Shown here: positions 1 to 64,000 of the stretch, in pieces | Layout of the letters: every line of letters starts with the position of its first letter | Position numbering within the stretch: position 1 is the stretch's first letter | Source: Mobula hypostoma | Lineage: Eukaryota | Assembly: GCF_963921235.1 (NCBI RefSeq) | Contig: NC_086107.1 | Span: 96,040,001 to 96,104,000, forward strand | Direction: 5' to 3' | Length of the DNA: 64,000 bases | Position numbers and translations under genes: made by a program | Notes under the pieces: model-generated | The model's database searches: none | Told to the model about the DNA's origin: nothing | What the model saw: the letters and a program-made list of their open reading frames with translations, nothing else

Positions 1-1681
1 GTGCAGAACACCATGCAAATATCCCCTGAGCACTTGCCACATTTCTGCCATACTGTTCCCAATTTATGCTTCCCTGCCTGATAGCTTCATATTTCCCCTT
101 ACTCTAGTTGAATGCTTCCCTAACTTGTCTGTTCCTATCCCTCTCCAATGCTATGGTAAAGGAGATAGAATTATGATCACTATCTCCAAAATGCCCTCCC
201 ACTGAGAGACCTGACACCTGACCAGGTTCATTTCCCAATACCAGATCAAGTACAGCCTCTGCTCTTGTAGGCTTTTCTACCTGCTGTGTCAGGAAACCTT
301 CCTGAACACACCTAACAAACTCCACCCCATCTAAACCTCTTGCTCTAGGGAGATGCCAATCAATAATGGGGAAATTAAACTCCCCCATCATAACAACCTT
401 GTTATTACTTCACCATTCCAGAATCTGTCTCCCTATCTGTTCCTCGATGTCCCTGTTACAATTGGGTGGTCTATAAAAACACCCAGTAGAGTTATTGACC
501 CCTTTCTGTTTCTAACTTCCACCCACAGAGACTCCGTAGACAATCTCTCCATGACTTCCTCCTTTTCTGCAGCCGTGACACTATCTCTGATCAACAGTGC
601 CGCGCCCCCACCTCTTTTGCCTCCCTCCTTGTCCTTTCTGAAACATCTAAAGCCTGGCACTCCAAGTAGCCATTCCTGCCCCTGAGCCACCCAAGTCTCT
701 GTAATAGCCACAACATCATACCTCCAAGTACTGATCTATGCTCTAAGCTCATCCGCTTTGTTCATGACGCTTTTTGCATAAAAATAGACACATCTCAAAC
801 CATCAGTCTGAGCGCATCCCTTCTCTATCACCTGCCTATTCTCCTCCGCACACTGCCTAAAAGCTTTCCCTATTTGTGAGCTAACTGCCTCTTCCTCCGT
901 CTCTTCAGTTTGGTTCCCACCCCCCAGCAATCCTAGCTTAAACTCTCCCCAATAGCCTTAGCAACCCTCCCTGCCAGGATATTGGTTCCCCCTCACATTC
1001 AAGTGCAACCCGTCCTTTTTGTACAGGTCACACCTGCCCCAAAAGAGGTCCCAATGATCCAGAAATCTGAATCCCTGTCCCCTGCTCCAATCCCTCAGCC
1101 ATGCATTTATCCTCCAACTCACTCTATTCTGATACTCACTGTCATGTGGCACAGGCAGTAATCCCGAGATTACTATCTTTGAGGTGCTGCTTCTCAGCTT
1201 CTTTCGTAACTCCCTGTAGTCTATTTTCAGGACCTCCTCCCTTTTCCTACCTATATCATTGGTACCAATGTGTACCGCGACCTCTGGATGTTCACCTTCC
1301 CACTTCAGGATATCATAGACACGATCAGAAACATCCCAGACCCTGGCATCTGGGAGGCAAATTACCATCCATGTTCCTTTTCCTGCATCCACAGAATTGC
1401 CTGTCTGACCCCCTAACTATGGAGTCCCCTGTCACTGCTGCCATTCTCTTCCTTTCCCAACCCTTCTGAGTCACAGGGCCAGACTGTGTTAGAGGCGCCG
1501 CCACTGTTGCTTCCCCCAGGTAGGTCGTTCCCCCCAACAGTACTCAAACAGGAGTACTTATTGTTAAGGGGGCAGCCATTGGGATACTCTCTAGTATCTG
1601 ACTCTTGCCCTTCCGTCTCCTGTTACTCACTTATCTGTCTCCCCTGGCCCCGGTGTGACTACTTGCCTATAGCTCCTTTCT

Positions 1682-2384
1682 GGGGTGTATGGGGTGTCAG
1701 GGAGGGGTAGCACCTCTGGTAGGGGAACATGTCACCTCCTTTTCAGGCGGTTTGTCCACCTTTGGTCCCCACCTGGCACTCAGCTCTCACCTGTGGCTCC
1801 CCGTAGCTGTTTGCATGCGACAGTGGCGACACCCCGGGCAACAGCCTCGGCAAGCCGGCTAAACCAGGTGAGGGTAGCCGACGGGTCTCAAACCCTCAGT
1901 GAGATAGGGAGTTGTCTATCCCAGCACGTGAAGACAGACTCCGGTGGATTGAGCGAACAAGACCAATGGAAGGTCCAACGGTCAAGAAGGTGGTCTCTGC
2001 AAGCGTTGTGGAACGTGTAGAGCACAAGAAGACACAGAAGATGTCCTGGTCATCCGCCAGGCCTAGTCCCATCTCCAGCTGTCTCATCTCTTGTCCTGCC
2101 ACTGGATCCAGATGGGAATTGAGAAGAGAGAGTGAGGCTGACGCTGCACAACTCTCCCTCACTTAAATCCAAATCAAGCGCTAGTCTCGACACCATCATA
2201 GTCGGCTGGTGGCGCAGTGACTTCAGTGCTGGATTTCGGGGCAAGAGGTCCCGAGTTCGAATCCGGCCGGCTCCTGTGCACGCTGTCCATCCGTGCTGGG
2301 TTGAGTGTCGAGCTAGCAACTCGATCTCATAAAAAGTACTAATGGTGTCGAGGTCTTCATCGATGACGATGGACGAACCTTATA
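1682..2384 (+). mobile_element. Non-autonomous, probably RTE-mobilised retroelement (about 700 bp)
   Basis: Flanked by a 14-bp TSD with one mismatch: tatagctcctttct (1668-1681) and tatagcttctttct (2385-2398). The 3' end (ccctcacttaaatccaaatc..stem-loop..ggacgaac) resembles RTE-type SINE tails. No coding capacity. Confidence 0.7.
2201..2335 (+). mobile_element. tRNA-derived SINE (short) with Pol III A and B boxes
   Basis: A box tggcgcagtga (2210-2220), B box gagttcgaatcc (2253-2264), short A tail at 2331-2335. Confidence 0.75.
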
Positions 2385-2804
2385 TATAGCTTCTTTCTAT
2401 CACCTCCTCACTTTCCCTGACCAGACGAAGGTCATTGAGCTGCATTTCCAGTTCCCTAAGGAGCTGCAGCTCAATGCACCTAGCACAGATGTGACCATAT
2501 GGGAGGCTGGGAGTCTCCCAGACATCCCACATCTGACACCCAGTACAGAACACCGTCTCACAGATGTACTTCCTATTCTTCACAAGTAACTTGACTTGCC
2601 TCGACCCATTATTGTCAAAGCCCCTTTGAGCCAAAGCCCTCCTACTCTGACTCCCTCTACTCTGTCGCCTGCTCCTCTGATGCCTGTACTACAAAGCATT
2701 CTTCTTTTTAAATCCTTCCCACTGGTCAAACTCGCTGACGTCCACGTGCTTGCACAGTCGTGCCTCAATCTTACTGCTTGCAATCCACACAAAAAAGTAC
2801 TTAA

Positions 2805-3410
2805 GGTTACCTACGCTCTGTCCGCCAGAGAAAGCAGGATCTCCCAGTGGCCACACATTTTAATTCCACATCCCATTCCCATTCTGATATGTCTATCCAC
2901 GGCCTCCTCTACTGTAAAGATGAAGCCACACTCAGGTTGGAGGAACAACGCCTTATATTCTGTCTGGGTAGCCTCCAACTTGATGGCATGAACATCGACT
3001 TCTCTAACTTCCGCTAATGCCCCACCTCCCCCTCGTACCCCATCCGTTATTTATATACACACATTCTTTCTCTCTCTCTCCTTTTTTCTCCCTCTGTCCC
3101 TCTGACTATACCCCTTGCCCATCCTCTGGGTTTCCCCCCTCTCCCCCTTTTCCTTCTCCCTGGGCCTCCTGTCCCAAGATCCTCTCATATCCCTTTTGCC
3201 AATCACCTGTCCAGCTCTTGGCTCCATCCCTCCTGCTCCTGTCTTCTCCTATCATTTTGGATCTCCCCCTCCCCCTTTCAAATCTCTTACTAGCTCTTCC
3301 TTCAGTTAGTCCTGACGAAGGGTCTCGGCCCAAAACGTCGACTGCACCTCTTCCTAGAGATGCTGCCTGGCCTGCTGCGTTCACCGGCAACTTTGATGTG
3401 TGTTGCTTGA
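2805..3410 (+). mobile_element. Penelope-like element 3' end (GIY-YIG C-terminus, pyrimidine-rich UTR, hammerhead)
   Basis: Plus-strand translation VATHFNSTSHSHSDMSIHGLLYCKDEATLRLEEQRLIFCLGSLQLDGMNIDFSNFR* is typical of the PLE endonuclease tail, followed by a hammerhead motif. Confidence 0.85.
3307..3343 (+). ncRNA. Minimal hammerhead ribozyme relic (PLE-associated); GAAA mutated to AAAA
   Basis: agtc-CTGACGA-aGGGTCtcGGCCC-aaaa-cgtc-gact: CUGANGA core, stem II and flanking stem. Confidence 0.75.
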
Positions 3411-3599
3411 AGGTTAATTATAAGCTTCCAGAACTTACCTACTTTTATAATAAGAACTGAAGCCTGTTTTCTTGACATTCTTGTTTGAATTAATATTTGC
3501 TTTATTCACATAGTCCAGAATACTCCCTAACAGTGACCACCTCCAACAGTGGAGAGGTACAGCAGTTCACACTCTTGCATGACGATTGGGTCTGCCATT

Positions 3600-4010
3600 G
3601 ACCATAGAGCCTCACACTCTGCAAACAGGAAGCCCTTTGACCCTAGGGACCAAGCTGCTGACCTGAGCTAGTCCTATTTACATGCAATCCATCCATATCT
3701 CACTAAACCTGTTCTACCCACGTACTTGTCCAGATGTCTCTTAAACTTCATCACTGCACCCACTGTTACCACTTTCTCTGCCACCTTGTTCCATATCTGT
3801 ACCACTCTTGGTTTTCCTTGTTAAAAAAAACTCCTCTCACCTTAAACTTGTACCATCTGGATTTAGGTTCAACGATCAGAGAATGTCTGTGTCATTTATC
3901 TATGCCGTTTATAATTTATAAACTATCAGAGAATGTCTGTGTTGTTTATCTATGCCATTTATAATTTATAAACCTTCATCAGGTCACACTCCAGCCCTCA
4001 ATTTCTCTCC
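3600..4010 (-). mobile_element. Old CR1 3'-end fragment containing a 50-bp tandem duplication (about 3875-3974)
   Basis: Resembles the reverse complement of CR1 ORF2 end/3' UTR. atcagagaatgtctgtg..ataatttataaac occurs twice with period 50. Confidence 0.55.
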
Positions 4011-4339
4011 CTTTTCACTTCTCCTGATCTACTGAGTTGTTTCTGTAGCCACCCCAGACTCTTCACCCACTTGTCCTGCCCATTGCCAACCCACTCCTTC
4101 CCTCTCCTGACTCTCCCAATCTGTTCACCCCACCTCCCCAATTAGTTTCATGCTCCATCCTCCTTTCCTATCAGGTTCCGTCATCTGCAGACCGTTGTCA
4201 CCTTTCACCTTCCAGTCTATATTGTGTTTTCTATTCTTCCCTCCTCCGCCTATCTATCACTCCTCCTAAATGGACTCAGCTGTCACTAATGTAGCTCCTG
4301 CTTCACCCCTTCCTTCACATCTTTATATTGTCTATGCCC

Positions 4340-5218
4340 TGTTACGTACCCCGTAACTGGGTTGCCAAACCAGCAGAAATGGATCACTCAGTTGGAGTCT
4401 GGAGTACTAGAACTAAGAAAGTTTTATTAAAGAAACAAGCAACACAGTAATCGAAAGGATAATAAATGCAACAATTCAACAATGATAACCACACATGTGC
4501 ACAGAATTAAGATAACAGCATCAATCAAGCTCTATCGTTGTCTAGGGGTTAAATGACCAATTTCAAAATGACTCAAAGTTCAGTCCAGTTTGTAGTTCAG
4601 TTCGCAGTAATCGTTGCCATGGCGATGGACAAGGTGGGGGAAGAGAGAGATAGAATAGGAACAACTCATCATTCAGAACGGCTTCACTCACAGACCAGCA
4701 AGATGGCTCACAGACCAGCGAGATGGCTCACAACCAGCTTTTGGGCGGGTCCTTGGTGATGTCACCTGAGGTCACCGACTGTGACCCCTCCTCCAGATGC
4801 GGTCGATCCTCTGCAGTGAACCCGGCACCCAGGCAAGGGCGGACACACACCGGGTTCCCGCTGATCGTACCTTTCCACCCTGTGCGTTGTCCGATACTTC
4901 TCACCACTCGTGAGAGGCGCACCGCTTCCAGGGTCTCGTTACCTCGGGTGGCGTGTGTGTCTGTCTTAGCGAACCTGTCCCTTTTTATCCCCCTGCTGGG
5001 GTATCGCCTGTCCATCACTTCAAACAGTTCAGGGCTCAAAGGGGGGAGCCGCTCCAGACAGCTCTTCCTCCCACATCCCTTCATTACACATCTCCAGACG
5101 CTGCTCCATTGTTCCTTATCTCTCCTTCCCCTGAGGGCAGGTGGCAGACCAACTGCTGATGCCACTGATGCTAGCCCAGGCCAGCAAACATCTTAATTTT
5201 ATGTGTATTCTCATAACA
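4340..5218 (-). repeat. 3' LTR of the Gmr1-like element
   Basis: Direct repeat of 8256-9134; contains a 20-bp internal tandem duplication cagaccagc(a/g)agatggctca. Confidence 0.95.
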
Positions 5219-5390
5219 CTTCCCCCCTTTAAGGATTTTTACCGGGAGGTAAAAATTACAAACATGACTACATTATCTGATACATACACAATATACATCT
5301 TTAACAGTTATTTAGCTAATACAGAGAATTTGAAGCTGTCAATACCTTGACAGACAGTCATCACATTTTCTGTTCCTTTTACACGTGTTA

Positions 5391-8156
5391 TTAATAATCC
5401 CTTAGACCAGGCTCCAACTCAGCAAACTTCATAGTGGCCAAAAACACTGATGAATTGCGACCAATGTAACCTCTCATTTGGTTTTGTCCCGGACCACAAC
5501 AACAAGGGTCGTCCCATTCCGACTCAATTTTCCCTCGCAAGGGCTTAGTAGGAGGGGGACGGGTATTGACCGCAGAGTTATTGCAAAACTTCCTGCAGTA
5601 CCCCACCATCTCCAAAAGCCTTCTGAGGGCCCTCTTGTATGTCGGGGTTGGGAGGTCAGCGATAGCCTGCACTGTAGCTTGCATCACTGCCAGCTGCCCC
5701 TGTGTCACCACAATTCCCAGGTAAGTGACATTCGTGTGGCCGAATTCATTTTTTCCAAGGTTCACTATCAAGCTGGCTTCAGACAGCCGTGTTAAATTGC
5801 CAATACACACCTCTGTGTTCATCAGCCCTTTAGTCACTGAATTACTCAAAAAATATGGGTGTTGTTTACTTGGCCGCCCTATTGTAACCACAATCACCCA
5901 ACGTCCCAGTTCTTTGCATTTCCTCGGGACAATCAAACACATGGGTGCGAGTCGTTTAATTACTCCTTCGGGGATTAAGGGAGAGACCTTATCAGTAGAC
6001 CTGGCCAAAACAATAGCCTTCTCCCATCTGACCGATCCCATCCTAATCTTTTCAAAATGGTTTTTTCCTCTTATCAAGGGGCCCCTAGCTTCATTGATTT
6101 CCACGCTAACACCGACTAGGTTTGTTAGCATATCAAAAGCCGGTGACCGTCTCAGTTCGCGTCGGTCATGATCAATAACATTTTTCCCCCTGGGCAGCCG
6201 GTAACTCTCTTTCATGATTCCACCAACTGTTTCCTCCAGCACCGCAAAATGTCCACCGGGGGGTACCTCGTGGGCCATGTTAAAAACCTCATCCCCATAA
6301 CTCTTTTGCACCACCCCCCACTCCTCATCTGCGGATGCTGTACTTGATTTCCCTTTCTTCCTTAGCACCTCCTCATCCGCACAATAGCTTGTCAAGGCTG
6401 TGTCAGAGAGAGCTGTCTCGGCCAAAACCATCAGCCCCTCGTCTCGCTCCTGCGTCTGCACAAATTCTTTCCTGGCTACTGCTACGTCCGTCCCAGCTCC
6501 CTCACTACCTCTTATCTCACTACACCCTGTCTCATACAAGGTTGGCAGAAATGTTTCAGCCAAATTCACCATCGCGGGCGGGGCCTCCATGCTGGCAGGC
6601 TGACCCGTCAATCTCACGACTGGGAACACGATTCCTCCGGCGATGTCATTACCGAGCAAGACTTCCACGTCTTTCATCGGTAATTCGGACCTCACCCCGA
6701 TCGTGACTAGTCCAGAGACCAGGTTGCTCTGTAAATGTATCTGGTGCAAAGGGACTGACTCTGTCCCTTCCCCAACACCTTTGACCTCTACCTCCCCAAT
6801 CTGGGTCTCTGAGCTAAACTCTAATACACTCTTCAGTATTAGTGACTGACACGCTCCCGTGTCTCTCCAGATCCGCACTGGAACTGGTTTTAACCTCTCC
6901 TTCACTGACACCAGTCCGGCCGAGATAAACCTCTCGCGCCCTTCCTGGACTTTTTCAGACCTGTCCTTCCCTAGCGGTTCGCTTAACAGCTCAATACAGC
7001 CATTCAAAATTTCCGCTTTTCCTTTCCCCGTCTCCTTCCTTGGGGCAAAGCACCTGGACGCAAAGTGTCCGACTTTCCCACAATTATAACAGACGACCCC
7101 AGGAGACTTCCCACCAGACTGCTCCCGGTCTACCTTATCCTTTTCACTAGTCCCCGGCTTACTTTCTGACTTTTCCGGTGGACTCTCCCCGCCGTCCTGA
7201 CTACCCTTCTGGTAGCCTTTACTCGGGGCAACCTTCATTTTATGCGTCAACGCATACTCATCCGCTAACTTAGCAGTTGCGGCTAACGTGGCTGCCTCTT
7301 TCTCATCGAGGTAGGGTCTCATACCCTCAGGGACACAACCTTTAAACTGCTCAATCAGAACCAGTTGCAGCAGTCTGTCATAATCCCCCTCTACCCCTTT
7401 CGAGGCGCACCAACGCTCACAATATGTTTGCATCTCGCGAGCAAACTCCAAATACGTGCGGTCCCACCGCTTCCTCGCATTCCGGAACCTCTGCCGGTAT
7501 GCCTCCGGGACCAACTCATAAGTCCTGAGGATGGCCTCCTTCACCACCTCATACTTCTGGGCATCTTCCGCGGATAAAGCGGAGTAAGCTTGTTGGGCTT
7601 TCCCTTTCAGTACACTCTGAAGTAAGACAACCCACTTATCCCTCGGCCAGTCCTGACTTATAGCTACTTTTTCGAAGTGGAGAAAGTACCGATCCACATC
7701 GGTATCGTCAAATGGGGGAACCAGCCTAACCTCCTGGGTCGCCCGGAACCCTCCACCTTGGTTCGGCACGAGCCCCTGCTCGGCCCTTATCTTTAACTTC
7801 TCCAGCTCAAATTCCCTTTCCCTCTGTTTCTCTTCTCTCTCCATCTGTCTGTCCCTCTCTTTCTCTTCGTGTTCTAACTGCCGTACCCGGAACTCGTGCT
7901 CGAGTCTCAGTTTTTCAAGCTGTACCTGTACCGCGTCTCCAGCAGGTTTTTCAATAGACACCTCCCCCAGCTCACCTTGGGGAAACACACCTTTAGATAC
8001 ATAGTGCTCTACAATAGCTCTGTGTATCTCCTCTCTCCTCATTGTCGACTTCACCTTAGCAAGATTCACCCGTTTTGCCACAGCTATCAATTCCGATTTC
8101 CTGGCATCCTCTAATGCCTCCAAGGTCGGCGCCTTTATAAATTCCTCAACCTCCAT
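5391..8156 (-). CDS. 921-aa Gag (SCAN-like capsid, CCHC knuckle)-protease polyprotein with vestigial IN, RT and RNase H segments
   Basis: Uninterrupted ORF. Motifs: EQFKGCVP..LADEY, CYNCGKVGHFASRC, WRDTGACQS, AHEVPPGGH (IN zinc finger start), VTYLGIVV..VGYCRKF (RT C-terminal part), YIGRNSSVFLATMK (RNase H remnant). No YxDD or DDE core. Confidence 0.9.
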   Translation of the reverse strand: MEVEEFIKAPTLEALEDARKSELIAVAKRVNLAKVKSTMRREEIHRAIVEHYVSKGVFPQGELGEVSIEKPAGDAVQVQLEKLRLEHEFRVRQLEHEEKERDRQMEREEKQREREFELEKLKIRAEQGLVPNQGGGFRATQEVRLVPPFDDTDVDRYFLHFEKVAISQDWPRDKWVVLLQSVLKGKAQQAYSALSAEDAQKYEVVKEAILRTYELVPEAYRQRFRNARKRWDRTYLEFAREMQTYCERWCASKGVEGDYDRLLQLVLIEQFKGCVPEGMRPYLDEKEAATLAATAKLADEYALTHKMKVAPSKGYQKGSQDGGESPPEKSESKPGTSEKDKVDREQSGGKSPGVVCYNCGKVGHFASRCFAPRKETGKGKAEILNGCIELLSEPLGKDRSEKVQEGRERFISAGLVSVKERLKPVPVRIWRDTGACQSLILKSVLEFSSETQIGEVEVKGVGEGTESVPLHQIHLQSNLVSGLVTIGVRSELPMKDVEVLLGNDIAGGIVFPVVRLTGQPASMEAPPAMVNLAETFLPTLYETGCSEIRGSEGAGTDVAVARKEFVQTQERDEGLMVLAETALSDTALTSYCADEEVLRKKGKSSTASADEEWGVVQKSYGDEVFNMAHEVPPGGHFAVLEETVGGIMKESYRLPRGKNVIDHDRRELRRSPAFDMLTNLVGVSVEINEARGPLIRGKNHFEKIRMGSVRWEKAIVLARSTDKVSPLIPEGVIKRLAPMCLIVPRKCKELGRWVIVVTIGRPSKQHPYFLSNSVTKGLMNTEVCIGNLTRLSEASLIVNLGKNEFGHTNVTYLGIVVTQGQLAVMQATVQAIADLPTPTYKRALRRLLEMVGYCRKFCNNSAVNTRPPPTKPLRGKIESEWDDPCCCGPGQNQMRGYIGRNSSVFLATMKFAELEPGLRDY

Positions 8157-8255
8157 TTCTGCTGTTTGTCTTTTCTTTCTTTCGGGAATTTTAACCCAAT
8201 CAATTTACTCCGTCCCAAATTTAGCGTTCAAAATCGCGGACGAGAACCCCACTTA

Positions 8256-9134
8256 TGTTACGTACCCCGTAACTGGGTTGCCAAACCAGCAGAAATGGAT
8301 CACTCAGTTGGAGTCTGGAGTACTAGAACTAAGAAAGTTTTATTAAAGAAACAAGCAACACAGTAATCGAAAGGATAATAAATGCAACAATTCAACAATG
8401 ATAACCACACATGTGCACAGAATTAAGATAACAGCATCAATCAAGCTCTATCGTTGTCTAGGGGTTAAATGACCAATTTCAAAATGACTCAAAGTTCAGT
8501 CCAGTTTGTAGTTCAGTTCGCAGTAATCGTTGCCATGGCGATGGACAAGGTGGGGGAAGAGAGAGATAGAATAGGAACAACTCATCATTCAGAACGGCTT
8601 CACTCACAGACCAGCAAGATGGCTCACAGACCAGCGAGATGGCTCACAACCAGCTTTTGGGCGGGTCCTTGGTGATGTCACCTGAGGTCACCGACTGTGA
8701 CCCCTCCTCCAGATGCGGTCGATCCTCTGCAGTGAACCCGGCACCCAGGCAAGGGCGGACACACACCGGGTTCCCGCTGATCGTACCTTTCCACCCTGTG
8801 CGTTGTCCGATACTTCTCACCACTCGTGAGAGGCGCACCGCTTCCAGGGTCTCGTTACCTCGGGTGGCGTGTGTGTCTGTCTTAGCGAACCTGTCCCTTT
8901 TTATCCCCCTGCTGGGGTATCGCCTGTCCATCACTTCAAACAGTTCAGGGCTCAAAGGGGGGAGCCGCTCCAGACAGCTCTTCCTCCCACATCCCTTCAT
9001 TACACATCTCCAGACGCTGCTCCATTGTTCCTTATCTCTCCTTCCCCTGAGGGCAGGTGGCAGACCAACTGCTGATGCCACTGATGCTAGCCCAGGCCAG
9101 CAAACATCTTAATTTTATGTGTATTCTCGTAACA
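8256..9134 (-). repeat. 5' LTR of the Gmr1-like element
   Basis: Direct repeat of 4340-5218, followed on the minus strand by PBS tggggttctcgtccgcgat. Confidence 0.95.
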
Positions 9135-9147
9135 GCCCCCTTACCCG

Positions 9148-9186
9148 TCAGTCCAGATGAAGGGTCTGGACCCAAAACATTAACTG
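9148..9186 (+). ncRNA. Degenerate PLE hammerhead relic
   Basis: cagtc-cagatga-agggtctggaccc-aaaacatt; same layout as 3307-3343, with both core boxes mutated. Confidence 0.55.
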
Positions 9187-9224
9187 CCCACCTCTTTCCA
9201 CAGATGTTGCAGCATATTGACTAT

Positions 9225-9818
9225 AAGGTCCCCAAGGTTGGCATTGCTGGGGGAGGTAGTGGTGATATACTCCCACTACCTATTAAATGCTCCTAGTGGC
9301 GTGCATCTCAAATAGCCTCTGATAACCAAAGTCCAGCTCCTGGGCTTCATGTGTGGCTGAGCCACTAAGCCCAGCAGAACCATTCCTACTGACAAGAGAA
9401 GGGGAAAAAGCATGTTACTGGCACCTTAAAACCAGTCCCTTCAGGCAGATGGGGCTTGTCAGCCATGGTTGGCAGCTTATCTAGGAGAAGGAAAATTCTG
9501 ATCTCAAACCTCCATTGCTTTGTGACTATACCCACTCATGGGGAAGGCTTTTGGGGTAAACCCCAAGGATAAATCTGGAGCTGGAACCCCTGAGGCAGCT
9601 CTACGTTGAGTTCAACGCTGACTGGCAACTCCTGCAACGCCACCAGTAACAAACTGAATCGGTCTCTGCCATTCCTTTGAATTAATCAGCTGCACCGAGA
9701 GGGGAAGCCTGCTGCATGGGCAACAGCTTGCTCTCCATATCGTACTGCCCTGACTTGCTTATCACATAGATAGCTAGGATGCAATGTCCTTGGTCACCCC
9801 CGACCAAAGGGGAGCTCA
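9225..9818 (+). mobile_element. Non-autonomous element with an RTE-type 5' UTR
   Basis: Contains ggcagcttatctaggagaaggaaaattctgatctcaaacc, a motif I recognise from RTE/BovB-like 5' UTRs. No ORF. Confidence 0.55.
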
Positions 9819-9819
9819 A

Positions 9820-10280
9820 ATTGACTGCAGCACACAGTATTTAAGGTCAATCCAACTGTTGTGATGAATGTCCTGTCTGATGAAAACAAGCAGGTCATAC
9901 AAGCTTCTCACCATCTTGTCTATCTGTCTCAGCACTTCCATGTAACTGTATACTTGTACACCTAGATTCTTCTCTTGGACAACACTTCCCAAAGCCCTAC
10001 CATTCATTGTGTATGCTGTGTTCTGGTTTAACTTCACTAAATATATCCCCTGATGCTGTTAAATTCTATCTGCCATTCCTTTGCCCAATTTTCCAATTTA
10101 TAAAGATCCAATTCTAATTGTAGACTTTTTTTTCACTGACACACCAATTATTTTGTTGTTGTCCACAAACTCACCAGTTTAGGCCACTTAGATTTGCATG
10201 CAAATTGTTAATATGGCAACTAGGAAACCCAGCACTGATCACAGGACTTCAATCGGATTAACAACCATCCTCCGTCTCTC
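9820..10280 (-). mobile_element. Old CR1 ORF2 (RT C-terminal) fragment
   Basis: YTMNGRALGSVVQEKNLGVQV..LKYCV matches the CR1 segment YKVNGRILGSVEEQRDLGVHV..LEYCVQ. Confidence 0.8.
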
Positions 10281-10349
10281 TCTAACTTCCAACCCTGAAC
10301 CCCATGTGAGCTCAGCTCATGAACCAGCCTTGCTCGCCATTGCTTGAGG

Positions 10350-13300
10350 CCTTTCCCCGTTAACCCTGCTCAGGGTCCGATGTCAATTTTGCTCTCTCCC
10401 CTCTCAGGTTCTCCTCAAATTTAGAGAGGTGACCCTCTCCTTGCCGGTAACAACGCGCACGGAGAGCAGTGCGGCACACGGACAAACTCTCCCTGAAACC
10501 AACGCCCTTCATTTCTCGGATCCGCAAGCCCGCGCGAAAAACAATCTGTAAAAGCCCAGATGTTCTGCACTGGCCGCCATCTTGGTTTGGAACCTGTTGA
10601 AGATGGTTCGGGTCGCCCGCCATGTGCAACACAAAGATGAGTTCTGAACGTTAGTGCCCGCGTGTGTGTCGGCAAGGGTTCGGGAGTGGGCGCTTTGGAA
10701 TCAAACAAGTACTGATTACAGCCTTTCTTGTGAAGCAGAAAGTATTTGAAGGGAAAGGAGGCGGCTCCATCGAAATTGTGCCGTCGGCCACCTAAATGCT
10801 CAAGCGGATTGTCCGCGGCGCTGAGGAAGAAGGCGGCTGTGGTCGGCGTGATGTTTGCTGGAGGGAAACCGAGCTGAACGTGAACCACGGCGACCTGGCA
10901 ATTGTGGACGTCGCTGCCAAACGACCCAGACCGGGTAGGGCTCAGTGTTACAAGGTGCTGGTGTTGGAGGAAGGGAAGTGCGGAGGTTCTAGCTAAGGAT
11001 GTAAATGTAGTGGTGTCTTTCTATATAGGGGAGGTGAGAGTCGTAATTAAAGTTTATTCGATCACCAGTTGGAGAGAAGGAAAAGAAAGGGCAGCGTTTA
11101 TATAAAATTCAGAGGATGGTGGGAATGGAACTGAGAGACGGTTTAAAGGGAGGGAAGACGTTGTACTCACACCTTTACGTGTTGGACAATAATTCCTTGT
11201 TCAGAATTAATAAGCACGATTCGGCATTTGCAGGGAATGCACTTGTCAATACCCGGTATTGTTTGAATTCAGTTCATATGAGTTGCAGAGGAAATGTCTA
11301 ATTGCTCAATTAAGATCCTTGGGACAGAAATAGATGTAAAGCTCGTTAAGATAACACTTTCTGAAAAGCATAAGACATTACGATATTATTTGAGGGAATT
11401 TCGTGGGTATTATCCTCGTTCCCTTGCTCCACTTTCCAATTTCGTAATCCGCCTCATGTTCTGTCAGTCGCCATTAAACTTTGCAAGAAAAGCTTTAATA
11501 CGTTTGAGTGAGAGGCCTTGGAAAATAATTATCTGAAGAAAATCTTTGGAAATTTATTTTCGGCTGGATATGGGGCATGCTTTGCTCTGCTGATGTGTGG
11601 ACATCTGAGACGGTGGAGAAGGGCGGGGTTCCGCCCTAGCCGAATCCTGAATGTGTTACTGAGGAGGGCTTTGGGGCTGGACTGGGATGTGTAGGTGAAA
11701 GTAATCTTCACAATGCTCCCTTCGCAAGATGCATCTCAGTCCAAGTTTATGGCTGAGGGAGAGTGAACCTGACGGAGGGGAAGGACGAGGCCGGGTAGGC
11801 AGAGTTTCCCTATCTGTATGGCTCAGCGCTCATTTTTCTAGCTGGTCAGTAAAGTCTCCCCTGCCATGTCGGAGGGTCACAGCGCTGCAAAGATTCTTTC
11901 AGGCACTGACTCGAGTCTGGAAATATCAGTCCAAGGACAGGAGAGGGCAAGAATTGCGCCGTCTGTTTGCAGTTCCCGTGTCCTGCTGTGGTGCGTTGCT
12001 CCTGCAAAGTTCCCGAAATTCGGGTGATTTGAGTTCTTAGGAAGGAGAAAGGGATTTCCAATCGATAGATTTTTGTAAAAAGCAACAATGGGTTTGTGCT
12101 TTCCCAGATAGAGAGTCAGTTGCAGCCGTTCACGTCTGTTTTAAAAAAAAAATTTCTGTGCGATTATAATTGAGTGGTTTTGCTGGATTTTAAAGATTTA
12201 AGCCACGAACTTGGTTTCCACAGGTTGTCAGATTGCCACCTTAATTTGTTTTGTTCAGTCTGTGCTTCTCTCTGAGTTTTCAAACATAGCAACTGAATAG
12301 CTGCCTCGGTGGCTTTGCTCTCTGTCTGATTCCTATTCTGCATTAGCTGCAGAAGTGAGAATGTCGCAGAAATCTGTGCCTAGCGAGAAGTTGTAGGACA
12401 GCAGTGGGGATTCATCACAGTAAGTAGTCCAGGGCTGGGTACGGTAGCTTTTGGATTTTCTTTTTTGTCAATCTGAAACTGACCCCACTCCTCACCAACC
12501 TGCCCCCATCTAAACTAAAACTTTTACCCAAGGGTTAGGATCAGGGGTGTGGGACCTGTTTGTTTCTGTATTGAGATTATGTCTGCGTGGGATTGAGATC
12601 ATTTGCTCCGGACAGTGCGTTTAGTTGCTCTATAAAGTCTCCCTCGCTTTATTGGAGGGTTACACCTCTGCAAAGATTCTTTCGGACAGAGAGCTCATCA
12701 AAGGAAAGGAGAGGGGCAGGAATTGCGTGGTCTTGTTTGCAGTTTCTGTGTCCTGCAGAGCTGGTATCTCTTTAGCTTGCATTTAAGATGAAGGCAGGAA
12801 ATTACCAAATTCCCAAAATTGGATAGAAGTGAAATCTTGGGAGAGAGGAAAGACTTTCCCAATCTCCATATTGGTAAAAGACAGCAATGGGCGTGTTTGC
12901 CCGCTTCTCCGGCTGAATGCGGAGATACAGCCGTGCACCCCTCTATTCGTTCTCCGTGTGAATATTGTTCTTTGGCTGCGCTGGCTGGCCTGGATTTTAA
13001 AGATTCGCGCCGTGTCTGCGCAGGTTCTCGCACTTTTTTAACAGTTCACATTGTGCTCATTTTTTAACAACGGCCTGTTGCTCCTCCGCTCGCTGCTGAG
13101 CTGACGGTGGGTACGGAGTGGGTGCAGAACTATGGGGCATTGCAGTGTGATCTGTGACACGGATTACGGTGCAGGGCGCAACCCGTTTCAGATCCCGGGC
13201 ACCGGGTTTTGTGCAGCGCGGGAGGTGCTTGTAATCCTAATGCATTGTAAGTCTGTATTTGCCCACCGTGTATTGAATCGTTTCCGTGAAATAATTAACC

Positions 13301-13750
13301 TTAGGAACCAATGGACCTTCTGGGGTCTTGTCTCTGGTGAAATTATCCTTGGCCAAGGTGGAGACCTGACCGACTCTCCTTTTTTTTGGTAACGAGGAGC
13401 AGAGAGATGTGTGCACAATCGGCCCTTCGGCCCACTGTGTTTGCGCCGCTCATGATTTAACTTGTACATCCACGTTTGATGCGAAGCCCCCGAACTCCCT
13501 CATGGCTGCGACCTGGCGCAGATGGCAGAGAGCAGGCACTGACTTTGGTTGAGCTCAGATGGGACAATTGGGCCCAAGGCACGTTATTGGGTGGAAGGCC
13601 TGGGGCTGCGGGTGGCGACGGCTGCGAAGGAACAGTGCGTGCAGCTTGGGGCTTGGAAGGGGGAAAAGGCGAGCGGTGATAGTCTGGTTGGTTCTTTTAA
13701 AATGTTTTTGTCTCTCTGTCTACAAAGAGTCATTATTTTCGGCCGAGACC
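10350..13750 (+). promoter_or_regulatory. CpG-rich, TE-free region; candidate CpG-island promoter or first exon of a non-coding transcript
   Basis: Many CpGs retained relative to its paralogous copies. YY1-like GCCGCCATCTTG at 10573-10584 and a donor-like GT at 10935. No recognisable protein. Strand is inferred. Confidence 0.45.
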
Positions 13751-16380
13751 CTTTATCTAGTTCCTGTGCTCAATGTTCAACTAACCCTTGTTATGCAATG
13801 TGTGCAGAGATGAAGGGCATTGCAGATGAATTTGTGGTGCGGACTGACAGCGCAGGATGCAGGCAGGGAGGGAGCTGACTTTGGATTCCTGGGCACCAGG
13901 GTTGGTTCTCCAGTGCATGAGCAGGGACCATTGTGATTTTTGAATTGGCACCCAGTTGCTTTGCAGATCTGTATTTGCATGCCATCCATTGGGTCATTTC
14001 AGCCCTGCACAGGGACTGAAATGCCTTAAATGGCAGCAGCTTTCATTTAGCATTCCTGCCTCCACTTTCAGGCAGTTAAAATTGCCTTCCTCTAATTTGG
14101 AGAGCTTCCTCTCTTCCCCCTGGTAACAATGAGCACAGGGTGCAGTCTTTCATATGAGCAAGCTCTTACTAAGCCTATGCAAAAAAAAAACCTGCATGAC
14201 TTACTGGGGAAACAATTTATAAAAGCCCTGATTTGCCAGATTTTCAGCACGTGCTATTTAATTTTTACTTTTCACCATCTTGGTTTGCAACCTGTTAAAG
14301 ATGGTTTGGTTTTGGTAGACAAAGATTTGGGTTACCCACAATAGGCAACACAAAGATTAGTTTTGAACTTTAGTGCCTGTGCATGTGTTGTCAGGGGTTT
14401 GGGAGTGGGCGCTGTGGAATAAACCTGGTGTTGATCACAGCCTTTCTTGTGAAACAGGAAATGTTTAAAAGGACAGGATGCAGCTGCGTCAAATTGTGCT
14501 GTCAGAGAAATCATCGAAGTCCCAATTTGTGGCGCTCTGGAAGAAGGCAGCTCTCGTTGCAGTGATGTCTGCGGGCAATCCGAAGAGAAACCGAGTGGCA
14601 CCTGAACCACAAAGATGTGGAAATCTGGACATTGGTGCAAATGTATGACGCTGGCCAGGTACGTCTAAGTGTAACACATTGTTGGCTTGGAAGGAATGAG
14701 GTGACGGACATTCTAGCCAAGCAATCACTTAAAATTGAAGATTTTTCTGAAATGGTGCCTTTGTATAATGGGGAGGTGAAAGTCATAATTTAAAAACTCC
14801 ATCACTCTGGTACTGAAGTTTGGAGAAGGAAAAGAACTTTCCAACTGATCCGTACAATACTACAGCCTGGTGACGACATTCTTTGCCATCATAATGCCGC
14901 CAACATCCACATCATCTCATTGTACCTGCTGTGTCCATTAATCACTGGACATTAATCACAGATGTGCAATCAATCAGCAGAACATCCTTTCACTAGTACC
15001 GTCTGCGCCCGTACCTCCCTCTCCCCCCCCGCCCACAACTTCACCATGTCAATTTTGGACCTTGTTGACCATCATATAACCGCACTGACTTGTGTAACTC
15101 TTTAGTCGAACTCTTTGTAAACTCGGCCCCAGCCCAGCAGTTGGGGCCTGTGTGACCACTGGGCACAAGGCTCGATAGTGGGTGGAAGGACTGCGGTGCT
15201 GGTGGTGGAGAGGGTTGCGAGGGAACCATGGGGCTTGGAAGGGAAGGAGAAAAGCGAGCATATTGCTTTGCTGTCTGGTTGGAGCTCTTCTGCCACAATT
15301 GGCAACACAAAGATGACTTTGAATGTTAGTGCCTGCGTGTGTGTGACAGTGGTTTGGGAGTGGGTGATGTGGAATTAATATAGTATTGATTACAGCCTTT
15401 CTTGTGAAGCAGGAAACATTTGAATGGCAAGGAGGCAGCTCTGTAGAAGTTGTACCATCGTTCATCTAAATCCTCAAAGTCACATTTGGTGGTGCTGTGG
15501 AAGAAGGTGGCTGTCATCGGGGTGACGTTTGCTGGAGGGAAACTGAGCTGCACGTGAACCACGATGATCTGTCAATTCTGGACATCGCTGTGAACATACG
15601 ACGTTTGAGTGAGTGGTCTTAGAAAATGATTATCTGGTGCTGCATTTGATGAAAACCTTTGGAAAATTATTTTATGGCTGGAGATGTGGGAGATGCACTG
15701 CTGATGGGTATTGGGATGTCTGATACTCCAGAAGAACGGCAGGGTTGTGTCATTGCCGTTGCCTGAATGTATACTGAGGTGGGGCTTTGGGGCGGGGGGG
15801 GGTGTTCAAGGTGCAAAATGTCATCATCATGCAGCCATGCAGATGCATCACAATCCAGGTTTATGGCAGAGGGAGGTGAGGAGTAGGCAGCAGCTACCTG
15901 ACGCCAGGGGTACCTCTGCTCACTGCTGAGCTGACATGGGTTATGTAGTGGGTGCAGAAATAGGGTGGTCTTGCAGACAAATCTGTGGCGTGGCTTGACG
16001 GTGTGACAGGCTGGCTTCAATTCCCTGGGCACTTGGCCCTGTTCTGCAGTGCAGGAACAGGGACCCTCACAATTTGGTGGCTGCACTCTTTTGTTTTGTA
16101 GGTTTTTGCATTTGCCCACCTTTTCCTGAACCGTTTCCGTGAATGCATTCCGTTTGCCCTGCTCAGTGACCAGGGTACCTTCAAATTGCAGATTTTATTG
16201 AGTTGTTGTCTCAGAAGTTGGTGAAATTACCCTTCCTGAACAGATCTCCCCTCCCTTGTAATGAGGAGCAGAGAGCAGTCAAGCACTGGAATGGCCTTTC
16301 AGCCTACTGTCTTTCTGCTGACCACAATATTGATTGAAACTTGCACATCAGTGCCTGCTCGTGGCCTGTACCCTCAATTG
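10570..16380 (+). repeat. Mosaic of diverged direct duplications (modules A x3, B x2, C x2, D x3, E x2)
   Basis: Approximate module positions. A: 10573-11090, 14273-14835, 15303-15595. B: 11497-11770, 15597-15880. C: 11830-12260, 12615-13050. D: 13080-13470, 13765-13985, 15912-16370. E: 13565-13695, 15157-15285. Shared anchors include cagcctttcttgtgaa, ctgcaaagattcttt and gggtggaagg. Confidence 0.85.
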
Positions 16381-16429
16381 CCCGCTGGTTTCACATGCTC
16401 TGTCACAGTCTCCTCCCTGTCACCTCAAT

Positions 16430-16960
16430 ATCCTCTTGTTTTTATTGGTGAGATTGGAGGGCCATTAAATACCAGGATAGCAGAACACAAGAGTGCTTTG
16501 AAAAAACTTGAGAGCAGAATGAAGCGGGATTGCTGAACTCTTCCTATCATGCTCATGTAGACCAAGGTTTGATGAGGCCAACGACCTTGGCAAGGAAGAA
16601 AATTCCTATACGAGAAAGATTAAGGAATCACTAAAGATGGAGCATGTGGGGGACCTAAATATAGGTTCAAAGAGTGTAGGGATAGCACCAGCCTGGGTAC
16701 CGCACATTCCTAAAAAGGATTTGGCCAGAAAGATTGACCGATTCAAACTAACCAATCAAGAATAGGCAGTTCAGATCCAGCCAATCAGGATCAAGTATTA
16801 AGCCCCACCCATGCCCTGTTCACTTGAGAGGGCATATAAGGTAGTGTCTTCAGGGAGATTTGTCACTTGATGAACTTATGCCTGAGGAAGATGGTTGGGT
16901 TTACCGTTGAAGTGCTGCAATCAGATCTCTAAGTATGTGACTATTAAAGGCCAAAGGATA
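16430..16960 (+). mobile_element. Second-family Penelope-like fragment (GIY-YIG) with CCAAT/TATA boxes and a hammerhead relic at about 16881-16915
   Basis: FIGEIGGPLNTRIAEHK (YIGETGR..RxxEH motif) and RKIKES. ccaatc twice, then gcatataagg, then CTGAGGA-aGATGGT..ACCGTT-GAAg. Confidence 0.7.
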
Positions 16961-17911
16961 GTATGGATAGTGTTGTGACTCAACAAAAGCCACTGGAGAG
17001 GCACGTAACTGGTAGCATAAAAGTCTATTTGGCACACACAAGCTGATAACATTTGGAGTGGCTCTGGAGAGAGGTTCCCTGACCCAGCATTACATCACAT
17101 GTTTGCTAAAGATCAAAGGTTACAGCAGGATGATTGCTATAGTTACAATGCATTCATAATGCTTCCTTTGAGGTGCATATAATTTTCAGACACCTAGATC
17201 TTCACATGAGCATTCTCAAAATGAATGCTAATCACCATCATCTCTGAGCTGCATTCATACATGTGCAGACATCTCAGGTCATTGGAGTGTTTCCTGGTTT
17301 GCAATCAATCGCAGTCTGCAGCTCCAAGACCATTGTTATGAGCTGCATTTTAAATTTAATTTACAATCCACATTCAGATCTGAAGACTTGTTGGAATTAC
17401 TAATTTGCTATATTCAATAACCTCAGAATACACTCTAACATTTCCTCTTCTTGGCCCTCCTGGACAAAAATAATTTGTTCCGACAAAGGCCAATCAAATA
17501 GGGCAACTGTCATGGAAATACGAACAAAGAACTTAATATTCTGTTTATTTGAATTCCCGGTGCTGCACTTATCATTGAAGTTATTCTCAACTTGCATCTG
17601 CATTCTTAAGTCCAGCAGCTCCTGAGTGGTCACATATCCCATCATACATTAGTTTTAACTTTCTTTTCCAATCTTTTTATTAATATCAAAATGTTAAACA
17701 TAACATAGTATTAGTTCAAAGCTATTAGGATTACATTGTTAATAATTAGCATATATAAGTATAAACTCAGTTAACACACAGATATTAAACCTCCCAAAAC
17801 CTTACAGAATATGAATATAAGGAAAAAATGCAGAAGTAGCATGAAATAAGAAAAGAAAAAAAAATACTGTTTAATACTGAAAAGAAAATTAATCTAAACA
17901 ATACTAATCAA

Positions 17912-20900
17912 CTTTTTTATTTCAAAATGTACTTTATTCAAAAATAAAATTATATACTAATTATATTCAATGACTTAATCCTTTACATACGTTTCCCTTA
18001 TGGTATCTAGATATCCATACGTTGGCCACCCACGTGGCAATCCATTGGTTCACCTTCCCACAACATTGTTAAGGGGTATACTCCCTGCCACCCGACCCCT
18101 CCCACTCCCACGGGTGGAGAAACCTATACTGTGGTCCTTGCCCACCGGGCCCTTGCGGTGGTTGCACCAAGTTTCAGTGCGTCCCTCAGCACGTACTCCT
18201 GCAGCCGAGAATGTGCCAGTCGGCAGCATTCTCCCACAGACATCTCCATGTGCTGGTAGATCATCAAGTTTCGGGCCGACCAAAGAGCGTCTTTCACCGA
18301 GTTGATGATCTGCCAGCAGCACCGGATGTTGGTCTCCATGTGCGTCCCCGGGAACAGCCCGTAGATCAGAGAGTCCTCTGTTACGCAGCTGCTGGGGATG
18401 AAACATGACACTAGCCCGTCCATCCTCCTCCACACCCTCTCTGCGAACTGGCAGTGTGCAAAGAGGTGTGTCACAGACTCCTCCTCACTGCAGTCCTCCC
18501 GTGGGCAGTGGGGTGTAGAGGCAATGTTCTGGGTGTACAGGAGGGATCTGACTGGGAGGGCCCCTCTCACCGCCAGCCAGGCGAGGTCTTGGTGCCTGTT
18601 GGTGAGATCTGGCGATGAGGCATTTTGCCAGATGAACTGGACAGTCTGCTCAGGGAACCACCCCACTGTGTCCATCACGTCTTTCTTTCCTTCTTTCTTT
18701 TTAAATCTTTTTATTGAATTAGTACACAAAGAGCAACCAATACATTGTTAGGATATAAATGTAAAAGTAATATTAATACAAAAAAAATACAAACAACGTA
18801 TGTTAATTATAGAATAACAAGGTAATATAATTGTATACTAATTTTCATATATACCTAATAGAACGAACCCCCCACCCGCCAAAAAAAACCTACCGTGCAA
18901 CTAACCTAAGAAAGCAAAGTATTGGGCTAACTAGGTATATACTAGACTTTGAACAGTTAAACAATCGCGTCCTCAAACCCGAGCTCTGCTAATAACAGAT
19001 AAAATCCACAAATGGAGTGTAAATATGGTCAGAGAGAAAAAAATAGTTACATTAAATGAAAATATTGAATAAATGATCTCCAGGTCTGTTCAAATTTAAC
19101 TGAAGTATCATAAAGATTACTTCTGATTTTTTCCAAATTTAAACACAGTATCGTTTGAGAGAACCAAAAAAATGTAGTTGGGGCATTAATCTCCTTCCAA
19201 TGTTGTAGAATACATCTTTTCGCCATTAAAGTAAGAAATGCAATCATTCTACGAGCTGAGGGGGGTAAATTACTGGAAGTTTTAGCTAATCCAAAGCTAG
19301 CAGTAATAGGATGGGAAGAAATATCACTATTCAAAACCTTTGAGATAATATTAAAAATATCTTTCCAGAAAGTTTCCAGAGTTGGACAAGACCAAAACAT
19401 GTGGGTCAAGGAAGCTATCTCCCCATGACATCTATCGCAAAGAGGGTTAATATGAGAGTAGTAGCGAGCTAATTTATCTTTAGACATATGTGCTCTATGG
19501 ACAACTTTAAATTGAATTAAAGAGTGTTTGGGACAGATAGAGGAAGTATTAACAAGTTGTAAAATATAGGCCCAGTCCTCAGCCGGGATAGTAAGACCCA
19601 ATTCCCTTTCCCAGTCAGTCCTAATCTTGTCGAATGGAGCTTTCCTAAATTTCATGATAATATTATAAATAGTAGCCGTTACACCTTCCTGAAACGGGTT
19701 AAGGTTAATGATAGCGTCTAAACTATTTGTGGGGGGTAACGCTGGAAAGGAAGAGTATGGTATTTAGGAAATTTCTTACTTGCAAATATCTTAAAAAAAA
19801 ATGTGTTCTTGCTAAATTGTATTTATTAGATAACTGTTCAAAAGACATAAGGGAGCCATCTGAAAATAAGTCAGAAAACCGTGATATACTATTAGTCTTC
19901 CAAATTTGAAAGGCACAGTCTGTAGCGGAGGGGAGGAAAAAATATATTGCCTATAAATATATTAAATATAGGAATCGCTAGCACAAGTTCATTAAGATCA
20001 AAAAATTTTCAGAATTGAAACCAGATACGTAAGGTACATTTAACTATCAGGTTGCAAACCTGCTTATACCGTTTCAAATCGGAAGGATCCTAATGTAGAG
20101 CCAAGTGCATAGCCTTGAACAGATTGTAATTCCAATACTACCCATTTAGGAATGGACAGTGTATCTTGGTCAAGTAACCAAAATTTCGTGTGTCGAATAT
20201 TAATTACCCAATAATAAAATCTAAAGTTAGGTAATGCCAAGCCTTCATCTCTCTTAGCTTTCTGTAGATGTATTTTACCCAACCTTGGGTTTTTATTTTG
20301 CCAAATAAATGAAGAGATTTTAGAGTCTACTTTATCAAAAAATAGATTTTGGAACAAAAATTGGTAATGCCTGAAATATATATAAAAATTTTGGCAGAAT
20401 GAACATCTTAACAGCATTAATATGACCAGTCAAAGTTAAAGTGGAGACCATTTAAAGGAAAGTTGTGTGATATGGTCAATTAAGGGTAAATAATTAGCCT
20501 TAAATAAATCCTTATGTTTACAGGTAATTTTAATCCCAAGATATGAAAAATGATTATTAACCAATCTAAATGGCAGGTTCTGATATAAGGGAACTTGCTT
20601 ATTAATAGGGAAAAGTTCACTCTTATTAAGATTTAATTTGTATCCTGAAAAAAGACTAAATTGGGCTAATAAATCTAGAGCTGCTGGGATAGATTTTTGA
20701 GGATTGGAAATATGTAAGAGTAAGTCATCAGCGTAAAGTGATATTTTATGAGACTTTAACCCACGAGTTGTACTAACAATGTTAGGCAATTCTTGAATAG
20801 CAATTGCTGGTGATTCTAATGCTATATCAAATAATAAAGGGCTAAGAGGACACCTTTGTCTGGTACTTTGAAATAGAGGGAAAAAAAGGTGAGTTTTGAG

Positions 20901-23900
20901 TATTAGTACGAACTGACCCCATAGGAGAATAGTATAACAATTTAATCCAGGATATAAATTTTGGGCTAAAGTTAAACTTTTCAAGCACCTTGAATAAAAC
21001 CCTGTCAAAGGCTTTTTCAGCATCTAGGGAGATGACGCATTCAGGATCGGTTTGTGGCGGGGTATAGACAATATTTAAAAGTGTACGAATATTATAAAAA
21101 GAATGGCGATTCTTAATAAAACCCATTTGATCTTCTGAAATAATATAAGGAAGTGCTTTTCCTAGTCTATTTGCTAAATTTAGAAAAAATCTTGGAGTCA
21201 ACATTTAACAAGGATATTGGTCTATAAGATGCGCATTGAGCGGGGTCTTTATCCTTCTTTAATATTAAAGAAATCGATGCTCTATAAAAGGGTTCTGGTG
21301 GTTTACCAAGTTTTAGTGAGGCCTCCAGAACCCTGGATAACCAGGGGACTAATGAGGGTGTGAAAGATTTTAAAAATTCCACGGTAAACCCATCAGGGCC
21401 AGGAGCTTTCCCCTAGTTCATAGAAAAAAATAACATTCTTAATCTCATCAGTAGTAAAGGAAGTTTCTAACATAGAACATATATAGTGTGATATCTTAGG
21501 GAAGTCTAGGTTATCTAAAAAGTCACACATATGTTTAGAATCTTGTGGAGATTCTGATTGATATAAAGAGGAATAAAAGTTAAAGAAGGATTGATTAATC
21601 TCAGCTTGATCAAACGTCAGATGATCTTTTTGATTATAAATCTGATTAATTTGAAGTTTAATGGAGTTGGTCTTCAACTGATTAGCCAACAGTTTACCAA
21701 CTTTGTCACTATGTATATAAAATTCACTTCTTGTCTTCATTATTGATTTGCAATAGAGGACGAAAGTAATAAACTGTGTTCCATTTCAAGTACAGTTCTT
21801 TGTTTATGCAGCTTCTCAGAAGGAGCTGTAGCATATTTCTTATCTATTTCCTTAATCTTGTCCAGAAGAGCAAGCTCTTCCTCCTTCAACCTTTTCTTCA
21901 AAGCAGCACAGTATGAAATAATCTGGCCACGAATATAAGTTTTGAAGGTATCCCAAAGGGTGTTCATGGATATATCCCCTGTACTGTTAATTGTAAAAAA
22001 AAAATCAATCTGTTCATCCATGAAGTTAACAAACTCCAAGTCCTGACACGACAGTGAATTAAAACGCCACTGTCTATTGTTATGAGCATTGGCCAATAAT
22101 TTAATAGAAAGCTTAAGTGGAGCATGGTCCGAAATGATTATAGAGTCATATTCACATTTAACTACTGAAGAAATAAGACGAGAGTCAATAAAAAAAATAA
22201 TCAATTCTTGAGTAAGAGTGATGAACATGTGGGGGGGGAAAAAGTCTTTTTCCTGGGGATGTAAAAACCGCCAAATGTCCATCGACCCATCTGAGAGAAA
22301 TGAATTAATCAAGGTTGCGGATTTATTGGATGCAGTCCGTATAGGGGCCGGGCCGTCCAATAGTGGGGATAAACAAGTATTAAGATTGCCGCCCCAGATT
22401 AGTGTAAACTCATTCAAATTTGGAAGTATATTAAATAAAGATTTATAAAATAACGGCAGTCCGAGTTTGGAGCATAAACGTTAATCAGGACTACCTTTTT
22501 ATTAAAAAGTAAACCACTAACCAGTAAAAATTTACCATTTGGATCAGGGATAATATCCTGTTGCACAAATGTAATTGAGGGATCTATGAAAATAGAAACT
22601 CCTCTAACTTTGGCATTAGAATTCGAGTGGTATTGTTGATTCTTCCAGAACTTCAAAAAAATGTAATCTGTCCCCCCCTGCGCATGGGTCTCTTGTACAA
22701 ATAAAATATGTGCTTTAAGTCTCCGGAATACTTTGAAGATTTTTTCCTTTTAATTGGATGATTAAGACCATTAGTATTCCAAGAGACACAATTAATAGTA
22801 GAATCCATAACCCCTAAAGTCAACCCTCAAATAAAGGGAGGATTGACAATAGATTCAACCCACGAACCCGGGAAGGGAACAGAGTAAACAGGAGATAAAA
22901 AGAAAGATGACGCGAAAGATACTTCAATAATATGAGTAGCCCAAGAAGAAAAAAAACTAAAAAGTGAAGCCCCCCCACCCCAAACCTCAAAGCTAAATCT
23001 AAAATAGACTAGCCAGATAGAAGCAAGCACTAAAATTACCCCCATGACTTCCAATAAATGCTCAGTAAAAAAGTGTATATATAAAAAAGATCAACTGAAG
23101 TTGAAAAACAGTAGAAAAGTGAAAAAATCAAGAAGTACACTGACTAAAACGGAAATGATATAATACAAAAAAATATATATATAAAAACTGTTGACATTTA
23201 CCAAATGGTATAGTTAGGAAAAAAGATGAAATATCTGCATACACTAGCAAAAAAAATTACTAAGTTTAAGACCTCCAGGTATGTACGAAAAATGATGCTG
23301 TGGGAGTGGCCACCCAGAATCCCCAGGGAAGAAGAAGAAATGATGCAATTAAAAAAGTTTGGCAGCCATATTAATTAAACAAAAAAAAATTCTGCCCTCA
23401 GAGCAAAGAAAAAAGAAAATAAAACCAGATAAATTAACACCCTCCAATCAAACACTGATAATTTAACAGTGCGATTAGGATATTGAAGGCGAGAGTTGAT
23501 CCAGGTAGCTCCAGGCATCCGACAGAGAGTTGAAAAAAACGGGGAGACCCATCAGACATTCGGATCCTCAAATGTGAGGGATATAGCAGAACTGGTTTTA
23601 AAACCATCTTGTAGAATTTCGCCATCACAGATCTATAACAAACACGTTGGTCGTGAACCTGTTTACTAAAGTCCTCCACCAATCGAAAGCAGAGATCCGA
23701 AAAATCAGTGTAGCCTTTAGGTTGAGCAAAACGGAGCAACTTTTCCTTGAAAATAATGAAATCGTATAATAACATGCCGAGGCTTGTCTGTCTTAGACGA
23801 ATACGGTGGAACTCTGAGCCCTGTCCAGCAGTGGTGGTTGATCAGGGAACAAGGTGGGGAATGAATCTTTTAAAAGTTGAGAGAAAATCTTAATAGGGTC

Positions 23901-24567
23901 TCCAGATTCCACGCCTTCCGATAATTCTTATATTCTGACGACGCATTCTGCATTCTAAGTCAGAATTTTTAAAGGTAAGGAATTCAAGTTGTTTCTTCAT
24001 TGTACTAATTGTTTCTTCAATTTTTCCCATTTGAAGTTCATTCTGTTGCGTATAAACTTGGAACTTAGATATTGCAGTCTGATGTTCCGTGATAGTTGTT
24101 TTCAGCTCATCAATATCGTCGATGATTCTCTCCAGTTTAGATGAAATCTCCGCACGGATCAAATCAGATATAGCTTGCATAGTTACCGCTGGGTCAACAA
24201 CAGGAGCGGGGTCGGTAAATTTCGGTCTGACAGGAGGTTTGCAGTTTTTCCCGTTCTTAGACATACCGGACCTTAAAAGCATCCAAATATATAATGACAA
24301 TCAACTCCGAGGTATTGTAAAGGTCGGTACCTTAAAAGTTAGCTTAAATGTAGCTGATGATAGGATAAAGATCAGAGGTAATGGAGCGGATCTAAAACAC
24401 GACCTCACACCATGAGCATCACCAGAATCCTCCCATCACGTCTTTCTCTTGCACTGCCTGCAGGACATTACGTGCTGACCACTGCCTGATGGCTCTGTGG
24501 TCAAAGGTGTTCTCCTGGAAGAACTTTTCTACGAAGGACAGGTATGGCGGCAATGACCAGCTGACGC
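17912..24567 (-). mobile_element. Tx1-clade LINE 3' fragment (17912-18686 and 24433-24567), split by a full-length L1
   Basis: ORF2 C-terminus DLAWLAVRGALPV..CPREDC..ESVTHLFAHC..ALWSARN; the sequence resumes after the L1 TSD. Confidence 0.88.
18687..24432 (-). mobile_element. Full-length L1 (about 5.75 kb), frameshifted: ORF1 about 23434-24270, ORF2 about 19047-22810
   Basis: Perfect 15-bp TSD ccatcacgtctttct (18672-18686, 24433-24447). ORF1 RRQNIRIIG; endonuclease NVYAPN and SDHAP; RT LDAEKAFD and YADD; C-terminal CDRC..HMFWSC. Confidence 0.95.
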
Positions 24568-25125
24568 CCCCTAGTTCTGTGAGATTCTTGGGCTGTCTTG
24601 CATGCACTGCTCTTTTGAGGTCTATGTACAGATTTTCGATGATGTTTAGGTTGGAGGACTGTGAGGGCCATGGCAAGACCTTCAGCTTGCGCTTCTTGAG
24701 GTAGTCTGTTGTGGATTTTGAGGTGTGTTTAGGATCATTATCCTGTTGTAGAAGCCATCCTCTTTTCATCTTCAGCTTTTTTACAGACAGTGTGATGTTT
24801 GCTTCCAGAATTTGCTGGTATTTAATTGAATTCATTCTTCCCTCTACCGGTGAAATGTTCCCCGTGCCACTGGCTGCAACACAAGCCCAAAGCATGATCG
24901 ATCCACCCTGCGCTTAACAGTTGGAGAGGTGTTCTTTTCATGAAATTCTGCACCCTTTTTTATCCAAACGTACCTTTACTCATTGCGGCCAAAAAGTTCT
25001 ATTTTAACTTCATCACTCCACAGGACTTGTTTCCAAAATGCATCAGGCTTGTTTAGATGTTCCTTTGCAAAATTCTGACGCTGAATTTTGTGGTGAGGAT
25101 GCAGGAAAGGTTTTCTTCTGATGAC
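24568..25125 (-). mobile_element. Tc1-family transposase fragment (DD34E domain)
   Basis: MLWACVAASG..QQDNDPKHTSKST..WPSQSSNLNIIENL. No terminal inverted repeats (TIRs) seen. Confidence 0.9.
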
Positions 25126-25479
25126 ACTTGAAATTACAGCAGTAATTGAATAGACCCGTTACCCTCCTCACTTCCCCCGTGTTTACTGGGTGGGGCATGA
25201 ACTGCAGAACGTCTATCATCTGACCTGTCCCCTGGGAAATTGCGCAACCTAGGTACAGTATGGTTTGCTTTCCTATCTTGAGCCTTGTGTGAACTAATTT
25301 TAAACCTCTTGATTCTCTAATTCTCTAAAAGATTCTCTAAAACACTGGCTATCGCCCTAAATTACCTGTTTCATCTTCTGAAGCAATTAGTGGGATTGCA
25401 AGAAAAAGTTTGTCAATCCTTTGCCAATACCTGGTTTTCTGCATTGATGGCATCTGCCTATCTCAAAGGACAGTGGAGT

Positions 25480-26050
25480 GTGCTCTATGGGTCAGTCTGT
25501 TGTAGAGCTGCAATACCTGCTATGGCTGTACAGGCCAGTTTTGGAGCGGTAGGCCTTGCTGCAGGTTCTGCAAGGGAATGCTGTGCCAGGATGTGGAGGT
25601 GCTGAAGTCGATGCTTCTCTTCACTGTCTGCACTCTCTCTTTGCTTCTGCTGCTCATCTCTCTTCTGCTTGCTCTTTATGCCTGCTTTGATGGTCTGTCT
25701 GCAGCTGCTGTGGTTGGCTGCCACAACTTCCAAGGTTGTTTGGTCAATGTCCTCTGCTTTCATGTCGCGCTTACAGATGTCCATAACTCGGGGCTGATCT
25801 TCCAGTGGGTCTGGTGCCAGTGGTGAGCTGTCCATGCAGTATGCCTTTGGGGATCCAGCCGTTCTTCACGTGGCTGGCGTGACCAGGCCATCGCAGGCAA
25901 TGCTGAGTGAGGACAGCGAACATGCTTGCGATGCCTGCTTGTTCTAGAACGTCCTTGTTTTAGACATGATCCTGCCATGGATGCCCAGGATTCTTAGACA
26001 TTGGAAGTGGAACGTGTTTAGGCTGTGCTGTTGGTGAGAATAAGTCGTTG
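25480..26050 (-). mobile_element. RTE-clade LINE ORF C-terminal fragment
   Basis: Minus-strand pieces DICKRDMK and CRTCSKAYRSKTGLYSHSRYC (terminal zinc finger). Confidence 0.7.
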
Positions 26051-26186
26051 TGACAGAATAGGTTGGCAGTGCTAATTCTCCTGCTAACCTTGCTCTTTTG
26101 CTTGGTTAGTCACTCCTCCTCATTCTGCCCCTGGTAGTTCACTCCTCTCGTTTCCCTGGTAGTTCACTCACATAGCCCTCCCATTC

Positions 26187-26518
26187 TATGAGGGGTGATT
26201 GATAAGTTCGTGGCCTAAGATAGAAGGAGTCAATTTTAGAAAACCTAGCACACTTATTTTTTAACATAGTCCCTTCCTACATTTACAGACATAGTCCACG
26301 GTGGTGGAGCATACAGATCCCTTCTTTGTAGAAGTCAGCATCTTGGACCTCCAGAGGTGGTCTACAGCAGGGGTGATTGATAAGTTTGTGGCTTAAGGTA
26401 GAAGGAGATGAGTTATACAGCTCTCGTTACATGCACGTGCAGTTCAACTCTGAGTGATTATGCAGGAAGTTTGAAGTTAATAACTCATCTCCTTCTACGT
26501 TAGGCCATGAACTTATCA
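26187..26518. mobile_element. Mariner-type MITE, right end truncated
   Basis: Begins tatgaggggtgattgataagttcgtggccta, with an internal repeat of it at about 26370 and an inverted copy taggccatgaacttatca at about 26501-26518. Confidence 0.7.
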
Positions 26519-27857
26519 TGGAGATGTGGAGGTGTTTGGAGTTTTGGCGTATATGGATGATCGCCTAGGGTTTGGATTTGCCTTGGAAGACTATGATGTC
26601 AGGCGAGTGTCTGAGCCCTGGACAACCATTGAAGAACTGGAGTTCACGCTCAGCAAAGTAGAGACGGGGCAACGGAATTTCAAGCAGAAATTGCGGTCAT
26701 TTACTGATGAATTAATCCAGAGAGACAAAACAATGACCAGCCTTTGAAAGGATCAGCAGAAACTCAAGAAATCGATCCAGAACAGATTGGAAGAAGCTGG
26801 TAGGGTAATTGTGTCCCAGATGGAGATGGACGTGAAGCGTGGGCCAGAACTGCTGAGACTGGGGCAAGAGTTGGAGAAGAAGCTGACATCTCGATTGCAG
26901 AGGCTGCCTAGGCTAAGTGCTTTAGTGTGGAGAAAATCAAACAGCAGCTACCAATTGAGGAAATGAGGAAGAATACGGATTCGAAGGATGATGTGCAAGA
27001 TGTGTGGTACCTGCGGCCTTTCGATAACCTCCCCTTGATTGAGAAAGAGAATTTTGGTCCTCCTGCTGAGTCAGGTGTATTGGGGAGGGCTATCTGTGGG
27101 CAGCCTGGGTTACTGCAGGACCCTGAAGGAAAAGAAGTGGTGCCCTGGACACGGGACAGGAGGCTCCGAGTTACAGTGGAGGCATGAGTGAAAAATTGAG
27201 AGAGGAGTTGGCAAGCAAACCCGAAGTATCCCCAGTAGTGTCCGAGCCTGAAGGGTTTAGGTGAGGGGGTACGGAGGTCTCGGAGGATTAGGAAACTCCC
27301 AGATAGGTTGGCCTATGTAGCGCTTGGGGAACAGGGCGTAAGGTCTGCTGTTTGGGTTTTTGTGTCTGCAGGAAGGGTTGGCGAGTTATTTAGAAGGCAT
27401 CAGGACATGACTAAATTTGGTGGGGGAAGAGTGTAAGGGTTTCTTCTTTTATGTTACTGCTAAGGTGAATAAAATGTCTTCTCTGTACTGTTAACTGCTG
27501 AGACAGTGGTTCTCTATAGCAGAATGTTTGGATTATAATTAGTGATAACGGGACTTGTATTCATTTGTTAACCAATTGGTATAGATGTTATTCTCTCTGT
27601 GTGAAAGCTGTTAGATTGCGTGGGCTTTGGGGGAGAAGGCACGAAGAGGATGAAGAGAGAAGACATAGCTTGAGGAGACGGTTGCCGGACCCACTGGGCC
27701 TGGACTCGGGGAGGGAGCCCAGGAGTCGACAATGAGTGAAGGAGGATCAGCGAAAGGGAATCCGTGAGCTCCAACGTTTGTGCACTGGACATGTTTATGA
27801 GATTATTGGGGCCTTTTATTTGTTTTCCTTTTCTTTTATTTCTCTACTAACCCCATA
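26519..27857 (+). mobile_element. Degenerate Gypsy LTR element 3' part (RT remnant, PPT, partial LTR from 27432)
   Basis: VLAYMDD remnant; PPT ggtgggggaagag followed by tgtaaggg. The LTR start is related to those of the elements at 28910-36477 and 46484. Confidence 0.75.
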
Positions 27858-30800
27858 CTTTTTTTAATACTTTATTTGCAATTTTCTGTTTTACAAAGAC
27901 AAAATATATTCAAGGCGTACAAAACAGTACAAAGGAAATACAGCTCCAGGTGGTGCACAGACAAAACAAATCAAAAACAAAAAGGCTGCCAGATAATTTA
28001 CAAGATTACATAAATAAACTTTCAGAAAAAGAGTTGACACAATAGTGACATCATGGAAGCAATGTAAAGTAAAATGAATAAAGGAATCCGGTTGGGCACC
28101 ACACCCACTCATGAGACTAGACAAGTCAAGGTCACTACGTATGTGAGGTATATGACACTGAGCCAATAAGGGTACCCATATTCTCTGAAATATATTCTGT
28201 GTATTGGGTTTGTGCAGACGCAGTCTTTCCATTTGTATAACAGACAACATCTCCTTGAGCCAGTGTGCGAAGGTGGGTGGAGTAGTAGACTTCCAGGACA
28301 GAAGAATAAGTTTCTTAGCCACCACCATTCCTAGATGCAGAGCAATCTGCAAAGTCTCTGTAGAGCATCCAAAGATGGCGAGATGGTGATTGGGCTGAAT
28401 GTCTCGAGAATAGACTTTTGAAAGCCACTCAAAAATTGCAGTCCAAAAGTTGTATAATGTAGGGCAAAACCAGAAAAGATGTGCTAGTGAGCCCTCAGCA
28501 GAGCAGCGCTGATCGCATGCAGGAGACACAGATGGGAAGCTGCGATTCAGTTTTGTTTTTGAATAATGCAATCTATGCATCACCTTGTACCGGATTAACC
28601 TGTAGCGTGAAGTAATAGAACAACAGTGAACCCAGGACATTGCCTCCTCCCAAAGTTCTACTAATATCTCTGAGTTCAAGTCCCTGGCCCAGGCTTCCCT
28701 AATAAGATCTGTAGAAACCAAAGGAGTAAAGCAATTCACAAATTTTGATATTAACTGTTCGGAGTCTGGAGAGAGCAAGAGGTTTTCAAGAAAGGGATGA
28801 GTGGTGGAAGTCGGCTCGAAGTGTGGGCACTTTTCCTTAACGTAGTGTCTGACATGGAGATGGTGAAAAAAATGTGAATTTGGAAGGTTGAACTTAGTGC
28901 TTAATTGTGTGTCGACCCCCTGGCCACCCTCAGGTTGCTCGATTCGCTGTCGTCTAGGGAAACAGCCCTCGGCCCTGCCAAACTGGATAATTAGTTTGTG
29001 TGGATGCTGTGTGATGTACCCCACCCCACCCAAATAACAGACAATATACCAGATACGATTAAATGATTTACAGTTTATAGATATTACTGGAACTATATAA
29101 TTAATAGAGAATAAAATATAAAAGAAAAATAATAGGCACCACACTAAACAAAGTTCAATCTCTTCGTGCACAAAACAGTTGGAACTCAGGACCCTTCTTC
29201 TTCACCCTGCAACCCCTCAGACCACCTCGACCGGCCACCTGGGACCAACAACGGTGGTTGACCAGACGCTCCACACGAGTCCATCTCCATCTCCTCGCTG
29301 AACGCCCTCCTCGGGGTCCACCTGGTTCATCCTCTGTCCCTCTCTCCTGCCTTCTCCCCCAAAACCCTGCGCATACAGTATCTTCAAATACAGCAAAAAC
29401 ATAACTATCCCAATTGGTTCATAACATCATTTTATCAGTAATGTGATTCAACAAACTGCTAGCAGGAAGGATTTTCTCAGCGTTTAACATAAGAAAGAAG
29501 CATTCCCAAGTATCACATAACAAAGAAGCCATTTTAATTAGCCTACACAGTAACATAAGAGATGAAACCACCTTACACTCTCCCCCCACCAAATAAAGTC
29601 ATGCCCTCATGACTTCTAAATAACTCGCCAACCAGTCCTACAGACACACAACACACACATACACAGATACGCGCAGTGACAGTGCTCCCCAAACAGTGGA
29701 CCTTACTCCCGTCCCACGGGCGCTACATAGGCCAACCTATCTGGGAGCTTCTTAACCCTCCAAGACCTCTGTACCCCCTCACCTAAACCCAAAAGGCTCA
29801 GACACTACTAGGGATACCTCAGGCCTGCTTGCCAACTCCTCTCTCACTCAGGCCACCATTACAGCTCGGAGCCCCCTGTCCCATGTCTCATTCAGATTGG
29901 CGACCTGGGTTTCCATCCCCAGGTCCACCACCGTCTGTTCCAACTGCAGGAAGTTCAACTGGTATGTCGGGTCATTTTTCTCACATTGCACCAAACTCCT
30001 CCAGCCAAAAACTCCTCCACATTTGACACTTAGCTTCTGTTGCCTGGGCTCAGCCACTCGCCTCGCCTCATAGTCCCCCCAGGCGAATCCAAGCTCTAGG
30101 CAGTCATCTACATACACCAAAACTCCACACTCCTTCACTTCCCCCATGGTCTTCCTCATGCCCTGTGGGAAGGATGCAGGGGCTCCGGATATGCCCTTGG
30201 GCATCTTTTCGGATCAGAAAAATCCTAGGGAACTAATAACAGCCGTCTTCGGCTCGACAGCCGCACTCCTCAGGATCTGGCAACATCCACTCCTCAGATC
30301 CAGCACATTAAACCACGTCGCATAATCCGCACACACGCTACCTCCATCTTCCATGGCGCCAGGGTCCAGTTGCCGTGACCTCTCTCTCACTGAGGTGTCT
30401 TCAGCGGTCAACTCCCCTCCCTCAGTCCCTCGGGGTAGTTCAGAGCATCTATTAAGAGGGTCTCACCCTCAGCTACTTTCCCCAGGCCGTACCACCGCTG
30501 GGTCTGGTTTAAATTCGGTACCGGCTCAAGGCTGCTGCATACGTCCTCAGAAGCAACTCAACACGCTGGGTGCCCAGACAATGCCCCCATGAACTCCAGG
30601 GTCATTAACCAATCATCGTCTTCTGGATAACTACTGGTACTGGTACCCAAAATCTCCGGTGCCCTTGCGGTTGTCGAGGGTAAATGCTTCAGACTCCGGT
30701 TGTAAAACGAACTGTACAACAACTTGACCTGCGCCCGGGGTCGAGGATGACTTTAGCATCGCTTCCCTCTATCCATAATGACACCCTTGGGCGTGGTCCC

Positions 30801-31499
30801 TCTAAGCCTTCAGGAATAGGGTCTTTTCCTTTCGGAAATTCATTTGTACATTGCTGGGAATGTACTTCCCCAGAGACCCCAAGCCGTTCCCCCACTGGGC
30901 CTCTACTAAGTTTCCCGACACCTCTCTGATCAGCTGAACAATTGAAGGAGGGGCTGATCCCCCTGGCACTGCAAGCAATTTAGCCGCCCTCCTAGCCAGA
31001 GAAGACACACTGAAAACTTTCCCCCCTCTTTCAAATAACTGACAGCTGTCACTACGGTGTAAGTGAACCTGACAACTCTAACACCATCACCAGCCCGCCG
31101 CCTTAAACTTTCAACCAATCCTTGTCGCTGTCCCTCAACCGAGCACTGCCATTCATCTAACAACTGAGAGATCTGCTCCACCCACGTCTCGCACGCCTCC
31201 GCCCCTCTTGGGGTGGACACTATCTCAAGCGCCAGGCAGAGCCTGCCAGAACTAAAACATTTATTCGCAGACACTTACCTCCAAATCAGACCACTCTTTC
31301 CTCTCTCTCCGAACAGCATGGACAGCCCCGAGTGCCACGTCCAATTCGTCAATGCCAGCAAACGAAGACAAAGAACAAAGACTGCACCCACCACGCATAC
31401 AGCAATAACCAGCAAATAACCCACAGAGACACACATTACAGATTTAAACACGGCACCCACACAGCATACCAGTAGACACAATCCCAGACAAAGCCCACA

Positions 31500-34400
31500 C
31501 ACTGCGTGAGTGGGGCCAGTGAAGGAGTGGAGCTTTGAGGCCTTGACTCGAGAGATTCTGGCAGTTTTGGCAGTTGGTCTGTGCAATCAAGTCAATCAAG
31601 ATTTGAATAGATCAGCAGAAAGCCGTTTATCAGACAATCAAGATTTGAATAGCTCAGACTCAGCAGAAAGCAGCTGATTGGGCAGTTGAGGTCAGGTGAC
31701 CAAACATTCTGAAAAGCTCAAACAGATAAATAGAGGGATAGCTCAAGCGAAGTGGCCAGTGCGTGAGTGGGGCCAGTGAAGGAGTGGAGCTTTGAGGCTT
31801 TGACTAGAAGAGGCGGAGGGCAAGCTAGCTCGCAGTTAGTCTTTACGATGTCTCCTGAGACGGTGATGTGCCTCTCATGTGAGATGTGGCAGTCTTGGGG
31901 GAACGCCCCTCTCCCGCAGAGTCACGTCTGCCAGAAGTGCATACGGCTGGGCGATCTGGAAGACCGTGTAAGGAATCTGGAGCAGCAGCTGGATGACCTT
32001 CGACTCATAAGGGAGAATGTGGCTGTCATAGATGCGAGCTACAGGGAGGTAGTCACATCTAGGCTGTCGGAAGCAGGTCGTTGGGTGACAGTCACGGGGG
32101 GAAAGCAAAGGTGAGCAGACAGGTAGTGCAGAGCACCCCTGTAGCCATTCCCCTGAATAATAAGTTTACCGTCCTGGATACTGTTGGTGGGGACGACCAA
32201 CCAGGTGTGAGCCACGGTGGCAGGGCCTCCGGCACTGAGTCTGACCCTGTGGTGCAGAAGGGTGGGACAGAGAAGAGGAGAGCTGTTGTCATTGGAGACT
32301 CTATAGTCAGGGGAGCAGACAGGAGATTTTGTGGACGTGAGAAGGATACCCGCATGGTTTGTTGCCTCCCGGGTGCCAGGGTCCGGGATGTCTCTGACCG
32401 GGTGCACGACATCCTGGTGTGAGAGGGAAAGCAACCAGAAGTCGTGATACATGTTGGGACCAACGACATAGGCAGGAAGAGGGATGAGGTCCTGAAGTGT
32501 GAGTTTTGGGAATTAGGCAGAAGGCTGAAGAACAGGACCTCAAGGGTGACGTTCTCAGGATTGCTGCCAGTGCTACGTGACAGAGATGGTAAGAATTGGA
32601 GGAAATGGCAGTTGAATGTGTGGCTGAGGAGTTGATGCAGGGAGCAGGATTTTAGATTTTTAGATCATTGGGGTCTCTTCTGGGGAAGGTGGGACCTGTA
32701 CAGATTGGATGGGTTGCACCTGAACTCGAGGGGGAGCAATATCCTTGCAGGTAGGTTTGCTAGCATGGTTCGGGAGGGTTTAAACTAATTTGTGAGGGTG
32801 ATGGGACCCAGAGCGATAGAGCAGTGAAAGAAGTGCATGGAGTAAAGCCAGATCTAACATACAGAGAGGCTTTGAGGAAAGAGAAGCAGAATAAACGGTG
32901 TAAAGACAGTAAGGTAGAAGGGCTGAAATGTGTGTACTTCAATGCAAGAAGCATCAGGAACAAAGGTGATGAGCTGAGAGCTTGAATACATACATGGAAT
33001 TATGATGTAGTGGCCATTAGAGAGACTTGGCTGGCACCAGGGCAGGAATGGATTCTCAATATTCCTGGATTTCAGTGCTTTAAAAGGGATAGAGAGGGTG
33101 GAAAAAGGGGAGGAGGGGTGGCATTACTGGTCAGGGATACTATTACAGCTACAGAAAGGCTGGGTAATGTAGCAGGATCCTCTTTTGAGTCAATATGGGT
33201 GGAAGTCAGGAACAGGAAGGGAGCAGTTACTCTACTGGGGGTATTCTATAGGCCCCCTGGTAGCAGCAGAGATACAGAGGAGCAGATTGGGAGGCAGATT
33301 TTGGAAAGATGCAAAAATAACAGGGTTGTTATCATGGGTGACTTTAACTTCTCTAATATTGATTGGCACTTGATTAGTTCCAAGGGTTTAGATGGGGCAG
33401 AATTTGTTAAGTGTGTCCAGGATGGATACCTGTTACAGTATGTGGACAGGCCGACCAGGGGGAATGCCATACTAGATCTAGTACTAGGTAATGAACCGGG
33501 TCAGGTCACAGATCTCTCAGTGGGTGAGCATCTGGGGGACAGTGACCACCGCTCCCTGTCCTTTATAATTATCATGGAAAAGGATAGAATCAAAGAGGAC
33601 AGGAAAATTTTTTTTAATTGGGGAAAGGCAAATTATGAGGCTATAAGGCTAGAACTTGCGGGTGTGAATTGGGATGATGTTTTTGCAGGGAAATGTACTA
33701 TGGACATGTGGTCGATGTTTAGAGATCTCTTGCAGGATGTAAGGGATAAATTTGTCCCGTTGAGGAAGATAAAGAATGGTAGGGTGAAAGAACCATGGGT
33801 GACAAGTGAGGTGGAAAATCTAGTCAGGAGAAAGAAGGCAGCATACATGAGGTTTAGGAAGCAAGGATCAGATGGGTCTATTGAGGAATATAGGGAAGCA
33901 AGAAAGGAGCTTAAGAAGGGGCTGAGAAGAGCAAGAAGCGGGCATGAGAAGGCCTTGGCGAGTAGGGTAAAGGAAAACCCCAAGGCATTCTTCAATTATG
34001 TGAAGAAAAAAAGGATGACAGAAGTGAAGGTAGGACCGATTAGAGATAAAGGTGGGAAGGTGTGCCTGGAGGCTGTGGAAGTGAGCGAGGTCCTCAGTGA
34101 ATACTTCTCTTCAGTATTCACCAATGAGAGGGAATTTGATGATGGTGAGGACAATATGAGTGAGGTTGATGTTCTGGAGCATGTTGATATTAAGGGAGAG
34201 GAGGTGTTGGAGTTGTTAAAATACATTAGGACAGATGAGCCCCCGGGGCCTGACAGAATATTCCCCAGGCTGCTCCACGAGGCGAGAGAAGAGATTGCTG
34301 AGCCTCTGGCTAGGATCTATATGTCCTCGTTGTCCACGGGAATGGTACCGGAGGATTGGAGGGAGGCGAATGTTGTTCCCTTGTTCAAAAAAAGGTAGTT

Positions 34401-35783
34401 GGGATAGTCCGGGTAATTATAGACCAGTGAGCCTTACGTCTGTGGTGGGAAAGCTGTTGGAAAAGATTCTTAGAGATAGGATCTGTAGGCATTTAGAGAA
34501 TCATGGTCTGATCAGAGACAGTCAGCATGGCTTTGTGAAGGGCAGATCGTGTCTAACAAGCCTGATAGAGTTCTTTGAGGAAGTGACCAGGCATATAGAT
34601 GAAGATAGTGCAGTGGATGTGATCTATATGGATTTTAGTAAGGCATTTGACAAGGTTCCACACGGTAGGCTTATTCAGAAAGTTAGAAGGCATGGGATCC
34701 AGGGAAGTTTGGCCAGGTGGATTCAGAATTGGTTTGCCTGCAGAAGGGAGAGGGTGGTGGTGGATGGAGTACATTCAGATTGGAGGATTGGGACTAGTGG
34801 TGTCCCACAAGGATCTGTTCTGGGACCTCTACTTGTCGTGAATTTTATTAACGACCTGGATGTGGGGGTAGAAGGGTGGGTTGGCAAGTTTGCAGATGAC
34901 ACAAAGGTTGGTGGTGTTGTAGATAGTGTAAAGGATTGTCAAAGATTGCAGAGAGACATTGATAGGATGCAGAAGTGGGCTGAGAAGTGGCAGATGGAGT
35001 TCAACCCGGAGAAGTGTGAGGTGGTACACTTTGGAAGGACAAACTCCAAGGCAGAGTACAAAGTAAATGGCAGGATACTTGGTAGTGTGGAGGAGCAGAG
35101 GGATCTCGGGGTACATGTCCACAGATCCCTGAAAGTTGCCTCACAGGTGGATAGGGTAGTTAAGAAAGCTTATGGGGTGTTAGCTTTCATAAGTCGAGGG
35201 ATAGAGTTTAAGAGTTGCGATGCAATGATGCAGCTCTATAAAACTCTGGTTAGGCCACACTTGGAGTATTGTGTCCAGTTCTGGTCGCCTTACTATAGGA
35301 AGGATGTGGAAGCACTGGAAAGGGTACAGAGGAGATTTACCAGGATGCTCTCTGGTTTAGAGAGTATGCATTATGATCAGAGATTAAGGGAGCTCGGGCT
35401 TTACTCTTTGGAGAGGAGGAGGATGATAGGATACATGATAGAGGTGTACCAGATAATAAGAGGAATAGATAGAGTGGATAGCCAGCGCCTCTTCCCCAGG
35501 GCACCACTGCTCAATACAAGAGGACATGACTTTAAGGTAAGGGGTGGGAAGTTCAAGGGGGATATTAGAGGAAGATTTTTACTCAGAGAGTGGTTGGTGC
35601 GTGGAATGCACTGCCTGAGTCAGTGATGGAGGCAGATACACTCGTGAAGTTTAAGAGACTACTAGACAGGTATATGGAGGAATCTAATGTGGGGGCTTAT
35701 ATGGGAGGCAGGGTTTGAGGGTTGGCACAACATTGTGTGCTGAAGGGCCTGTACTGTGCTGTACTGTTCTATGTTCTATGTTC
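31500..35783 (+). mobile_element. Near full-length CR1 LINE; ORF1 about 31848-32790 (disrupted), ORF2 about 32920-35680 with a frameshift in the A-run at about 34387-34394
   Basis: Zinc finger plus esterase ORF1. Endonuclease-RT ORF2 with GDFN, SDH, DFSKAFD, GVPQGSVLGP and FADDTK. 3' tail (tatgttc)n. Confidence 0.96.
33010..35626 (+). pseudogene. CR1 ORF2 endonuclease-reverse transcriptase (two overlapping ORFs, 462 and 463 aa)
   Basis: ORFs 33010-34398 and 34235-35626 join at VVPLFKK|KGSWDSPGNYRPVSL. Confidence 0.92.
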
Positions 35784-36820
35784 AATGTCACCCCCCGGCC
35801 ACCATCAGGGTTGCTCGGCTCACTGTCGTCTAGGGAAACAGCCCTTGGCCCCGCCAAACTGGGTAATTAGTTTGTGTGGATGCTGTGTAATGAACCCCAC
35901 CCCGCCCAAATAACAGACAATACACCAGATACGATTAAATGATTTACAGTTTATAGATATTACTGGAACTATATAATTAATAGAGAATAAAATATAAAAG
36001 AAAAATAAAAGGCGCCACACTTATCAATGTTCAATCTCTTTGTGCACAAAACAGTTGGAGCTCAGGACCCTTCTTCTTCACCCTGCGACCCCTCGGACCA
36101 TCTCGACTGGCCGCCTGGGACCAACAACAGTGGTCGACCAGACGTTCCACATGAGTCCGTCTCCGTCTCCTCGCCGATCACCCTCCTCGGGGTCTGACCC
36201 CGTTAGCGGACTCACAGCACCTGGTTCATCCTCTGTCCCTCTCTCCCGCCTTCTCCCCCAAAACCCCGCGCATACAGTATCTTCAAATACAGCAAAAACA
36301 TAACAACTATCCCAATTGGTTCATAACATCTTTTTATCAGTAACGTGATTCAGCAAACTGCTAGCGGGAAGGATTTTCTCAGCGTTTAACATAACAAAGA
36401 AGCATTCCCAAGTATAACATAACAAAGAAGCCATTTTAATTAGCCTACACAGTAACATGAGACGAAACCCCCTTATATGTGTGAATGATGCAAATTGGCC
36501 ATCAATGTATAGATCTAAGAAAGTTTTGATACCCCTCTCTTTCCAGACTGCAAATACCCTGTCTAATTGTCCAGGCTTGAATGAGTGATTTTGACAAATG
36601 GGAATGTGTATGGAAACACTGGGAGTTTGGTGAGCCACTTTTATCTGATTTAATATTTGTAAAGCATTCTTTAAGGTAAAGTTTTTTTTGGATTAGCTTG
36701 TCTGTTGAGGCATAAATGGAAAGCAGAAGAGCAGGAAGTGAAGAATATTTAACAACAGAGGCTTCCAGCTGTAGCCATGAAGGTTTTTCCTTTGGTCTTA
36801 GCACCTCCACATTTCCAGTA

Positions 36821-38256
36821 CAGGTGTCCCCTGCTTTTCGAACATTCGCTTTATGAAACCTCACTGTTACGAAAGACCTACATTAGTTACCTGTTTTCGC
36901 TAACAGAAGGTGTTTTCACTGTTACGAAAAAAGGCAGCGCGCACCCCAAGCAGCCGCTCCTTCCCCCGGATTCGGAACTGCATTCTAGCCGGCATTGCTT
37001 AAACATGTGCCTGTGAGCATCCATTAGCAAGATGAGTTCTAAGGTATCGGAAAAGCCTAAAAGAGCTCGTAAGGGTGTTACTCTTAGCGTCAAACTAGGC
37101 ATAATTAAGCGTTTCGATTGTGGTGAATGAAGTAAGGACAAAGTGAGTTTGGCTTTGGAAGTTGACGAAGATGATGTTGAAGAGGTTTTGGCAACCCATG
37201 ACCAAGAACTGATAGATGAAGAGCTGATGAAATTAGAAGAGGAAAGGATAACAATCGCAACCGAATGCAGTAGCAAAAGGACCGAAAGTGAAGTCATCCA
37301 GGAACTGAACGTGAAGCAACTGCATGAGATGTTTGCTGCAATGATTGCAGAAAAGTACGACTTTAATTTTGAAAGGGTACGTAGGTTTAGGGCATATTTG
37401 CAGGATGATTTGAGTGCTTACAAAGAACTGTACGATAGAAAAATGCGCGACGCTCAGCAGTCAAGCAAGCCTTCCACATCAGCCACAGCAGACAACGAAC
37501 CTTGACCTTCGACATTGAGGCAGGCAGACATAGGAGAAGATAACCTGCCTGCCCTAATGGAAATAGATGACAATGAGATGACACCCCAGTGTCCCACCAC
37601 CCCAGCCCCCAGGCCGTGGACACCTAATTAATTAGCTTGTTTATTTCGGCTTTTCTCTTAAAGATGTGCTGGGTACATTCCGACTACCACTGTATCACTG
37701 CATTCTCCACGGATCGGTATCAGTTTGCTGCCCAGAGGTTGGGGACCACTGCACCATCCCAACTTCCGACGACTTAGCCTAACACACCATCATCAGTGTG
37801 CTCGGCGCTGTCTTCCGGATTCCAGTAAGTGATACTACACTGTACATACATTATTTCTACTTTATATATGCGTTATTTGATATGATTTGGCAGCTTCATA
37901 GCTTAAAAGTTACTGGAGAGAGTGTTTCTGCCGAGAGCGCTTGTACCATGTTTTTGCCAACAGCGCTTGTGTGAGATTTTCTCTACGGAGAACAGTGCAG
38001 GCAATGATTGTAGAGAAGTATTTCTACTTTATATAGGCCGTGTATTTATCATACCATTCCTGCTTTTACTATGTTACTGTTATTTTAGGTTTTATGTGTT
38101 ATTTGGCATGATTTTGTAGGTTATTTTTTGGGTCTGGGAACGCTCAAAAATTTTTCCCATATTAATAAATGGTAATTGCTTTTTCGCTTTACGACATTCC
38201 GGCTTACGAACCGTTTCATAGGAATGCTCTACATTTGGATGGCGGGGGAAAACCTG
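36821..38256 (+). mobile_element. Tigger/pogo-derived internally deleted DNA transposon
   Basis: TA-flanked termini caggtgtcccc..ggggaaaacctg. N-terminal psq-HTH remnant RKGVTLSVKLGIIKRFDCGE fused to an acidic C-terminus DVEEVLATHDQEL; DDE domain absent. Confidence 0.88.
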
Positions 38257-39873
38257 TATGTAAGAGCCCTGGAGTTAGCTGCCCAGCAGTAATGTTGAAA
38301 ATTGGCAGACCAAGACTGCCCTTCTTTAGAGGTTTGTGCAGGTGAGCCTTAGCTATCCTGTGTGATTTGTAGCCCCACACAAAGGGCAACATGATAGAGT
38401 CAAGTTTCTTAAAAAAGGATGCATTTAAGTATATAGGCAGGTTTTGAAAAAGATATAGAAATCTGGGTAGGCTCACCATTTTAATCGCATTTACCCGTCC
38501 AAGCATGGATAAGGGCAGTATCCTCCAGGACTCGATATTTGTTCTGAGTTTTTCTAATGATTCTATGAAGTTAAATTTGAAAAGGTGCTTTGGGTTCTTA
38601 GTCAGTTTAATCCCCAAGTAGGTGAAACAGTCCTTCTCTACTCTAAAAGGCAACTTTTTCAGGAAGTCTTCAGTAAATTGATCCACTAAGGGCATGAATT
38701 TGCTCTTTCCCCAGTTTATGGTATAGCCAGAAATACTCCCGAAGGAATTTATATATTCTAGTAGGATGGGAATAGAGATCGCTGGGTCGGCTAGACAGAC
38801 AAGGAGGTCGTCCACATACAAAGTCACATGGGTCTCAATATTGCCCAACTTAATACCTTTAATGTGTGTATGGCCCCTAATGCCAGTTGCCAGGGGCTCC
38901 AGCACTATGTTAAACAGCAGGGGGGACAATGGGTCCCCTTGGCGAACACCACATTGCAGAGAGAATGGGTTGGATTTATCCCCATTTGTGAGAATGAAGG
39001 ATTTTGGATTAGTATATAATATTTTGAACCATTCTATAAAAGTGTTGCCGAATCCAAACTCCTTGAATGTTGCAATTAGATAGGGCCACTCTATCATATC
39101 GAATGCCTTGTGGGCATCTAGAGACAGTATAGCAGCTCTATCATCTTTCCCATAATCGGCATACAAAATATTGAGAATTTTGCGGACATTACAGAAGGAG
39201 TACCTGCCCGGGATGAATCCCATTTGGTCCGGGTGAATGATATTTGCTATTTGCTTACTGAGCCAATTTGCTAACACTTTTGTAATTATTTTCAGATCAT
39301 AATTTAGTAGTGCAATGGGTCTATAGCTTCCAGGGTCCATTTTGTCTTTATTTTTTTTAATAAAACACAGATATTTGCTTCACTGAGAGAGGGTGGGAGC
39401 CTCAGTTTACAAAGGTATCCCGAACCATTCTCAGCAAAGTCGGTGTAAGGACATCTGGGAAGGCTTTGTAGAACTCTGGCCAAACCCACCCGGTCCAGCG
39501 GCCTTACCGGTGGGAAATGCTTTGATGGCATCCTGTAACTCAGATAGCGAAAAATCCAAATCCAAATTCTCCCTGAAAGCTGCATCTAATTGTGGGAAGT
39601 GAAGCAGATCAAAAAACTTATCAAAATCTTCCTGTGTAGCTGTTGATTTGGAGGTGTAAATTTCTAAATAGAGCTCACTAAATCGTTTGTTAATATCCTT
39701 TAAGTCTGTAAGCATCAGGCCAGATTTGGATTTTATTTTGTAAATGGCTCGTTTTGCTTGTTCTCCTTTTAACTGCCTTACCAATAACTTCTGTGGTTTG
39801 TCACCAAACTCAAAATGTTGCTGTTTAAGTTTAAGTAGTAGGTTACCAATTTGTTCCCCTAGAATGGAGTTGT

Positions 39874-40655
39874 TGTGGCGGCTCGCCCACTCAGCAAGTG
39901 AACCGGCTCCAGCAGTCGCCGGTGAACCCACAGCCAGCGGCAACCGAGAGGAATCTGAGTGTGGGGTGGACCTCGGCCCAGAGGCTGATGTCGCTTCCGC
40001 CCCACAAAGAGCGGGGGTTGCTGGGAGCGGGTACTTAAGCGCGCGCCGATTCAAGCAGTAAACGGTTCAACCCGACCCTGCTCGAGGCAGTGTGTTGTTT
40101 TCACTCGTAGCCTATCAGTGTGACTACATTGGTGACCCCGACGGTCCAACGGCACTTGGACCCAACATGAACGACTCGGCTCTGCAGAATGCAGTTTCCC
40201 TTAAACTGCCAACCTTCTGGACCACCCAACCCCTGGTCTGGTTTGAGCAAGCGGAGGCCCAGTTCCAGGTCAGGCAAATTGTGTCAGACGCCACCAGGTA
40301 TTACTACGTGGTGGGCGCCCTCGGCCAGGAGACAGTGAGTCACGTTATCGACTTCCTGCGTCAGCCCCAGGCAACAGACAGGTACGAGGCATATTTGGCC
40401 TCTCCCGCCATGAACGGGCCGCGTGGTTACTGCATATGGACGGCCTGGGCAACCGCGCACCATCAGCCCTGATGAATGACATGCTAGCACTGGCAGACGG
40501 CCATAAGCCTTGCCTGCTGTTTGAACAGATCTTCTTGGAGCAAATGCCAGAGGATATCCGCCTCCTGCTAGCAGATGAAGACTTTAAGACCTGCATGGGG
40601 TGGCTGCCCGCGTGGACGTGCTTTGGTATGCCAAACAAATGGGCGGAACCACCAT
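39874..40655 (+). mobile_element. Truncated Gypsy element: 5' LTR 39874-40128, tRNA-Trp PBS, gag start
   Basis: tg..ca LTR, then tggtgaccccgacg. Gag SLKLPTFW..WFEQAEAQF is homologous to the gag at 54256-54957. Confidence 0.88.
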
Positions 40656-40659
40656 TGTA

Positions 40660-41730
40660 ATTAGTTGGAATGAGCAAAACACTATTGGAATGAGTAAAAC
40701 ATAAAACTCAGTATAATTAAATAGGAAATTATTATGTGTCAATGTAGGGGAATACATGTATATAAAAAATCACACAAAGCAAGCAGTATTACTAAAAATT
40801 AAATGAAATTAATTTTCATGGAATTCAATGACTGTGACATACCTGGAAAGGGTCGCATGAGATTGTTGTGTGGGGGGAACGCAGAATCACCAACGATGAT
40901 ATGCGGGATTTTGACTCCTGGTCCTGGAAGATTGGCTGGTGAGGGCAGGTTCAGTTTGTGTTCAAGCAACATAGAACTAAATCTGCTCTCCTTGAAGATA
41001 CCCCTGTCACTTCCCCATCCGTATCTCCCTAAGTCCACCATGGTAAACCGATATCTGGTGTTGCAGACAGCCATCAGGACAATGGAATGTGCGCCCTTGT
41101 AGTTGTAGTAGTCGCTCCCAGTGTGCGGCGGTGCCTTGATGTTCGTGTGTTTTCCGTCTATACTGCTGACACAGTTTGTAAAGTTCCATAGTCGCCAAAA
41201 ATCAGCTGCAGTAGCTTCCCATTGGGCGACTGAAGAGCAGAGAAGGAACTCTGGTTGCGATGCTTTCCATAAAGCTTTACACACCTCCGAAGTTATGGAG
41301 GACCCTGTGCTTTACGCCATTTTGTAGCTAGCTGCTACAGCCTGTTGACTTCCACCTGAAGCTAGAACTTGAAGGGTGATTGCCAGTCTCTGAGTAATGT
41401 CTAAAGGCATACTGTGTGTACACTGATACAAGATAAATGGTTGGAGACGATGAACCAAATCGTCAAATCTGCCTACCGACATCCGAAAATATTTGAAATG
41501 CATTTCCTCATCCATGTCTCTCAGTGACCGGACAAGCACAGCAAATTCACCCTCCTTCTGTCTCAATCCGTTCAATGGTCGTATACACCATCTCCTCCGA
41601 CGTCTTCTTTCTTTTCTGCGTTGCTGTAATTTCAATAAAAGTAACTCTTGTTTAATATTTATTAGCTTCAACTCCAACATGATGCGCTCAGTTTCCGTCA
41701 AAGGCGACTTTACTGATGGATAAAATGGAA
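40660..41730 (-). mobile_element. PIF/Harbinger transposase (HARBI1-like nuclease) fragment, frameshifted, ending at an apparent intron donor
   Basis: YFRMS..FD, RLAITL..LASG, IDGKH, YYNYKG..SIVLMAV, GDSAFP..LMRPFP; ccag|gtatgt donor at 40843/40842. Confidence 0.9.
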
Positions 41731-42521
41731 AGTCTATTTGCTTGAGTGGATTGATGGGTGTAACAAAGCGTGGTGTTCCGATAAGTTTTCTTGTACTTAA
41801 GGAGAAAGCAGTCAGTCTTTTTAATAAGCTGAAACAGAAAGCACTGGACGATGGTGATGAAAGTGTTGCGAAAGTGGAATTTAAAGGTAGTCACGGGTGG
41901 TTTGATCGGTTTCTGAGGCGAGGACAGCTTCATAGTTTAATGTTTACTGGAGAGAGTGCTTCGGCTGATACGGAAGCTGCCGAAAAGTTCCCAGCAGAAC
42001 TGAAGAAAATAATTACAGAAGGTGGTTATTCGTATAAGCAAGTGTTTAACTGTGACAAAACTGCAATTTATTGGAGTCTTCCCGATTCCGGTAAGTGAAA
42101 CTACACTGTACATGCATTATTTCTACTTTATGTAGGCTGTGTATTTTTATGTGTTATTTGGTATGATTTGGCTGCTTCATAGCTTAAAGGTTACCGGAGA
42201 GAGTGTTTCTGCCGAGAGTGCTGCTGTGAGATTTTCGCTGCACTAGACAGTGCTACAGAAAAGTATTTCTGCTTTATATAGGCTGTGTATTTATCATATC
42301 ATTCCTGCTTTTACTATATATTATTGTTATTTTAGGTTTTATGTGTTATTTGGCATGATTTTGTAGGTTATTTTTTGGGTCTGGGAATGCTCAAAGATTT
42401 TTCCCATGTTAATAAATGGTAAAAGGTATAAATAAATGGTGAATGGTATTCACTTTACGACATTCCGGCTTACGAACTGTTTCATAGGAACACTCTACCT
42501 TCAGATAGCGGGGGAAACCTG
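41730..42521 (+). mobile_element. Tigger/pogo fragment (CENP-B-type HTH) with right terminus
   Basis: FKGSHGWFDRF..GESASAD..QVFNCDKTAIYW. The 3' part matches about 37810-38256 and ends ggggaaacctg-ta. Confidence 0.88.
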
Positions 42522-44720
42522 TATAACCATTTTGTTGCATAAACATCGAGAAGGCCTTTGCCATACTAGAAGAAGTTCCCCTAGAGCTAGACCTATCAAG
42601 CAATGGGTCAATAGCACAGTTCAAATCTCCTGAAGAGATTAGCTGGTGTGTGTTCAGGTTAGGTATTAATGACAAAACCTTATTCGCAAAGTGGACATCG
42701 TCCCAATTAGGGGCATAAACATTTACCAAAATGACAGTATCTGAAAAAGAGATCCAGAGACTATAATAAAGCGATTAGGGTCACTGATTACATCAGATGG
42801 TGTAAACTGCATTCTTTTGGTGATTAGTGTTGCCACCCCCCTGGACCTGCTATTAAATCTGGAATGAAAAACCTGACTTATCCATGCTTTATGGAGTCTA
42901 TTATGGTCTTCCACTCTTGAGTGTGTCTCTTGTAGAAATAGTATATCTGCTTTTAATTGTTTCAGATGAGAGAAAACTTTAGCTCTTTTAACAGGACCAT
43001 TGAGCCCCTTTACATTCCAAGAAATAAACCTCACAGGCTGACCTCCATCGGCATCACCCGTGTTAACCATATCAAAAGACACACAGGGCCTACAATCCAA
43101 AACAGTGCGAGGGCACAAGTTGCACACAATAATGCGCAATGAAAAAAAAAGTCTGGCCCATCCGTAACACACAAAAGAGTAAGCTGCCTGGTGATCCCCC
43201 AAAACACTCCCCCCACCTCTTTACACAAACAAGAAAAGACAATTAACCCCCGAATCCTAGATCTACCTCCCCAACTGAGGATGATCACAGGCAGTACCAA
43301 ACAAAAAACTTCCAAAGTGTTCCCCATACAACCAAAACTTTCAATCTAATCTAGGGTGGCTCCCCTCCTTAAATTTTGTACACTCACTTATTCTACCTTT
43401 TTTTTAATATATATATATACACATACACACACACATATACATACTAAAGATAACAAGATAACACAGGCCAAGCAAAACATTAAAAACAAGAAACTAAGAA
43501 ACTAAACGCCAAAGATACAAATCCCAAATATTTACATTTTGCTGGTTGAAAGTTCTTGTTAATCAGATTCCACAGCATAATAGTTCAACCCAATCGCGTT
43601 CCACAAATTAAACTGCAAGAAATGAACAAGGAAGTGGGTTGTGAAAATTAACAGTTTACCTTGGTGGGAGGCACCTTCAGTGCTGCATGAATAACCTAAA
43701 AAAAAGTCATTGCTCTTGTTGTTCTTCTTCTCCCCAGCGCAAATGGTAAAACTCTTTGGCTGCCTCTGGTGTATCGAAATAATGCTTTTTACCTTCGTGG
43801 GTGACCTGGAGCTGGGCAGGATACAAGAAGCCAAACCTGACCCCTTTCCCATAAACCAGGGATTTCACCTCCTTGAATGCTGCTCGTTTTCTCCCCAGCT
43901 CCGCACTAAAATTCTCATAGAAAAACAACCGATGCCCACGGAAGTACAGCTCCTGCTTTCGTCTACTGATGATGCATTGCTTATCTTGAAAGTAGTGAAA
44001 GAGAACCAGGAACGTTCTTGGTCTCGTTTGCTTGGCTCCAGAGGCATCGGATGGTTTAGGCCCGACTCGGTGAGCACGCGAAAGCACGAGAGACCTTGGG
44101 AAGAAATTTGTCCCCAGCACTTCATCAAAAAACTCAGTCATAAATTTAACAGGGTCTGAACCTTCCAAATTTTCAGGAATGCTGACCACTCTCAAATTGG
44201 ATCTCCACAACCGACTTTCAAGGTCATCTAGCTTCCCCTTCAGAAATGCATTTTCACTGTGCAACGCTGCAATTCGGCACTCACCAGTCGGTCACTATAA
44301 TCATTTAGGCCATCTTCAACCTCACGAATGCGTTCATCGTGCGACTCATAAGATATTTGTTCCATGGTAGCATTCACTGGTACAACGCATCTTCAAGTTC
44401 TCTTTCTAGGGCAGAATGCACCGCTTGCATCATGTCAGTAAGAAGTACTAAACGAAGCCTCGAGGTCATCAGGTAGCACAGGCCCAGCACCATGCAATGG
44501 CGCCATAACTGTTACATCAGCTTTTTTGCTCGAGACTTCGCTGTCTTTTTCCCCAGTTTTTCTTTGGAGGTGCATTTTATTTGCCATTTCAGTGTCCAGC
44601 GACGTCCTGGGTTGTTCACAATGTCAAGCATACGGCAAAGATAAACAGGTAGATTTTCAATAGAAATCGGGAGCCACACTCACACGCAGCTACTCACTCC
44701 ATGCTCAACCTGGAAGTCCC

Positions 44721-45850
44721 AGCACCGCTAACTTAAACAAATAATGAAACTATATTAATCAAAACGAATACATTAACCATCCTATAAGTTATCTTGCCAT
44801 CGAGTAATGAAAAGGTGAGGTAAAGCAACCATCAAGCATGTTATCATCCGTGACCAGGGCTACACAATATATACATTCTTTAGCCCAACGTGTCCACAAA
44901 GGTTTTAACTTGTCAGGAGAATCAAATATCTTGGTGGTCCTGTTGCAGGTTATCCTCAGCGTTGCTGGGTATAGCATAAAGTACTGGATTCCGGATTCTC
45001 TCAGCCGCTTCTTCACCTGGTCGAATCCTTTGCGCTTCTGAACAACACCTGCTGAGAAATCTTGAAAAAACACAAGCCTGGATCCCTCATATATTAAAGC
45101 CTGGTTATCAGTCCCGCGGTGTCTCAAAGCCTCCATCACTCTTTGCTTATCACCGAAATTATGGAACCGGATGAGGACGGGCATTGGTCTGGACCCGGCT
45201 TTGGAGCCAGTGTACGGTGAGCTCTTTCCACTTTAATGGGTCCAGCCTTGGTTTCCAAATCAAGGAAGTTAGGCAGCCAGCCCTCAAAGAACTTCGCTGG
45301 CTGGCTATCTTCTGTACCTTCAGGTAGACCGATGATCCGTATGTTCCTCCTCCTGCCTCTATTCTCAAGATCATCGACATGGTCAGACAGGCTTTGAACT
45401 TGCTTTTCCAGTGCCCAGATATGGCTTTGGGCTTGATCAGCTACAGTCTCAACCACGGAGACTCGGCCCTCGGCCTCGGTTGTTCTTGTATCAAGATTTT
45501 TGAGCTCCAGTGTGTGGTTTTGGAGTGTTAAGAGAGTGGACCCAGCTTCTCGTCCATCATTTTAGATATGTTCTCTGTAACTTCCTGAATTACTTGACAA
45601 AAAGCAGGGTCCAGCCCAGCCCCAGGCAAGTGCTCTGTGCAGTCCGTCTTGGTCATCTTTTTTGTACTTTTCAGTGGCATGGTGTTGGAAAATCTCAAAA
45701 AAAAACTCATCAATGTTCATCCTATTGAATCCGACACTTGGGCATTTTAAAAAAAGTTGAAACGGATAGGTTTATATGCAAAATTATCAGTGTTGCGATG
45801 CTGAGCTCAGCAAAGCAGACCTTTCACTGTGCCGCCATCCTGAAAACCCC
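44721..45850 (-). mobile_element. L1 5' portion (5' UTR + ORF1), different lineage
   Basis: DDLENRGRRRNIRIIGLPEG..ERAHR..FFQDFS..LYPATLRI; 5' end ggggttttcaggatggcggc. Confidence 0.9.
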
Positions 45851-45851
45851 G

Positions 45852-46048
45852 TGATCCATAGTTTGACATGATCGACACAGTCGAAGCCTTGCTGAAGACA
45901 ATAAAGCACATATAGATGTTCTTCTGGTGTTCTTTTGTCTACTTGAGAATCCATCTCATATCTGCAATGATGTCTCTTGTTCCCCTTCCTTTACTGAAAC
46001 CTGCTTGCACTTCAGGAAGCTCCCGTTCTGAATAGGATTGAACCCTAT
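45852..46048 (-). mobile_element. RTE-clade RT fragment
   Basis: ELPEVQAGFSKGRGTRDIIAD..IYMCFIVFSKGFDCVDHVKLW. Confidence 0.75.
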
Positions 46049-46049
46049 G

Positions 46050-46483
46050 TTACCGTGCCCTTTTCTTCAAGTTTGATTTCTTTTCTTCCGCCTGTTGCCT
46101 CTTGGTGTCTTTTGAGGAATATTCCTCTCTAGCACCTGTCATCCTTCTTCTCCCTCTGTCATCCCCTCCCGATGGACGACTCCTCATTTTGTGTAGGGGC
46201 CTAGGGATTTGGGGTGGTGAGGTACAAGCTTGACATGGCCGGCCTTTCCTTAGTCCGGTCTTCAAATTGGTGCTGGGCACGTCCTCTACACTAGTAGTGG
46301 GCGCGTCAGCGTTTGCTGGAACCTTATCGGTGCCAGCTCCCTTTTCCTCTTTCCCCCCCCCACCCCCTTGTTGCGCATGCAGATTTTGAACAGTATTTAT
46401 AGAGGCGGACTGCCTCTCCCTAAGGGTTGCAGCACTTACTCTCTCTGCAATCCTTCATCTGGTGGCCTTCCTGGTTGCAGGTA
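46050..46483 (-). mobile_element. Tx1-type ORF1 fragment (CCHC knuckles + low-complexity tail)
   Basis: Minus strand CNQEGHQMKDCRESKCCN..GEA..LYKYC. Confidence 0.6.
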
Positions 46484-47111
46484 TGTAAGGGGGTTTGGTC
46501 TCTTATGTTACTGCGTAGGCTAATTAAAATGACTTCTTTGTTATGTTATACTTGGGAATGCTTCTTTGTTATGTTAAATGCTGAGAAAGTCTAGACATTT
46601 GCTTGAGTTACTACAGATAGGGTGCTATTTGCCAATGGGTGTTCATGTTATCGTTTTTTTTCTGGGTGATAATGCTGTCTCATATGACTGGGGGCGGGGT
46701 TTTTGGGGGGAAGTCGGAGGAGAGACGGGGAGGACGGCGGATGTGCGAAAAGGCTCCGGTCGATCACTCCAGGTGGTCCCGAGCCATGAGTCGACAGGAT
46801 CCGGGTGGTCGGCAGGAATTGATTGAGCTCCAACGATTGTGCACGAAGAACTTGGACTTTGATAGGTCTGGCACCTTTTTTTTCCCATTACTTCCTTTTC
46901 TGTATCGAATTTATATTAGTTTCATAGACTTATTAATATCTATAAAGTGTACTTGGTGCTGGCTGATGATTGATGTTTGGGATTGATTCGGGCAGCAGTG
47001 GTGCAGCAACCAACTCAGTGGGAAGCGTTCAGGCAGGTGTTGGGCGGGATTTCCCGTAGACATAGACGAGCCAATGTAGCTGAGCGTTACAAGTGGGGGC
47101 TCGTCCGGGAT
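46484..47111 (+). mobile_element. Gypsy 5' LTR (46484-47091) with a perfect tRNA-Pro PBS (47094-47111)
   Basis: tgtaaggggg..gttaca followed by tgggggctcgtccgggat. The LTR start is homologous to the reverse complement of the LTR ends at 29577 and 36477. Confidence 0.88.
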
Positions 47112-47862
47112 CAAATATTCTCCTACCTCCAGCCCTCGGTCTCCCTTCCTTTTCTTCCCCACAGGTGGATAACCACACAACAGCTGGTTCAATGGGTGAC
47201 TCATTTTTGCATATCCTTTCACCAATCGCCAGTACTACCCACAAAACCCCAAAAAGGAGCGTAAGGCGCTCACCTTCTGGGGTCTCGGCCAGGTGGTTAC
47301 TGCGGCTATCTTGGCTGGATCAGTGGCCACTCCATTTCGCGAGATTATGTGCCCAACATAGCTGACCGACGTCTTACAGAACTGACATTTATCCAGGGAA
47401 AGTTTTAACCCTTCCTCCTTCAGCCGACTCAGCACCTTCAGCAGCCGCTCCTCATGTTCTTCCAACGTAGATCCAAACACTATCAGGTCATCCAGGTACA
47501 CTAATACCTCCAGCAGGTTCATATCCCCCACTGTCCTCTCCATGAGCTGCTGGAAGGTGGCTCGGGCCCTCGATATGCCTTGGGGCATTCGTTCGAACTG
47601 GAAAAATCCCAGGAGGCAGATAAAGGCCGCCTTCTCTTTATCGGCCTCACTCATCGGAATCTGGTAATACCCACTCCGCAAATCCAATACGCTAAACCAC
47701 CGCGCCCCACTTAAACAGGCCAATGCGTCTTCCACCCTTGGGACCGTATATTGGTCGGGAACAGTGCACCGGTTCAGGGTCCTATAGTCCACGCACATGC
47801 GTACCTTCCCATTTTTCTTCCTTGCCACCACTATGGGGGACGCATAGGGGCTCCGGGACTCT
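47112..47862 (-). mobile_element. Gypsy RT core fragment (intact YLDD)
   Basis: RMCVDYRTLN..LDLRSGYYQI..RMPQG..LVYLDDL..KCQF..LRSFLGFCG. Confidence 0.93.
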
Positions 47863-47959
47863 TCGTACCTTCTTTAGCAGAGGATATTTCCTCTAAGGAT
47901 AATGGCTCATTCAATTTATGTTTGAAATCAGAAGAAAGTTTAGGAAAATTTAAACTATT

Positions 47960-48596
47960 CATGATTATGAACACACGCAGTCCCCTTTTATTGTTGTTTA
48001 GTAATATATGCATTAAGAAATGATAAAAATGTTTTTCCAGAATTATATCATGAAAACACATGACAAACCAACTTAAACACGAACTAAAACCACATAATTA
48101 TAACATATAGTTACAACAGTGCAAAGCAATACCGTAATTTGATAAGAACAGACCATGGCACAGTAAAAACCTCCGAGTCTCTCGCAAGTCCCATCATCTC
48201 ACGCAGACGGTAAATCCCCAGCGCCACCAACTTGCCGATGCAGCATCCTGGAAGCATCCAACCACAGTCCGACTCCCAAGTCTGTCCGAAAAACTTCGAG
48301 CCTCCGACCACCTATTCGACACCGAGCACCATCTCTGCCCAGCGTTTCGACCCTGGCCCCGGCAATAGGCGATACGCAAAGCCAAGGATTTGGGGCCTTT
48401 GTCTCCGGAGATTCTCGATTGCACAGTAGCAGCAGCAGCGAAGCAGGCACTTCAGAAATTACTCCAGATGTTCCTCTGCGCTCTCACGGCTGTCGGCATC
48501 AAATCTGGATTGATGCACGGCACCTCTAGTTACATATATTGATATTCATTCGAAACGGCCGCACGCGCTGCATTGCCCCGCCATCTTCTCCTCCCT
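47960..48596 (-). mobile_element. Non-coding 637-bp retroposon-like insertion in L1 ORF2
   Basis: TSD ctatt (47955-47959, 48597-48601). Removing it restores L1 QFLNSLNFPKLS. 5' end agggaggagaagatggcgg; aataaa near the 3' end. Confidence 0.7.
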
Positions 48597-50921
48597 CTAT
48601 TTAAAAATTGCATAACAGTAGTATTACCATAAAGGATTCAGAGGTATAAAGTTGAGAATAAAAATTCCTGAATGTATCATTAATTTCAGAATGGTCCATA
48701 GTAATATTCCCATTACTCATTCAAATTTTAGTGATGTGTTGTTTTGCTTTAGAACGTCTAAGTTGGTTAACTAAGGACGTAGCAGATTTATCCCCGTGAA
48801 TATAGAACTTACTTTTACTGCCCAAAAGTTGGCGTTCAACCGGGTAAGTAGAAATAAAATTAAATTTAGTTTGAAGTTCCATTCTTATACAACTCTGGAT
48901 CCTTGACCTGGGCATATAATTGGTCTATGGCTTTAATCTGATTGATCAATTCTAAATGTTCTTTTTGAGTCTTTCTTTTCAAATTTGCTGTATAAGAAAT
49001 TGTTTGACCTCTTAGATATGCTTCCATTGCATCCCAAACAACCTGACTTGAGGTTTCAGGTAATGTATTAGTATTTAAGAAGAAAATTATCTGATCCTCC
49101 ATAAATTTTACAAAGTCGTTATCCGACAACAAGATCGGATTAAAACGCCAGTGTTTATTTACTTGAGGGAGACCAGGAAAAACTATAAACAATGTAAATG
49201 GGGCATGATCTGAAATCAATATACTCTTATAGTCACAGGAACGGACAGATGGAATCAACTGATTATCAATTAAAAAATAATCGATTCTAGTAAATGTATG
49301 GTGTACTTGTGAGAAAAAAAGAGTAATCTTTTTCATATGGATGAAAAAAATGCCAAGTATCAGATACTCCATAATTGGAAAGAGAAGATTGAATTGATAA
49401 AGCAGATTTACTTAATTGTCTAGGGATAGAAGAAGATCTGTCCAAGACTGGATCCAACCAACAATTGAAGTCACCACCCAGTATAAGAGTATGAGCTTGG
49501 TTCTGGCAATGAAGAAAAAAAATGGTTTAAAAACCCTACATCATCCAAGTTAGGAGCATAAAGGTTGGCTAAAACTACCCGTATATTATTAAGTTTCCCC
49601 GAAACAATAATAAAATGACCATTAGGATCAGATATCTTATTATGAAGCTCGAAAGGAACATTTTTGTTTATAAGAATTGAAACGCCCCTCACCTTGGCTT
49701 GAAAAGTTGAATGAAAATGTCGTCCTGCCCATAAGACAAGAATTATCTGAGTAATGAATATGTATTTCTTGTAAAAAAAACACTACCTCTGCTCTAAGCT
49801 GTTTAAGATGTGCGAACACCCTTCCCCTTTTAACTGGATGATTCAAATCCCTAACATTCCAGCTTACAAAGTTCAACAGACTAACCATTGGACATTTAAA
49901 AAAAAGGAGAACAGGCATTAAACCATACCTGAAATTTATATGTCAACTCTGGGGCAAAGGTATAGAAGAAAAAATTACATCCTATATAGTGCAAATATGC
50001 CAAAATTCCATATATAATATTAGCATTGGAGTTTCCACCCACACCCTCTAAACCTACAGCAAGAAAGCTGCAAATATAAAGCAGCAAGCTCTCCCCTAGA
50101 AAAACTAACCCCCTATTGAACTTCCAGTTAGGTAACATCTTAGTTATCTCCACTCCAACAGTTAATACAGTAATGAAAAACACCAAAAAGCTTTAAGAAT
50201 TGTAGACTAAAATTAACCTTAATAAGAAAAACAATACATTCAAAGTTTATGAATCTTAAATATGATAATTATCTAAAAAGAACTTTACCCCAACCTACCA
50301 GCTAGAATTGATAAACGAAAAAAGATAATCTGTAAACCCAATTATATAGAAAAAAAGCTTTAACATCCAAGTAAGTAATCCATCTGAATCATAAAAATAA
50401 GAAAAACATAAATAGCATCTTGAAACACAGGGGAAAAAAAAGCCAAAGGAAGATCCATTCGAAAGGATTTTTGATCCAAACCCGAAACTGAATTTAAAGG
50501 TACAGCATCAACTGCTGTTTAAAGTTAAAATAATCTAACTGGAGAGAAAAAAAAGTTCATTAAATTTTAAAGAACTAAAATTATGAAAGATAGAAACTAA
50601 TATTGAGAAAATGGGAAAAAAACACTTCAATAGGACAATGCAACATAATTAAGCCACTAATTAATTAAATGCAACATCAGCTTCATTTAAAAATTTTTTT
50701 AAATCTAGATTTTTAGAAAATGGAGACTGAAGTCTGGAAAAAAAACAGGAAACAATCCAAAGGAGATGTCACTTCATGAATCGATAACAATTTCTTAATG
50801 CGACACCGACTCCATTTTGAAATGAAATCTCCAAAGACCTTTAAAAGGTGTCTAATTACATAATTTCACAATCAGCTCTATTTAAGAAAAGTGAAAATGT
50901 CCGTACTGAAAAATAGAAATC

Positions 50922-53900
50922 TGTAGCGATGTGCTACACACAGCGCTAGAATAACCACACGGAGTCGGTGAGTTAGAGTTGCGATGAAAGAGATTTATTC
51001 AAACTTCGCGGCCTGCTTTAAAGCCTTCCCGTTCCCGCCCTCCCTGGGCGGGACTACTGTGGGGAATGCATATTCCCAGACCCTTTCCACGCGGGACTTT
51101 CCCCCTGCTGGTGAAGATGGCCTGGCACCCTTTTTGCTGCCGGCCCTCTGCCTGCGCGCGCTGTTTCGAGAGCCGGTTCGTGGGTGCCAGAAAGTGGGTC
51201 GCCACATAACCCCCCCCCAGAACTGGCGATACCTCCCCCAATGTCCACAGTCTGGATCGGTCTCTGTTTGGGAGGTCTGCCCCTGCGCCGCGGTGCCTGA
51301 GCCTGGACCGGTTGCGCCAAGTCCACATGGGCCGGTTTGAGTCGGTCCACCGTGAAAACCTTCTCTCTCCCCCCAATGTCCAGCACGAACGTGGACCCGT
51401 TGTTCCTGATCACCTTAAACGGCCCCTCGTAGGGCCGCTGTAGCGGTGCCCGGTGTCCGCCCCGTCGTACAAAAAGAAACTTACAGTTCTGCAGGTCTTT
51501 GGGTACGCAGGTCAGGCTCTGTCCGTGCTGTGAAGTGGGTATGGGGGCCAGGTTACCGAGCCTCTCCCGTAGTCTGTCCAGGACTGCTGTGGGTTCTTCC
51601 TCTTGCCCCCTTGGGGCTGGTATGAACTCTCCTGGGACGACCAGGGGTGCGCCGTACACCAACTCGGCTGACGAGGTGTGTAGATCCTCTTTGGGCGCCG
51701 TGCGGATTCCGAGCAGGACCCAGGGAAGTTCGTCCACCCAGTTAGGCCCCTCCAGGCAGGCCATGAGAGCCGATTTCAGGTGACGGTGGAAGCGCTCCAC
51801 TAGTCCGTTCGACTGTGGGTGGTAGGCAGTTGTGTGGTGTAGCTGTGTTCCTAAAAGTCTGGCCATAGCCGATCACAGGCTGGAGGTGAACTGGGCGCCC
51901 CTGTCGGAGGTAATGTGGGCCGGTACCCCAAAGCGTGCTACCCAGGTTGCGATCAGTGCTCGGGCGCAGGATTCGGAGGTGGTGTCGCTGAGCGGGACTG
52001 CCTCTGGCCATCTGGTGAACCGGTCTATCATAGTTAGGAGGTACCGCGCTCCTCGTGACACTGGCAGGGGCCCCACGATATCCACATGGATGTGGTCGAA
52101 CCTCCGGCGGGTGGGTTCGAACCGCTGCGGTGGAGCCTTGGTGTGCCGCTGCACCTTGGCCGTTTGGCACTGCATACACGTTTTGGCCCATTCACTGACC
52201 TGTTTATGAAGTCCATGCCACACGAACCTGTTGGAGACCAGCCGGACAGTTGTCCTGATGGAGGGGTGCGCTAAGTTGTGAATGGATTTGAACACCCGCC
52301 GGCGCCAGGCTGCTGGGACGACGGGGCGGGGTTGGCCAGTAGCTACGTCACATAGTAGGGTCCTCTCACCTGGGCCTACGGGGAGGTCTTGGAGCTGCAA
52401 ACCGGAGACTGCAGTCCTGTAACTGGGGATCTCAGCGTCTGCCTGCTGTGCCTCTGCCAGCGCTGCATAGTCCACCTCCTGGGACAGGGCCTGTATGGTA
52501 GGTCTGGAAAGTGCGTCTGCCACGACATTGTTCTTTCCAGAGACATGCCGGATGTCCATCGTGTACTCGGAGATGTAGGACAGATGTCGCTGCTGGCGGG
52601 ACGACCAGGGGTCGGACACCTTAGTGAACGCAAAGGTAAGCGGTTTGTGGTCTGTGAACGCGGTGAAGGGCCTACCTTCTAAGAAGTACCTGAAATGCCG
52701 GATTGCCAGGTATAGTGCCAATAGCTCCCGGTCGAAAGCACTGTATTTGAGTTCGGGTGGTCGTAGGTGTTTGCTGAAGAACGCCAGGGGTTGCCAGCGA
52801 CACTCGATGAGTTGTTCCAGCACTCCACCGACTGCTGTGTTGGATGCGTCCACCGTGAGGGCAGTAGGAACGTCCGTTCTGGGGTGCACTAGCATCGCGG
52901 CGTTTGCCAAGGCTTCTTTGGTTTTAACGAAAGCAGTTGCGGCCTCTTCGTTCCAGGTAATGTCCTTGCCCTTACCCGACATTAGAGTGAACAAGGGGCG
53001 CATGGTTCAGGCTGCTGAGAGGAGGAAACAGTGGTAGAAATTCACTATACCTACGAATTCCTGCAAGCCTTTGATTGTGTTGGGTCGGGGGAAGTGGCGG
53101 ACCGCGTCTACCTTGGCGGGCAGCGGGGTTGCCCCGTCTTTGGCCCAGGAAGTCGATGGTGTCGAGTCCGAACTGGCATTTGGCTGGATTGATTGTAAGG
53201 CCGAATTCACTCAGGCGGGAGTAGAGCTGGCGGAGGTGGGACAGATGCTCCTGCCGACTACTGCTGGCTATGAGGATGTCGTCCAAATAGATGAATGCAA
53301 AGTCCAGGTCGCGTCCCACCGCGTCCATTAGCCGCTGGGAAGTCTGTGCGGCATTCTTTAGACCAAACGGCATTCGGAGGAATTCGAAAAGTCCGAACGG
53401 GGTGATAAGTGCTGTTTTGGGGATGTCGTCCGGATGTACAGGGATTTGATGGTATCCCCGGACGAGATCTACCTTGGAAAAGATCCTTGCGCCGTGTAGG
53501 TTTGCTGCAAAGTCTTGAATGTGCGGCACAGGGTAGCGGTCTGGCGTTGTAGCCTCGTTCAGTCTGCAGTAGTCACCGCATGGTCTCCAGCCCCCCCGTT
53601 GCCTTGGGCACCATGTGAAGTGGGGAGGCCCATGGGCTGTCGGACCGTCGTATGATCCCTAATTCCTCCATCTTCTTGAACTCCTCCTTCGCCAGTCGGA
53701 GCTTGTCCGGGGGAAGCCTTCGAGCACGGGCATGGAGGGGTGGTCCCTGGGTCGGGATGTGGTGCTGTACTCCGTGTCTGGGCATGGCTGCTGTGAACTG
53801 CGGTGTCAGTACTGATGGGAAATCCACCAGGACCCTGGTGAATTCATCGTCAGACAGCGTGATGGAGTCCAGGTGTGGGGCTGGCAACTGTGCTTCACCC

Positions 53901-55222
53901 AGGGAGAACGTTTGAAAAGTCTTGGCGTGGACTAATCGCTTCCCTTGCAAGTCAACCAGCAGGCTGTGGGCTCGTAGAAAATCTGCCCCCAGCAGTGGTT
54001 GGGCCACGGCGGCCAGTGTGAAGTCCCACGTGAACCGGCTGGAGCTGAACTGTAGCCGCACCGTGCGGGTGCCGTAGGTTTGTATTGTGCTGCCATTAGT
54101 GGCCCTCAGGGTGGGTCCCGGTTCTCTGTTGTGGGTGTCGTAACTCGTTGGAGGTAAGACGCTGATCTCCGCTCCGGTGTCGACCAAAAAGCGGCGTCCC
54201 GACTGCTTGTCCCAGACGTACAGGAGGCTGTCCTGATGGCCAGCCGCCGTAGCCATCAGCGGCGGCTGGCCCTGGCGTTTCCCGGGAATTTGCAGGGCGG
54301 TCTGCAGCGGCGGGCCTCCGTGCCCCACCGCTGGTGGTAGAAACACCATTGTTCGTTGGGCTCGCGGCTTGGTGATCTGTGCGACGGATGCCCCTCTCTC
54401 TTTCCTGGCATTCCACAGCACATCTGCTCGGGCCGCCACCTCCCGGGGTTGCTGAAATCTGCGTCGGACAGCAGCAGGCGTATGTCCTCGGGCAGTTGCT
54501 CTAGGAACGCCTGCTCAAACATGAGGCAGGGTTTGTGTCCTTCAGCCAGGGCCAGCATCTCGTTCATTAATGCTGACGGCGGCCTGTCTCCCAAACCATC
54601 CAGGTGCATTAAGCGGCGTGCTCGATCGCGCCGTGAGAGTCCGAAAGTCCTTATGAGCAGGGCTTTGAATGCTGTGTATTTGCCGTCCTTCGGGGGCGAC
54701 TGTATATTAAACTCCTCAACTTGTGCAGCAGTCTCCTGGTCGAGGGAGCTCAGCACGTAGTAGTAGCGAGTGGACTCCGAGGTTATCTGCCGAATGTGGA
54801 ATTGTGCTTCTGCTTGTTTGAACCATAAATGGGGTCGCAGCGTCCAGAAGCTTGGCAGTTTTAATGAAACTGCGTGAACAGATGCAGCGTCGGTCATCTC
54901 TGGTCCAAATATCGTTTGGGCCGTTGGGGTCACCAATTGTAGCGATGTGCTACACACAGCGCTAGAATAACCACACGGAGTCGGTGAGTTAGAGTTGCGA
55001 TGAAAGAGATTTATTCAAACTTCGCGGCCCGCTTTAAAGCCTTCCCGTTCCCGCCCTCCCTGGGCGGGACTACTGTGGGGAATGCATATTCCCAGACCCT
55101 TTCCGCGCAGGATTTTCCCCCTGCTGGTGAAGATGGCCTGGCGCCCTTTTTGCTGCCGGCCCTCTGCCTGCGCGCGCTGTTTCGTGAGCCGGTTCGTGGG
55201 TGCCAGAAAGTGGGTCGCCACA
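50922..55222 (-). mobile_element. Full-length Gypsy LTR retrotransposon (gag-PR-RT-RH-IN), with frameshifts and stops
   Basis: 285-bp LTRs at 50922-51206 and 54938-55222 (about 6 differences by eye); TSD aatc; tRNA-Trp PBS; G-rich PPT. Motifs LVDTGAEIS, YLDD, TVDASN, TDHKPL, HNLAH..CMQC, SDRG, NGLVERFH, YEGPF. Confidence 0.97.
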
Positions 55223-55340
55223 AATCCATCATATTGAAATATATTGAATTAAATTGATAATAAAAAGATAAAGATTAGAATATTAGAAGAAAATAATAAA
55301 GGAAATAACTGTAATCTAAAAAGGCTGAAAAGAAAAAATA

Positions 55341-56144
55341 TCATATCATATCTGAGGAACTCGAAGTAGCAGATAGGCTACCAATGAAGGTCTGCGCCTC
55401 TGCAACCAAATGGAAACGTTTAAAATCGCCGTTCTCCAGCTTGATTCTGAGCCGGGCTGGATAGACAAGAGAAGGATGAAGTCCACTATTGTAAAAAGCT
55501 TTCATTACTCCTCTGTACTCAGCGTGTTGACTGATAACTTGAGGTGCATAGTCCTCTACTAAATGGATAGCTTGACCTTTATATTGAAGCGTTTTACGTC
55601 GGTGAGCTTCCTTAATTAGTAAATCCTTGATTTGGTAATGATGGAGGCGAATTACCACTGGACATGGTCTCTGGCCGTCCACTGGGCGAGATGTAAAGAT
55701 ACGATGCGCTCGATCGATCTCTGGAGGACTGGAAAGTATTTCACTTCCAAAAATCGCACATAGAAAGTTCGAGAAAAATTCAACAGGAGATCCACTTTCA
55801 ACAGCCTCCGGCAAACCGAGAATTCGAAGATCTTTGCGTCTACTCCTGCTTTCAAGATCCATAACTTTAAGAGTTAACTTGCTATTGTACTCTTTTAGGG
55901 TAGAGCAAACTTTTTCCAGCTCTTTACAATGACGATCTAACTTCTCCATAACTTCTTCAACATGTGATAAACATTGAGTGTGATTCTCCAGTGTAGAGTT
56001 AAGTTTATCCAGTTTCAATTCCAACGAACCAAGTTGGGAAAACATATCCTTTCGGGTTTGTTCTAACAGCAACACAATTTCACTCAAGGCAGCTCCCGAT
56101 GGAATGTCTTTTTTTGCCGATTTAGTAGTCTTAGGTATACTCAA
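55341..56144 (-). CDS. L1 ORF1 protein (coiled coil-RRM-CTD), open frame of 267 aa, start codon uncertain
   Basis: Uninterrupted frame with L1 ORF1 motifs. Confidence 0.75.
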   Translation of the reverse strand: MSIPKTTKSAKKDIPSGAALSEIVLLLEQTRKDMFSQLGSLELKLDKLNSTLENHTQCLSHVEEVMEKLDRHCKELEKVCSTLKEYNSKLTLKVMDLESRSRRKDLRILGLPEAVESGSPVEFFSNFLCAIFGSEILSSPPEIDRAHRIFTSRPVDGQRPCPVVIRLHHYQIKDLLIKEAHRRKTLQYKGQAIHLVEDYAPQVISQHAEYRGVMKAFYNSGLHPSLVYPARLRIKLENGDFKRFHLVAEAQTFIGSLSATSSSSDMI

Positions 56145-56270
56145 TGTGCAGCCAGCAGATTCAATAGCGGGAGGAAGAGTAAGAAGTAAAATAAAAGAAA
56201 GCAGGTATATGAAATGGAGTGGAGCAATATTTTTAGTGACTTAAGCTATCTCCATCTTAACTGGAAGTCC

Positions 56271-56460
56271 ATGTCCACTCTATCTATGCCTCTCATAATC
56301 TTGTAAACCTCTGTCAGATCTCCCCTCGGCCTCCGACACTCCAGAGAAAACAACCCAAGTTTATCCAGCCGCTTGTGATAGCACATGCCCTCTAAACCAA
56401 GCAGCATTCTGGTGAATCACATCTGCCAACTCTCCAAAGCCTCAACATCCTTCCTATAGT
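56271..56460 (-). mobile_element. CR1 ORF2 C-terminal fragment
   Basis: Reverse complement reads YRKDVEALE..RMLLGLEGMCY..GLFSLE..RGDLTEVYKIMRGIDRVD. Confidence 0.85.
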
Positions 56461-56975
56461 TCATGCAAATCACTGCACTGGGCCACAACATGTCCTGTCT
56501 TGTTGCAGTTCTGGCACACCCTGCATACACCCTGTAACCACAGTTCCCGTCAATGGTGAGTACTTGAGGGAGGATGGATGACGGAGCCTCAGCCTGACCT
56601 CGACCTGGAGCTTGCTTGTCTAAATCCCAAGCATGTTCTTAATGTCCACACAGTTTCCTGTGCCCTCTCCATAACAGGCAAGAAAGGCGAGATGTCCACA
56701 ACGGGCATATATGGGTTGGACATGTGCACTGTTATTACATGCTTCTGGTTAAGGATGTGAAAAGGGGCTGCATCTTCAGTGGTGTCTCATTCCCCTTCTT
56801 GTGAAGATCCTGCAAGAACTCTGTCATCCCAATAGGTACTTGAATATTACATCGAAGAAGCCACTGAAATATTGAACACAGTAAATATCCTTTCCTTCAC
56901 CTCAAACTTGCAGCAGTTGAGTAAAACCTTCCATATGAAGCGCACCCTGTTGTCGTGTTGGTGGTGTGATGGGGG
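56461..56975 (-). mobile_element. Degraded Tx1-type (ZCCHC3-like) ORF1 relic
   Basis: Minus-strand pieces DIYCVQYFSGFFDV, ITVHMSNPYMPVVDI, MLGI*TSK and CQNCNKTGHVVAQC. Confidence 0.7.
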
Positions 56976-57779
56976 TGGGGTGGACATTGCTCACTGGTTC
57001 TTCTTCCTCCTTCACTGGCTGACCAGCACCATGCACCTCTCTGAGACTGGAGTATGCCAGACGAAGCTCTTCTCTGGGACTCCTGGAGCTTTCGGTGTGG
57101 TGGCTCCTGTACTGCTCCCAGTCTTCGGGAGCTGGGGAGAGTGGTGGGGGAACACAGGCCTCTAAACGACTGCTGGCTTCCTGGAGGTGATTTTGACTGG
57201 GTGTCCTGCTTCTGCTCTCAGTCTCTTGAGCTGGAGGTTAGTCAGCAGAACTCCATTCCCATCAGTTTTTTTCTCTGCTATATGCTGCTTCTGATAGTTT
57301 AACACACTTGTTTCATCTTCCGGCAAAGATAGGTTACAGACAGCTGTTTGTTGCCCTGCCCTTTTCTTCCCCCCATTGTCTCTTGGCTGGTGTCTTCTGA
57401 GACATCTTCCTCTTCACCATCTGCCATTGTTCCTGCCCCTCTGCCTGCCCCTCCTTCATCGACGACGACTCCTGTAGAGGCCGAGGGATTTTGGGTGGGG
57501 AGGTGGGACTTTGAGGTGGCTGGCCCTGTCAGGGTCACTAGTGAACTGAAGTTCAGGAATCACAGAGACTTTGACAATTCAAACAAGGCAAAAGATTTAT
57601 TACAGAAATTAACCAGCAAAACTAACAAGAACTTTGGCAAACCGTGCAGAATCTTGAAGAGCTGACATCACTCATGATACTCAGAAGAATTGATATGCCC
57701 CCCTGAAATACATCCTGGAGTGCTTAGGAAGTCAGGACTAATCAGACAGTCTCACTGTCCAGATGAAGCAACCACGCCG

Positions 57780-59210
57780 GGGGAAGGAGCTGTTACCCAG
57801 TCTGGCAGTCCTAGTCCAGATGCTTCTGTACCTCCTTCCTCACGGTACTGGATCACAGAGATTGTGGGATGGGTGGTTGGAATCTCAACAATGCTATGGG
57901 CCCTTCATCTGCAACGCTTCCTAGTAAATGTCCCAGAAGGGATAAGGGAGATCCTTCCAGCAGTTTTTACTGTCCTCTGTAGGGTCTTGTGGTCTGATGC
58001 CATGCAGCCTCTGTGCCACATAATGAGGCAGTCAGACAGGACACTCAGTGGAGCTTCTTTAGAAAGTTGATTCGGGGTGGAAAACTTTGTACACCTTAAT
58101 CTCCTCAGAATGTGTAGATGCTGCTCTGCCTACTTGACTAGTGAAGAAGTGTTGAGAGTCCAGGTTAGATCATCTGTTACGTGCACACCAAGGAATTTTG
58201 TGCTGTTCACTCTCTCCATGGCAGAGCCATTGACTGATGTGCAATGGAGAGTGGTTGACCTGTGCCTTCCTGAAGTCCACGGTTATCTGTTTTGTCCATG
58301 TTGGGACACAGGTTATTGTTCCCACACCATTTGACAAGCCTCTGTATCTCCCGTCTGTATGCTGACTCTTCACTGTTGCTGATGAGGTCAACCTCTGTTG
58401 TATCATCAGCAAGCAATGCAATTTGAGCTGAATCTGGCAGTGCAGTTGTGAGTCAGCAGCGTGAAGAGCAGTGGGCTGAGCACACAGCCCTGGGAGGCAC
58501 CAGTCTCAGATTGCTGGAGCTTGAGACTTTGCTGCCAACACGGACGACTGGGGTCATTTAAAGAGAGTGGTGCTGAGTACCAACGAGGGCAGTTTACCCA
58601 CCAGCCTCTGAGGGATGATCATGATAAATGCTGAGCTGAGTTAATGATGCATCCTGACATATGAGGCATCGTTTTCTAGGTGGGACAGGACATAGTGAAG
58701 GGCTGAGGCTATGGCATCATCAGTTCGAACAGTAAGTGAACTGGAGAGGGTCCAACATAGCTGAAAGGTGGCATTTTATATGATCCATAACCAGCCACTC
58801 AAAAAGTATTTCCCGATTGTTAAGTCATTGCCACTGGGCAGTAAACGTTTAGGCCAGTTACTGTTGCTCTCTCGGGCAGTGGAATGATAGTGGCAGCCTT
58901 GCAGTCTGCAGGGACAGTTGTGTGTATCAAAGAGATGTCAAAGATATCTGTTAAGACCTCTGTTAGTTCATCTGCACAGTCCCTCAGCACTGGACCAGGT
59001 ATGTTGCCCGGCCCCACAGCTTTGCTTAGATTTACCCTGGTTAGGATCCTTGCCTCAGCTGTGGCCAGAGAGGGTGTCTGTTCCTCGGGGAGAGGGGGCT
59101 TTCCTCAATGCTACATCTTTGAATACATCAAATCTTGCGTAGAAGGCATTCAGTCAGTCAGAAAGCAAAGAGTCACTGTTGTTGACATGCAGGGTAGACT
59201 TGAAATCTGA
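57780..59210 (-). mobile_element. Rex1/Babar-like LINE RT fragment, degraded
   Basis: GPGNIPGPVLRDCADELTEVLTDIF..KAATIIPLP; ADDTTEVDLISNSEESAYRREIQRLVKWC; ITVDFRK. Confidence 0.8.
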
Positions 59211-59299
59211 TATGGCCGTTTTTCGGTAGTGCAATCGCAGTCAAATTGGTGCAGGATGCCTGATGCAGGTGGGAGAGCGAGAGATTTAAATAAAGGAAC

Positions 59300-60395
59300 C
59301 TTTGTAGGATTTTATTGTACTTTCCTTAGCATCACAGTCAAATCAGTGCAGGAGGCTTCATGCAGGTCGGAGTGCAAGAGATTTAAATACAGGAACTTTC
59401 GTGGGACTTTTTGTTTTCCTTGGCGTTGGGTCGATTTGGTGTAGGAGGGCCTCACAGTTCAGCAAATTCAAACAAAAATAAGGCAGGGACAAGCAGAACA
59501 GCCATTGTGTGAGTAGACCAGAGTTAGAGTGGGGAGGCTTTGGCTCATCAGGCTTGGGCAAAGTATGTATCTGGTAAGCTTATTCTATTCATTCTTCATT
59601 CTTTATATTTTAATACATAGAGCTGTGAGGATGTCTTCGAGTGCTGTGTTATGTTCTTTGTGTGAGATCTGGAAATTCTAGAATACCTCCAACCTCCCAG
59701 ATTAACACAGCTGCACCGGGCGCACTGAGCTGCAGCTCCTCGGAGAACGTACTATGGAACTGGAACTGCAGCTCCTCAGAGGATGTGTTGGGGAAGTGGA
59801 ACTGCAGCTAGATAATCTTCAGCTCATACGGGAATCTTTGGCTTATACGGGCTCATCTAGTGCTGTAGCTCAGAAGGGAAGGGTGGGGGAGAAGAAGACT
59901 GTAGTGATAGGGGATTCCATAGAGTAGATTCTGTGGACATGATAGACACACCCAGATTGTATGTTGTGTCCCAGGTGTTAGGGACATGGACATCTTGGAT
60001 TGGGTCCACAACATTCTAGGGAGGCTGATTAGCCAGAAGTTTTCTTATATATCTATCTATCTATCTTCTTTATTTATGGAGATGCATGGCAGAATAGGCC
60101 TTCCCAACCCTTCCAGCTGCGCTACCCAGCCACCTTTAATTTAATCCTAGCCTAACCACTGGACAATTTACAATCACCAAAAACAACCTATGTCTTTGGA
60201 CTGTGGGAGGAAACCAAAGCACCTGGAGGAAACCCATGCGGTCATGGGGTGAATGTACAAACTCCTTACAGACCGTGGTGGGAATTGAACCTAGGTCACT
60301 GGTACTGTGAAGTGTTATGCTAACCACTGTGTTACCATGTATTGGTACCAATGACTTAGATAGGAAAGGTGAGGAGGTCCTGAGGAAAGAATTCT
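59300..60395 (+). mobile_element. Old CR1 5'/ORF1 fragment
   Basis: CSLCEIW.., VIGDSI and IGTNDLDRK remnants homologous to 31848-32500. Confidence 0.7.
60065..60338 (-). mobile_element. tRNA-derived V-SINE (HE1-like)
   Basis: Minus strand: A box cagtggttagc, B box ggttcaattcc, and V-domain-like gggtttcctccaggtgctttggttttcctcccacagtccaaagac. Confidence 0.75.
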
Positions 60396-60673
60396 CATTA
60401 AAATTAATTTACATGTCTGTGGTGTGGGTGTGAAGAGGGAGGTGTAAAGATTGTGCTTAGGTCAAAGGAAGCATTGTGGATGCATTGTAAACAAGGAATT
60501 GTCCTTTGATGTTCAACAGATAAAATGTCATGTAGTATTGGGTCAAGCAAGCCTCTTCCTGCAAAAGGGTTTCAATATGATGCTGCAGTGTCTCCTTTTG
60601 TTGAAAAAAGAAACTACCTCATATCTGCCAGCTAAGTCTCTCCAGCGACTTTTGGGGCCTTGTCCAAGGATAC

Positions 60674-63600
60674 TGTTACGTACCCCGTAACTGGGTTGCC
60701 AAACCAGCAGAAATGGATCACTCAGTTGGAGTCTGGAGTACTAGAACTAAGAAAGTTTTATTAAAGAAACAAGCAACACAGTAATCGAAAGGATAATAAA
60801 TGCAACAATTCAACAATGATAACCACACATGTGCACAGAATTAAGATAACAGCATCAATCAAGCTCTATCGTTGTCTAGGGGTAAATGACCAATTTCAAA
60901 ATGACTCAAAGTTCAGTCCAGTTTGTAGTTCAGTTCGCAGTAATCGTTGCCATGGCGATGGACAAGGTGGGGAAGAGAGACATAGAATAGGAACAACTCA
61001 TCATTCAGCACAGCTTCACTCACAGACCAGCGAGATGGCTCACAAACAGCATTTGGGCGGGTCCTTGGTGATGTCACCTGAGGTCACCGACTGTGACCCC
61101 TCCTCCAGATGCGGTCGATCCTCTGCAGTGAACCCGGCACCCAGGCAAGGGCGGACACACACCGGGTTCCCGCTGATCGTACCTTTCCACCCTGGTCGTT
61201 GTCTGGCACTTCTCACCCACTCGTGAGAAGCGTACCGCTTCCAGGGTCTCGTTACCTCGGGTGGCGTGTGTGTCTGTCTTAGCGAACCTGTCCCTTTTTA
61301 TCCCCCTGCTGGGGTATCGCCTGTCCATCACTTCAAACAGTTCAGGGTTCAAAGGGGGGAGCCGCTCCAGACAGCTCTTCCTCCCACATCCCTTCATTAC
61401 ACATCTCCAGACGCTGCTCCATTGTTCCTTATCTCTCCTTCCCCTGAGGGCAGGTGGCAGACCAACTGCTGATGCCACTGATGCTAGCCCAGGCCAGCAA
61501 ACATCTTAATTTTATGTGTATTCTCGTAACACTTCCCCCCTTTAAGGATTTTTACCGGGAGGTAAAAATTACAAACATGACTACATTATCTGATACATAC
61601 ACAATATACATCTTTAACAGTTATTTAGCTAATACAGAGAATTTGAAGCTGTCAACACCTTGACAGACAGTCATCACATTTTCTGTTCCTTTTACACGTG
61701 TTATTAATAATCCCTTAGACCAGGCTCCAACTCAGCAAACTTCATAGTGGCCAAAAACACTGATGAATTGCGACCAATGTAACCTCTCATTTGGTTTTTG
61801 TCCCGGACCACAACAACAAGGGTCGTCCCATTCCGACTCAATTTTCTCTCGCAAGGGCTTAGTAGGAGGGGGACGGGTACTGACCGCAGAGTTATTGCAA
61901 AACTTCCTGCAGTACCCCACCATCTCCAAAAGCCTTCTGAGGGCCCTCTTGTCTGTCGGGGTTGGGAGGTCAGCGATAGCCTGCACTGTAGCTTGCATCA
62001 CTGCCAGCTGCCCCTGTGTCACCACAATTCCCAGGTAAGTGACATTCGTGTGGCCGAATTCATTTTTTCCAAGGTTCACTATCAAGCTGGCTTCAGACAG
62101 CCGTGTTAAATTGCCAATACACACCTCTGTGTTCATCAGCCCTTTAGTCACTGAATTACTCAAAAAATATGGGTGTTGTTTACTTGGCTGCCCTATTGTA
62201 ACAGACATAACCCAACGTCCCAGTTCTTTGCATTTCCTCGGGACAATCAAACACATGGGTGCGAGTCGTTTAATTACTCCTTCGGGGATTAAGGGAGAGA
62301 CCTTATCAGTAGACCTGGCCTAAACAATAGCCTTCTCCCATCTGACCGATCCCATCCTAATCTTTTCAAAATGGTTTTTTCCTCTTATCAAGGGGCCCCT
62401 AGCTTCATTGATTTCCACGCTAACACCGACTAGGTTTGTTAGCATATCAAAAGCCGGTGACCGTCTCAGTTCGCGTCGGTCATGATCAATAACATTCTTC
62501 CCCCTGGGCAGCCGGTAAATCTCTTTCATGATTCCACCAACTGTTTCCTCCAGCACCGCAAAATGTCCACCGGGGGGTACCTCGTGGGCCATGTTAAAAA
62601 CCTCATCCCCATAACTCTTTTGCACCACCCCCCACTCCTCATCTGCGGATGCTGTACTTGATTTCTCTTTCTTCCTTAGCACTTCCTCATCCGCACAATA
62701 GCTTGTCAAGGCTGTGTCAGAGAGAGCGGTCTCGGCAAAAACCATCAGCCCCTCGTCTCGCTCCTGCGTCTGCACAAATTCTTTCCTGGCTACTGCTACG
62801 TCCGTCCCAGCTCCCTCACTACCTCTTATCTCACTACACCCTGTCTCATACAAGGTTGGCAGAAATGTTTCAGCCAAATTCACCATCGCGGGCGGGGCCT
62901 CCATGCTGGCAGGCTGACCCGTCAATCTCACGACTGGGAACACGATTCCTCCGGCGATGTCATTACCGAGCAAGACTTCCACGTCTTTCATCGGTAATTC
63001 GGACCTCACCCCGATCGTGACTAGTCCAGAGACCAGGTTGCTCTGTAAATGTATCTGGTGCAAAGGGACTGACTCTGTCCCTTCCCCAACACCTTTGACC
63101 TCTACCTCCCCAGTCTGGGTCTCTGAGCTAAACTCTAATACACTCTTCAGTATTAGTGACTGACACGCTCCCGTGTCTCTCCAGATCCGCACTGGAACTG
63201 GTTTTAACCTCTTTTTCACTGACACCAGTCCGGCCGAGATAAACCTCTCGCGCCCTTCCTGGACTTTTTCAGACCTGTCCTTCCCTAGCGGTTCGCTTAA
63301 CAGCTCAATACAGCCATTCAAAATTTCCGCTTTTCCTTTCCCCGTCTCCTTCCTTGGGGCAAAGCACCTGGACGCAAAGTGTCCGGCTTTCCCACAATTA
63401 TAACAGACGACCCCAGGAGACTTCCTACCAGACTGCTCCCGGTCTACCTTATCCTTTTCACTAGTCCCCGGCTTACTTTCTGACTTTTCCGGTGGACTCT
63501 CCCCGCCGTCCTGACTACCCTTCTGGTAGCCTTTACTCGGGGCAACCTTCATTTTATGCGTCAACGCATACTCATCCGCTAACTTAGCGGTTGCGGCTAA

Positions 63601-64000
63601 CGTGGCTGCCTCTTTCTCATCGAGGTAGGGTCTCATACCCTCAGGGACACAACCTTTAAACTGCTCAATCAGAATCAGTTGCAGCAGTCTGTCATAATCC
63701 CCCTCTACCCCCTTCGAGGCGCACCAACGCTCACAATATGTTTGCATCTCGCGAGCAAACTCCAAATACGTGCGGTCCCACCGCTTCCTCGCATTCCGGA
63801 ACCTCTGCCGGTATGCCTCCGGGACCAACTCATAAATCCTGAGGATGGCCTCCTTCACCACCTCATACTTCTGGGCATCTTCCGCGGATAAAGCGGAGTA
63901 AGCTTGTTGGGCTTTCCCTTTCAGTACACTCTGAAGTAAGACAACCCACTTATCCCTCGGCCATTCCTGACTTATGGCCACTTTTTCGAAATGGAGAAAG
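60674..64000 (-). mobile_element. Second copy of the non-autonomous Gmr1-like element (3' LTR 60674-61531; runs off the window)
   Basis: Near-identical to about 4340-7686 with the same pol deletions. It has its own TAG stop at 62320-62322, a +1 T near 61795-61799, and no 20-bp LTR duplication. Confidence 0.95.

Follow-up and report, generated by a model that had tools for sequence, protein, structure and literature searches.

Gag-keeping non-autonomous LTR retrotransposons are known in plants, and a role of translation in cis has been reported for one mouse endogenous retrovirus (ERV). Plant TR-GAG elements have LTRs, a primer-binding site (PBS), a polypurine tract (PPT), a target-site duplication (TSD) and one Gag ORF with no enzymes, and they show signs of activity with a helper that is often not found (PMC4350172). 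In sugar beet, GAG/PROT are kept with partly decayed RT, RH or INT in non-autonomous families, 8 of 115 families in that study; these remnants are patchy among copies, and the terms "in-frame" and "reading frame" are absent from the main text (PMC13570524). Mouse IAP 1-delta-1 is likewise a non-autonomous LTR element with one fused ORF left by a deletion, and this fusion is reported to aid retrotransposition in cis with enzymes supplied in trans (PMC7411935, PMC6466679). It differs from the element described here in its retroviral origin, as an ERV, and in having lost one 1.9-kb segment that includes part of gag; it needs Gag in trans. In the RSV case, nonsense-mediated decay targets unspliced retroelement RNA whose stop comes early and whose 3' UTR is long, and a protective RNA element follows the gag stop.

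Here we describe a ray element from the window, the whole 64-kb stretch of Mobula hypostoma DNA that was analysed. In contrast to the mouse IAP, it retains a complete Gag and protease and acquired its indels, at least 11, step by step over long divergence. TR-GAG elements measure <4 kb, encode Gag alone in their ORF and have a 5-bp TSD (PMC4350172). The ray element is not one of them: it has 4795 bp (4.8 kb), an intact protease, a 409-aa in-frame pol relic, a 4-bp TSD and a vertebrate host. Its family can be read as a time series along which constraint on the reading frame parts from constraint on the amino acids. Our literature search, with most subscription journals, Repbase and Dfam outside its coverage, returned no paper on such a ray family.

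Structure and classification of the element

The element occupies 4340..9134 on the minus strand (Table 1). Its LTRs (879 bp each, TGT...ACA) differ at exactly one position pair, 5213/9129, as the original prediction had stated. That prediction also called TSD, PBS and PPT intact, which holds for the TSD and for the PPT but is unproven for the PBS; this site (8233-8251) resembles a tRNA-Pro site but is imperfect, with about two differences from the canonical one, and the 64-kb window contains no tRNA gene for comparison. The single frame of 921 aa was recovered with its full Gag and protease, including a SCAN (PF02023) match at the Gag capsid end (aa 217-306, 7239-7508, E 1.2e-12), a CCHC knuckle and a retropepsin fold with DTG. 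The ORF stops ~170 nt from the 3' LTR, and the sole sense-strand AATAAA/ATTAAA, inside that LTR at 4423-4428, lies ~960 nt downstream of the stop codon. The tail has no Pfam match up to E 1; over its 409 codons the two other frames contain 33 and 32 stops, so the open frame is not a product of chance.

Table 1. Features of the ray retrotransposon and its second copy (positions in the window).
Feature	Position	Strand	Remark
TSD, left copy, GCCC	4336..4339	.	sequence
3' LTR, 879 bp	4340..5218	-	
Polypurine tract adjoining 3' LTR	5219..5230	-	
RNase H relic end, out of frame, at least 3 frame switches	5345..5425	-	
Single ORF, 921 aa: Gag, protease and 409-aa eroded pol tail	5391..8156	-	
RNase H relic, in frame, aa 886-921; ~85-97 aa of core absent	5391..5501	-	
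RT relic, aa 772-885: dead YxDD remnant, primer grip, thumb	5502..5843	-	
RT N-terminal relic, aa 725-771, ends KQHPY; then ~128-aa deletion	5844..5984	-	
Integrase C-terminal end and IN-RT spacer relic, aa 665-724	5985..6164	-	
Integrase zinc-domain relic, aa 589-664; two histidines kept, cysteines gone	6165..6392	-	
PR-IN linker, aa 513-588, stepwise shortening; conserved CAVTR-like motif lost	6393..6620	-	
Retropepsin-type protease, aa 409-512, DTG intact	6621..6932	-	retropepsin fold
CCHC zinc knuckle, aa 355-369	7050..7094	-	
Gag: helical N-terminus, E/R/K coiled coil, capsid	7239..8156	-	
Primer-binding site, imperfect	8233..8251	-	4 nt from LTR
5' LTR, 879 bp	8256..9134	-	
TSD, right copy, GCCC	9135..9138	.	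sequence
Second copy of the family, cut by window end	60674..64000	-	

The pol relics map in PR-IN-RT-RH order, as predicted, onto P0107 and P0016, full-length relatives that have a single gag-pol ORF like the ray element; compared with them, the element is ~600 aa shorter. A ~289-aa deletion before aa 665 took out the integrase catalytic core, and with the RT and RNase H cores deleted as well, the element is not an autonomous LTR retrotransposon. The claim that no YxDD is left has to be corrected, since a dead remnant, CIGN, was found near aa 784-787, corresponding to CIGD in P0103/P0104 and YIGD in P0106. The RNase H end, said to lie just past the stop, does so only in part: its pieces lie in different shifted frames, and the frame changes at least three times within ~80 nt, beginning ~11 codons upstream of the stop.

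Gmr1-like Ty3/Gypsy elements are defined by an integrase upstream of RT (PMC8220671), and the ray element shares with them this order and the SCAN-matching capsid end of Gag (PMC8220671 and PMC8321522). The best solved-structure matches of the RT relic are 4ol8 (E 3.5e-4) and the Ty3-G Gag-Pol 7q5b (E 1.3e-3), and the relic has 46-49% identity to proteins with integrase before RT. Architecture, SCAN-like capsid end and Gypsy-type RT relic thus support a placement of the element among Gmr1-like Ty3/Gypsy elements; there was no named Gmr1 reference sequence among the matches, and the RT core is deleted in the element. No intact ray helper was found among 44, 33, 8 and the best 150 of 855 protein matches, which is weak evidence; absent helpers are expected where repeats are poorly annotated. 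The nearest relatives keeping the start of the integrase core, P0013 and P0012, are both truncated.

Copies and deletion history

The original prediction missed the second copy, which is 98% identical to the first over 3349 columns. Its visible Gag-protease part is open; its tail is broken twice, codon 717 being a premature stop and one extra base lying near codon 892, an observation against the explanation we favor below. Over 5219-7686 the two window copies are 30 substitutions and one insertion apart. Among near-identical copies with a visible end, 9 of 14 share the same stop and 5 break at differing places. Run X1 contains 154 junction contigs at one LTR end, in line with a multi-copy family; contig depth itself was never read as a number of copies. 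With its LTRs, PPT, TSD and many copies of a common deleted structure, this is a non-autonomous LTR retrotransposon family. Runs X6 and X7, RNA only by guess, contain near-identical contigs of at most 315 nt over all 30 bins, which does not demonstrate transcription.

In RefSeq, the family appears as many gene models, some with isoforms. Together with the SCAN match, this could point to a domesticated gag-derived host gene, as in the SCAN, PNMA or Arc cases, but the near-identical LTRs, the TSD, two copies in 64 kb with many elsewhere, and the independent decay of copies make domestication hardly credible. From an extended open frame within a repeat it does not follow that the encoded protein has a function, and such frames enter RefSeq as "uncharacterized proteins" and false host-gene exons.

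The named Mobula proteins form an identity series (58, ~80, 84-89 and >90%) with the big deletions common to all. P0106, 58% identical to the tail, has the same ~289-aa integrase and ~128-aa RT deletions and retains segments of 7, 18, 6 and 4 aa that were lost later, while linker segments of 9 and 7 aa are still present in P0005 and P0105. The description "very young" therefore fits the insertion, with its one LTR mismatch, and not the lineage, because the deleted structure is common to relatives whose tails are just 58-81% identical. Judged from these comparisons, the copy is young and the non-autonomous lineage old. Several separate in-frame deletions, as predicted, also rule out an origin of the tail by one simple deletion. 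A free-deletion alignment overfitted aa 640-760; given the direct map onto P0106, we discarded the RGPL and DKV anchors of that alignment as well as its YWQ match in a shifted frame.

Reading frame and amino-acid constraint

By hand tally, the tail has 11 indels, all in frame, and at least six of them postdate the loss of both catalytic cores; six in-frame indels by chance would have a probability of (1/3)^6 = 0.0014. When all three frames were scored alike, scoring windows above the cut-off (21/31 against P0106, 8/31 against full-length P0107) were all in the ORF frame. In-frame and shift events number 11:0 upstream and 0:3 in the terminal part (Fisher p 0.003), fixed frame switches being confined to the last ~30 relic codons. 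Over the P0001-P0106 divergence, ~9 stops are expected neutrally and none is seen (P 1e-4 for both branches, 0.01 for one branch), the comparators being annotated proteins chosen for open frames, whose gene models may splice past breaks. There is no stop among the 37 listed ORF variants, and the best 12 of 32 small indels are all in the LTR; common variants here are the best 40 of 459 substitutions and 12 of 32 indels, with a support ranking that favors the deeper LTR. P0004 and P0005, on different contigs, have a common frameshift that leaves ~100 codons to the end, and the P0106 frame closes ~35 codons short, so the full tail length is not strictly required.

The tail frame could also be free of selection, a lucky master copy having been over-represented because annotation and first readers notice long ORFs. 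Five of the 14 visible young copies are tail-broken, the comparators come from protein databases, and the difference in constraint between Gag-protease and tail is not significant (see below), all of which would agree with such a history. However, ancestral pol can be followed through the window DNA in a single frame over 11 junctions, about 9 stops were expected, LTR indels between the window copies are in multiples of three in 0 of 4 cases, and at least three shifts accumulated in the terminal ~80 nt. We regard the absence of selection as quite unlikely. From these sequence comparisons, the frame was kept along the lineage while the tail amino acids were not.

For common variants, pN/pS is 0.32 in Gag-protease (p 0.014) and 0.80 in the tail (p 0.44), a contrast that is not significant (Fisher p 0.30) in a count that leaves aside one variant beyond the ORF and four that are private to the window, each of which changes an amino acid; the contrast between copies A and B (ratios 0.47 and 1.47, p 0.14 and 0.81) is not significant either. 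A dN/dS near 1 had been named as evidence against selection for translation. The tail value of 0.80 was indeed seen, but it does not refute frame selection because frame and amino acids are decoupled. In relative-rate comparisons with P0012 as outgroup, the integrase relic (30 vs 3 changes) and linker (11 vs 1) contrast with the capsid end (2 vs 4) and protease (13 vs 9); the nucleocapsid region is accelerated too with one outgroup (12 vs 3, p 0.035). Together, these data support constraint on Gag and protease and its release in the pol relic.

The tail polypeptide might instead have its own job, for example with the RT thumb relic or linker acting in particle assembly, protease activation or recruitment of helper Pol. 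In favor of this, ~70 aa of the RT grip/thumb are free of deletions, and identity to 39 full-length relatives is still 50%, where the mutual identity of these relatives is 61% (sd 10). The linker (560-600) and thumb (823-850) are the sole tail parts with pLDDT >50, low values elsewhere possibly stemming in part from misalignment across deletions; folding the tail from its sequence alone gave no useful model (pLDDT 32). With the CAVTR-like junction motif lost, moreover, the tail may remain fused to the protease. On the other hand, thumb identity fell from 58% in P0106 to 50%, each listed variant in aa 776-921 is amino-acid changing, the integrase relic is strongly accelerated, and the stingray lineage carries unrelated filler. 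A specific function of the tail is thus unlikely.

Proposed translation of the tail and life style

We consider it probable, at roughly 0.65, that the element is a semi-autonomous Gmr1-like Gag-protease LTR retrotransposon whose tail is translated filler. The semi-autonomous life style, already suggested in the original prediction, is supported. Gag and protease would come from the element itself, and RT, RNase H and integrase would have to be supplied in trans, as we infer because all three cores are deleted yet new TSD-bearing copies exist. Since gag and pol form one ORF in the Gmr1-like group, the loss of pol through a stop codon would mean that much of the RNA went untranslated; copies still transposing would have been those that kept ribosomes running to within ~170 nt of the 3' LTR, with substitutions and in-frame deletions tolerated in the tail and stops and frameshifts purged save near the end. 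Translation would presumably act in cis, through escape from nonsense-mediated decay or through a translation-packaging coupling of the kind reported for mouse IAP 1-delta-1, neither of which we prefer to the other. For the decay route, the proposed solution is a stop moved near the 3' end, in place of the protective RNA element that RSV uses. A normal 3' UTR of already ~960 nt weakens the simple long-UTR decay model. The leftover tail kept in one frame suggests that translating matters more than content, and its natural alleles make it testable why defective LTR elements keep ORFs, by way of RNA surveillance or cis-packaging.

Conserved Gag and protease, in a multi-copy family (the junction contigs of run X1) with no intact helper seen, would also be compatible with a defective-interfering competitor whose Gag-protease-junk protein co-assembles with the helper polyprotein, dilutes active Pol and lowers helper mobility. 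Absent helpers are expected in any case, and interference would be a side effect that leaves the frame unexplained, although compatible with translated filler; as a separate explanation it is very improbable.

More generally, Gag-protease parasites of single-ORF gag-pol retrotransposons might need translation that reaches almost to the 3' LTR, no matter what is encoded there, a rule that we put forward tentatively and hold to be rather doubtful. If true, captured host fragments would be selected for frame alone, a route to new Gag-fusion proteins, and one cause would underlie both the eroded pol tail and the different in-frame filler of the stingray relatives P0014, P0015 and P0017, which is a decayed gag-protease duplicate.

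Structure and in-frame erosion of the element

The eroded Gag-protease element at 4340-9134 is a genuine feature of this DNA. Its LTRs of 879 bp differ at a single position, a 4-bp target site duplication (TSD) is present on both flanks, a purine tract adjoins the 3' LTR, and the primer site, which we take to be tRNA-Pro-like, is imperfect. The sole ORF of the element encodes 921 aa and includes a SCAN-type capsid and a CCHC knuckle. In the fold predicted from 58 aligned relatives, confidence is high for Gag and protease (10-residue blocks mostly 85-97) and mostly below 50 for the tail; structure comparison of this fold returned retropepsins as top matches, and aa 553-921 had no Pfam match. 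Separately, an E/R/K coiled-coil repeat (window 7770-7940, Gag aa 73-126) differs in length between copies, never breaking the frame, and the resulting proteins range from 921 to 1004 aa.

Repeat features in the window
Feature	Coordinates	Strand	Description
LTR retrotransposon	4340-9134	minus	
Direct repeats, ~690 bp	28910-36475		89% identical, 6.9 kb apart
LINE-like endonuclease and RT frames	32986-35626		enclosed by the direct repeats
Gypsy-type RT fragment	47235-47873		YLDD; 31-34% identity to Gmr1-like proteins
LTR element	50922-55222		285-bp LTRs, 97.9% identical, TGT...ACA, 4-bp TSD
Second family copy	60674-64000		98% identical to the first, 56 kb off, same orientation

Searching with the tail as query, we found P0106 (M. 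birostris XP_072125372.1) to be 58% identical over the full extent of the tail. Compared to the full-length relatives P0107 and P0016, P0106 shows gaps of 5 aa, ~289 aa (starting at the first cysteine of the integrase zinc domain and reaching as far as the C-terminus of integrase) and ~128 aa in RT, and YIGD with the next 18 residues is still present. Comparators P0102-P0104, with 79-81% identity over the RT-RNase H query, lack these 18 residues plus a further 7 aa, and share the stop of the window's protein. A further 9, 7, 4 and 6 aa were lost in P0105, P0005 and P0004 (84-89%) and then in the young copies; the tally also holds losses of 10-12 aa of linker and the RNase H deletion. The original prediction of several frame-preserving deletions is borne out by 11 indels, with lengths taken from protein alignments of comparators, all in frame and at least six arising after both cores were gone. 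With equal scoring of the three frames, the cut-off was reached by 21 of 31 alignment windows for P0106 and by 8 of 31 for P0107, and every one of these was in the frame of the ORF. Unlike these upstream in-frame indels, the last ~30 relic codons contain at least three frame switches (Fisher p 0.003, hand tally).

Semi-autonomous LTR elements are already described in reports from plants (PMC4350172, PMC13570524) and mouse (IAP 1-delta-1: PMC7411935, PMC6466679); added here is a long, stepwise erosion that preserves frame in a vertebrate Gmr1-like lineage.

Conserved frame, relaxed amino acids

Relative-rate tests, with Hypanus P0012 as outgroup, compared changes on the window branch with those on its sister P0013: integrase relic 30 vs 3, linker 11 vs 1, nucleocapsid region 12 vs 3, protease 13 vs 9, capsid end 2 vs 4. 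With two distant outgroups the integrase-relic excess was repeated (22 vs 5; 21 vs 5) and the nucleocapsid excess was not significant. The best 40 of 459 substitutions included 38 internal ones; 33 of these entered the count once four variants specific to the window copy and one lying outside the ORF were set aside. Gag-protease variants were 10 silent and 8 changing (pN/pS 0.32, p 0.014) and tail variants 5 silent and 10 changing (pN/pS 0.80, p 0.44), a contrast that is not significant in these common variants (p 0.30). None of the listed substitutions, the best 40 of 459, creates a stop; a rough analytic estimate gives ~9 stops expected under neutral drift across the distance between comparators P0001 and P0106. 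All 12 indels among the best 12 of 32 lie in the LTR, which the support ranking favours. These results show that the frame is kept while amino acids are released, with Gag and protease constrained.

The RT, RNase H and integrase enzymes would be supplied in trans by a presumed helper, and translation through the tail may help the RNA in cis. Early-stop unspliced RNA is known to undergo decay in Rous sarcoma virus (PMC2925335), and a cis benefit is reported for the deleted gag-pol fusion of IAP 1-delta-1 (PMC7411935, PMC6466679). A stop after the protease would leave a computed 3' UTR of ~2,200 nt, compared to ~960 nt now. Tolerated late breaks (relatives P0004 and P0005, P0106, terminal shifts) fit a distance effect and also show that the full-length frame rule is not absolute.

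A parallel case may exist in stingray proteins. In Hemitrygon P0014 and P0015 and Hypanus P0017, Gag-protease is followed in frame by 246-344 aa that match gag-protease (E values of 2.5e-14 to 1.2e-5 with P0001), apparently a decayed duplicate standing where pol would be; the tails of P0015 and P0017 share 71% identity across two genera and have the same ending.

Other copies and repeats

Mobula rays supply the closest named proteins, with 77-92% identity among top named matches. In the second window copy, Gag-protease is open in the visible part, the tail is broken twice (a premature stop at codon 717 and a one-base insertion near codon 892), and the LTR has a 20-nt deletion and three single-base indels relative to the first copy. 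Among 14 near-identical copies with a visible end, nine have the common stop and five are broken at differing places, and four models start within gag or protease, counts that are biased to long frames because they were taken from annotated proteins. Run X1 yielded 38,984 contigs, and one LTR end had 154 junction contigs, a figure that includes solo LTRs; in run X9, from a second organism, all 30 bins were covered too.

Four variants near-private to the 4340-9134 copy (window 5533, 5639, 6799, 7112) all change amino acids, as expected of drift after insertion. RefSeq models P0009, P0040, P0052 and P0057 carry this family's Gag under host-gene names (phosphatidylserine decarboxylase, abtb1, UBE2G2, PPM1Lb), probably insertions taken for exons. 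Elsewhere in the window, the LTR element at 50922-55222 has the ordinary RT-RH-IN order with its coding region in several pieces, and the stretch bounded by the ~690-bp direct repeats is possibly an old LTR element carrying a nested insertion.

What the first reader, a model, noticed from the sequence alone, without database searches (positions are those of the whole stretch)
10350..64000. Candidate piRNA cluster or transposon trap: CpG-rich promoter-like island followed by about 48 kb of nested, mostly antisense TEs
Seen: the only long TE-free, CpG-rich stretch (10.3-16.4 kb) is followed by almost continuous TE sequence from more than ten superfamilies, nested three deep. Every L1, Tx1, coding RTE, Rex1, Tc1 and Harbinger piece, and every two-LTR element, is on the minus strand. 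Across the whole window I tally by hand about 40 kb minus versus about 12 kb plus; the main exception is the CR1 at 31.5-35.8 kb. Known: unistrand piRNA clusters (flamenco-type; vertebrate germline clusters) accumulate diverse, often recent TEs antisense to the precursor. Inference: a plus-strand non-coding transcript starting near 10.5 kb would be antisense to most TE families present. An ordinary long intron with antisense L1 bias is the main alternative. The large TEs upstream of the island are also minus-strand, so any transcript may begin left of the window.
Basis: partly seen in the sequence, partly recalled or inferred. Interest (0 to 1): 0.8.

Follow-up and report, generated by a model that had tools for sequence, protein, structure and literature searches.

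The report
Transposon-dense tract behind a non-coding RNA gene
In a ray genome, a CpG-island promoter drives a spliced non-coding RNA towards about 48 kb of transposon debris, most of it pointing the opposite way; this is the layout of a piRNA cluster, but no small-RNA data exist to show it is more than an ordinary non-coding gene beside a transposon-rich stretch.

Summary
The window comes from a myliobatiform ray (named relatives in Mobula hypostoma). The strand bias is real but modest. I count 14 minus against 6 plus TE insertions in 16.4-64 kb (p=0.12) and 17:6 in the whole window (p=0.035). By length it is 27.3 kb against 6.4 kb. All 6 L1-like pieces and all 4 two-LTR elements are minus. 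The 'island' has no TE domains and holds a formal CpG island at 10391-11000 (o/e 0.91). TE-borne stretches are just as CpG-rich. One result is new. A contig from public run X1 (850 nt, depth 47) covers 10293-10934 joined to 14458-14658 across a canonical plus-strand GT..AG intron. It has no ORF over 56 aa. So the predicted plus-strand transcript exists in one of three runs. It is not shown to run through the TE tract on that strand. Only exact, unstranded contigs reach 26.2 kb, and the first downstream plus-strand AATAAA is at 17943. No small-RNA data were available. My odds: ordinary lncRNA locus beside or within a TE-rich tract about 0.5, unistrand piRNA cluster about 0.27.

The parts
10391..11000 (.). 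CpG island (610 bp, GC 0.55, CpG o/e 0.91). It is the strongest island in the window that is not TE-borne.
   Evidence: Sliding-window scan with Takai-Jones criteria. It overlaps exon 1.
10293..10934 (+). Exon 1 of the spliced non-coding RNA. The 5' end is at or near 10293; the contig starts where the upstream CR1 fragment ends.
   Evidence: X1 contig of 850 nt, depth 47.2, with 8 differences in 640 nt. The donor reads ACCGG|GTAGGG. X1 depth in bin 9868-10534 is 20.1, which the contig alone nearly accounts for, so little RNA lies upstream.
10935..14457 (+). Intron 1 (3523 nt), GT..AG, with a polypyrimidine tract before the acceptor.
   Evidence: The tool reports the joint as 10932>14457 with one letter in between. 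Read against the sequence, it equals 10934|14458 with one mismatch at 10933. X1 depth inside the intron is 0-1.3 (bins 11202-13869).
14458..14658 (+). Exon 2 (201 nt), followed by the donor GCCAG|GTACGT.
   Evidence: Same contig, 2 differences in 203 nt. The splice sites are printed. This exon is the second copy of the repeated exon unit.
15413..15608 (+). Third copy of the exon unit, with acceptor ...GAAGCAG| and donor |GTGAGT. It is a possible exon 3 (inferred).
   Evidence: Alignment of the three units, mean identity 77%, with the acceptor conserved in all three. X1 depth of 11 in bin 15204-15870 would fit a 196-nt exon at depth of about 37 or less. No joint was listed for it.
16048..17698 (.). 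Low-copy stretch transcribed in X1 only, strand unknown. It is a possible terminal exon: an acceptor-like ...ctgttctgcag| lies at 16049/16050 and the first downstream plus-strand AATAAA is at 17943.
   Evidence: Two overlapping exact contigs (525 and 1146 nt, 0 differences, depth 10-11).
18127..18747 (-). GC-rich LINE 3' fragment (zf-RVT).
   Evidence: Pfam zf-RVT, E=1.4e-10.
19050..24300 (-). AT-rich L1-like element 1, nearly full length: ORF1-like, endonuclease, RT and zf-RVT, all in broken frames.
   Evidence: Pfam zf-RVT, RVT_1 and Exo_endo_phos. The ORF1-like part matches ORF 55344-56240.
24422..24913 (-). Tc1/mariner transposase fragment.
   Evidence: Pfam DDE_3, E=1.1e-9.
26517..27486 (+). 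Fragment of the same LTR family as element 28910-36475, in the opposite orientation.
   Evidence: Inverted matches of 79-86% identity to 29520-30148.
27894..28909 (-). L1-like ORF2 C-terminal fragment.
   Evidence: 31% identity over 235 aa to the zf-RVT ORF 19050-19763, E=8e-32. The Atlas lead to zf-RVT clusters agrees (low recognition, so a lead only).
28910..36475 (-). LTR element with PNMA-type gag and RT remnants. Its LTRs are about 90% identical. The plus-strand CR1-like element is inserted in it.
   Evidence: LTR pair 28910-29575 / 35786-36475, 89.6% identity. PNMA domain at 30933-31274. RT remnants at 29851-30462.
31767..35623 (+). CR1-like LINE (esterase-type ORF1, endonuclease, RT), nested in the LTR element. 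It is the main plus-strand exception.
   Evidence: Exo_endo_phos and RVT_1, E=1.6e-33. Weak OSK hit. It is 72.5% identical to the minus-strand copy at 177-1542.
38219..44291 (-). L1-like element 3 (RT 38219-40066; endonuclease and ORF1-like 42412-44291). An insertion block at 40.07-42.4 kb splits it.
   Evidence: RVT_1, E=2.5e-36, and Exo_endo_phos. Homology to L1-like element 1 and to the ORF1-like ORF.
40062..40657 (+). BEL-like gag fragment (DUF7041) inside the insertion block.
   Evidence: Pfam DUF7041, E=3e-17. It shows 52-67% identity to the gag of element 50918-55222 on the other strand.
40802..41890 (-). PIF/Harbinger transposase fragment inside the insertion block.
   Evidence: Pfam DDE_Tnp_4, E=5e-15.
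44792..45561 (-). Further L1 ORF1-like fragment.
   Evidence: 32-35% identity to ORF 55344-56240, E down to 1e-17.
47238..47873 (-). LTR-retrotransposon RT fragment.
   Evidence: RVT_1, E=1.4e-33. It is 41% identical to the RT of element 50918-55222.
48724..56240 (-). AT-rich L1-like element 2 (ORF2 remnants 48724-50192; ORF1-like 55344-56240). The BEL-like element splits it.
   Evidence: 40-54% identity to the endonuclease and RT-linker ORFs of L1-like element 1. The Atlas lead is L1 ORF1 (Transposase_22), score 0.95.
50918..55222 (-). BEL-like LTR element with 289-bp LTRs 97.6% identical. It carries gag(DUF7041)-protease-RT-RNase H-integrase in several frames, is CpG-rich (o/e 0.77), and is nested in L1-like element 2.
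59629..60141 (+). CR1 5'-region fragment.
   Evidence: Inverted relative to the minus CR1 at 2403-2579 and direct relative to the plus CR1 at 32063-32419.
60674..64000 (-). Second copy of the young SCAN-gag Gypsy element, cut by the window end. It is 98% identical to the copy at 4340-9134, and its flanks are not shared with that copy.
4340..9134 (-). Outside the claimed interval: young SCAN-gag Gypsy-type element with 879-bp LTRs 99.9% identical and a 4-bp target duplication. It holds one 937-aa ORF with SCAN and zf-CCHC only.
   Evidence: Its relatives are in ray genomes.

Best explanation
This is an ordinary Pol II non-coding RNA gene lying at the edge of, or running into, a TE-dense, LTR-rich tract. 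SHOWN: a CpG island at 10391-11000 carries the 5' exon. In the sample behind run X1, RNA starts at about 10293 and is spliced on the plus strand (10934>14458, GT..AG). It has no reading frame. Its exons come from an old, threefold tandem duplication of one exon-bearing unit that kept its splice sites. INFERRED: the mature RNA uses two or three such exons and probably ends in the low-copy stretch 16.05-17.7 kb, near the first plus-strand AATAAA at 17943. Some of it may run on into the TEs as a long intron or as read-through. On this reading the excess of long minus-strand TEs needs no small-RNA function. It comes from chance in a small sample (14:6 events), together with the usual loss of sense-oriented L1 and LTR insertions from transcribed DNA, because those carry splice and polyadenylation signals.
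For: The spliced plus-strand contig, the clean intron and the X1-only expression are; sequence context is. The CpG island coincides with exon 1. The RNA is non-coding: 7-10 stops per frame, longest ATG ORF 56 aa. The 199-aa minus-strand ORF over exon 1 has no homologue at E<=0.01 among 154 candidates. Pfam gives 0 of 47 island ORFs with a family and Rfam gives 0 matches. The plus strand of 10293-17698 has 1 AATAAA (inside intron 1) against 7 on the minus strand, and the next plus-strand one is at 17943. The event-count bias is not significant inside the claimed interval (p=0.115 and 0.096). The bias sits in long L1-like and two-LTR elements, the classes most strongly antisense-biased in ordinary genes (PMC1794541, passages). 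Batoid genomes are 61-66% repeats, so a TE-dense 48 kb is not rare (bioRxiv 10.64898/2026.10.27.761883, passages).
Against: The three upstream TEs (1-10.29 kb) are also all minus, although X1 shows little RNA there. Selection within this transcription unit therefore cannot explain the whole bias. L1-like pieces are 6 of 6 minus (p=0.031, a subset chosen after the fact). LTR-derived DNA makes up about 28% of the window, against 2.7-4.7% of batoid genomes, and two independent insertions of one very young Gypsy family lie 56 kb apart in the same orientation. That enrichment resembles a trap. Exact X1-only contigs at 23307-23896 and 25400-26215 (depth 7-8) hint at locus-specific RNA well beyond 17.9 kb. 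The plus strand of the TE tract carries 41 AATAAA, so an ordinary transcript would not be expected to cross it. That fits a short gene but leaves those downstream contigs unexplained.
Confidence: 0.5

Rival explanations
1. This is a unistrand piRNA cluster (TE trap). The CpG-island promoter drives a plus-strand precursor whose 5' exons are spliced, alternatively, onto a long body that reads through 18-64 kb or more. Because most long TEs there are minus, processing would yield piRNAs antisense to L1-like, Gypsy/BEL-type, Tc1 and Harbinger families. New antisense insertions of active families would be kept.
For: TE DNA antisense to that RNA totals 27.3 kb against 6.4 kb in sense. The antisense set includes very young elements: the second Gypsy copy is 98% identical to one with 99.9% identical LTRs, and the BEL-like LTRs are 97.6% identical. 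Several unrelated TE kinds are nested in one place. LTR share is about 28% against 2.7-4.7% genome-wide. Exact X1-only contigs reach 26.2 kb. A cartilaginous fish (elephant shark) has the cytoplasmic piRNA pathway genes apart from Pnldc1, and most axolotl clusters are uni-strand (PMC7618676, passages). From recall, with no call behind it: the flamenco precursor also starts at a discrete Pol II promoter and is alternatively spliced at its 5' end.
Against: There are no small-RNA data of any kind, so no defining feature has been tested. The strand of the RNA beyond exon 2 is unknown, and I could lay reads only on 9.2-29.2 kb. The event-count bias is not significant in the claimed interval (p=0.115). 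The bias continues upstream of the promoter. Six plus-strand pieces exist, one of them a 3.9-kb CR1. The plus strand of the TE tract carries 41 AATAAA hexamers. Axolotl clusters have a median length of 10 kb and cover 0.13% of the genome, so the prior for any given 50 kb is low. One MYB-type site (YAACKG) lies by the island, against a window background of 1.5 per kb, which is no enrichment.
Confidence: 0.27
2. The exons are 5' non-coding exons of a protein-coding gene whose coding exons lie beyond the right end of the window. On this reading the TE tract is simply its long first or second intron, with the usual antisense bias.
For: CpG-island first exons followed by very long early introns are common in vertebrate genes (general knowledge). 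The antisense LTR and L1 bias matches intron behaviour.
Against: No plus-strand ORF in the window has a non-TE Pfam domain (322 ORFs scanned). The low-copy stretch 16.05-17.7 kb is transcribed without a visible splice. There is no annotation or genome to look further.
Confidence: 0.13
3. The transcript and the TE orientation have no link. On this reading the TE tract is silent, repeat-rich DNA. Its orientation skew is chance, or a regional insertion bias such as LINE integration favouring one strand relative to replication direction (recalled from work on human L1; no call). The spliced contig may even come from a near-identical paralogue elsewhere in the genome.
For: The exon contig differs from the window at 10 of 843 positions, while four other X1 contigs (525, 1146, 591 and 447 nt) differ at none and a fifth (377 nt) at one. 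The bias extends upstream of the transcript (3 of 3 minus). A 17:6 split has p=0.035 before any correction for having chosen the window.
Against: X1 holds 22% of the island's sampled 31-mers exactly. The exact contigs next to the exons show that this very locus is transcribed. The differences may be allelic. The replication-linked bias reported for L1 is weak (recalled) and would not act on LTR elements or DNA transposons.
Confidence: 0.1

Closest known systems
flamenco-type unistrand piRNA clusters of Drosophila (recalled; no call)
   Same: A discrete Pol II promoter, 5' exons spliced onto a long body, and a body filled with nested LTR and other retrotransposon remnants that lie mostly antisense to the transcript, some of them recent.
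   Different: No piRNAs are shown here. The organism is a ray and the promoter is a CpG island. The body holds many L1-like LINEs and DNA transposons, and 6 of 20 insertions are in sense. Transcription through the body is not shown.
Vertebrate uni-strand germline piRNA clusters (axolotl, mouse; PMC7618676, passages read)
   Same: Single-strand layout, sex- or tissue-restricted expression, and TE families such as Harbinger, RTE-type LINEs and ERV-type LTRs among the piRNA sources in axolotl.
   Different: Axolotl clusters have a median length of 10 kb and were defined from small RNAs with proTRAC. Here the candidate is about 48-54 kb and rests on sequence layout plus one unstranded RNA contig set.
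Ordinary lncRNA genes, or long introns, with antisense bias of L1 and LTR elements (PMC1794541, passages read; PMC3088655 and PMC3517506, search listing only)
   Same: CpG-island start, canonical splicing, no ORF, tissue-restricted expression. Long sense-oriented LTR and L1 copies are under-represented two- to fourfold.
   Different: The bias here also covers the 10 kb upstream of the start. LTR-derived DNA is about 6-10 times the batoid genome average.

Membership tests
Unistrand piRNA cluster | Dense, uniquely mapping 24-32-nt small RNAs with a 5' U bias, nearly all from one strand | not testable with these tools
   No small-RNA run was offered. The only runs listed were three sets of Logan contigs of unknown library type.
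Unistrand piRNA cluster | Germline (or gonadal soma) expression and PIWI loading | not testable with these tools
   The runs are coded and their tissues are unknown to me. Expression was seen in 1 of 3 runs.
Unistrand piRNA cluster | One long precursor transcribed from a discrete promoter across the whole TE body, on one strand | tested here: inconclusive
   The promoter-like CpG island and a plus-strand spliced 5' end are shown. Beyond 14.66 kb there are only unstranded contigs, to 17.7 kb and at 23.3-26.2 kb. Nothing was laid beyond 29.2 kb.
Unistrand piRNA cluster | TE content predominantly antisense to the precursor | tested here: inconclusive
   By length, 27.3 kb is antisense and 6.4 kb sense. 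By events the split is 14:6, p=0.115. No genome background was available.
Unistrand piRNA cluster | Many unrelated TE families, including recently active ones, nested into each other | tested here: met
   L1-like, CR1-like, Tc1, Harbinger, SCAN-gag Gypsy, PNMA-gag LTR and BEL-like elements are present. LTR identities are 99.9%, 97.6% and 89.6%. Three nestings two deep are shown.
Pol II long non-coding RNA gene | Canonical GT..AG splicing on a defined strand | tested here: met
   Junction 10934|14458, donor G|GTAGGG, acceptor ...gtgaaacAG|G. The caveat is that the run's RNA nature is the tool's guess. The junction and the empty intron support it.
Pol II long non-coding RNA gene | No conserved or long reading frame | tested here: met
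   The 843-nt spliced product has 7-10 stops per frame and a longest ATG ORF of 56 aa. There are no Pfam hits and no homologues of the overlapping 199-aa ORF.
Pol II long non-coding RNA gene | Defined 3' end with a polyadenylation signal | tested here: inconclusive
   The first plus-strand AATAAA after exon 2 is at 17943. Contigs cannot show RNA ends.
CpG island (Takai-Jones: at least 500 bp, GC at least 0.55, o/e at least 0.65) | All three thresholds met | tested here: met
   10391-11000: 610 bp, GC 0.55, o/e 0.91.

The most novel reading that the evidence does not exclude
This would be the first piRNA cluster located in a cartilaginous fish. It would be a flamenco-like, single-strand transposon trap with a CpG-island promoter and duplicated, alternatively spliced leader exons, still capturing active Gypsy-type and L1-like elements in antisense orientation. 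That would show the trap design to be ancestral to jawed vertebrates.
Probability: 0.25. Interest if true: 0.6.

Novelty: new member of a known kind. Interest (0 to 1): 0.35.

Why it matters
My four literature searches found no paper that maps piRNA clusters in sharks, rays or chimaeras. The hits deal with pathway genes, lungfish, coelacanth or axolotl. If small RNAs confirm this locus, it would be a ready-made, well-delimited example for asking whether TE-trap clusters predate the split of cartilaginous and bony vertebrates. If they do not, the locus is an ordinary lncRNA gene in a transposon-rich region. It would then be a useful warning: strand bias read by eye in one 64-kb window (14:6 events) is weak evidence on its own.

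Tried and rejected
(1) The window's own genome is not held, so I could not compute a genome-wide background for TE density or strand bias.

I used ORFs of 90 aa or more (173 ORFs). I then added 149 of the 220 ORFs of 62-89 aa. I left out 52 inside already annotated elements and 19 in 1-4.3 kb. Only 2 weak hits were added.

(3) No RNA holder was listed as RNA on record, and no small-RNA or raw-read run was offered. X2 and X3 have next to no cover on the island. I do not count that as evidence either way.

(4) Rfam at gathering thresholds gave 0 matches, and ARAGORN found 0 tRNA-like genes. No known small-RNA gene or tRNA-derived SINE was recognised.

(5) A MYB-type site (YAACKG) as a hint of an A-MYB-driven cluster: one site at 10357 and one at 11066, against 1.5 per kb across the window. 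There is no enrichment, so I rejected it as evidence.

(6) A minus-strand coding gene in the island: the three repeat units keep open minus frames of 81-199 aa. However, an 8-nt indel shifts the frame in unit 2, and there is no Pfam hit and no homologue. Rejected.

(7) The junction as a genomic deletion between repeat units: the two ends are not homologous positions of the units (a donor end joined to an acceptor start), so unequal crossing-over does not fit.

(8) Earlier notes of this scan hold nothing on this genome or this sequence. One note, on another genome, did not bear on this case.

(9) The search was badly framed and returned ray papers that do not mention piRNA. I draw nothing from it.

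(10) The labels Tx1, RTE and Rex1 could not be tested because no TE reference library was available.


Full report
WHAT THE WINDOW IS. No whole genome is held for it. I searched the protein database with the largest intact ORF (937 aa, 5394-8204, minus strand). The closest named relatives are uncharacterised proteins of Mobula hypostoma (87-93% identity). After them come Mobula birostris, Hypanus sabinus and Hemitrygon akajei. The window therefore comes from a myliobatiform ray. Batoid genomes are 61-66% repeats: about 29% LINEs in mobulids and 2.7-4.7% LTR elements (bioRxiv 10.64898/2026.10.27.761883, passages read).

CHECK OF THE OBSERVATION: TEs AND THEIR STRANDS. I scanned all 173 stop-to-stop ORFs of 90 aa or more against Pfam. 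I then scanned 149 of the 220 ORFs of 62-89 aa. I left out 52 that lie inside already annotated elements and 19 in 1-4.3 kb. Twenty-five of the long ORFs carry TE-type domains, 21 on the minus strand and 4 on plus. These ORFs are not independent, so I grouped them into insertion events. For the grouping I used LTR pairs and inverted matches and an all-against-all blastp of window ORFs. The blastp also gave a strand to several pieces that have no Pfam hit.

In 16.4-64 kb I count 14 minus events:
- a GC-rich zf-RVT fragment
- four L1-like elements or fragments, plus one further ORF1-like piece
- Tc1 (DDE_3)
- Harbinger (DDE_Tnp_4)
- a PNMA-gag LTR element
- an LTR-type RT fragment
- a BEL-like element
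- a small CR1 fragment
- a weak RT hit
- the second copy of a SCAN-gag Gypsy element

I count 6 plus events:
- the 3.9-kb CR1-like element
- an LTR-family fragment at 26.5-27.5 kb
- a BEL-like gag fragment at 40.06-40.66 kb
- a weak Tc5-type HTH
- an LTR fragment at 46.48-46.59 kb
- a CR1 5' fragment at 59.6-60.1 kb

By length this is 27.3 kb minus against 6.4 kb plus, and 71% of the 47.6 kb could be oriented. Upstream of the island all three events are minus (7.7 kb).

The statistics are modest. The split 14 of 20 gives a two-sided p of 0.115, and 13 of 18 firm events gives 0.096. The whole-window split of 17 of 23 gives 0.035. None of these is corrected for the window having been chosen for this feature. 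Nesting two deep is shown three times: CR1 in the PNMA-gag LTR element, the BEL-like element in L1-like element 2, and a Harbinger/BEL-gag block in L1-like element 3. Nesting three deep and 'more than ten superfamilies' could not be verified.

CHECK OF THE OBSERVATION: THE ISLAND. None of the 47 ORFs in 10.35-16.8 kb has a Pfam family. Depth in runs X2 and X3 is 0-7 there, against hundreds to thousands over the TEs. The stretch is therefore low-copy. CpG o/e per kb is 0.32-0.75. One segment, 10391-11000, meets the Takai-Jones criteria with o/e 0.91. The young LTR elements are equally CpG-rich (50851-55230, o/e 0.77), so the island is not the only CpG-rich stretch. The island is not plain unique DNA either. 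It consists of old tandem duplications of 67-81% identity. Among them are three copies of a unit of about 200 nt flanked by a conserved splice acceptor and a donor.

THE NEW EVIDENCE: A PLUS-STRAND SPLICED RNA. One search for public runs returned three coded runs from one study and species label. The tool guessed them to be RNA, and X1 holds 22% of the island's sampled words. I laid all three on 9201-29200. X1 has an 850-nt contig of depth 47 that covers 10293-10932 and then 14457-14659, with one letter in between. Read against the sequence, this is a junction 10934|14458 with one mismatch at 10933. It runs across an intron that begins GTAGGG and ends with a polypyrimidine tract and AG. That is a canonical intron on the plus strand only.

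The intron is empty in X1 (depth 0-1.3). This, together with the junction, argues that X1 is RNA and free of genomic DNA. The two ends are not homologous points of the repeat units, so a deletion allele does not explain the joint. Exon 2 (14458-14658) is followed by a good donor (GTACGT), and the contig stops 3 letters later. The third unit (15413-15608) could be a further exon. The depth of 11 in its bin would fit this, but no joint was listed for it. The 843-nt product has 7-10 stops in every frame and no ATG ORF over 56 aa. The long minus-strand ORF across exon 1 has no homologue. X1 depth in the bin that contains the contig's start is almost fully explained by the contig, so little RNA comes from further upstream. 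The 5' end lies near 10293, at the edge of the CpG island.

One caveat applies. This contig differs from the window at 10 of 843 positions. Four other X1 contigs (525, 1146, 591 and 447 nt) differ at none and a fifth (377 nt) at one. It may therefore come from the other allele or from a close paralogue.

HOW FAR THE RNA GOES. X1 alone has exact contigs over 16048-17698 (depth 10-11), 23307-23896 and 25400-26215 (depth 7-8). Contigs carry no strand. The last two lie in repeats that are also expressed, as families, in X2 and X3. On the plus strand, 10293-17698 has a single AATAAA (inside intron 1) against 7 on the minus strand, and the next plus-strand one is at 17943. An acceptor-like site precedes 16050. 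A compact four-exon lncRNA that ends near 17.96 kb is therefore a fair reading. Downstream, the plus strand of the TE tract carries 41 AATAAA, 16 of them in the AT-rich L1-like element alone. An ordinary transcript would be unlikely to cross this. I could lay reads only once, so nothing is known beyond 29.2 kb.

WEIGHING THE READINGS. Several points favour a piRNA cluster:
- A discrete promoter faces the tract.
- The leader exons are spliced and non-coding.
- Expression is restricted to one run.
- The antisense excess is 4:1 by length and includes very young elements.
- LTR-derived DNA makes up about 28% of the window, against 2.7-4.7% genome-wide.
- Two independent same-strand insertions of one young Gypsy family are present.
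- Cartilaginous fish have the cytoplasmic pathway genes, and uni-strand clusters dominate in axolotl (PMC7618676, passages).

Several points count against it, or are neutral:
- No defining feature (small RNAs, PIWI, germline expression) could be tested.
- Event counts are not significant inside the claimed interval.
- Ordinary transcription units show two- to fourfold antisense excess of LTR elements (PMC1794541, passages).
- The bias continues upstream of the start, where this RNA cannot be the cause.
- Clusters cover of the order of 0.1% of a vertebrate genome (0.13% in axolotl), so the prior is low.

My odds are as follows:
- about 0.5 for an ordinary lncRNA gene beside or running into a TE-rich tract
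- 0.27 for a piRNA cluster
- 0.13 for leader exons of a coding gene whose body lies outside the window
- 0.10 for no link at all between the transcript and the bias

COMPARISON AND NOVELTY. The layout works like flamenco (recalled, no call) and like vertebrate uni-strand clusters, but membership is untested. Four literature searches found no paper that maps piRNA clusters in any cartilaginous fish (listings and abstracts seen, and passages of PMC7618676 read). If confirmed, this would be a new member of a known kind in an unsampled lineage. If not, it is an unannotated lncRNA locus. The supplements of the papers cited were not opened.

VERDICT. Interest is 0.35. A gonadal small-RNA library would settle the question.

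Noticed in passing
window 4340-9134 (and second copy from 60674): Very young Gypsy-type element: 879-bp LTRs that are 99.9% identical, TG..CA ends and a 4-bp target duplication. Its single 937-aa ORF has only SCAN and zf-CCHC domains and no protease, RT or integrase domain, so it looks like a gag-bearing non-autonomous derivative that is still moving.
   Followed up: partly
one search hit list (P0008, P0009, P0019, P0049): Relatives of this transposon ORF are named in public annotations as 'phosphatidylserine decarboxylase proenzyme isoform X1', 'trichohyalin-like' and 'axoneme-associated protein mst101(2)-like'. One full Gypsy pol is filed under a Campylobacter sp. assembly. These are probably TE-derived mis-annotations or contamination.
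   Followed up: no
window 10577-11051, 14275-14793, 15293-15603: The exon-bearing unit of the non-coding RNA is present three times (67-81% identity). The splice acceptor is conserved in all copies and each copy has a usable donor. Further pieces of 10.6-13.7 kb recur, condensed, at 15.15-16.14 kb.
   Followed up: partly
window 10573-10583: Exon 1 contains GCCGCCATCTT, which I recall as the core of a YY1 binding site. An inverted AAGATGG follows 20 nt downstream. This rests on a recalled motif and was not tested.
   Followed up: no
window 16240-16765 (+): Two adjoining plus-strand ORFs read ...IGEIGGPLNTRIAEHKSALKK..., which I recall as resembling the GIY-YIG endonuclease motif of Penelope-like elements. 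Pfam gave no hit. If it is real, this would be a seventh plus-strand TE piece, lying inside the transcribed low-copy stretch.
   Followed up: partly
whole window: LTR-retrotransposon-derived DNA makes up about 28% of the window (18.0 kb). That is about 6-10 times the 2.7-4.7% reported for batoid genomes.
   Followed up: partly
window 19000-24000: The L1-like element on the minus strand is A-rich on the plus strand (AT skew up to +0.245). Its coding strand is therefore T-rich. As I recall, this is the opposite of mammalian L1.
   Followed up: no

Follow-up and report, generated by a model that had tools for sequence, protein, structure and literature searches.

The question posed by this locus is what a cluster of diverged, duplicated non-coding segments represents within DNA that is otherwise filled with transposons. 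The window, the whole stretch of 64,000 nt of Mobula hypostoma DNA that was analysed, is transposon over at least 44 of its 64 kb, and the block is its longest stretch devoid of a recognisable transposon (6,291 nt, against 3,172 nt for the next, with intervals set by hand). An earlier note had described it as a shuffled mosaic and proposed a repeatedly duplicated promoter or first exon. With somewhat better than even confidence, we favor assigning the block to the 5' end, marked by CpG islands, of a plus-strand gene of the lncRNA type that is spliced and low-copy, has FIRRE-like local repeats and belongs to a small family of at least two loci.

Layout, copy number and history of the block

Five blocks were found in 13 direct copies, all on the plus strand and together occupying 4.4 of 6 kb. 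From left to right these are D' (10330-10490, the 3' part of D, 71% identical to 13975-14166 with a score of 62 against a null maximum of 36), A1 (10539-11087; 77% to A2 and 80% to A3), B1 (11500-11766; 80% to B2), C1 (11839-12198; 73% to C2), C2 (12622-13005, placed by local alignment), D1 (13083-13470; 68% to D2), E1 (13560-13698; 81% to E2), D2 (13760-14166; 68% to D1 and D3, with a CpG o/e of only 0.08), A2 (14210-14836; 77% to A1), E2 (15151-15289; 81% to E1), A3 (15293-15602; 80% to A1), which runs straight into B2 (15601-15879; 80% to B1), and D3 (15910-16349; 68% to D2). Between A1 and B1 lies a spacer (10926-11499, no strand assigned) that holds the A1 donor and fragments of mid-copy repeats; comparison of the junction letters found it missing from the A3-B2 junction. 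Over aligned columns the copies were 68-81% identical (10 pairs), with K2P distances of 0.22-0.43 and BLASTN E-values from 1e-69 to 7e-4, and the main local alignments scored up to 342 where the shuffled maximum was 36. A candidate 14th copy at 12308-12401 was dropped, as its score of 36 compared with a null maximum of 37, and none of the 7 rows returned by Tandem Repeats Finder fell in the block.

The order A-B-C-C-D-E-D-A-E-A-B-D given in the earlier note for twelve diverged direct copies was thus confirmed by alignment, while its starting point of 10570 missed D' further left. With this 13th copy to the left of A1, the succession D-A occurs twice. Most of the order follows a D-A-B-C-D cycle, a pattern that points to an eroded tandem array instead of the shuffling that had been described; one clean unit accommodates neither block E nor the C-C pair. 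An ancestral D-A-B-C unit of about 2 kb may have expanded into a local tandem array well before this species and its sister diverged, and deletions would have eroded the array afterwards.

The impression of some 6 kb free of insertions held for recognisable transposons, and small repeat fragments are nevertheless present. The depth of DNA run X1 rose to 381 at 11006-11306 (44 in the rest of 11006-11607) and to 131 at 14618-14918, and D3 ends in a fragment at 16266-16323 that aligns, in antisense orientation, with the 3' tail of the CR1 present in the window (score 37, where 200 shuffles gave at most 31). A tblastn search of 22 window transposon proteins against the block gave no hit at E<1, and no Pfam family was detected in the block's 20 frames (of 186 window frames scanned), in agreement with the earlier reading of no transposon or protein signature.

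Genome-wide copy number was judged by read depth at 85% likeness, a threshold below which copies are invisible. In the DNA runs of two species the depth was 5-25 in most bins of 10103-16423, and the repeat bins on either side (9200-9801 and 17026-18200) reached 1,855-71,992. Since this depth is low and nearly single-copy where the flanking transposons reach thousands, the block is not a high-copy repeat; depth, Rfam and Pfam gave no sign of the dispersed repeat or known family that had been named as a refutation of the proposal. A related A-B-D locus does exist elsewhere in the genomes of both species and was also seen in run X9. Its A-to-B joint, found in the DNA of both species and in X9, is about 90% identical to A1 and has the same 53-letter spacing as A3-B2, and its contig depth in X9 is similar to that of the block. 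The matches listed include at least one outside paralogue at 85% likeness or more. Some 570 unplaced letters lie between its B and D, and the depth at C2 steps by the equivalent of about 72 letters; by arithmetic alone, these suggest a C-like segment in the paralogue. Across six listed pieces the sister species differs by 1.5-4.4%, with the left half, rich in CpG, differing most. In this comparison, made without a neutral baseline, the sequence constraint that had been proposed was not apparent.

A probable splice joint and the CpG-retaining copies

The major evidence for splicing comes from run X9, whose status as RNA is a guess, none of the listed runs with block sequence being recorded as RNA. 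The X9 evidence consists of assembled contigs, with 15 of 774 joints and 32 of 55,680 pieces listed. Contig 24 (depth 47) matches 10293-10932 with 8 differences and then jumps to 14457, with one letter between. Among the matches listed this joint occurred in X9 only, and its depth was 0 in the DNA runs X1 and X5. The joint is proposed to reflect removal of a 3,523-nt plus-strand intron at 10935-14457 (GT..AG), which would place a first exon of at least 642 nt at 10293-10934, with its donor GT at 10935. For this interpretation to hold, the allele must differ at position 10933, which is two letters away from the joint; the difference was not seen independently, and contig 24 carries 8 others in 640 nt. 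At its left end (10293) no AG acceptor was found, only a weak minus-strand donor (4/9).

The second exon, of 201 nt, is assigned to 14458-14658 inside A2, between a conserved acceptor and a strong donor (8/9 consensus letters). Contig 24 covers 14457-14659 and then departs from the genome sequence (3 unmatched letters), so that its genome match ends at this donor. Of the 25 nt preceding the acceptor, 23 are identical in all three A copies, compared to 65% block-wide (p 0.0015 for that window; p 0.12 as the best window anywhere), and the acceptor pattern had no match in metagenome contigs. The joint connects the end of the A1 exon with the beginning of its homologue in A2. Such a connection does not keep the register of the A1/A2 homology and is of a kind produced by splicing but not by unequal crossing-over. 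The same acceptor precedes 15413 in A3, where no donor follows, and from its sequence this site is a candidate start of a long later exon. Two further X9 contigs (records 27 and 29; depth 10-11) read unspliced through 16048-17698 (no strand assigned) with zero differences from the window, and this stretch is possibly the 3' part of the transcript. X10 and X11, which come from the study that also yielded X9, were nearly devoid of block words, and the block was hardly covered in X10; these runs have no bearing on tissue specificity. The claim of expression thus rests on one contig from one run of guessed RNA status.

CpG decay between the copies was strongly directional. CpG to TpG/CpA changes numbered 19 in A2 relative to A1, with 1 in reverse (p 4e-5), and 13 against 1 for A3. 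D1 likewise retains CpGs, at 12:1 against D3 and 10:1 against D2, and the o/e at 12800-13300 reaches 0.93-1.06; D1 is a second such copy beside A1, which the earlier note had taken to be the only one. The first CpG island, D' plus A1 (10300-11100, plus strand), is the probable promoter. Its o/e was 0.74-1.09 in 300-nt windows starting at 10300-11000, GC skew becomes positive at 10500-10600, and three YY1-core-like motifs occur in 10200-10940 against 0.29 expected. The second island, the end of C2 plus D1 (12800-13470, plus strand; o/e 0.78-1.06 in windows starting at 12800-13200), is a possible second promoter or enhancer. Young transposons in the window also had a CpG o/e of 0.7-0.9, and high CpG alone is not special.

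Directional decay and the putative-RNA contig joining A1 to A2 at GT-AG support a promoter and first-exon region with parts putatively unmethylated in the germline, D1 being a second CpG-retaining copy. The notion of a repeatedly duplicated first exon was modified, as the repeat in A2 has both an acceptor and a donor and would be an internal exon. We hypothesized that the left copy, with its kept CpGs, serves as promoter and first exon for RNA polymerase II, that A2 retained its acceptor and donor, and that the majority of the remaining copies ended up as methylated intron or as 3' exon sequence. Survival of both splice sites in A2 implies that the RNA would carry the same segment of about 200 nt twice.

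Coding potential and RNA structure

No evidence of coding was obtained. Of 99 indels between copies, only 28 have a length divisible by 3, and p<=0.05 was reached in just 2 of the 36 frame tests. These data uphold the earlier statement that no reading frame is conserved, and they led to rejection of tandemly duplicated protein-coding exons, for which a preference for frame-preserving indels and a synonymous excess would be expected. The longest ATG-started ORF of the joined 843 nt has 56 codons, and the second exon has stops in all three frames or short ORFs only. Minus-strand frames of 199, 110 and 81 codons in A1, A2 and A3, respectively, showed no synonymous excess. When compared with 1.84 billion proteins, the 199-codon frame gave a single hit (P0001, E 7e-8), which was rejected as summed noise, this protein being a tandem-repeat singleton whose best local match covers 9 of 31 residues. 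Two short plus-strand frames had no homologue among longer proteins, which is weak evidence.

Rfam gave 0 hits at the gathering score across the window and one chance hit outside the block (E 2.9). A folding scan with 12 shuffles placed 8 of 246 windows at z<-3. The 13950-14050 segment of D2 folds well (z -4.1) and its counterparts in D1 and D3 do not (+1.1 and -1.1), the folds of B1 and B2 (z -2.7 and -2.2) differ, and the A-copy consensus yielded no favourable covariation term. The Rfam and structure checks proposed earlier therefore ended with neither an Rfam family nor a conserved fold in the modules. A snoRNA or miRNA host was rejected, as the B1 and D2 hairpins and the C/D box pairs were not common to sister copies and no Rfam hit was obtained.

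Alternative explanations and comparison with known loci

The same features could in principle mark where a one-strand piRNA precursor of the flamenco or pachytene type begins, the block acting as its promoter and spliced head and the paralogue heading a sister cluster. Plus-strand RNA would then run through tens of kilobases of antisense transposons and be cut into silencing small RNAs. This is unlikely. Window-wide, 16 of 20 orientable retroelements are antisense to the spliced strand (p 0.012; hand tally), and no coding exon was recognised in the 47 kb downstream. Published work reports 71-79% antisense transposons for flamenco, with a duplicate that has only the promoter region in common (PMC10495008), and most cytoplasmic piRNA pathway genes together with Piwil4 in the elephant shark (PMC7618676). 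However, the downstream bias alone is 12 of 16 (p 0.077), and all four upstream elements have the same orientation, so the bias does not begin at the block's probable promoter. Such bias is also ordinary inside genes, according to another report (PMC3517506). MYB-type motifs were not enriched (1 against 1.33 expected in 10200-10940; A-MYB motifs, 10 against 11.0 in 10200-16400). It is equally doubtful that D-A-B-C is a reusable promoter-and-splice cassette which, having been copied within the block and to a second place in the genome, stands at the head of a small family of one-strand piRNA precursors in rays, ahead of antisense transposons stacked over a very long distance.

It is rather improbable that the exons form the 5' untranslated leader of a protein-coding gene with its coding exons beyond the window, or an alternative start inside such a gene, with the paralogue leading another family member. 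The exon after 14658 could belong to such a gene, as contig 24 departs from the genome at a strong donor toward an unseen exon; the window-wide antisense bias fits a long intron, and its upstream part would be compatible with a host gene whose start is further to the left. Against this, the leader already seen is 843 nt with 12 ATG-started frames, poor for translation. The six frames of the window hold no C2H2 zinc-finger motif, its only non-transposon Pfam match is a below-cutoff RPW8 hit on an L1 ORF1, and the X9 contigs at 16048-17698 are unspliced. Very improbable is a functionless relic, that is, an old satellite-like or mobile-element-derived tandem duplication with CpGs kept by chance and noise transcription, or, as a variant, a joint due to DNA rearrangement or assembly artefact. 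This explanation is consistent with the unapparent between-species constraint (again without a neutral baseline), the repeat fragments inside the block, the joint seen in one run only, and the fact that copies below 85% identity elsewhere would escape detection. It accounts poorly for a joint bounded by GT and AG whose acceptor has survived in each of the three A copies, for two CpG-retaining islands, for the longest insertion-poor stretch in so transposon-rich a window, and for a paralogue in the same run at similar contig depth.

The favored assignment, a stand-alone lncRNA gene, is of a known kind, since local-repeat architecture has precedent in some mammalian lncRNAs; the locus itself looks unannotated. 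The repeats of Xist and NORAD lie within exons, and the unit of the block differs in taking in splice sites together with promoter-like DNA and in giving rise to separate exons. The likeness lies in a non-coding RNA built from locally duplicated units (PMC6316617, PMC5828396). The FIRRE locus has an exonic repeat, RRD, and intronic repeats R0-R11 (Hacisuleyman et al. 2016, PMC4820808). As in FIRRE, several units recur within the locus and rarely elsewhere (here at least one paralogue at 85% likeness or more), one unit overlaps exons and others are intronic (here from a single contig of putative RNA), and the copies are about 70-80% alike and non-coding by the exons seen. Unlike FIRRE, the block packs 13 copies into 6 kb at the 5' end and has a probable promoter that is itself duplicated material, only two exonic copies seen, and a paralogous locus. 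The likeness is one of architecture, and no sequence homology or orthology is claimed.

With flamenco (Signor et al. 2023, PMC10495008), the locus would share a transposon-poor head followed by a mostly antisense stack (75% here, compared to the range above in three Drosophila species) and a duplicate sharing the head region. It differs from flamenco in its mixed LINE and LTR content, which is not Ty3-dominated, in having the same antisense bias upstream, and in its probable vertebrate CpG-island promoter. The literature searched, which covered few subscription papers, contained nothing on the block or on such loci in cartilaginous fishes, and no mapped piRNA cluster or cluster promoter from them. 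Should the doubtful piRNA-precursor head prove true, it would be the first piRNA-cluster promoter to be mapped in these fishes, whose genes for the pathway are already known, and would offer a defined promoter and splice junction for testing transposon defence. As an lncRNA gene, the block would have its value as a clean natural record, from a lineage distant from mammals, in which CpG decay and the retention of splice sites show how local duplication turned one segment into promoter, internal exon and methylated remnants.

Architecture, copy number and age of the duplicated blocks

The earlier note had described a mosaic of five modules at 10570-16380, all direct and in the order A-B-C-C-D-E-D-A-E-A-B-D, and this was borne out by self-alignment at 68-81% identity. 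Reverse-strand scores exceeded the null maximum of 36 in a few cases (38-44), all located on local hairpins. Absent from that description was a partial D copy, D' (10330-10490, plus strand), found directly upstream of A1 (10539-11087); because it adjoins A1, 10330-11087 is collinear with 13975-14836. The 13 significant copies cover approximately 4.4 of the 6.0 kb, the non-significant D-like D0 (12308-12401) being left out of both figures. Neighbouring blocks follow a cycle of D-A (twice), A-B, B-C and C-D, with the A-B junction direct in A3-B2 (15293-15879) and containing a 574-nt spacer in A1-B1. From these cyclic adjacencies, we infer tandem amplification of a unit of approximately 2 kb, eroded afterwards by deletions. 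Extra events are needed for block E and the C1-C2 pair.

The stretch was present wholly or partly in 9 of 14 sequencing runs, from three studies and two organisms. Four runs, all in the form of contigs, were aligned to 9200-18200 at 85% likeness, and the results rest on the 15 of 774 joints and 32 of 55,680 pieces listed. In the DNA runs from the same species (X1, which may be the source of the window) and a second, sister species (X5), depth was 5-25 in most bins of 10103-16423, the exceptions (11006-11607 and 14618-14918) both containing repeat fragments; the flanking repeats, by contrast, had a depth of 1,855-71,992 (bins 9200-9801 and 17026-18200). At this likeness, the block is low-copy. 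Six X5 pieces among those listed track the block with 1.5-4.4% differences, which are far exceeded by the K2P distances between block copies (0.22-0.43), and the duplications were therefore deduced to be much older than the species split.

Probable spliced contig, paralogue and coding potential

The locus is real, probably transcribed and spliced, and non-coding as far as seen. In X9, a run presumed to be RNA, a contig of 850 nt (depth 47) spans 10293-10932, one extra letter and then 14457-14659, connecting the end of the A1 segment with the beginning of its A2 homologue. This joint had a depth of 0 in X1 and X5. Since a GT begins at 10935 and an AG ends at 14457 in the window, the contig was deduced to represent two exons joined by splicing, the first with its end at 10934 and the second with its start at 14458; the intron would be 3,523 nt, a reading that needs one allelic difference at 10933. 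Unequal crossing-over is argued against because the joint is out of register with the duplication. The acceptor region was identical at 23 of 25 positions across all three A copies versus 65% overall (p 0.0015 as a fixed window, 0.12 as the best window anywhere), and the A2 donor, where the contig departs from the genome, matches 8 of 9 consensus letters. The left end of the contig at 10293 may be a start site, a weak minus-strand donor or an allelic acceptor. Two further X9 contigs match 16048-17698 without differences. The spliced contig and the second species have at least three listed differences in common (10417, 14612 and 14617) that are absent from the same-species DNA run, which suggests either a divergent allele or a problem with the species label.

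A second X9 joint, from 10916 to 15643 with 53 letters between (depth 39.9), was also present in the DNA of both species (4.9 and 2.6) and was thus assigned to a separate place in the genome, where A and B are fused in the manner of A3-B2. This paralogue is approximately 90% identical to A1 and continues across D as far as the counterpart of window position 16436. Its X9 contig starts with 27 letters that differ from the window sequence immediately left of 10740. An unspliced copy would be expected to match the conserved acceptor at that point, and the mismatch suggests that the same acceptor is used in the paralogue. The spliced contig and the paralogue alone account for the X9 bin depths at 10103-11005 and 14317-14617.

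The claim that no reading frame is conserved between copies was upheld, as 28 of 99 indels were multiples of three; synonymous excess at p≤0.05 occurred in 2 of 36 frame tests, which is the chance level. The joined 843 nt contain 12 ATG-started frames, the longest of 56 codons. Pfam matches among the 186 window frames scanned were accounted for by transposon-type frames, with no family matched in the block's frames, and the Rfam search gave nothing inside the block. Together with the low DNA depth at 85% likeness, this means that neither a high-copy dispersed repeat nor a known family was found. Homologue searches with two block frames were both empty; one protein homologue match of a block frame was rejected as an artefact. 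Folding of the copies revealed no stable hairpins common to sister copies. A stable hairpin set was observed in D2 only, at 13950-14050 (z -4.1, 0 of 200 shuffles), and was missing from D1 and D3.

CpG retention and the proposed promoter

In comparisons of CpG decay to TpG/CpA, A1 retained 19 sites versus 1 in the reverse direction against A2 and 13 versus 1 against A3, while loss between A2 and A3 was symmetric (6:6). The proposal that A1 keeps CpGs lost from later A copies was thus sustained, but not A1 as the sole retaining copy: D1 behaved likewise (12:1 against D3, 10:1 against D2), and D' retained 6:0 against D2. This directional loss defines two CpG-retaining islands, at approximately 10300-11100 (A1 and D') and 12800-13470 (D1 with the end of C2). 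Low germline methylation, the standard explanation of CpG retention, would account for both. YY1-core-like motifs were enriched near A1 (3 observed versus 0.29 expected); a motif scan for MYB, near A1 and across the block, gave no enrichment over expectation. Two of the YY1-core-like motifs face each other at 10573-10606, where the GC skew flips. These features, with the end of the X9 contig at the weak minus-strand donor (10293), make a divergent transcript from this region possible.

The likeliest mechanism is a promoter within the D'-A1 CpG island, driving a plus-strand Pol II transcript that would splice onto the surviving exon in A2 and continue past it, with A3-B2-D3 as a possible path. 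Among described architectures, the nearest is that of FIRRE, in which local repeats recur inside one locus and one repeat forms exons (PMC4820808); the likeness is of design, and no homology is claimed. Neither this locus nor comparable loci in cartilaginous fishes were described in the literature searched.

Transposon surroundings

The block could instead be a promoter-and-splice cassette heading a one-strand piRNA precursor, a reading we consider improbable. Retroelements were antisense to the spliced strand in 16 of 20 orientable cases (p 0.012), with 12 of 16 downstream of the block (p 0.077) and 4 of 4 upstream; the tally covers only retroelements supported by protein or homology evidence. 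This bias would be expected both within an intron of a long gene (PMC3517506) and in a one-strand piRNA cluster (PMC10495008).

Minus-strand retroelements dominate on both sides of the block, including all seven L1/Tx1-like ones. Transposon-marked intervals occupy at least 44 of the 64 kb, their frames being presumably CR1-, L1/Tx1-, Gypsy-, Tc1-, Harbinger- and Tigger-like. An L1-like element at 38219-44291 is apparently split by nested Gypsy, Harbinger-like and Tigger-like pieces. In a very high-copy element at 9200-9800 (DNA depth 50,000-72,000), the scanned frames gave no protein signature. The window also has a Gypsy-type LTR element, young and carrying a SCAN domain and a zinc knuckle, in two copies (4340-9134 and 60673-64000), which are 98% identical, 52 kb apart and on the same strand. 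The left copy, whose LTRs are 99.9% identical, lies upstream of the first CpG island at a distance of approximately 1.2 kb.
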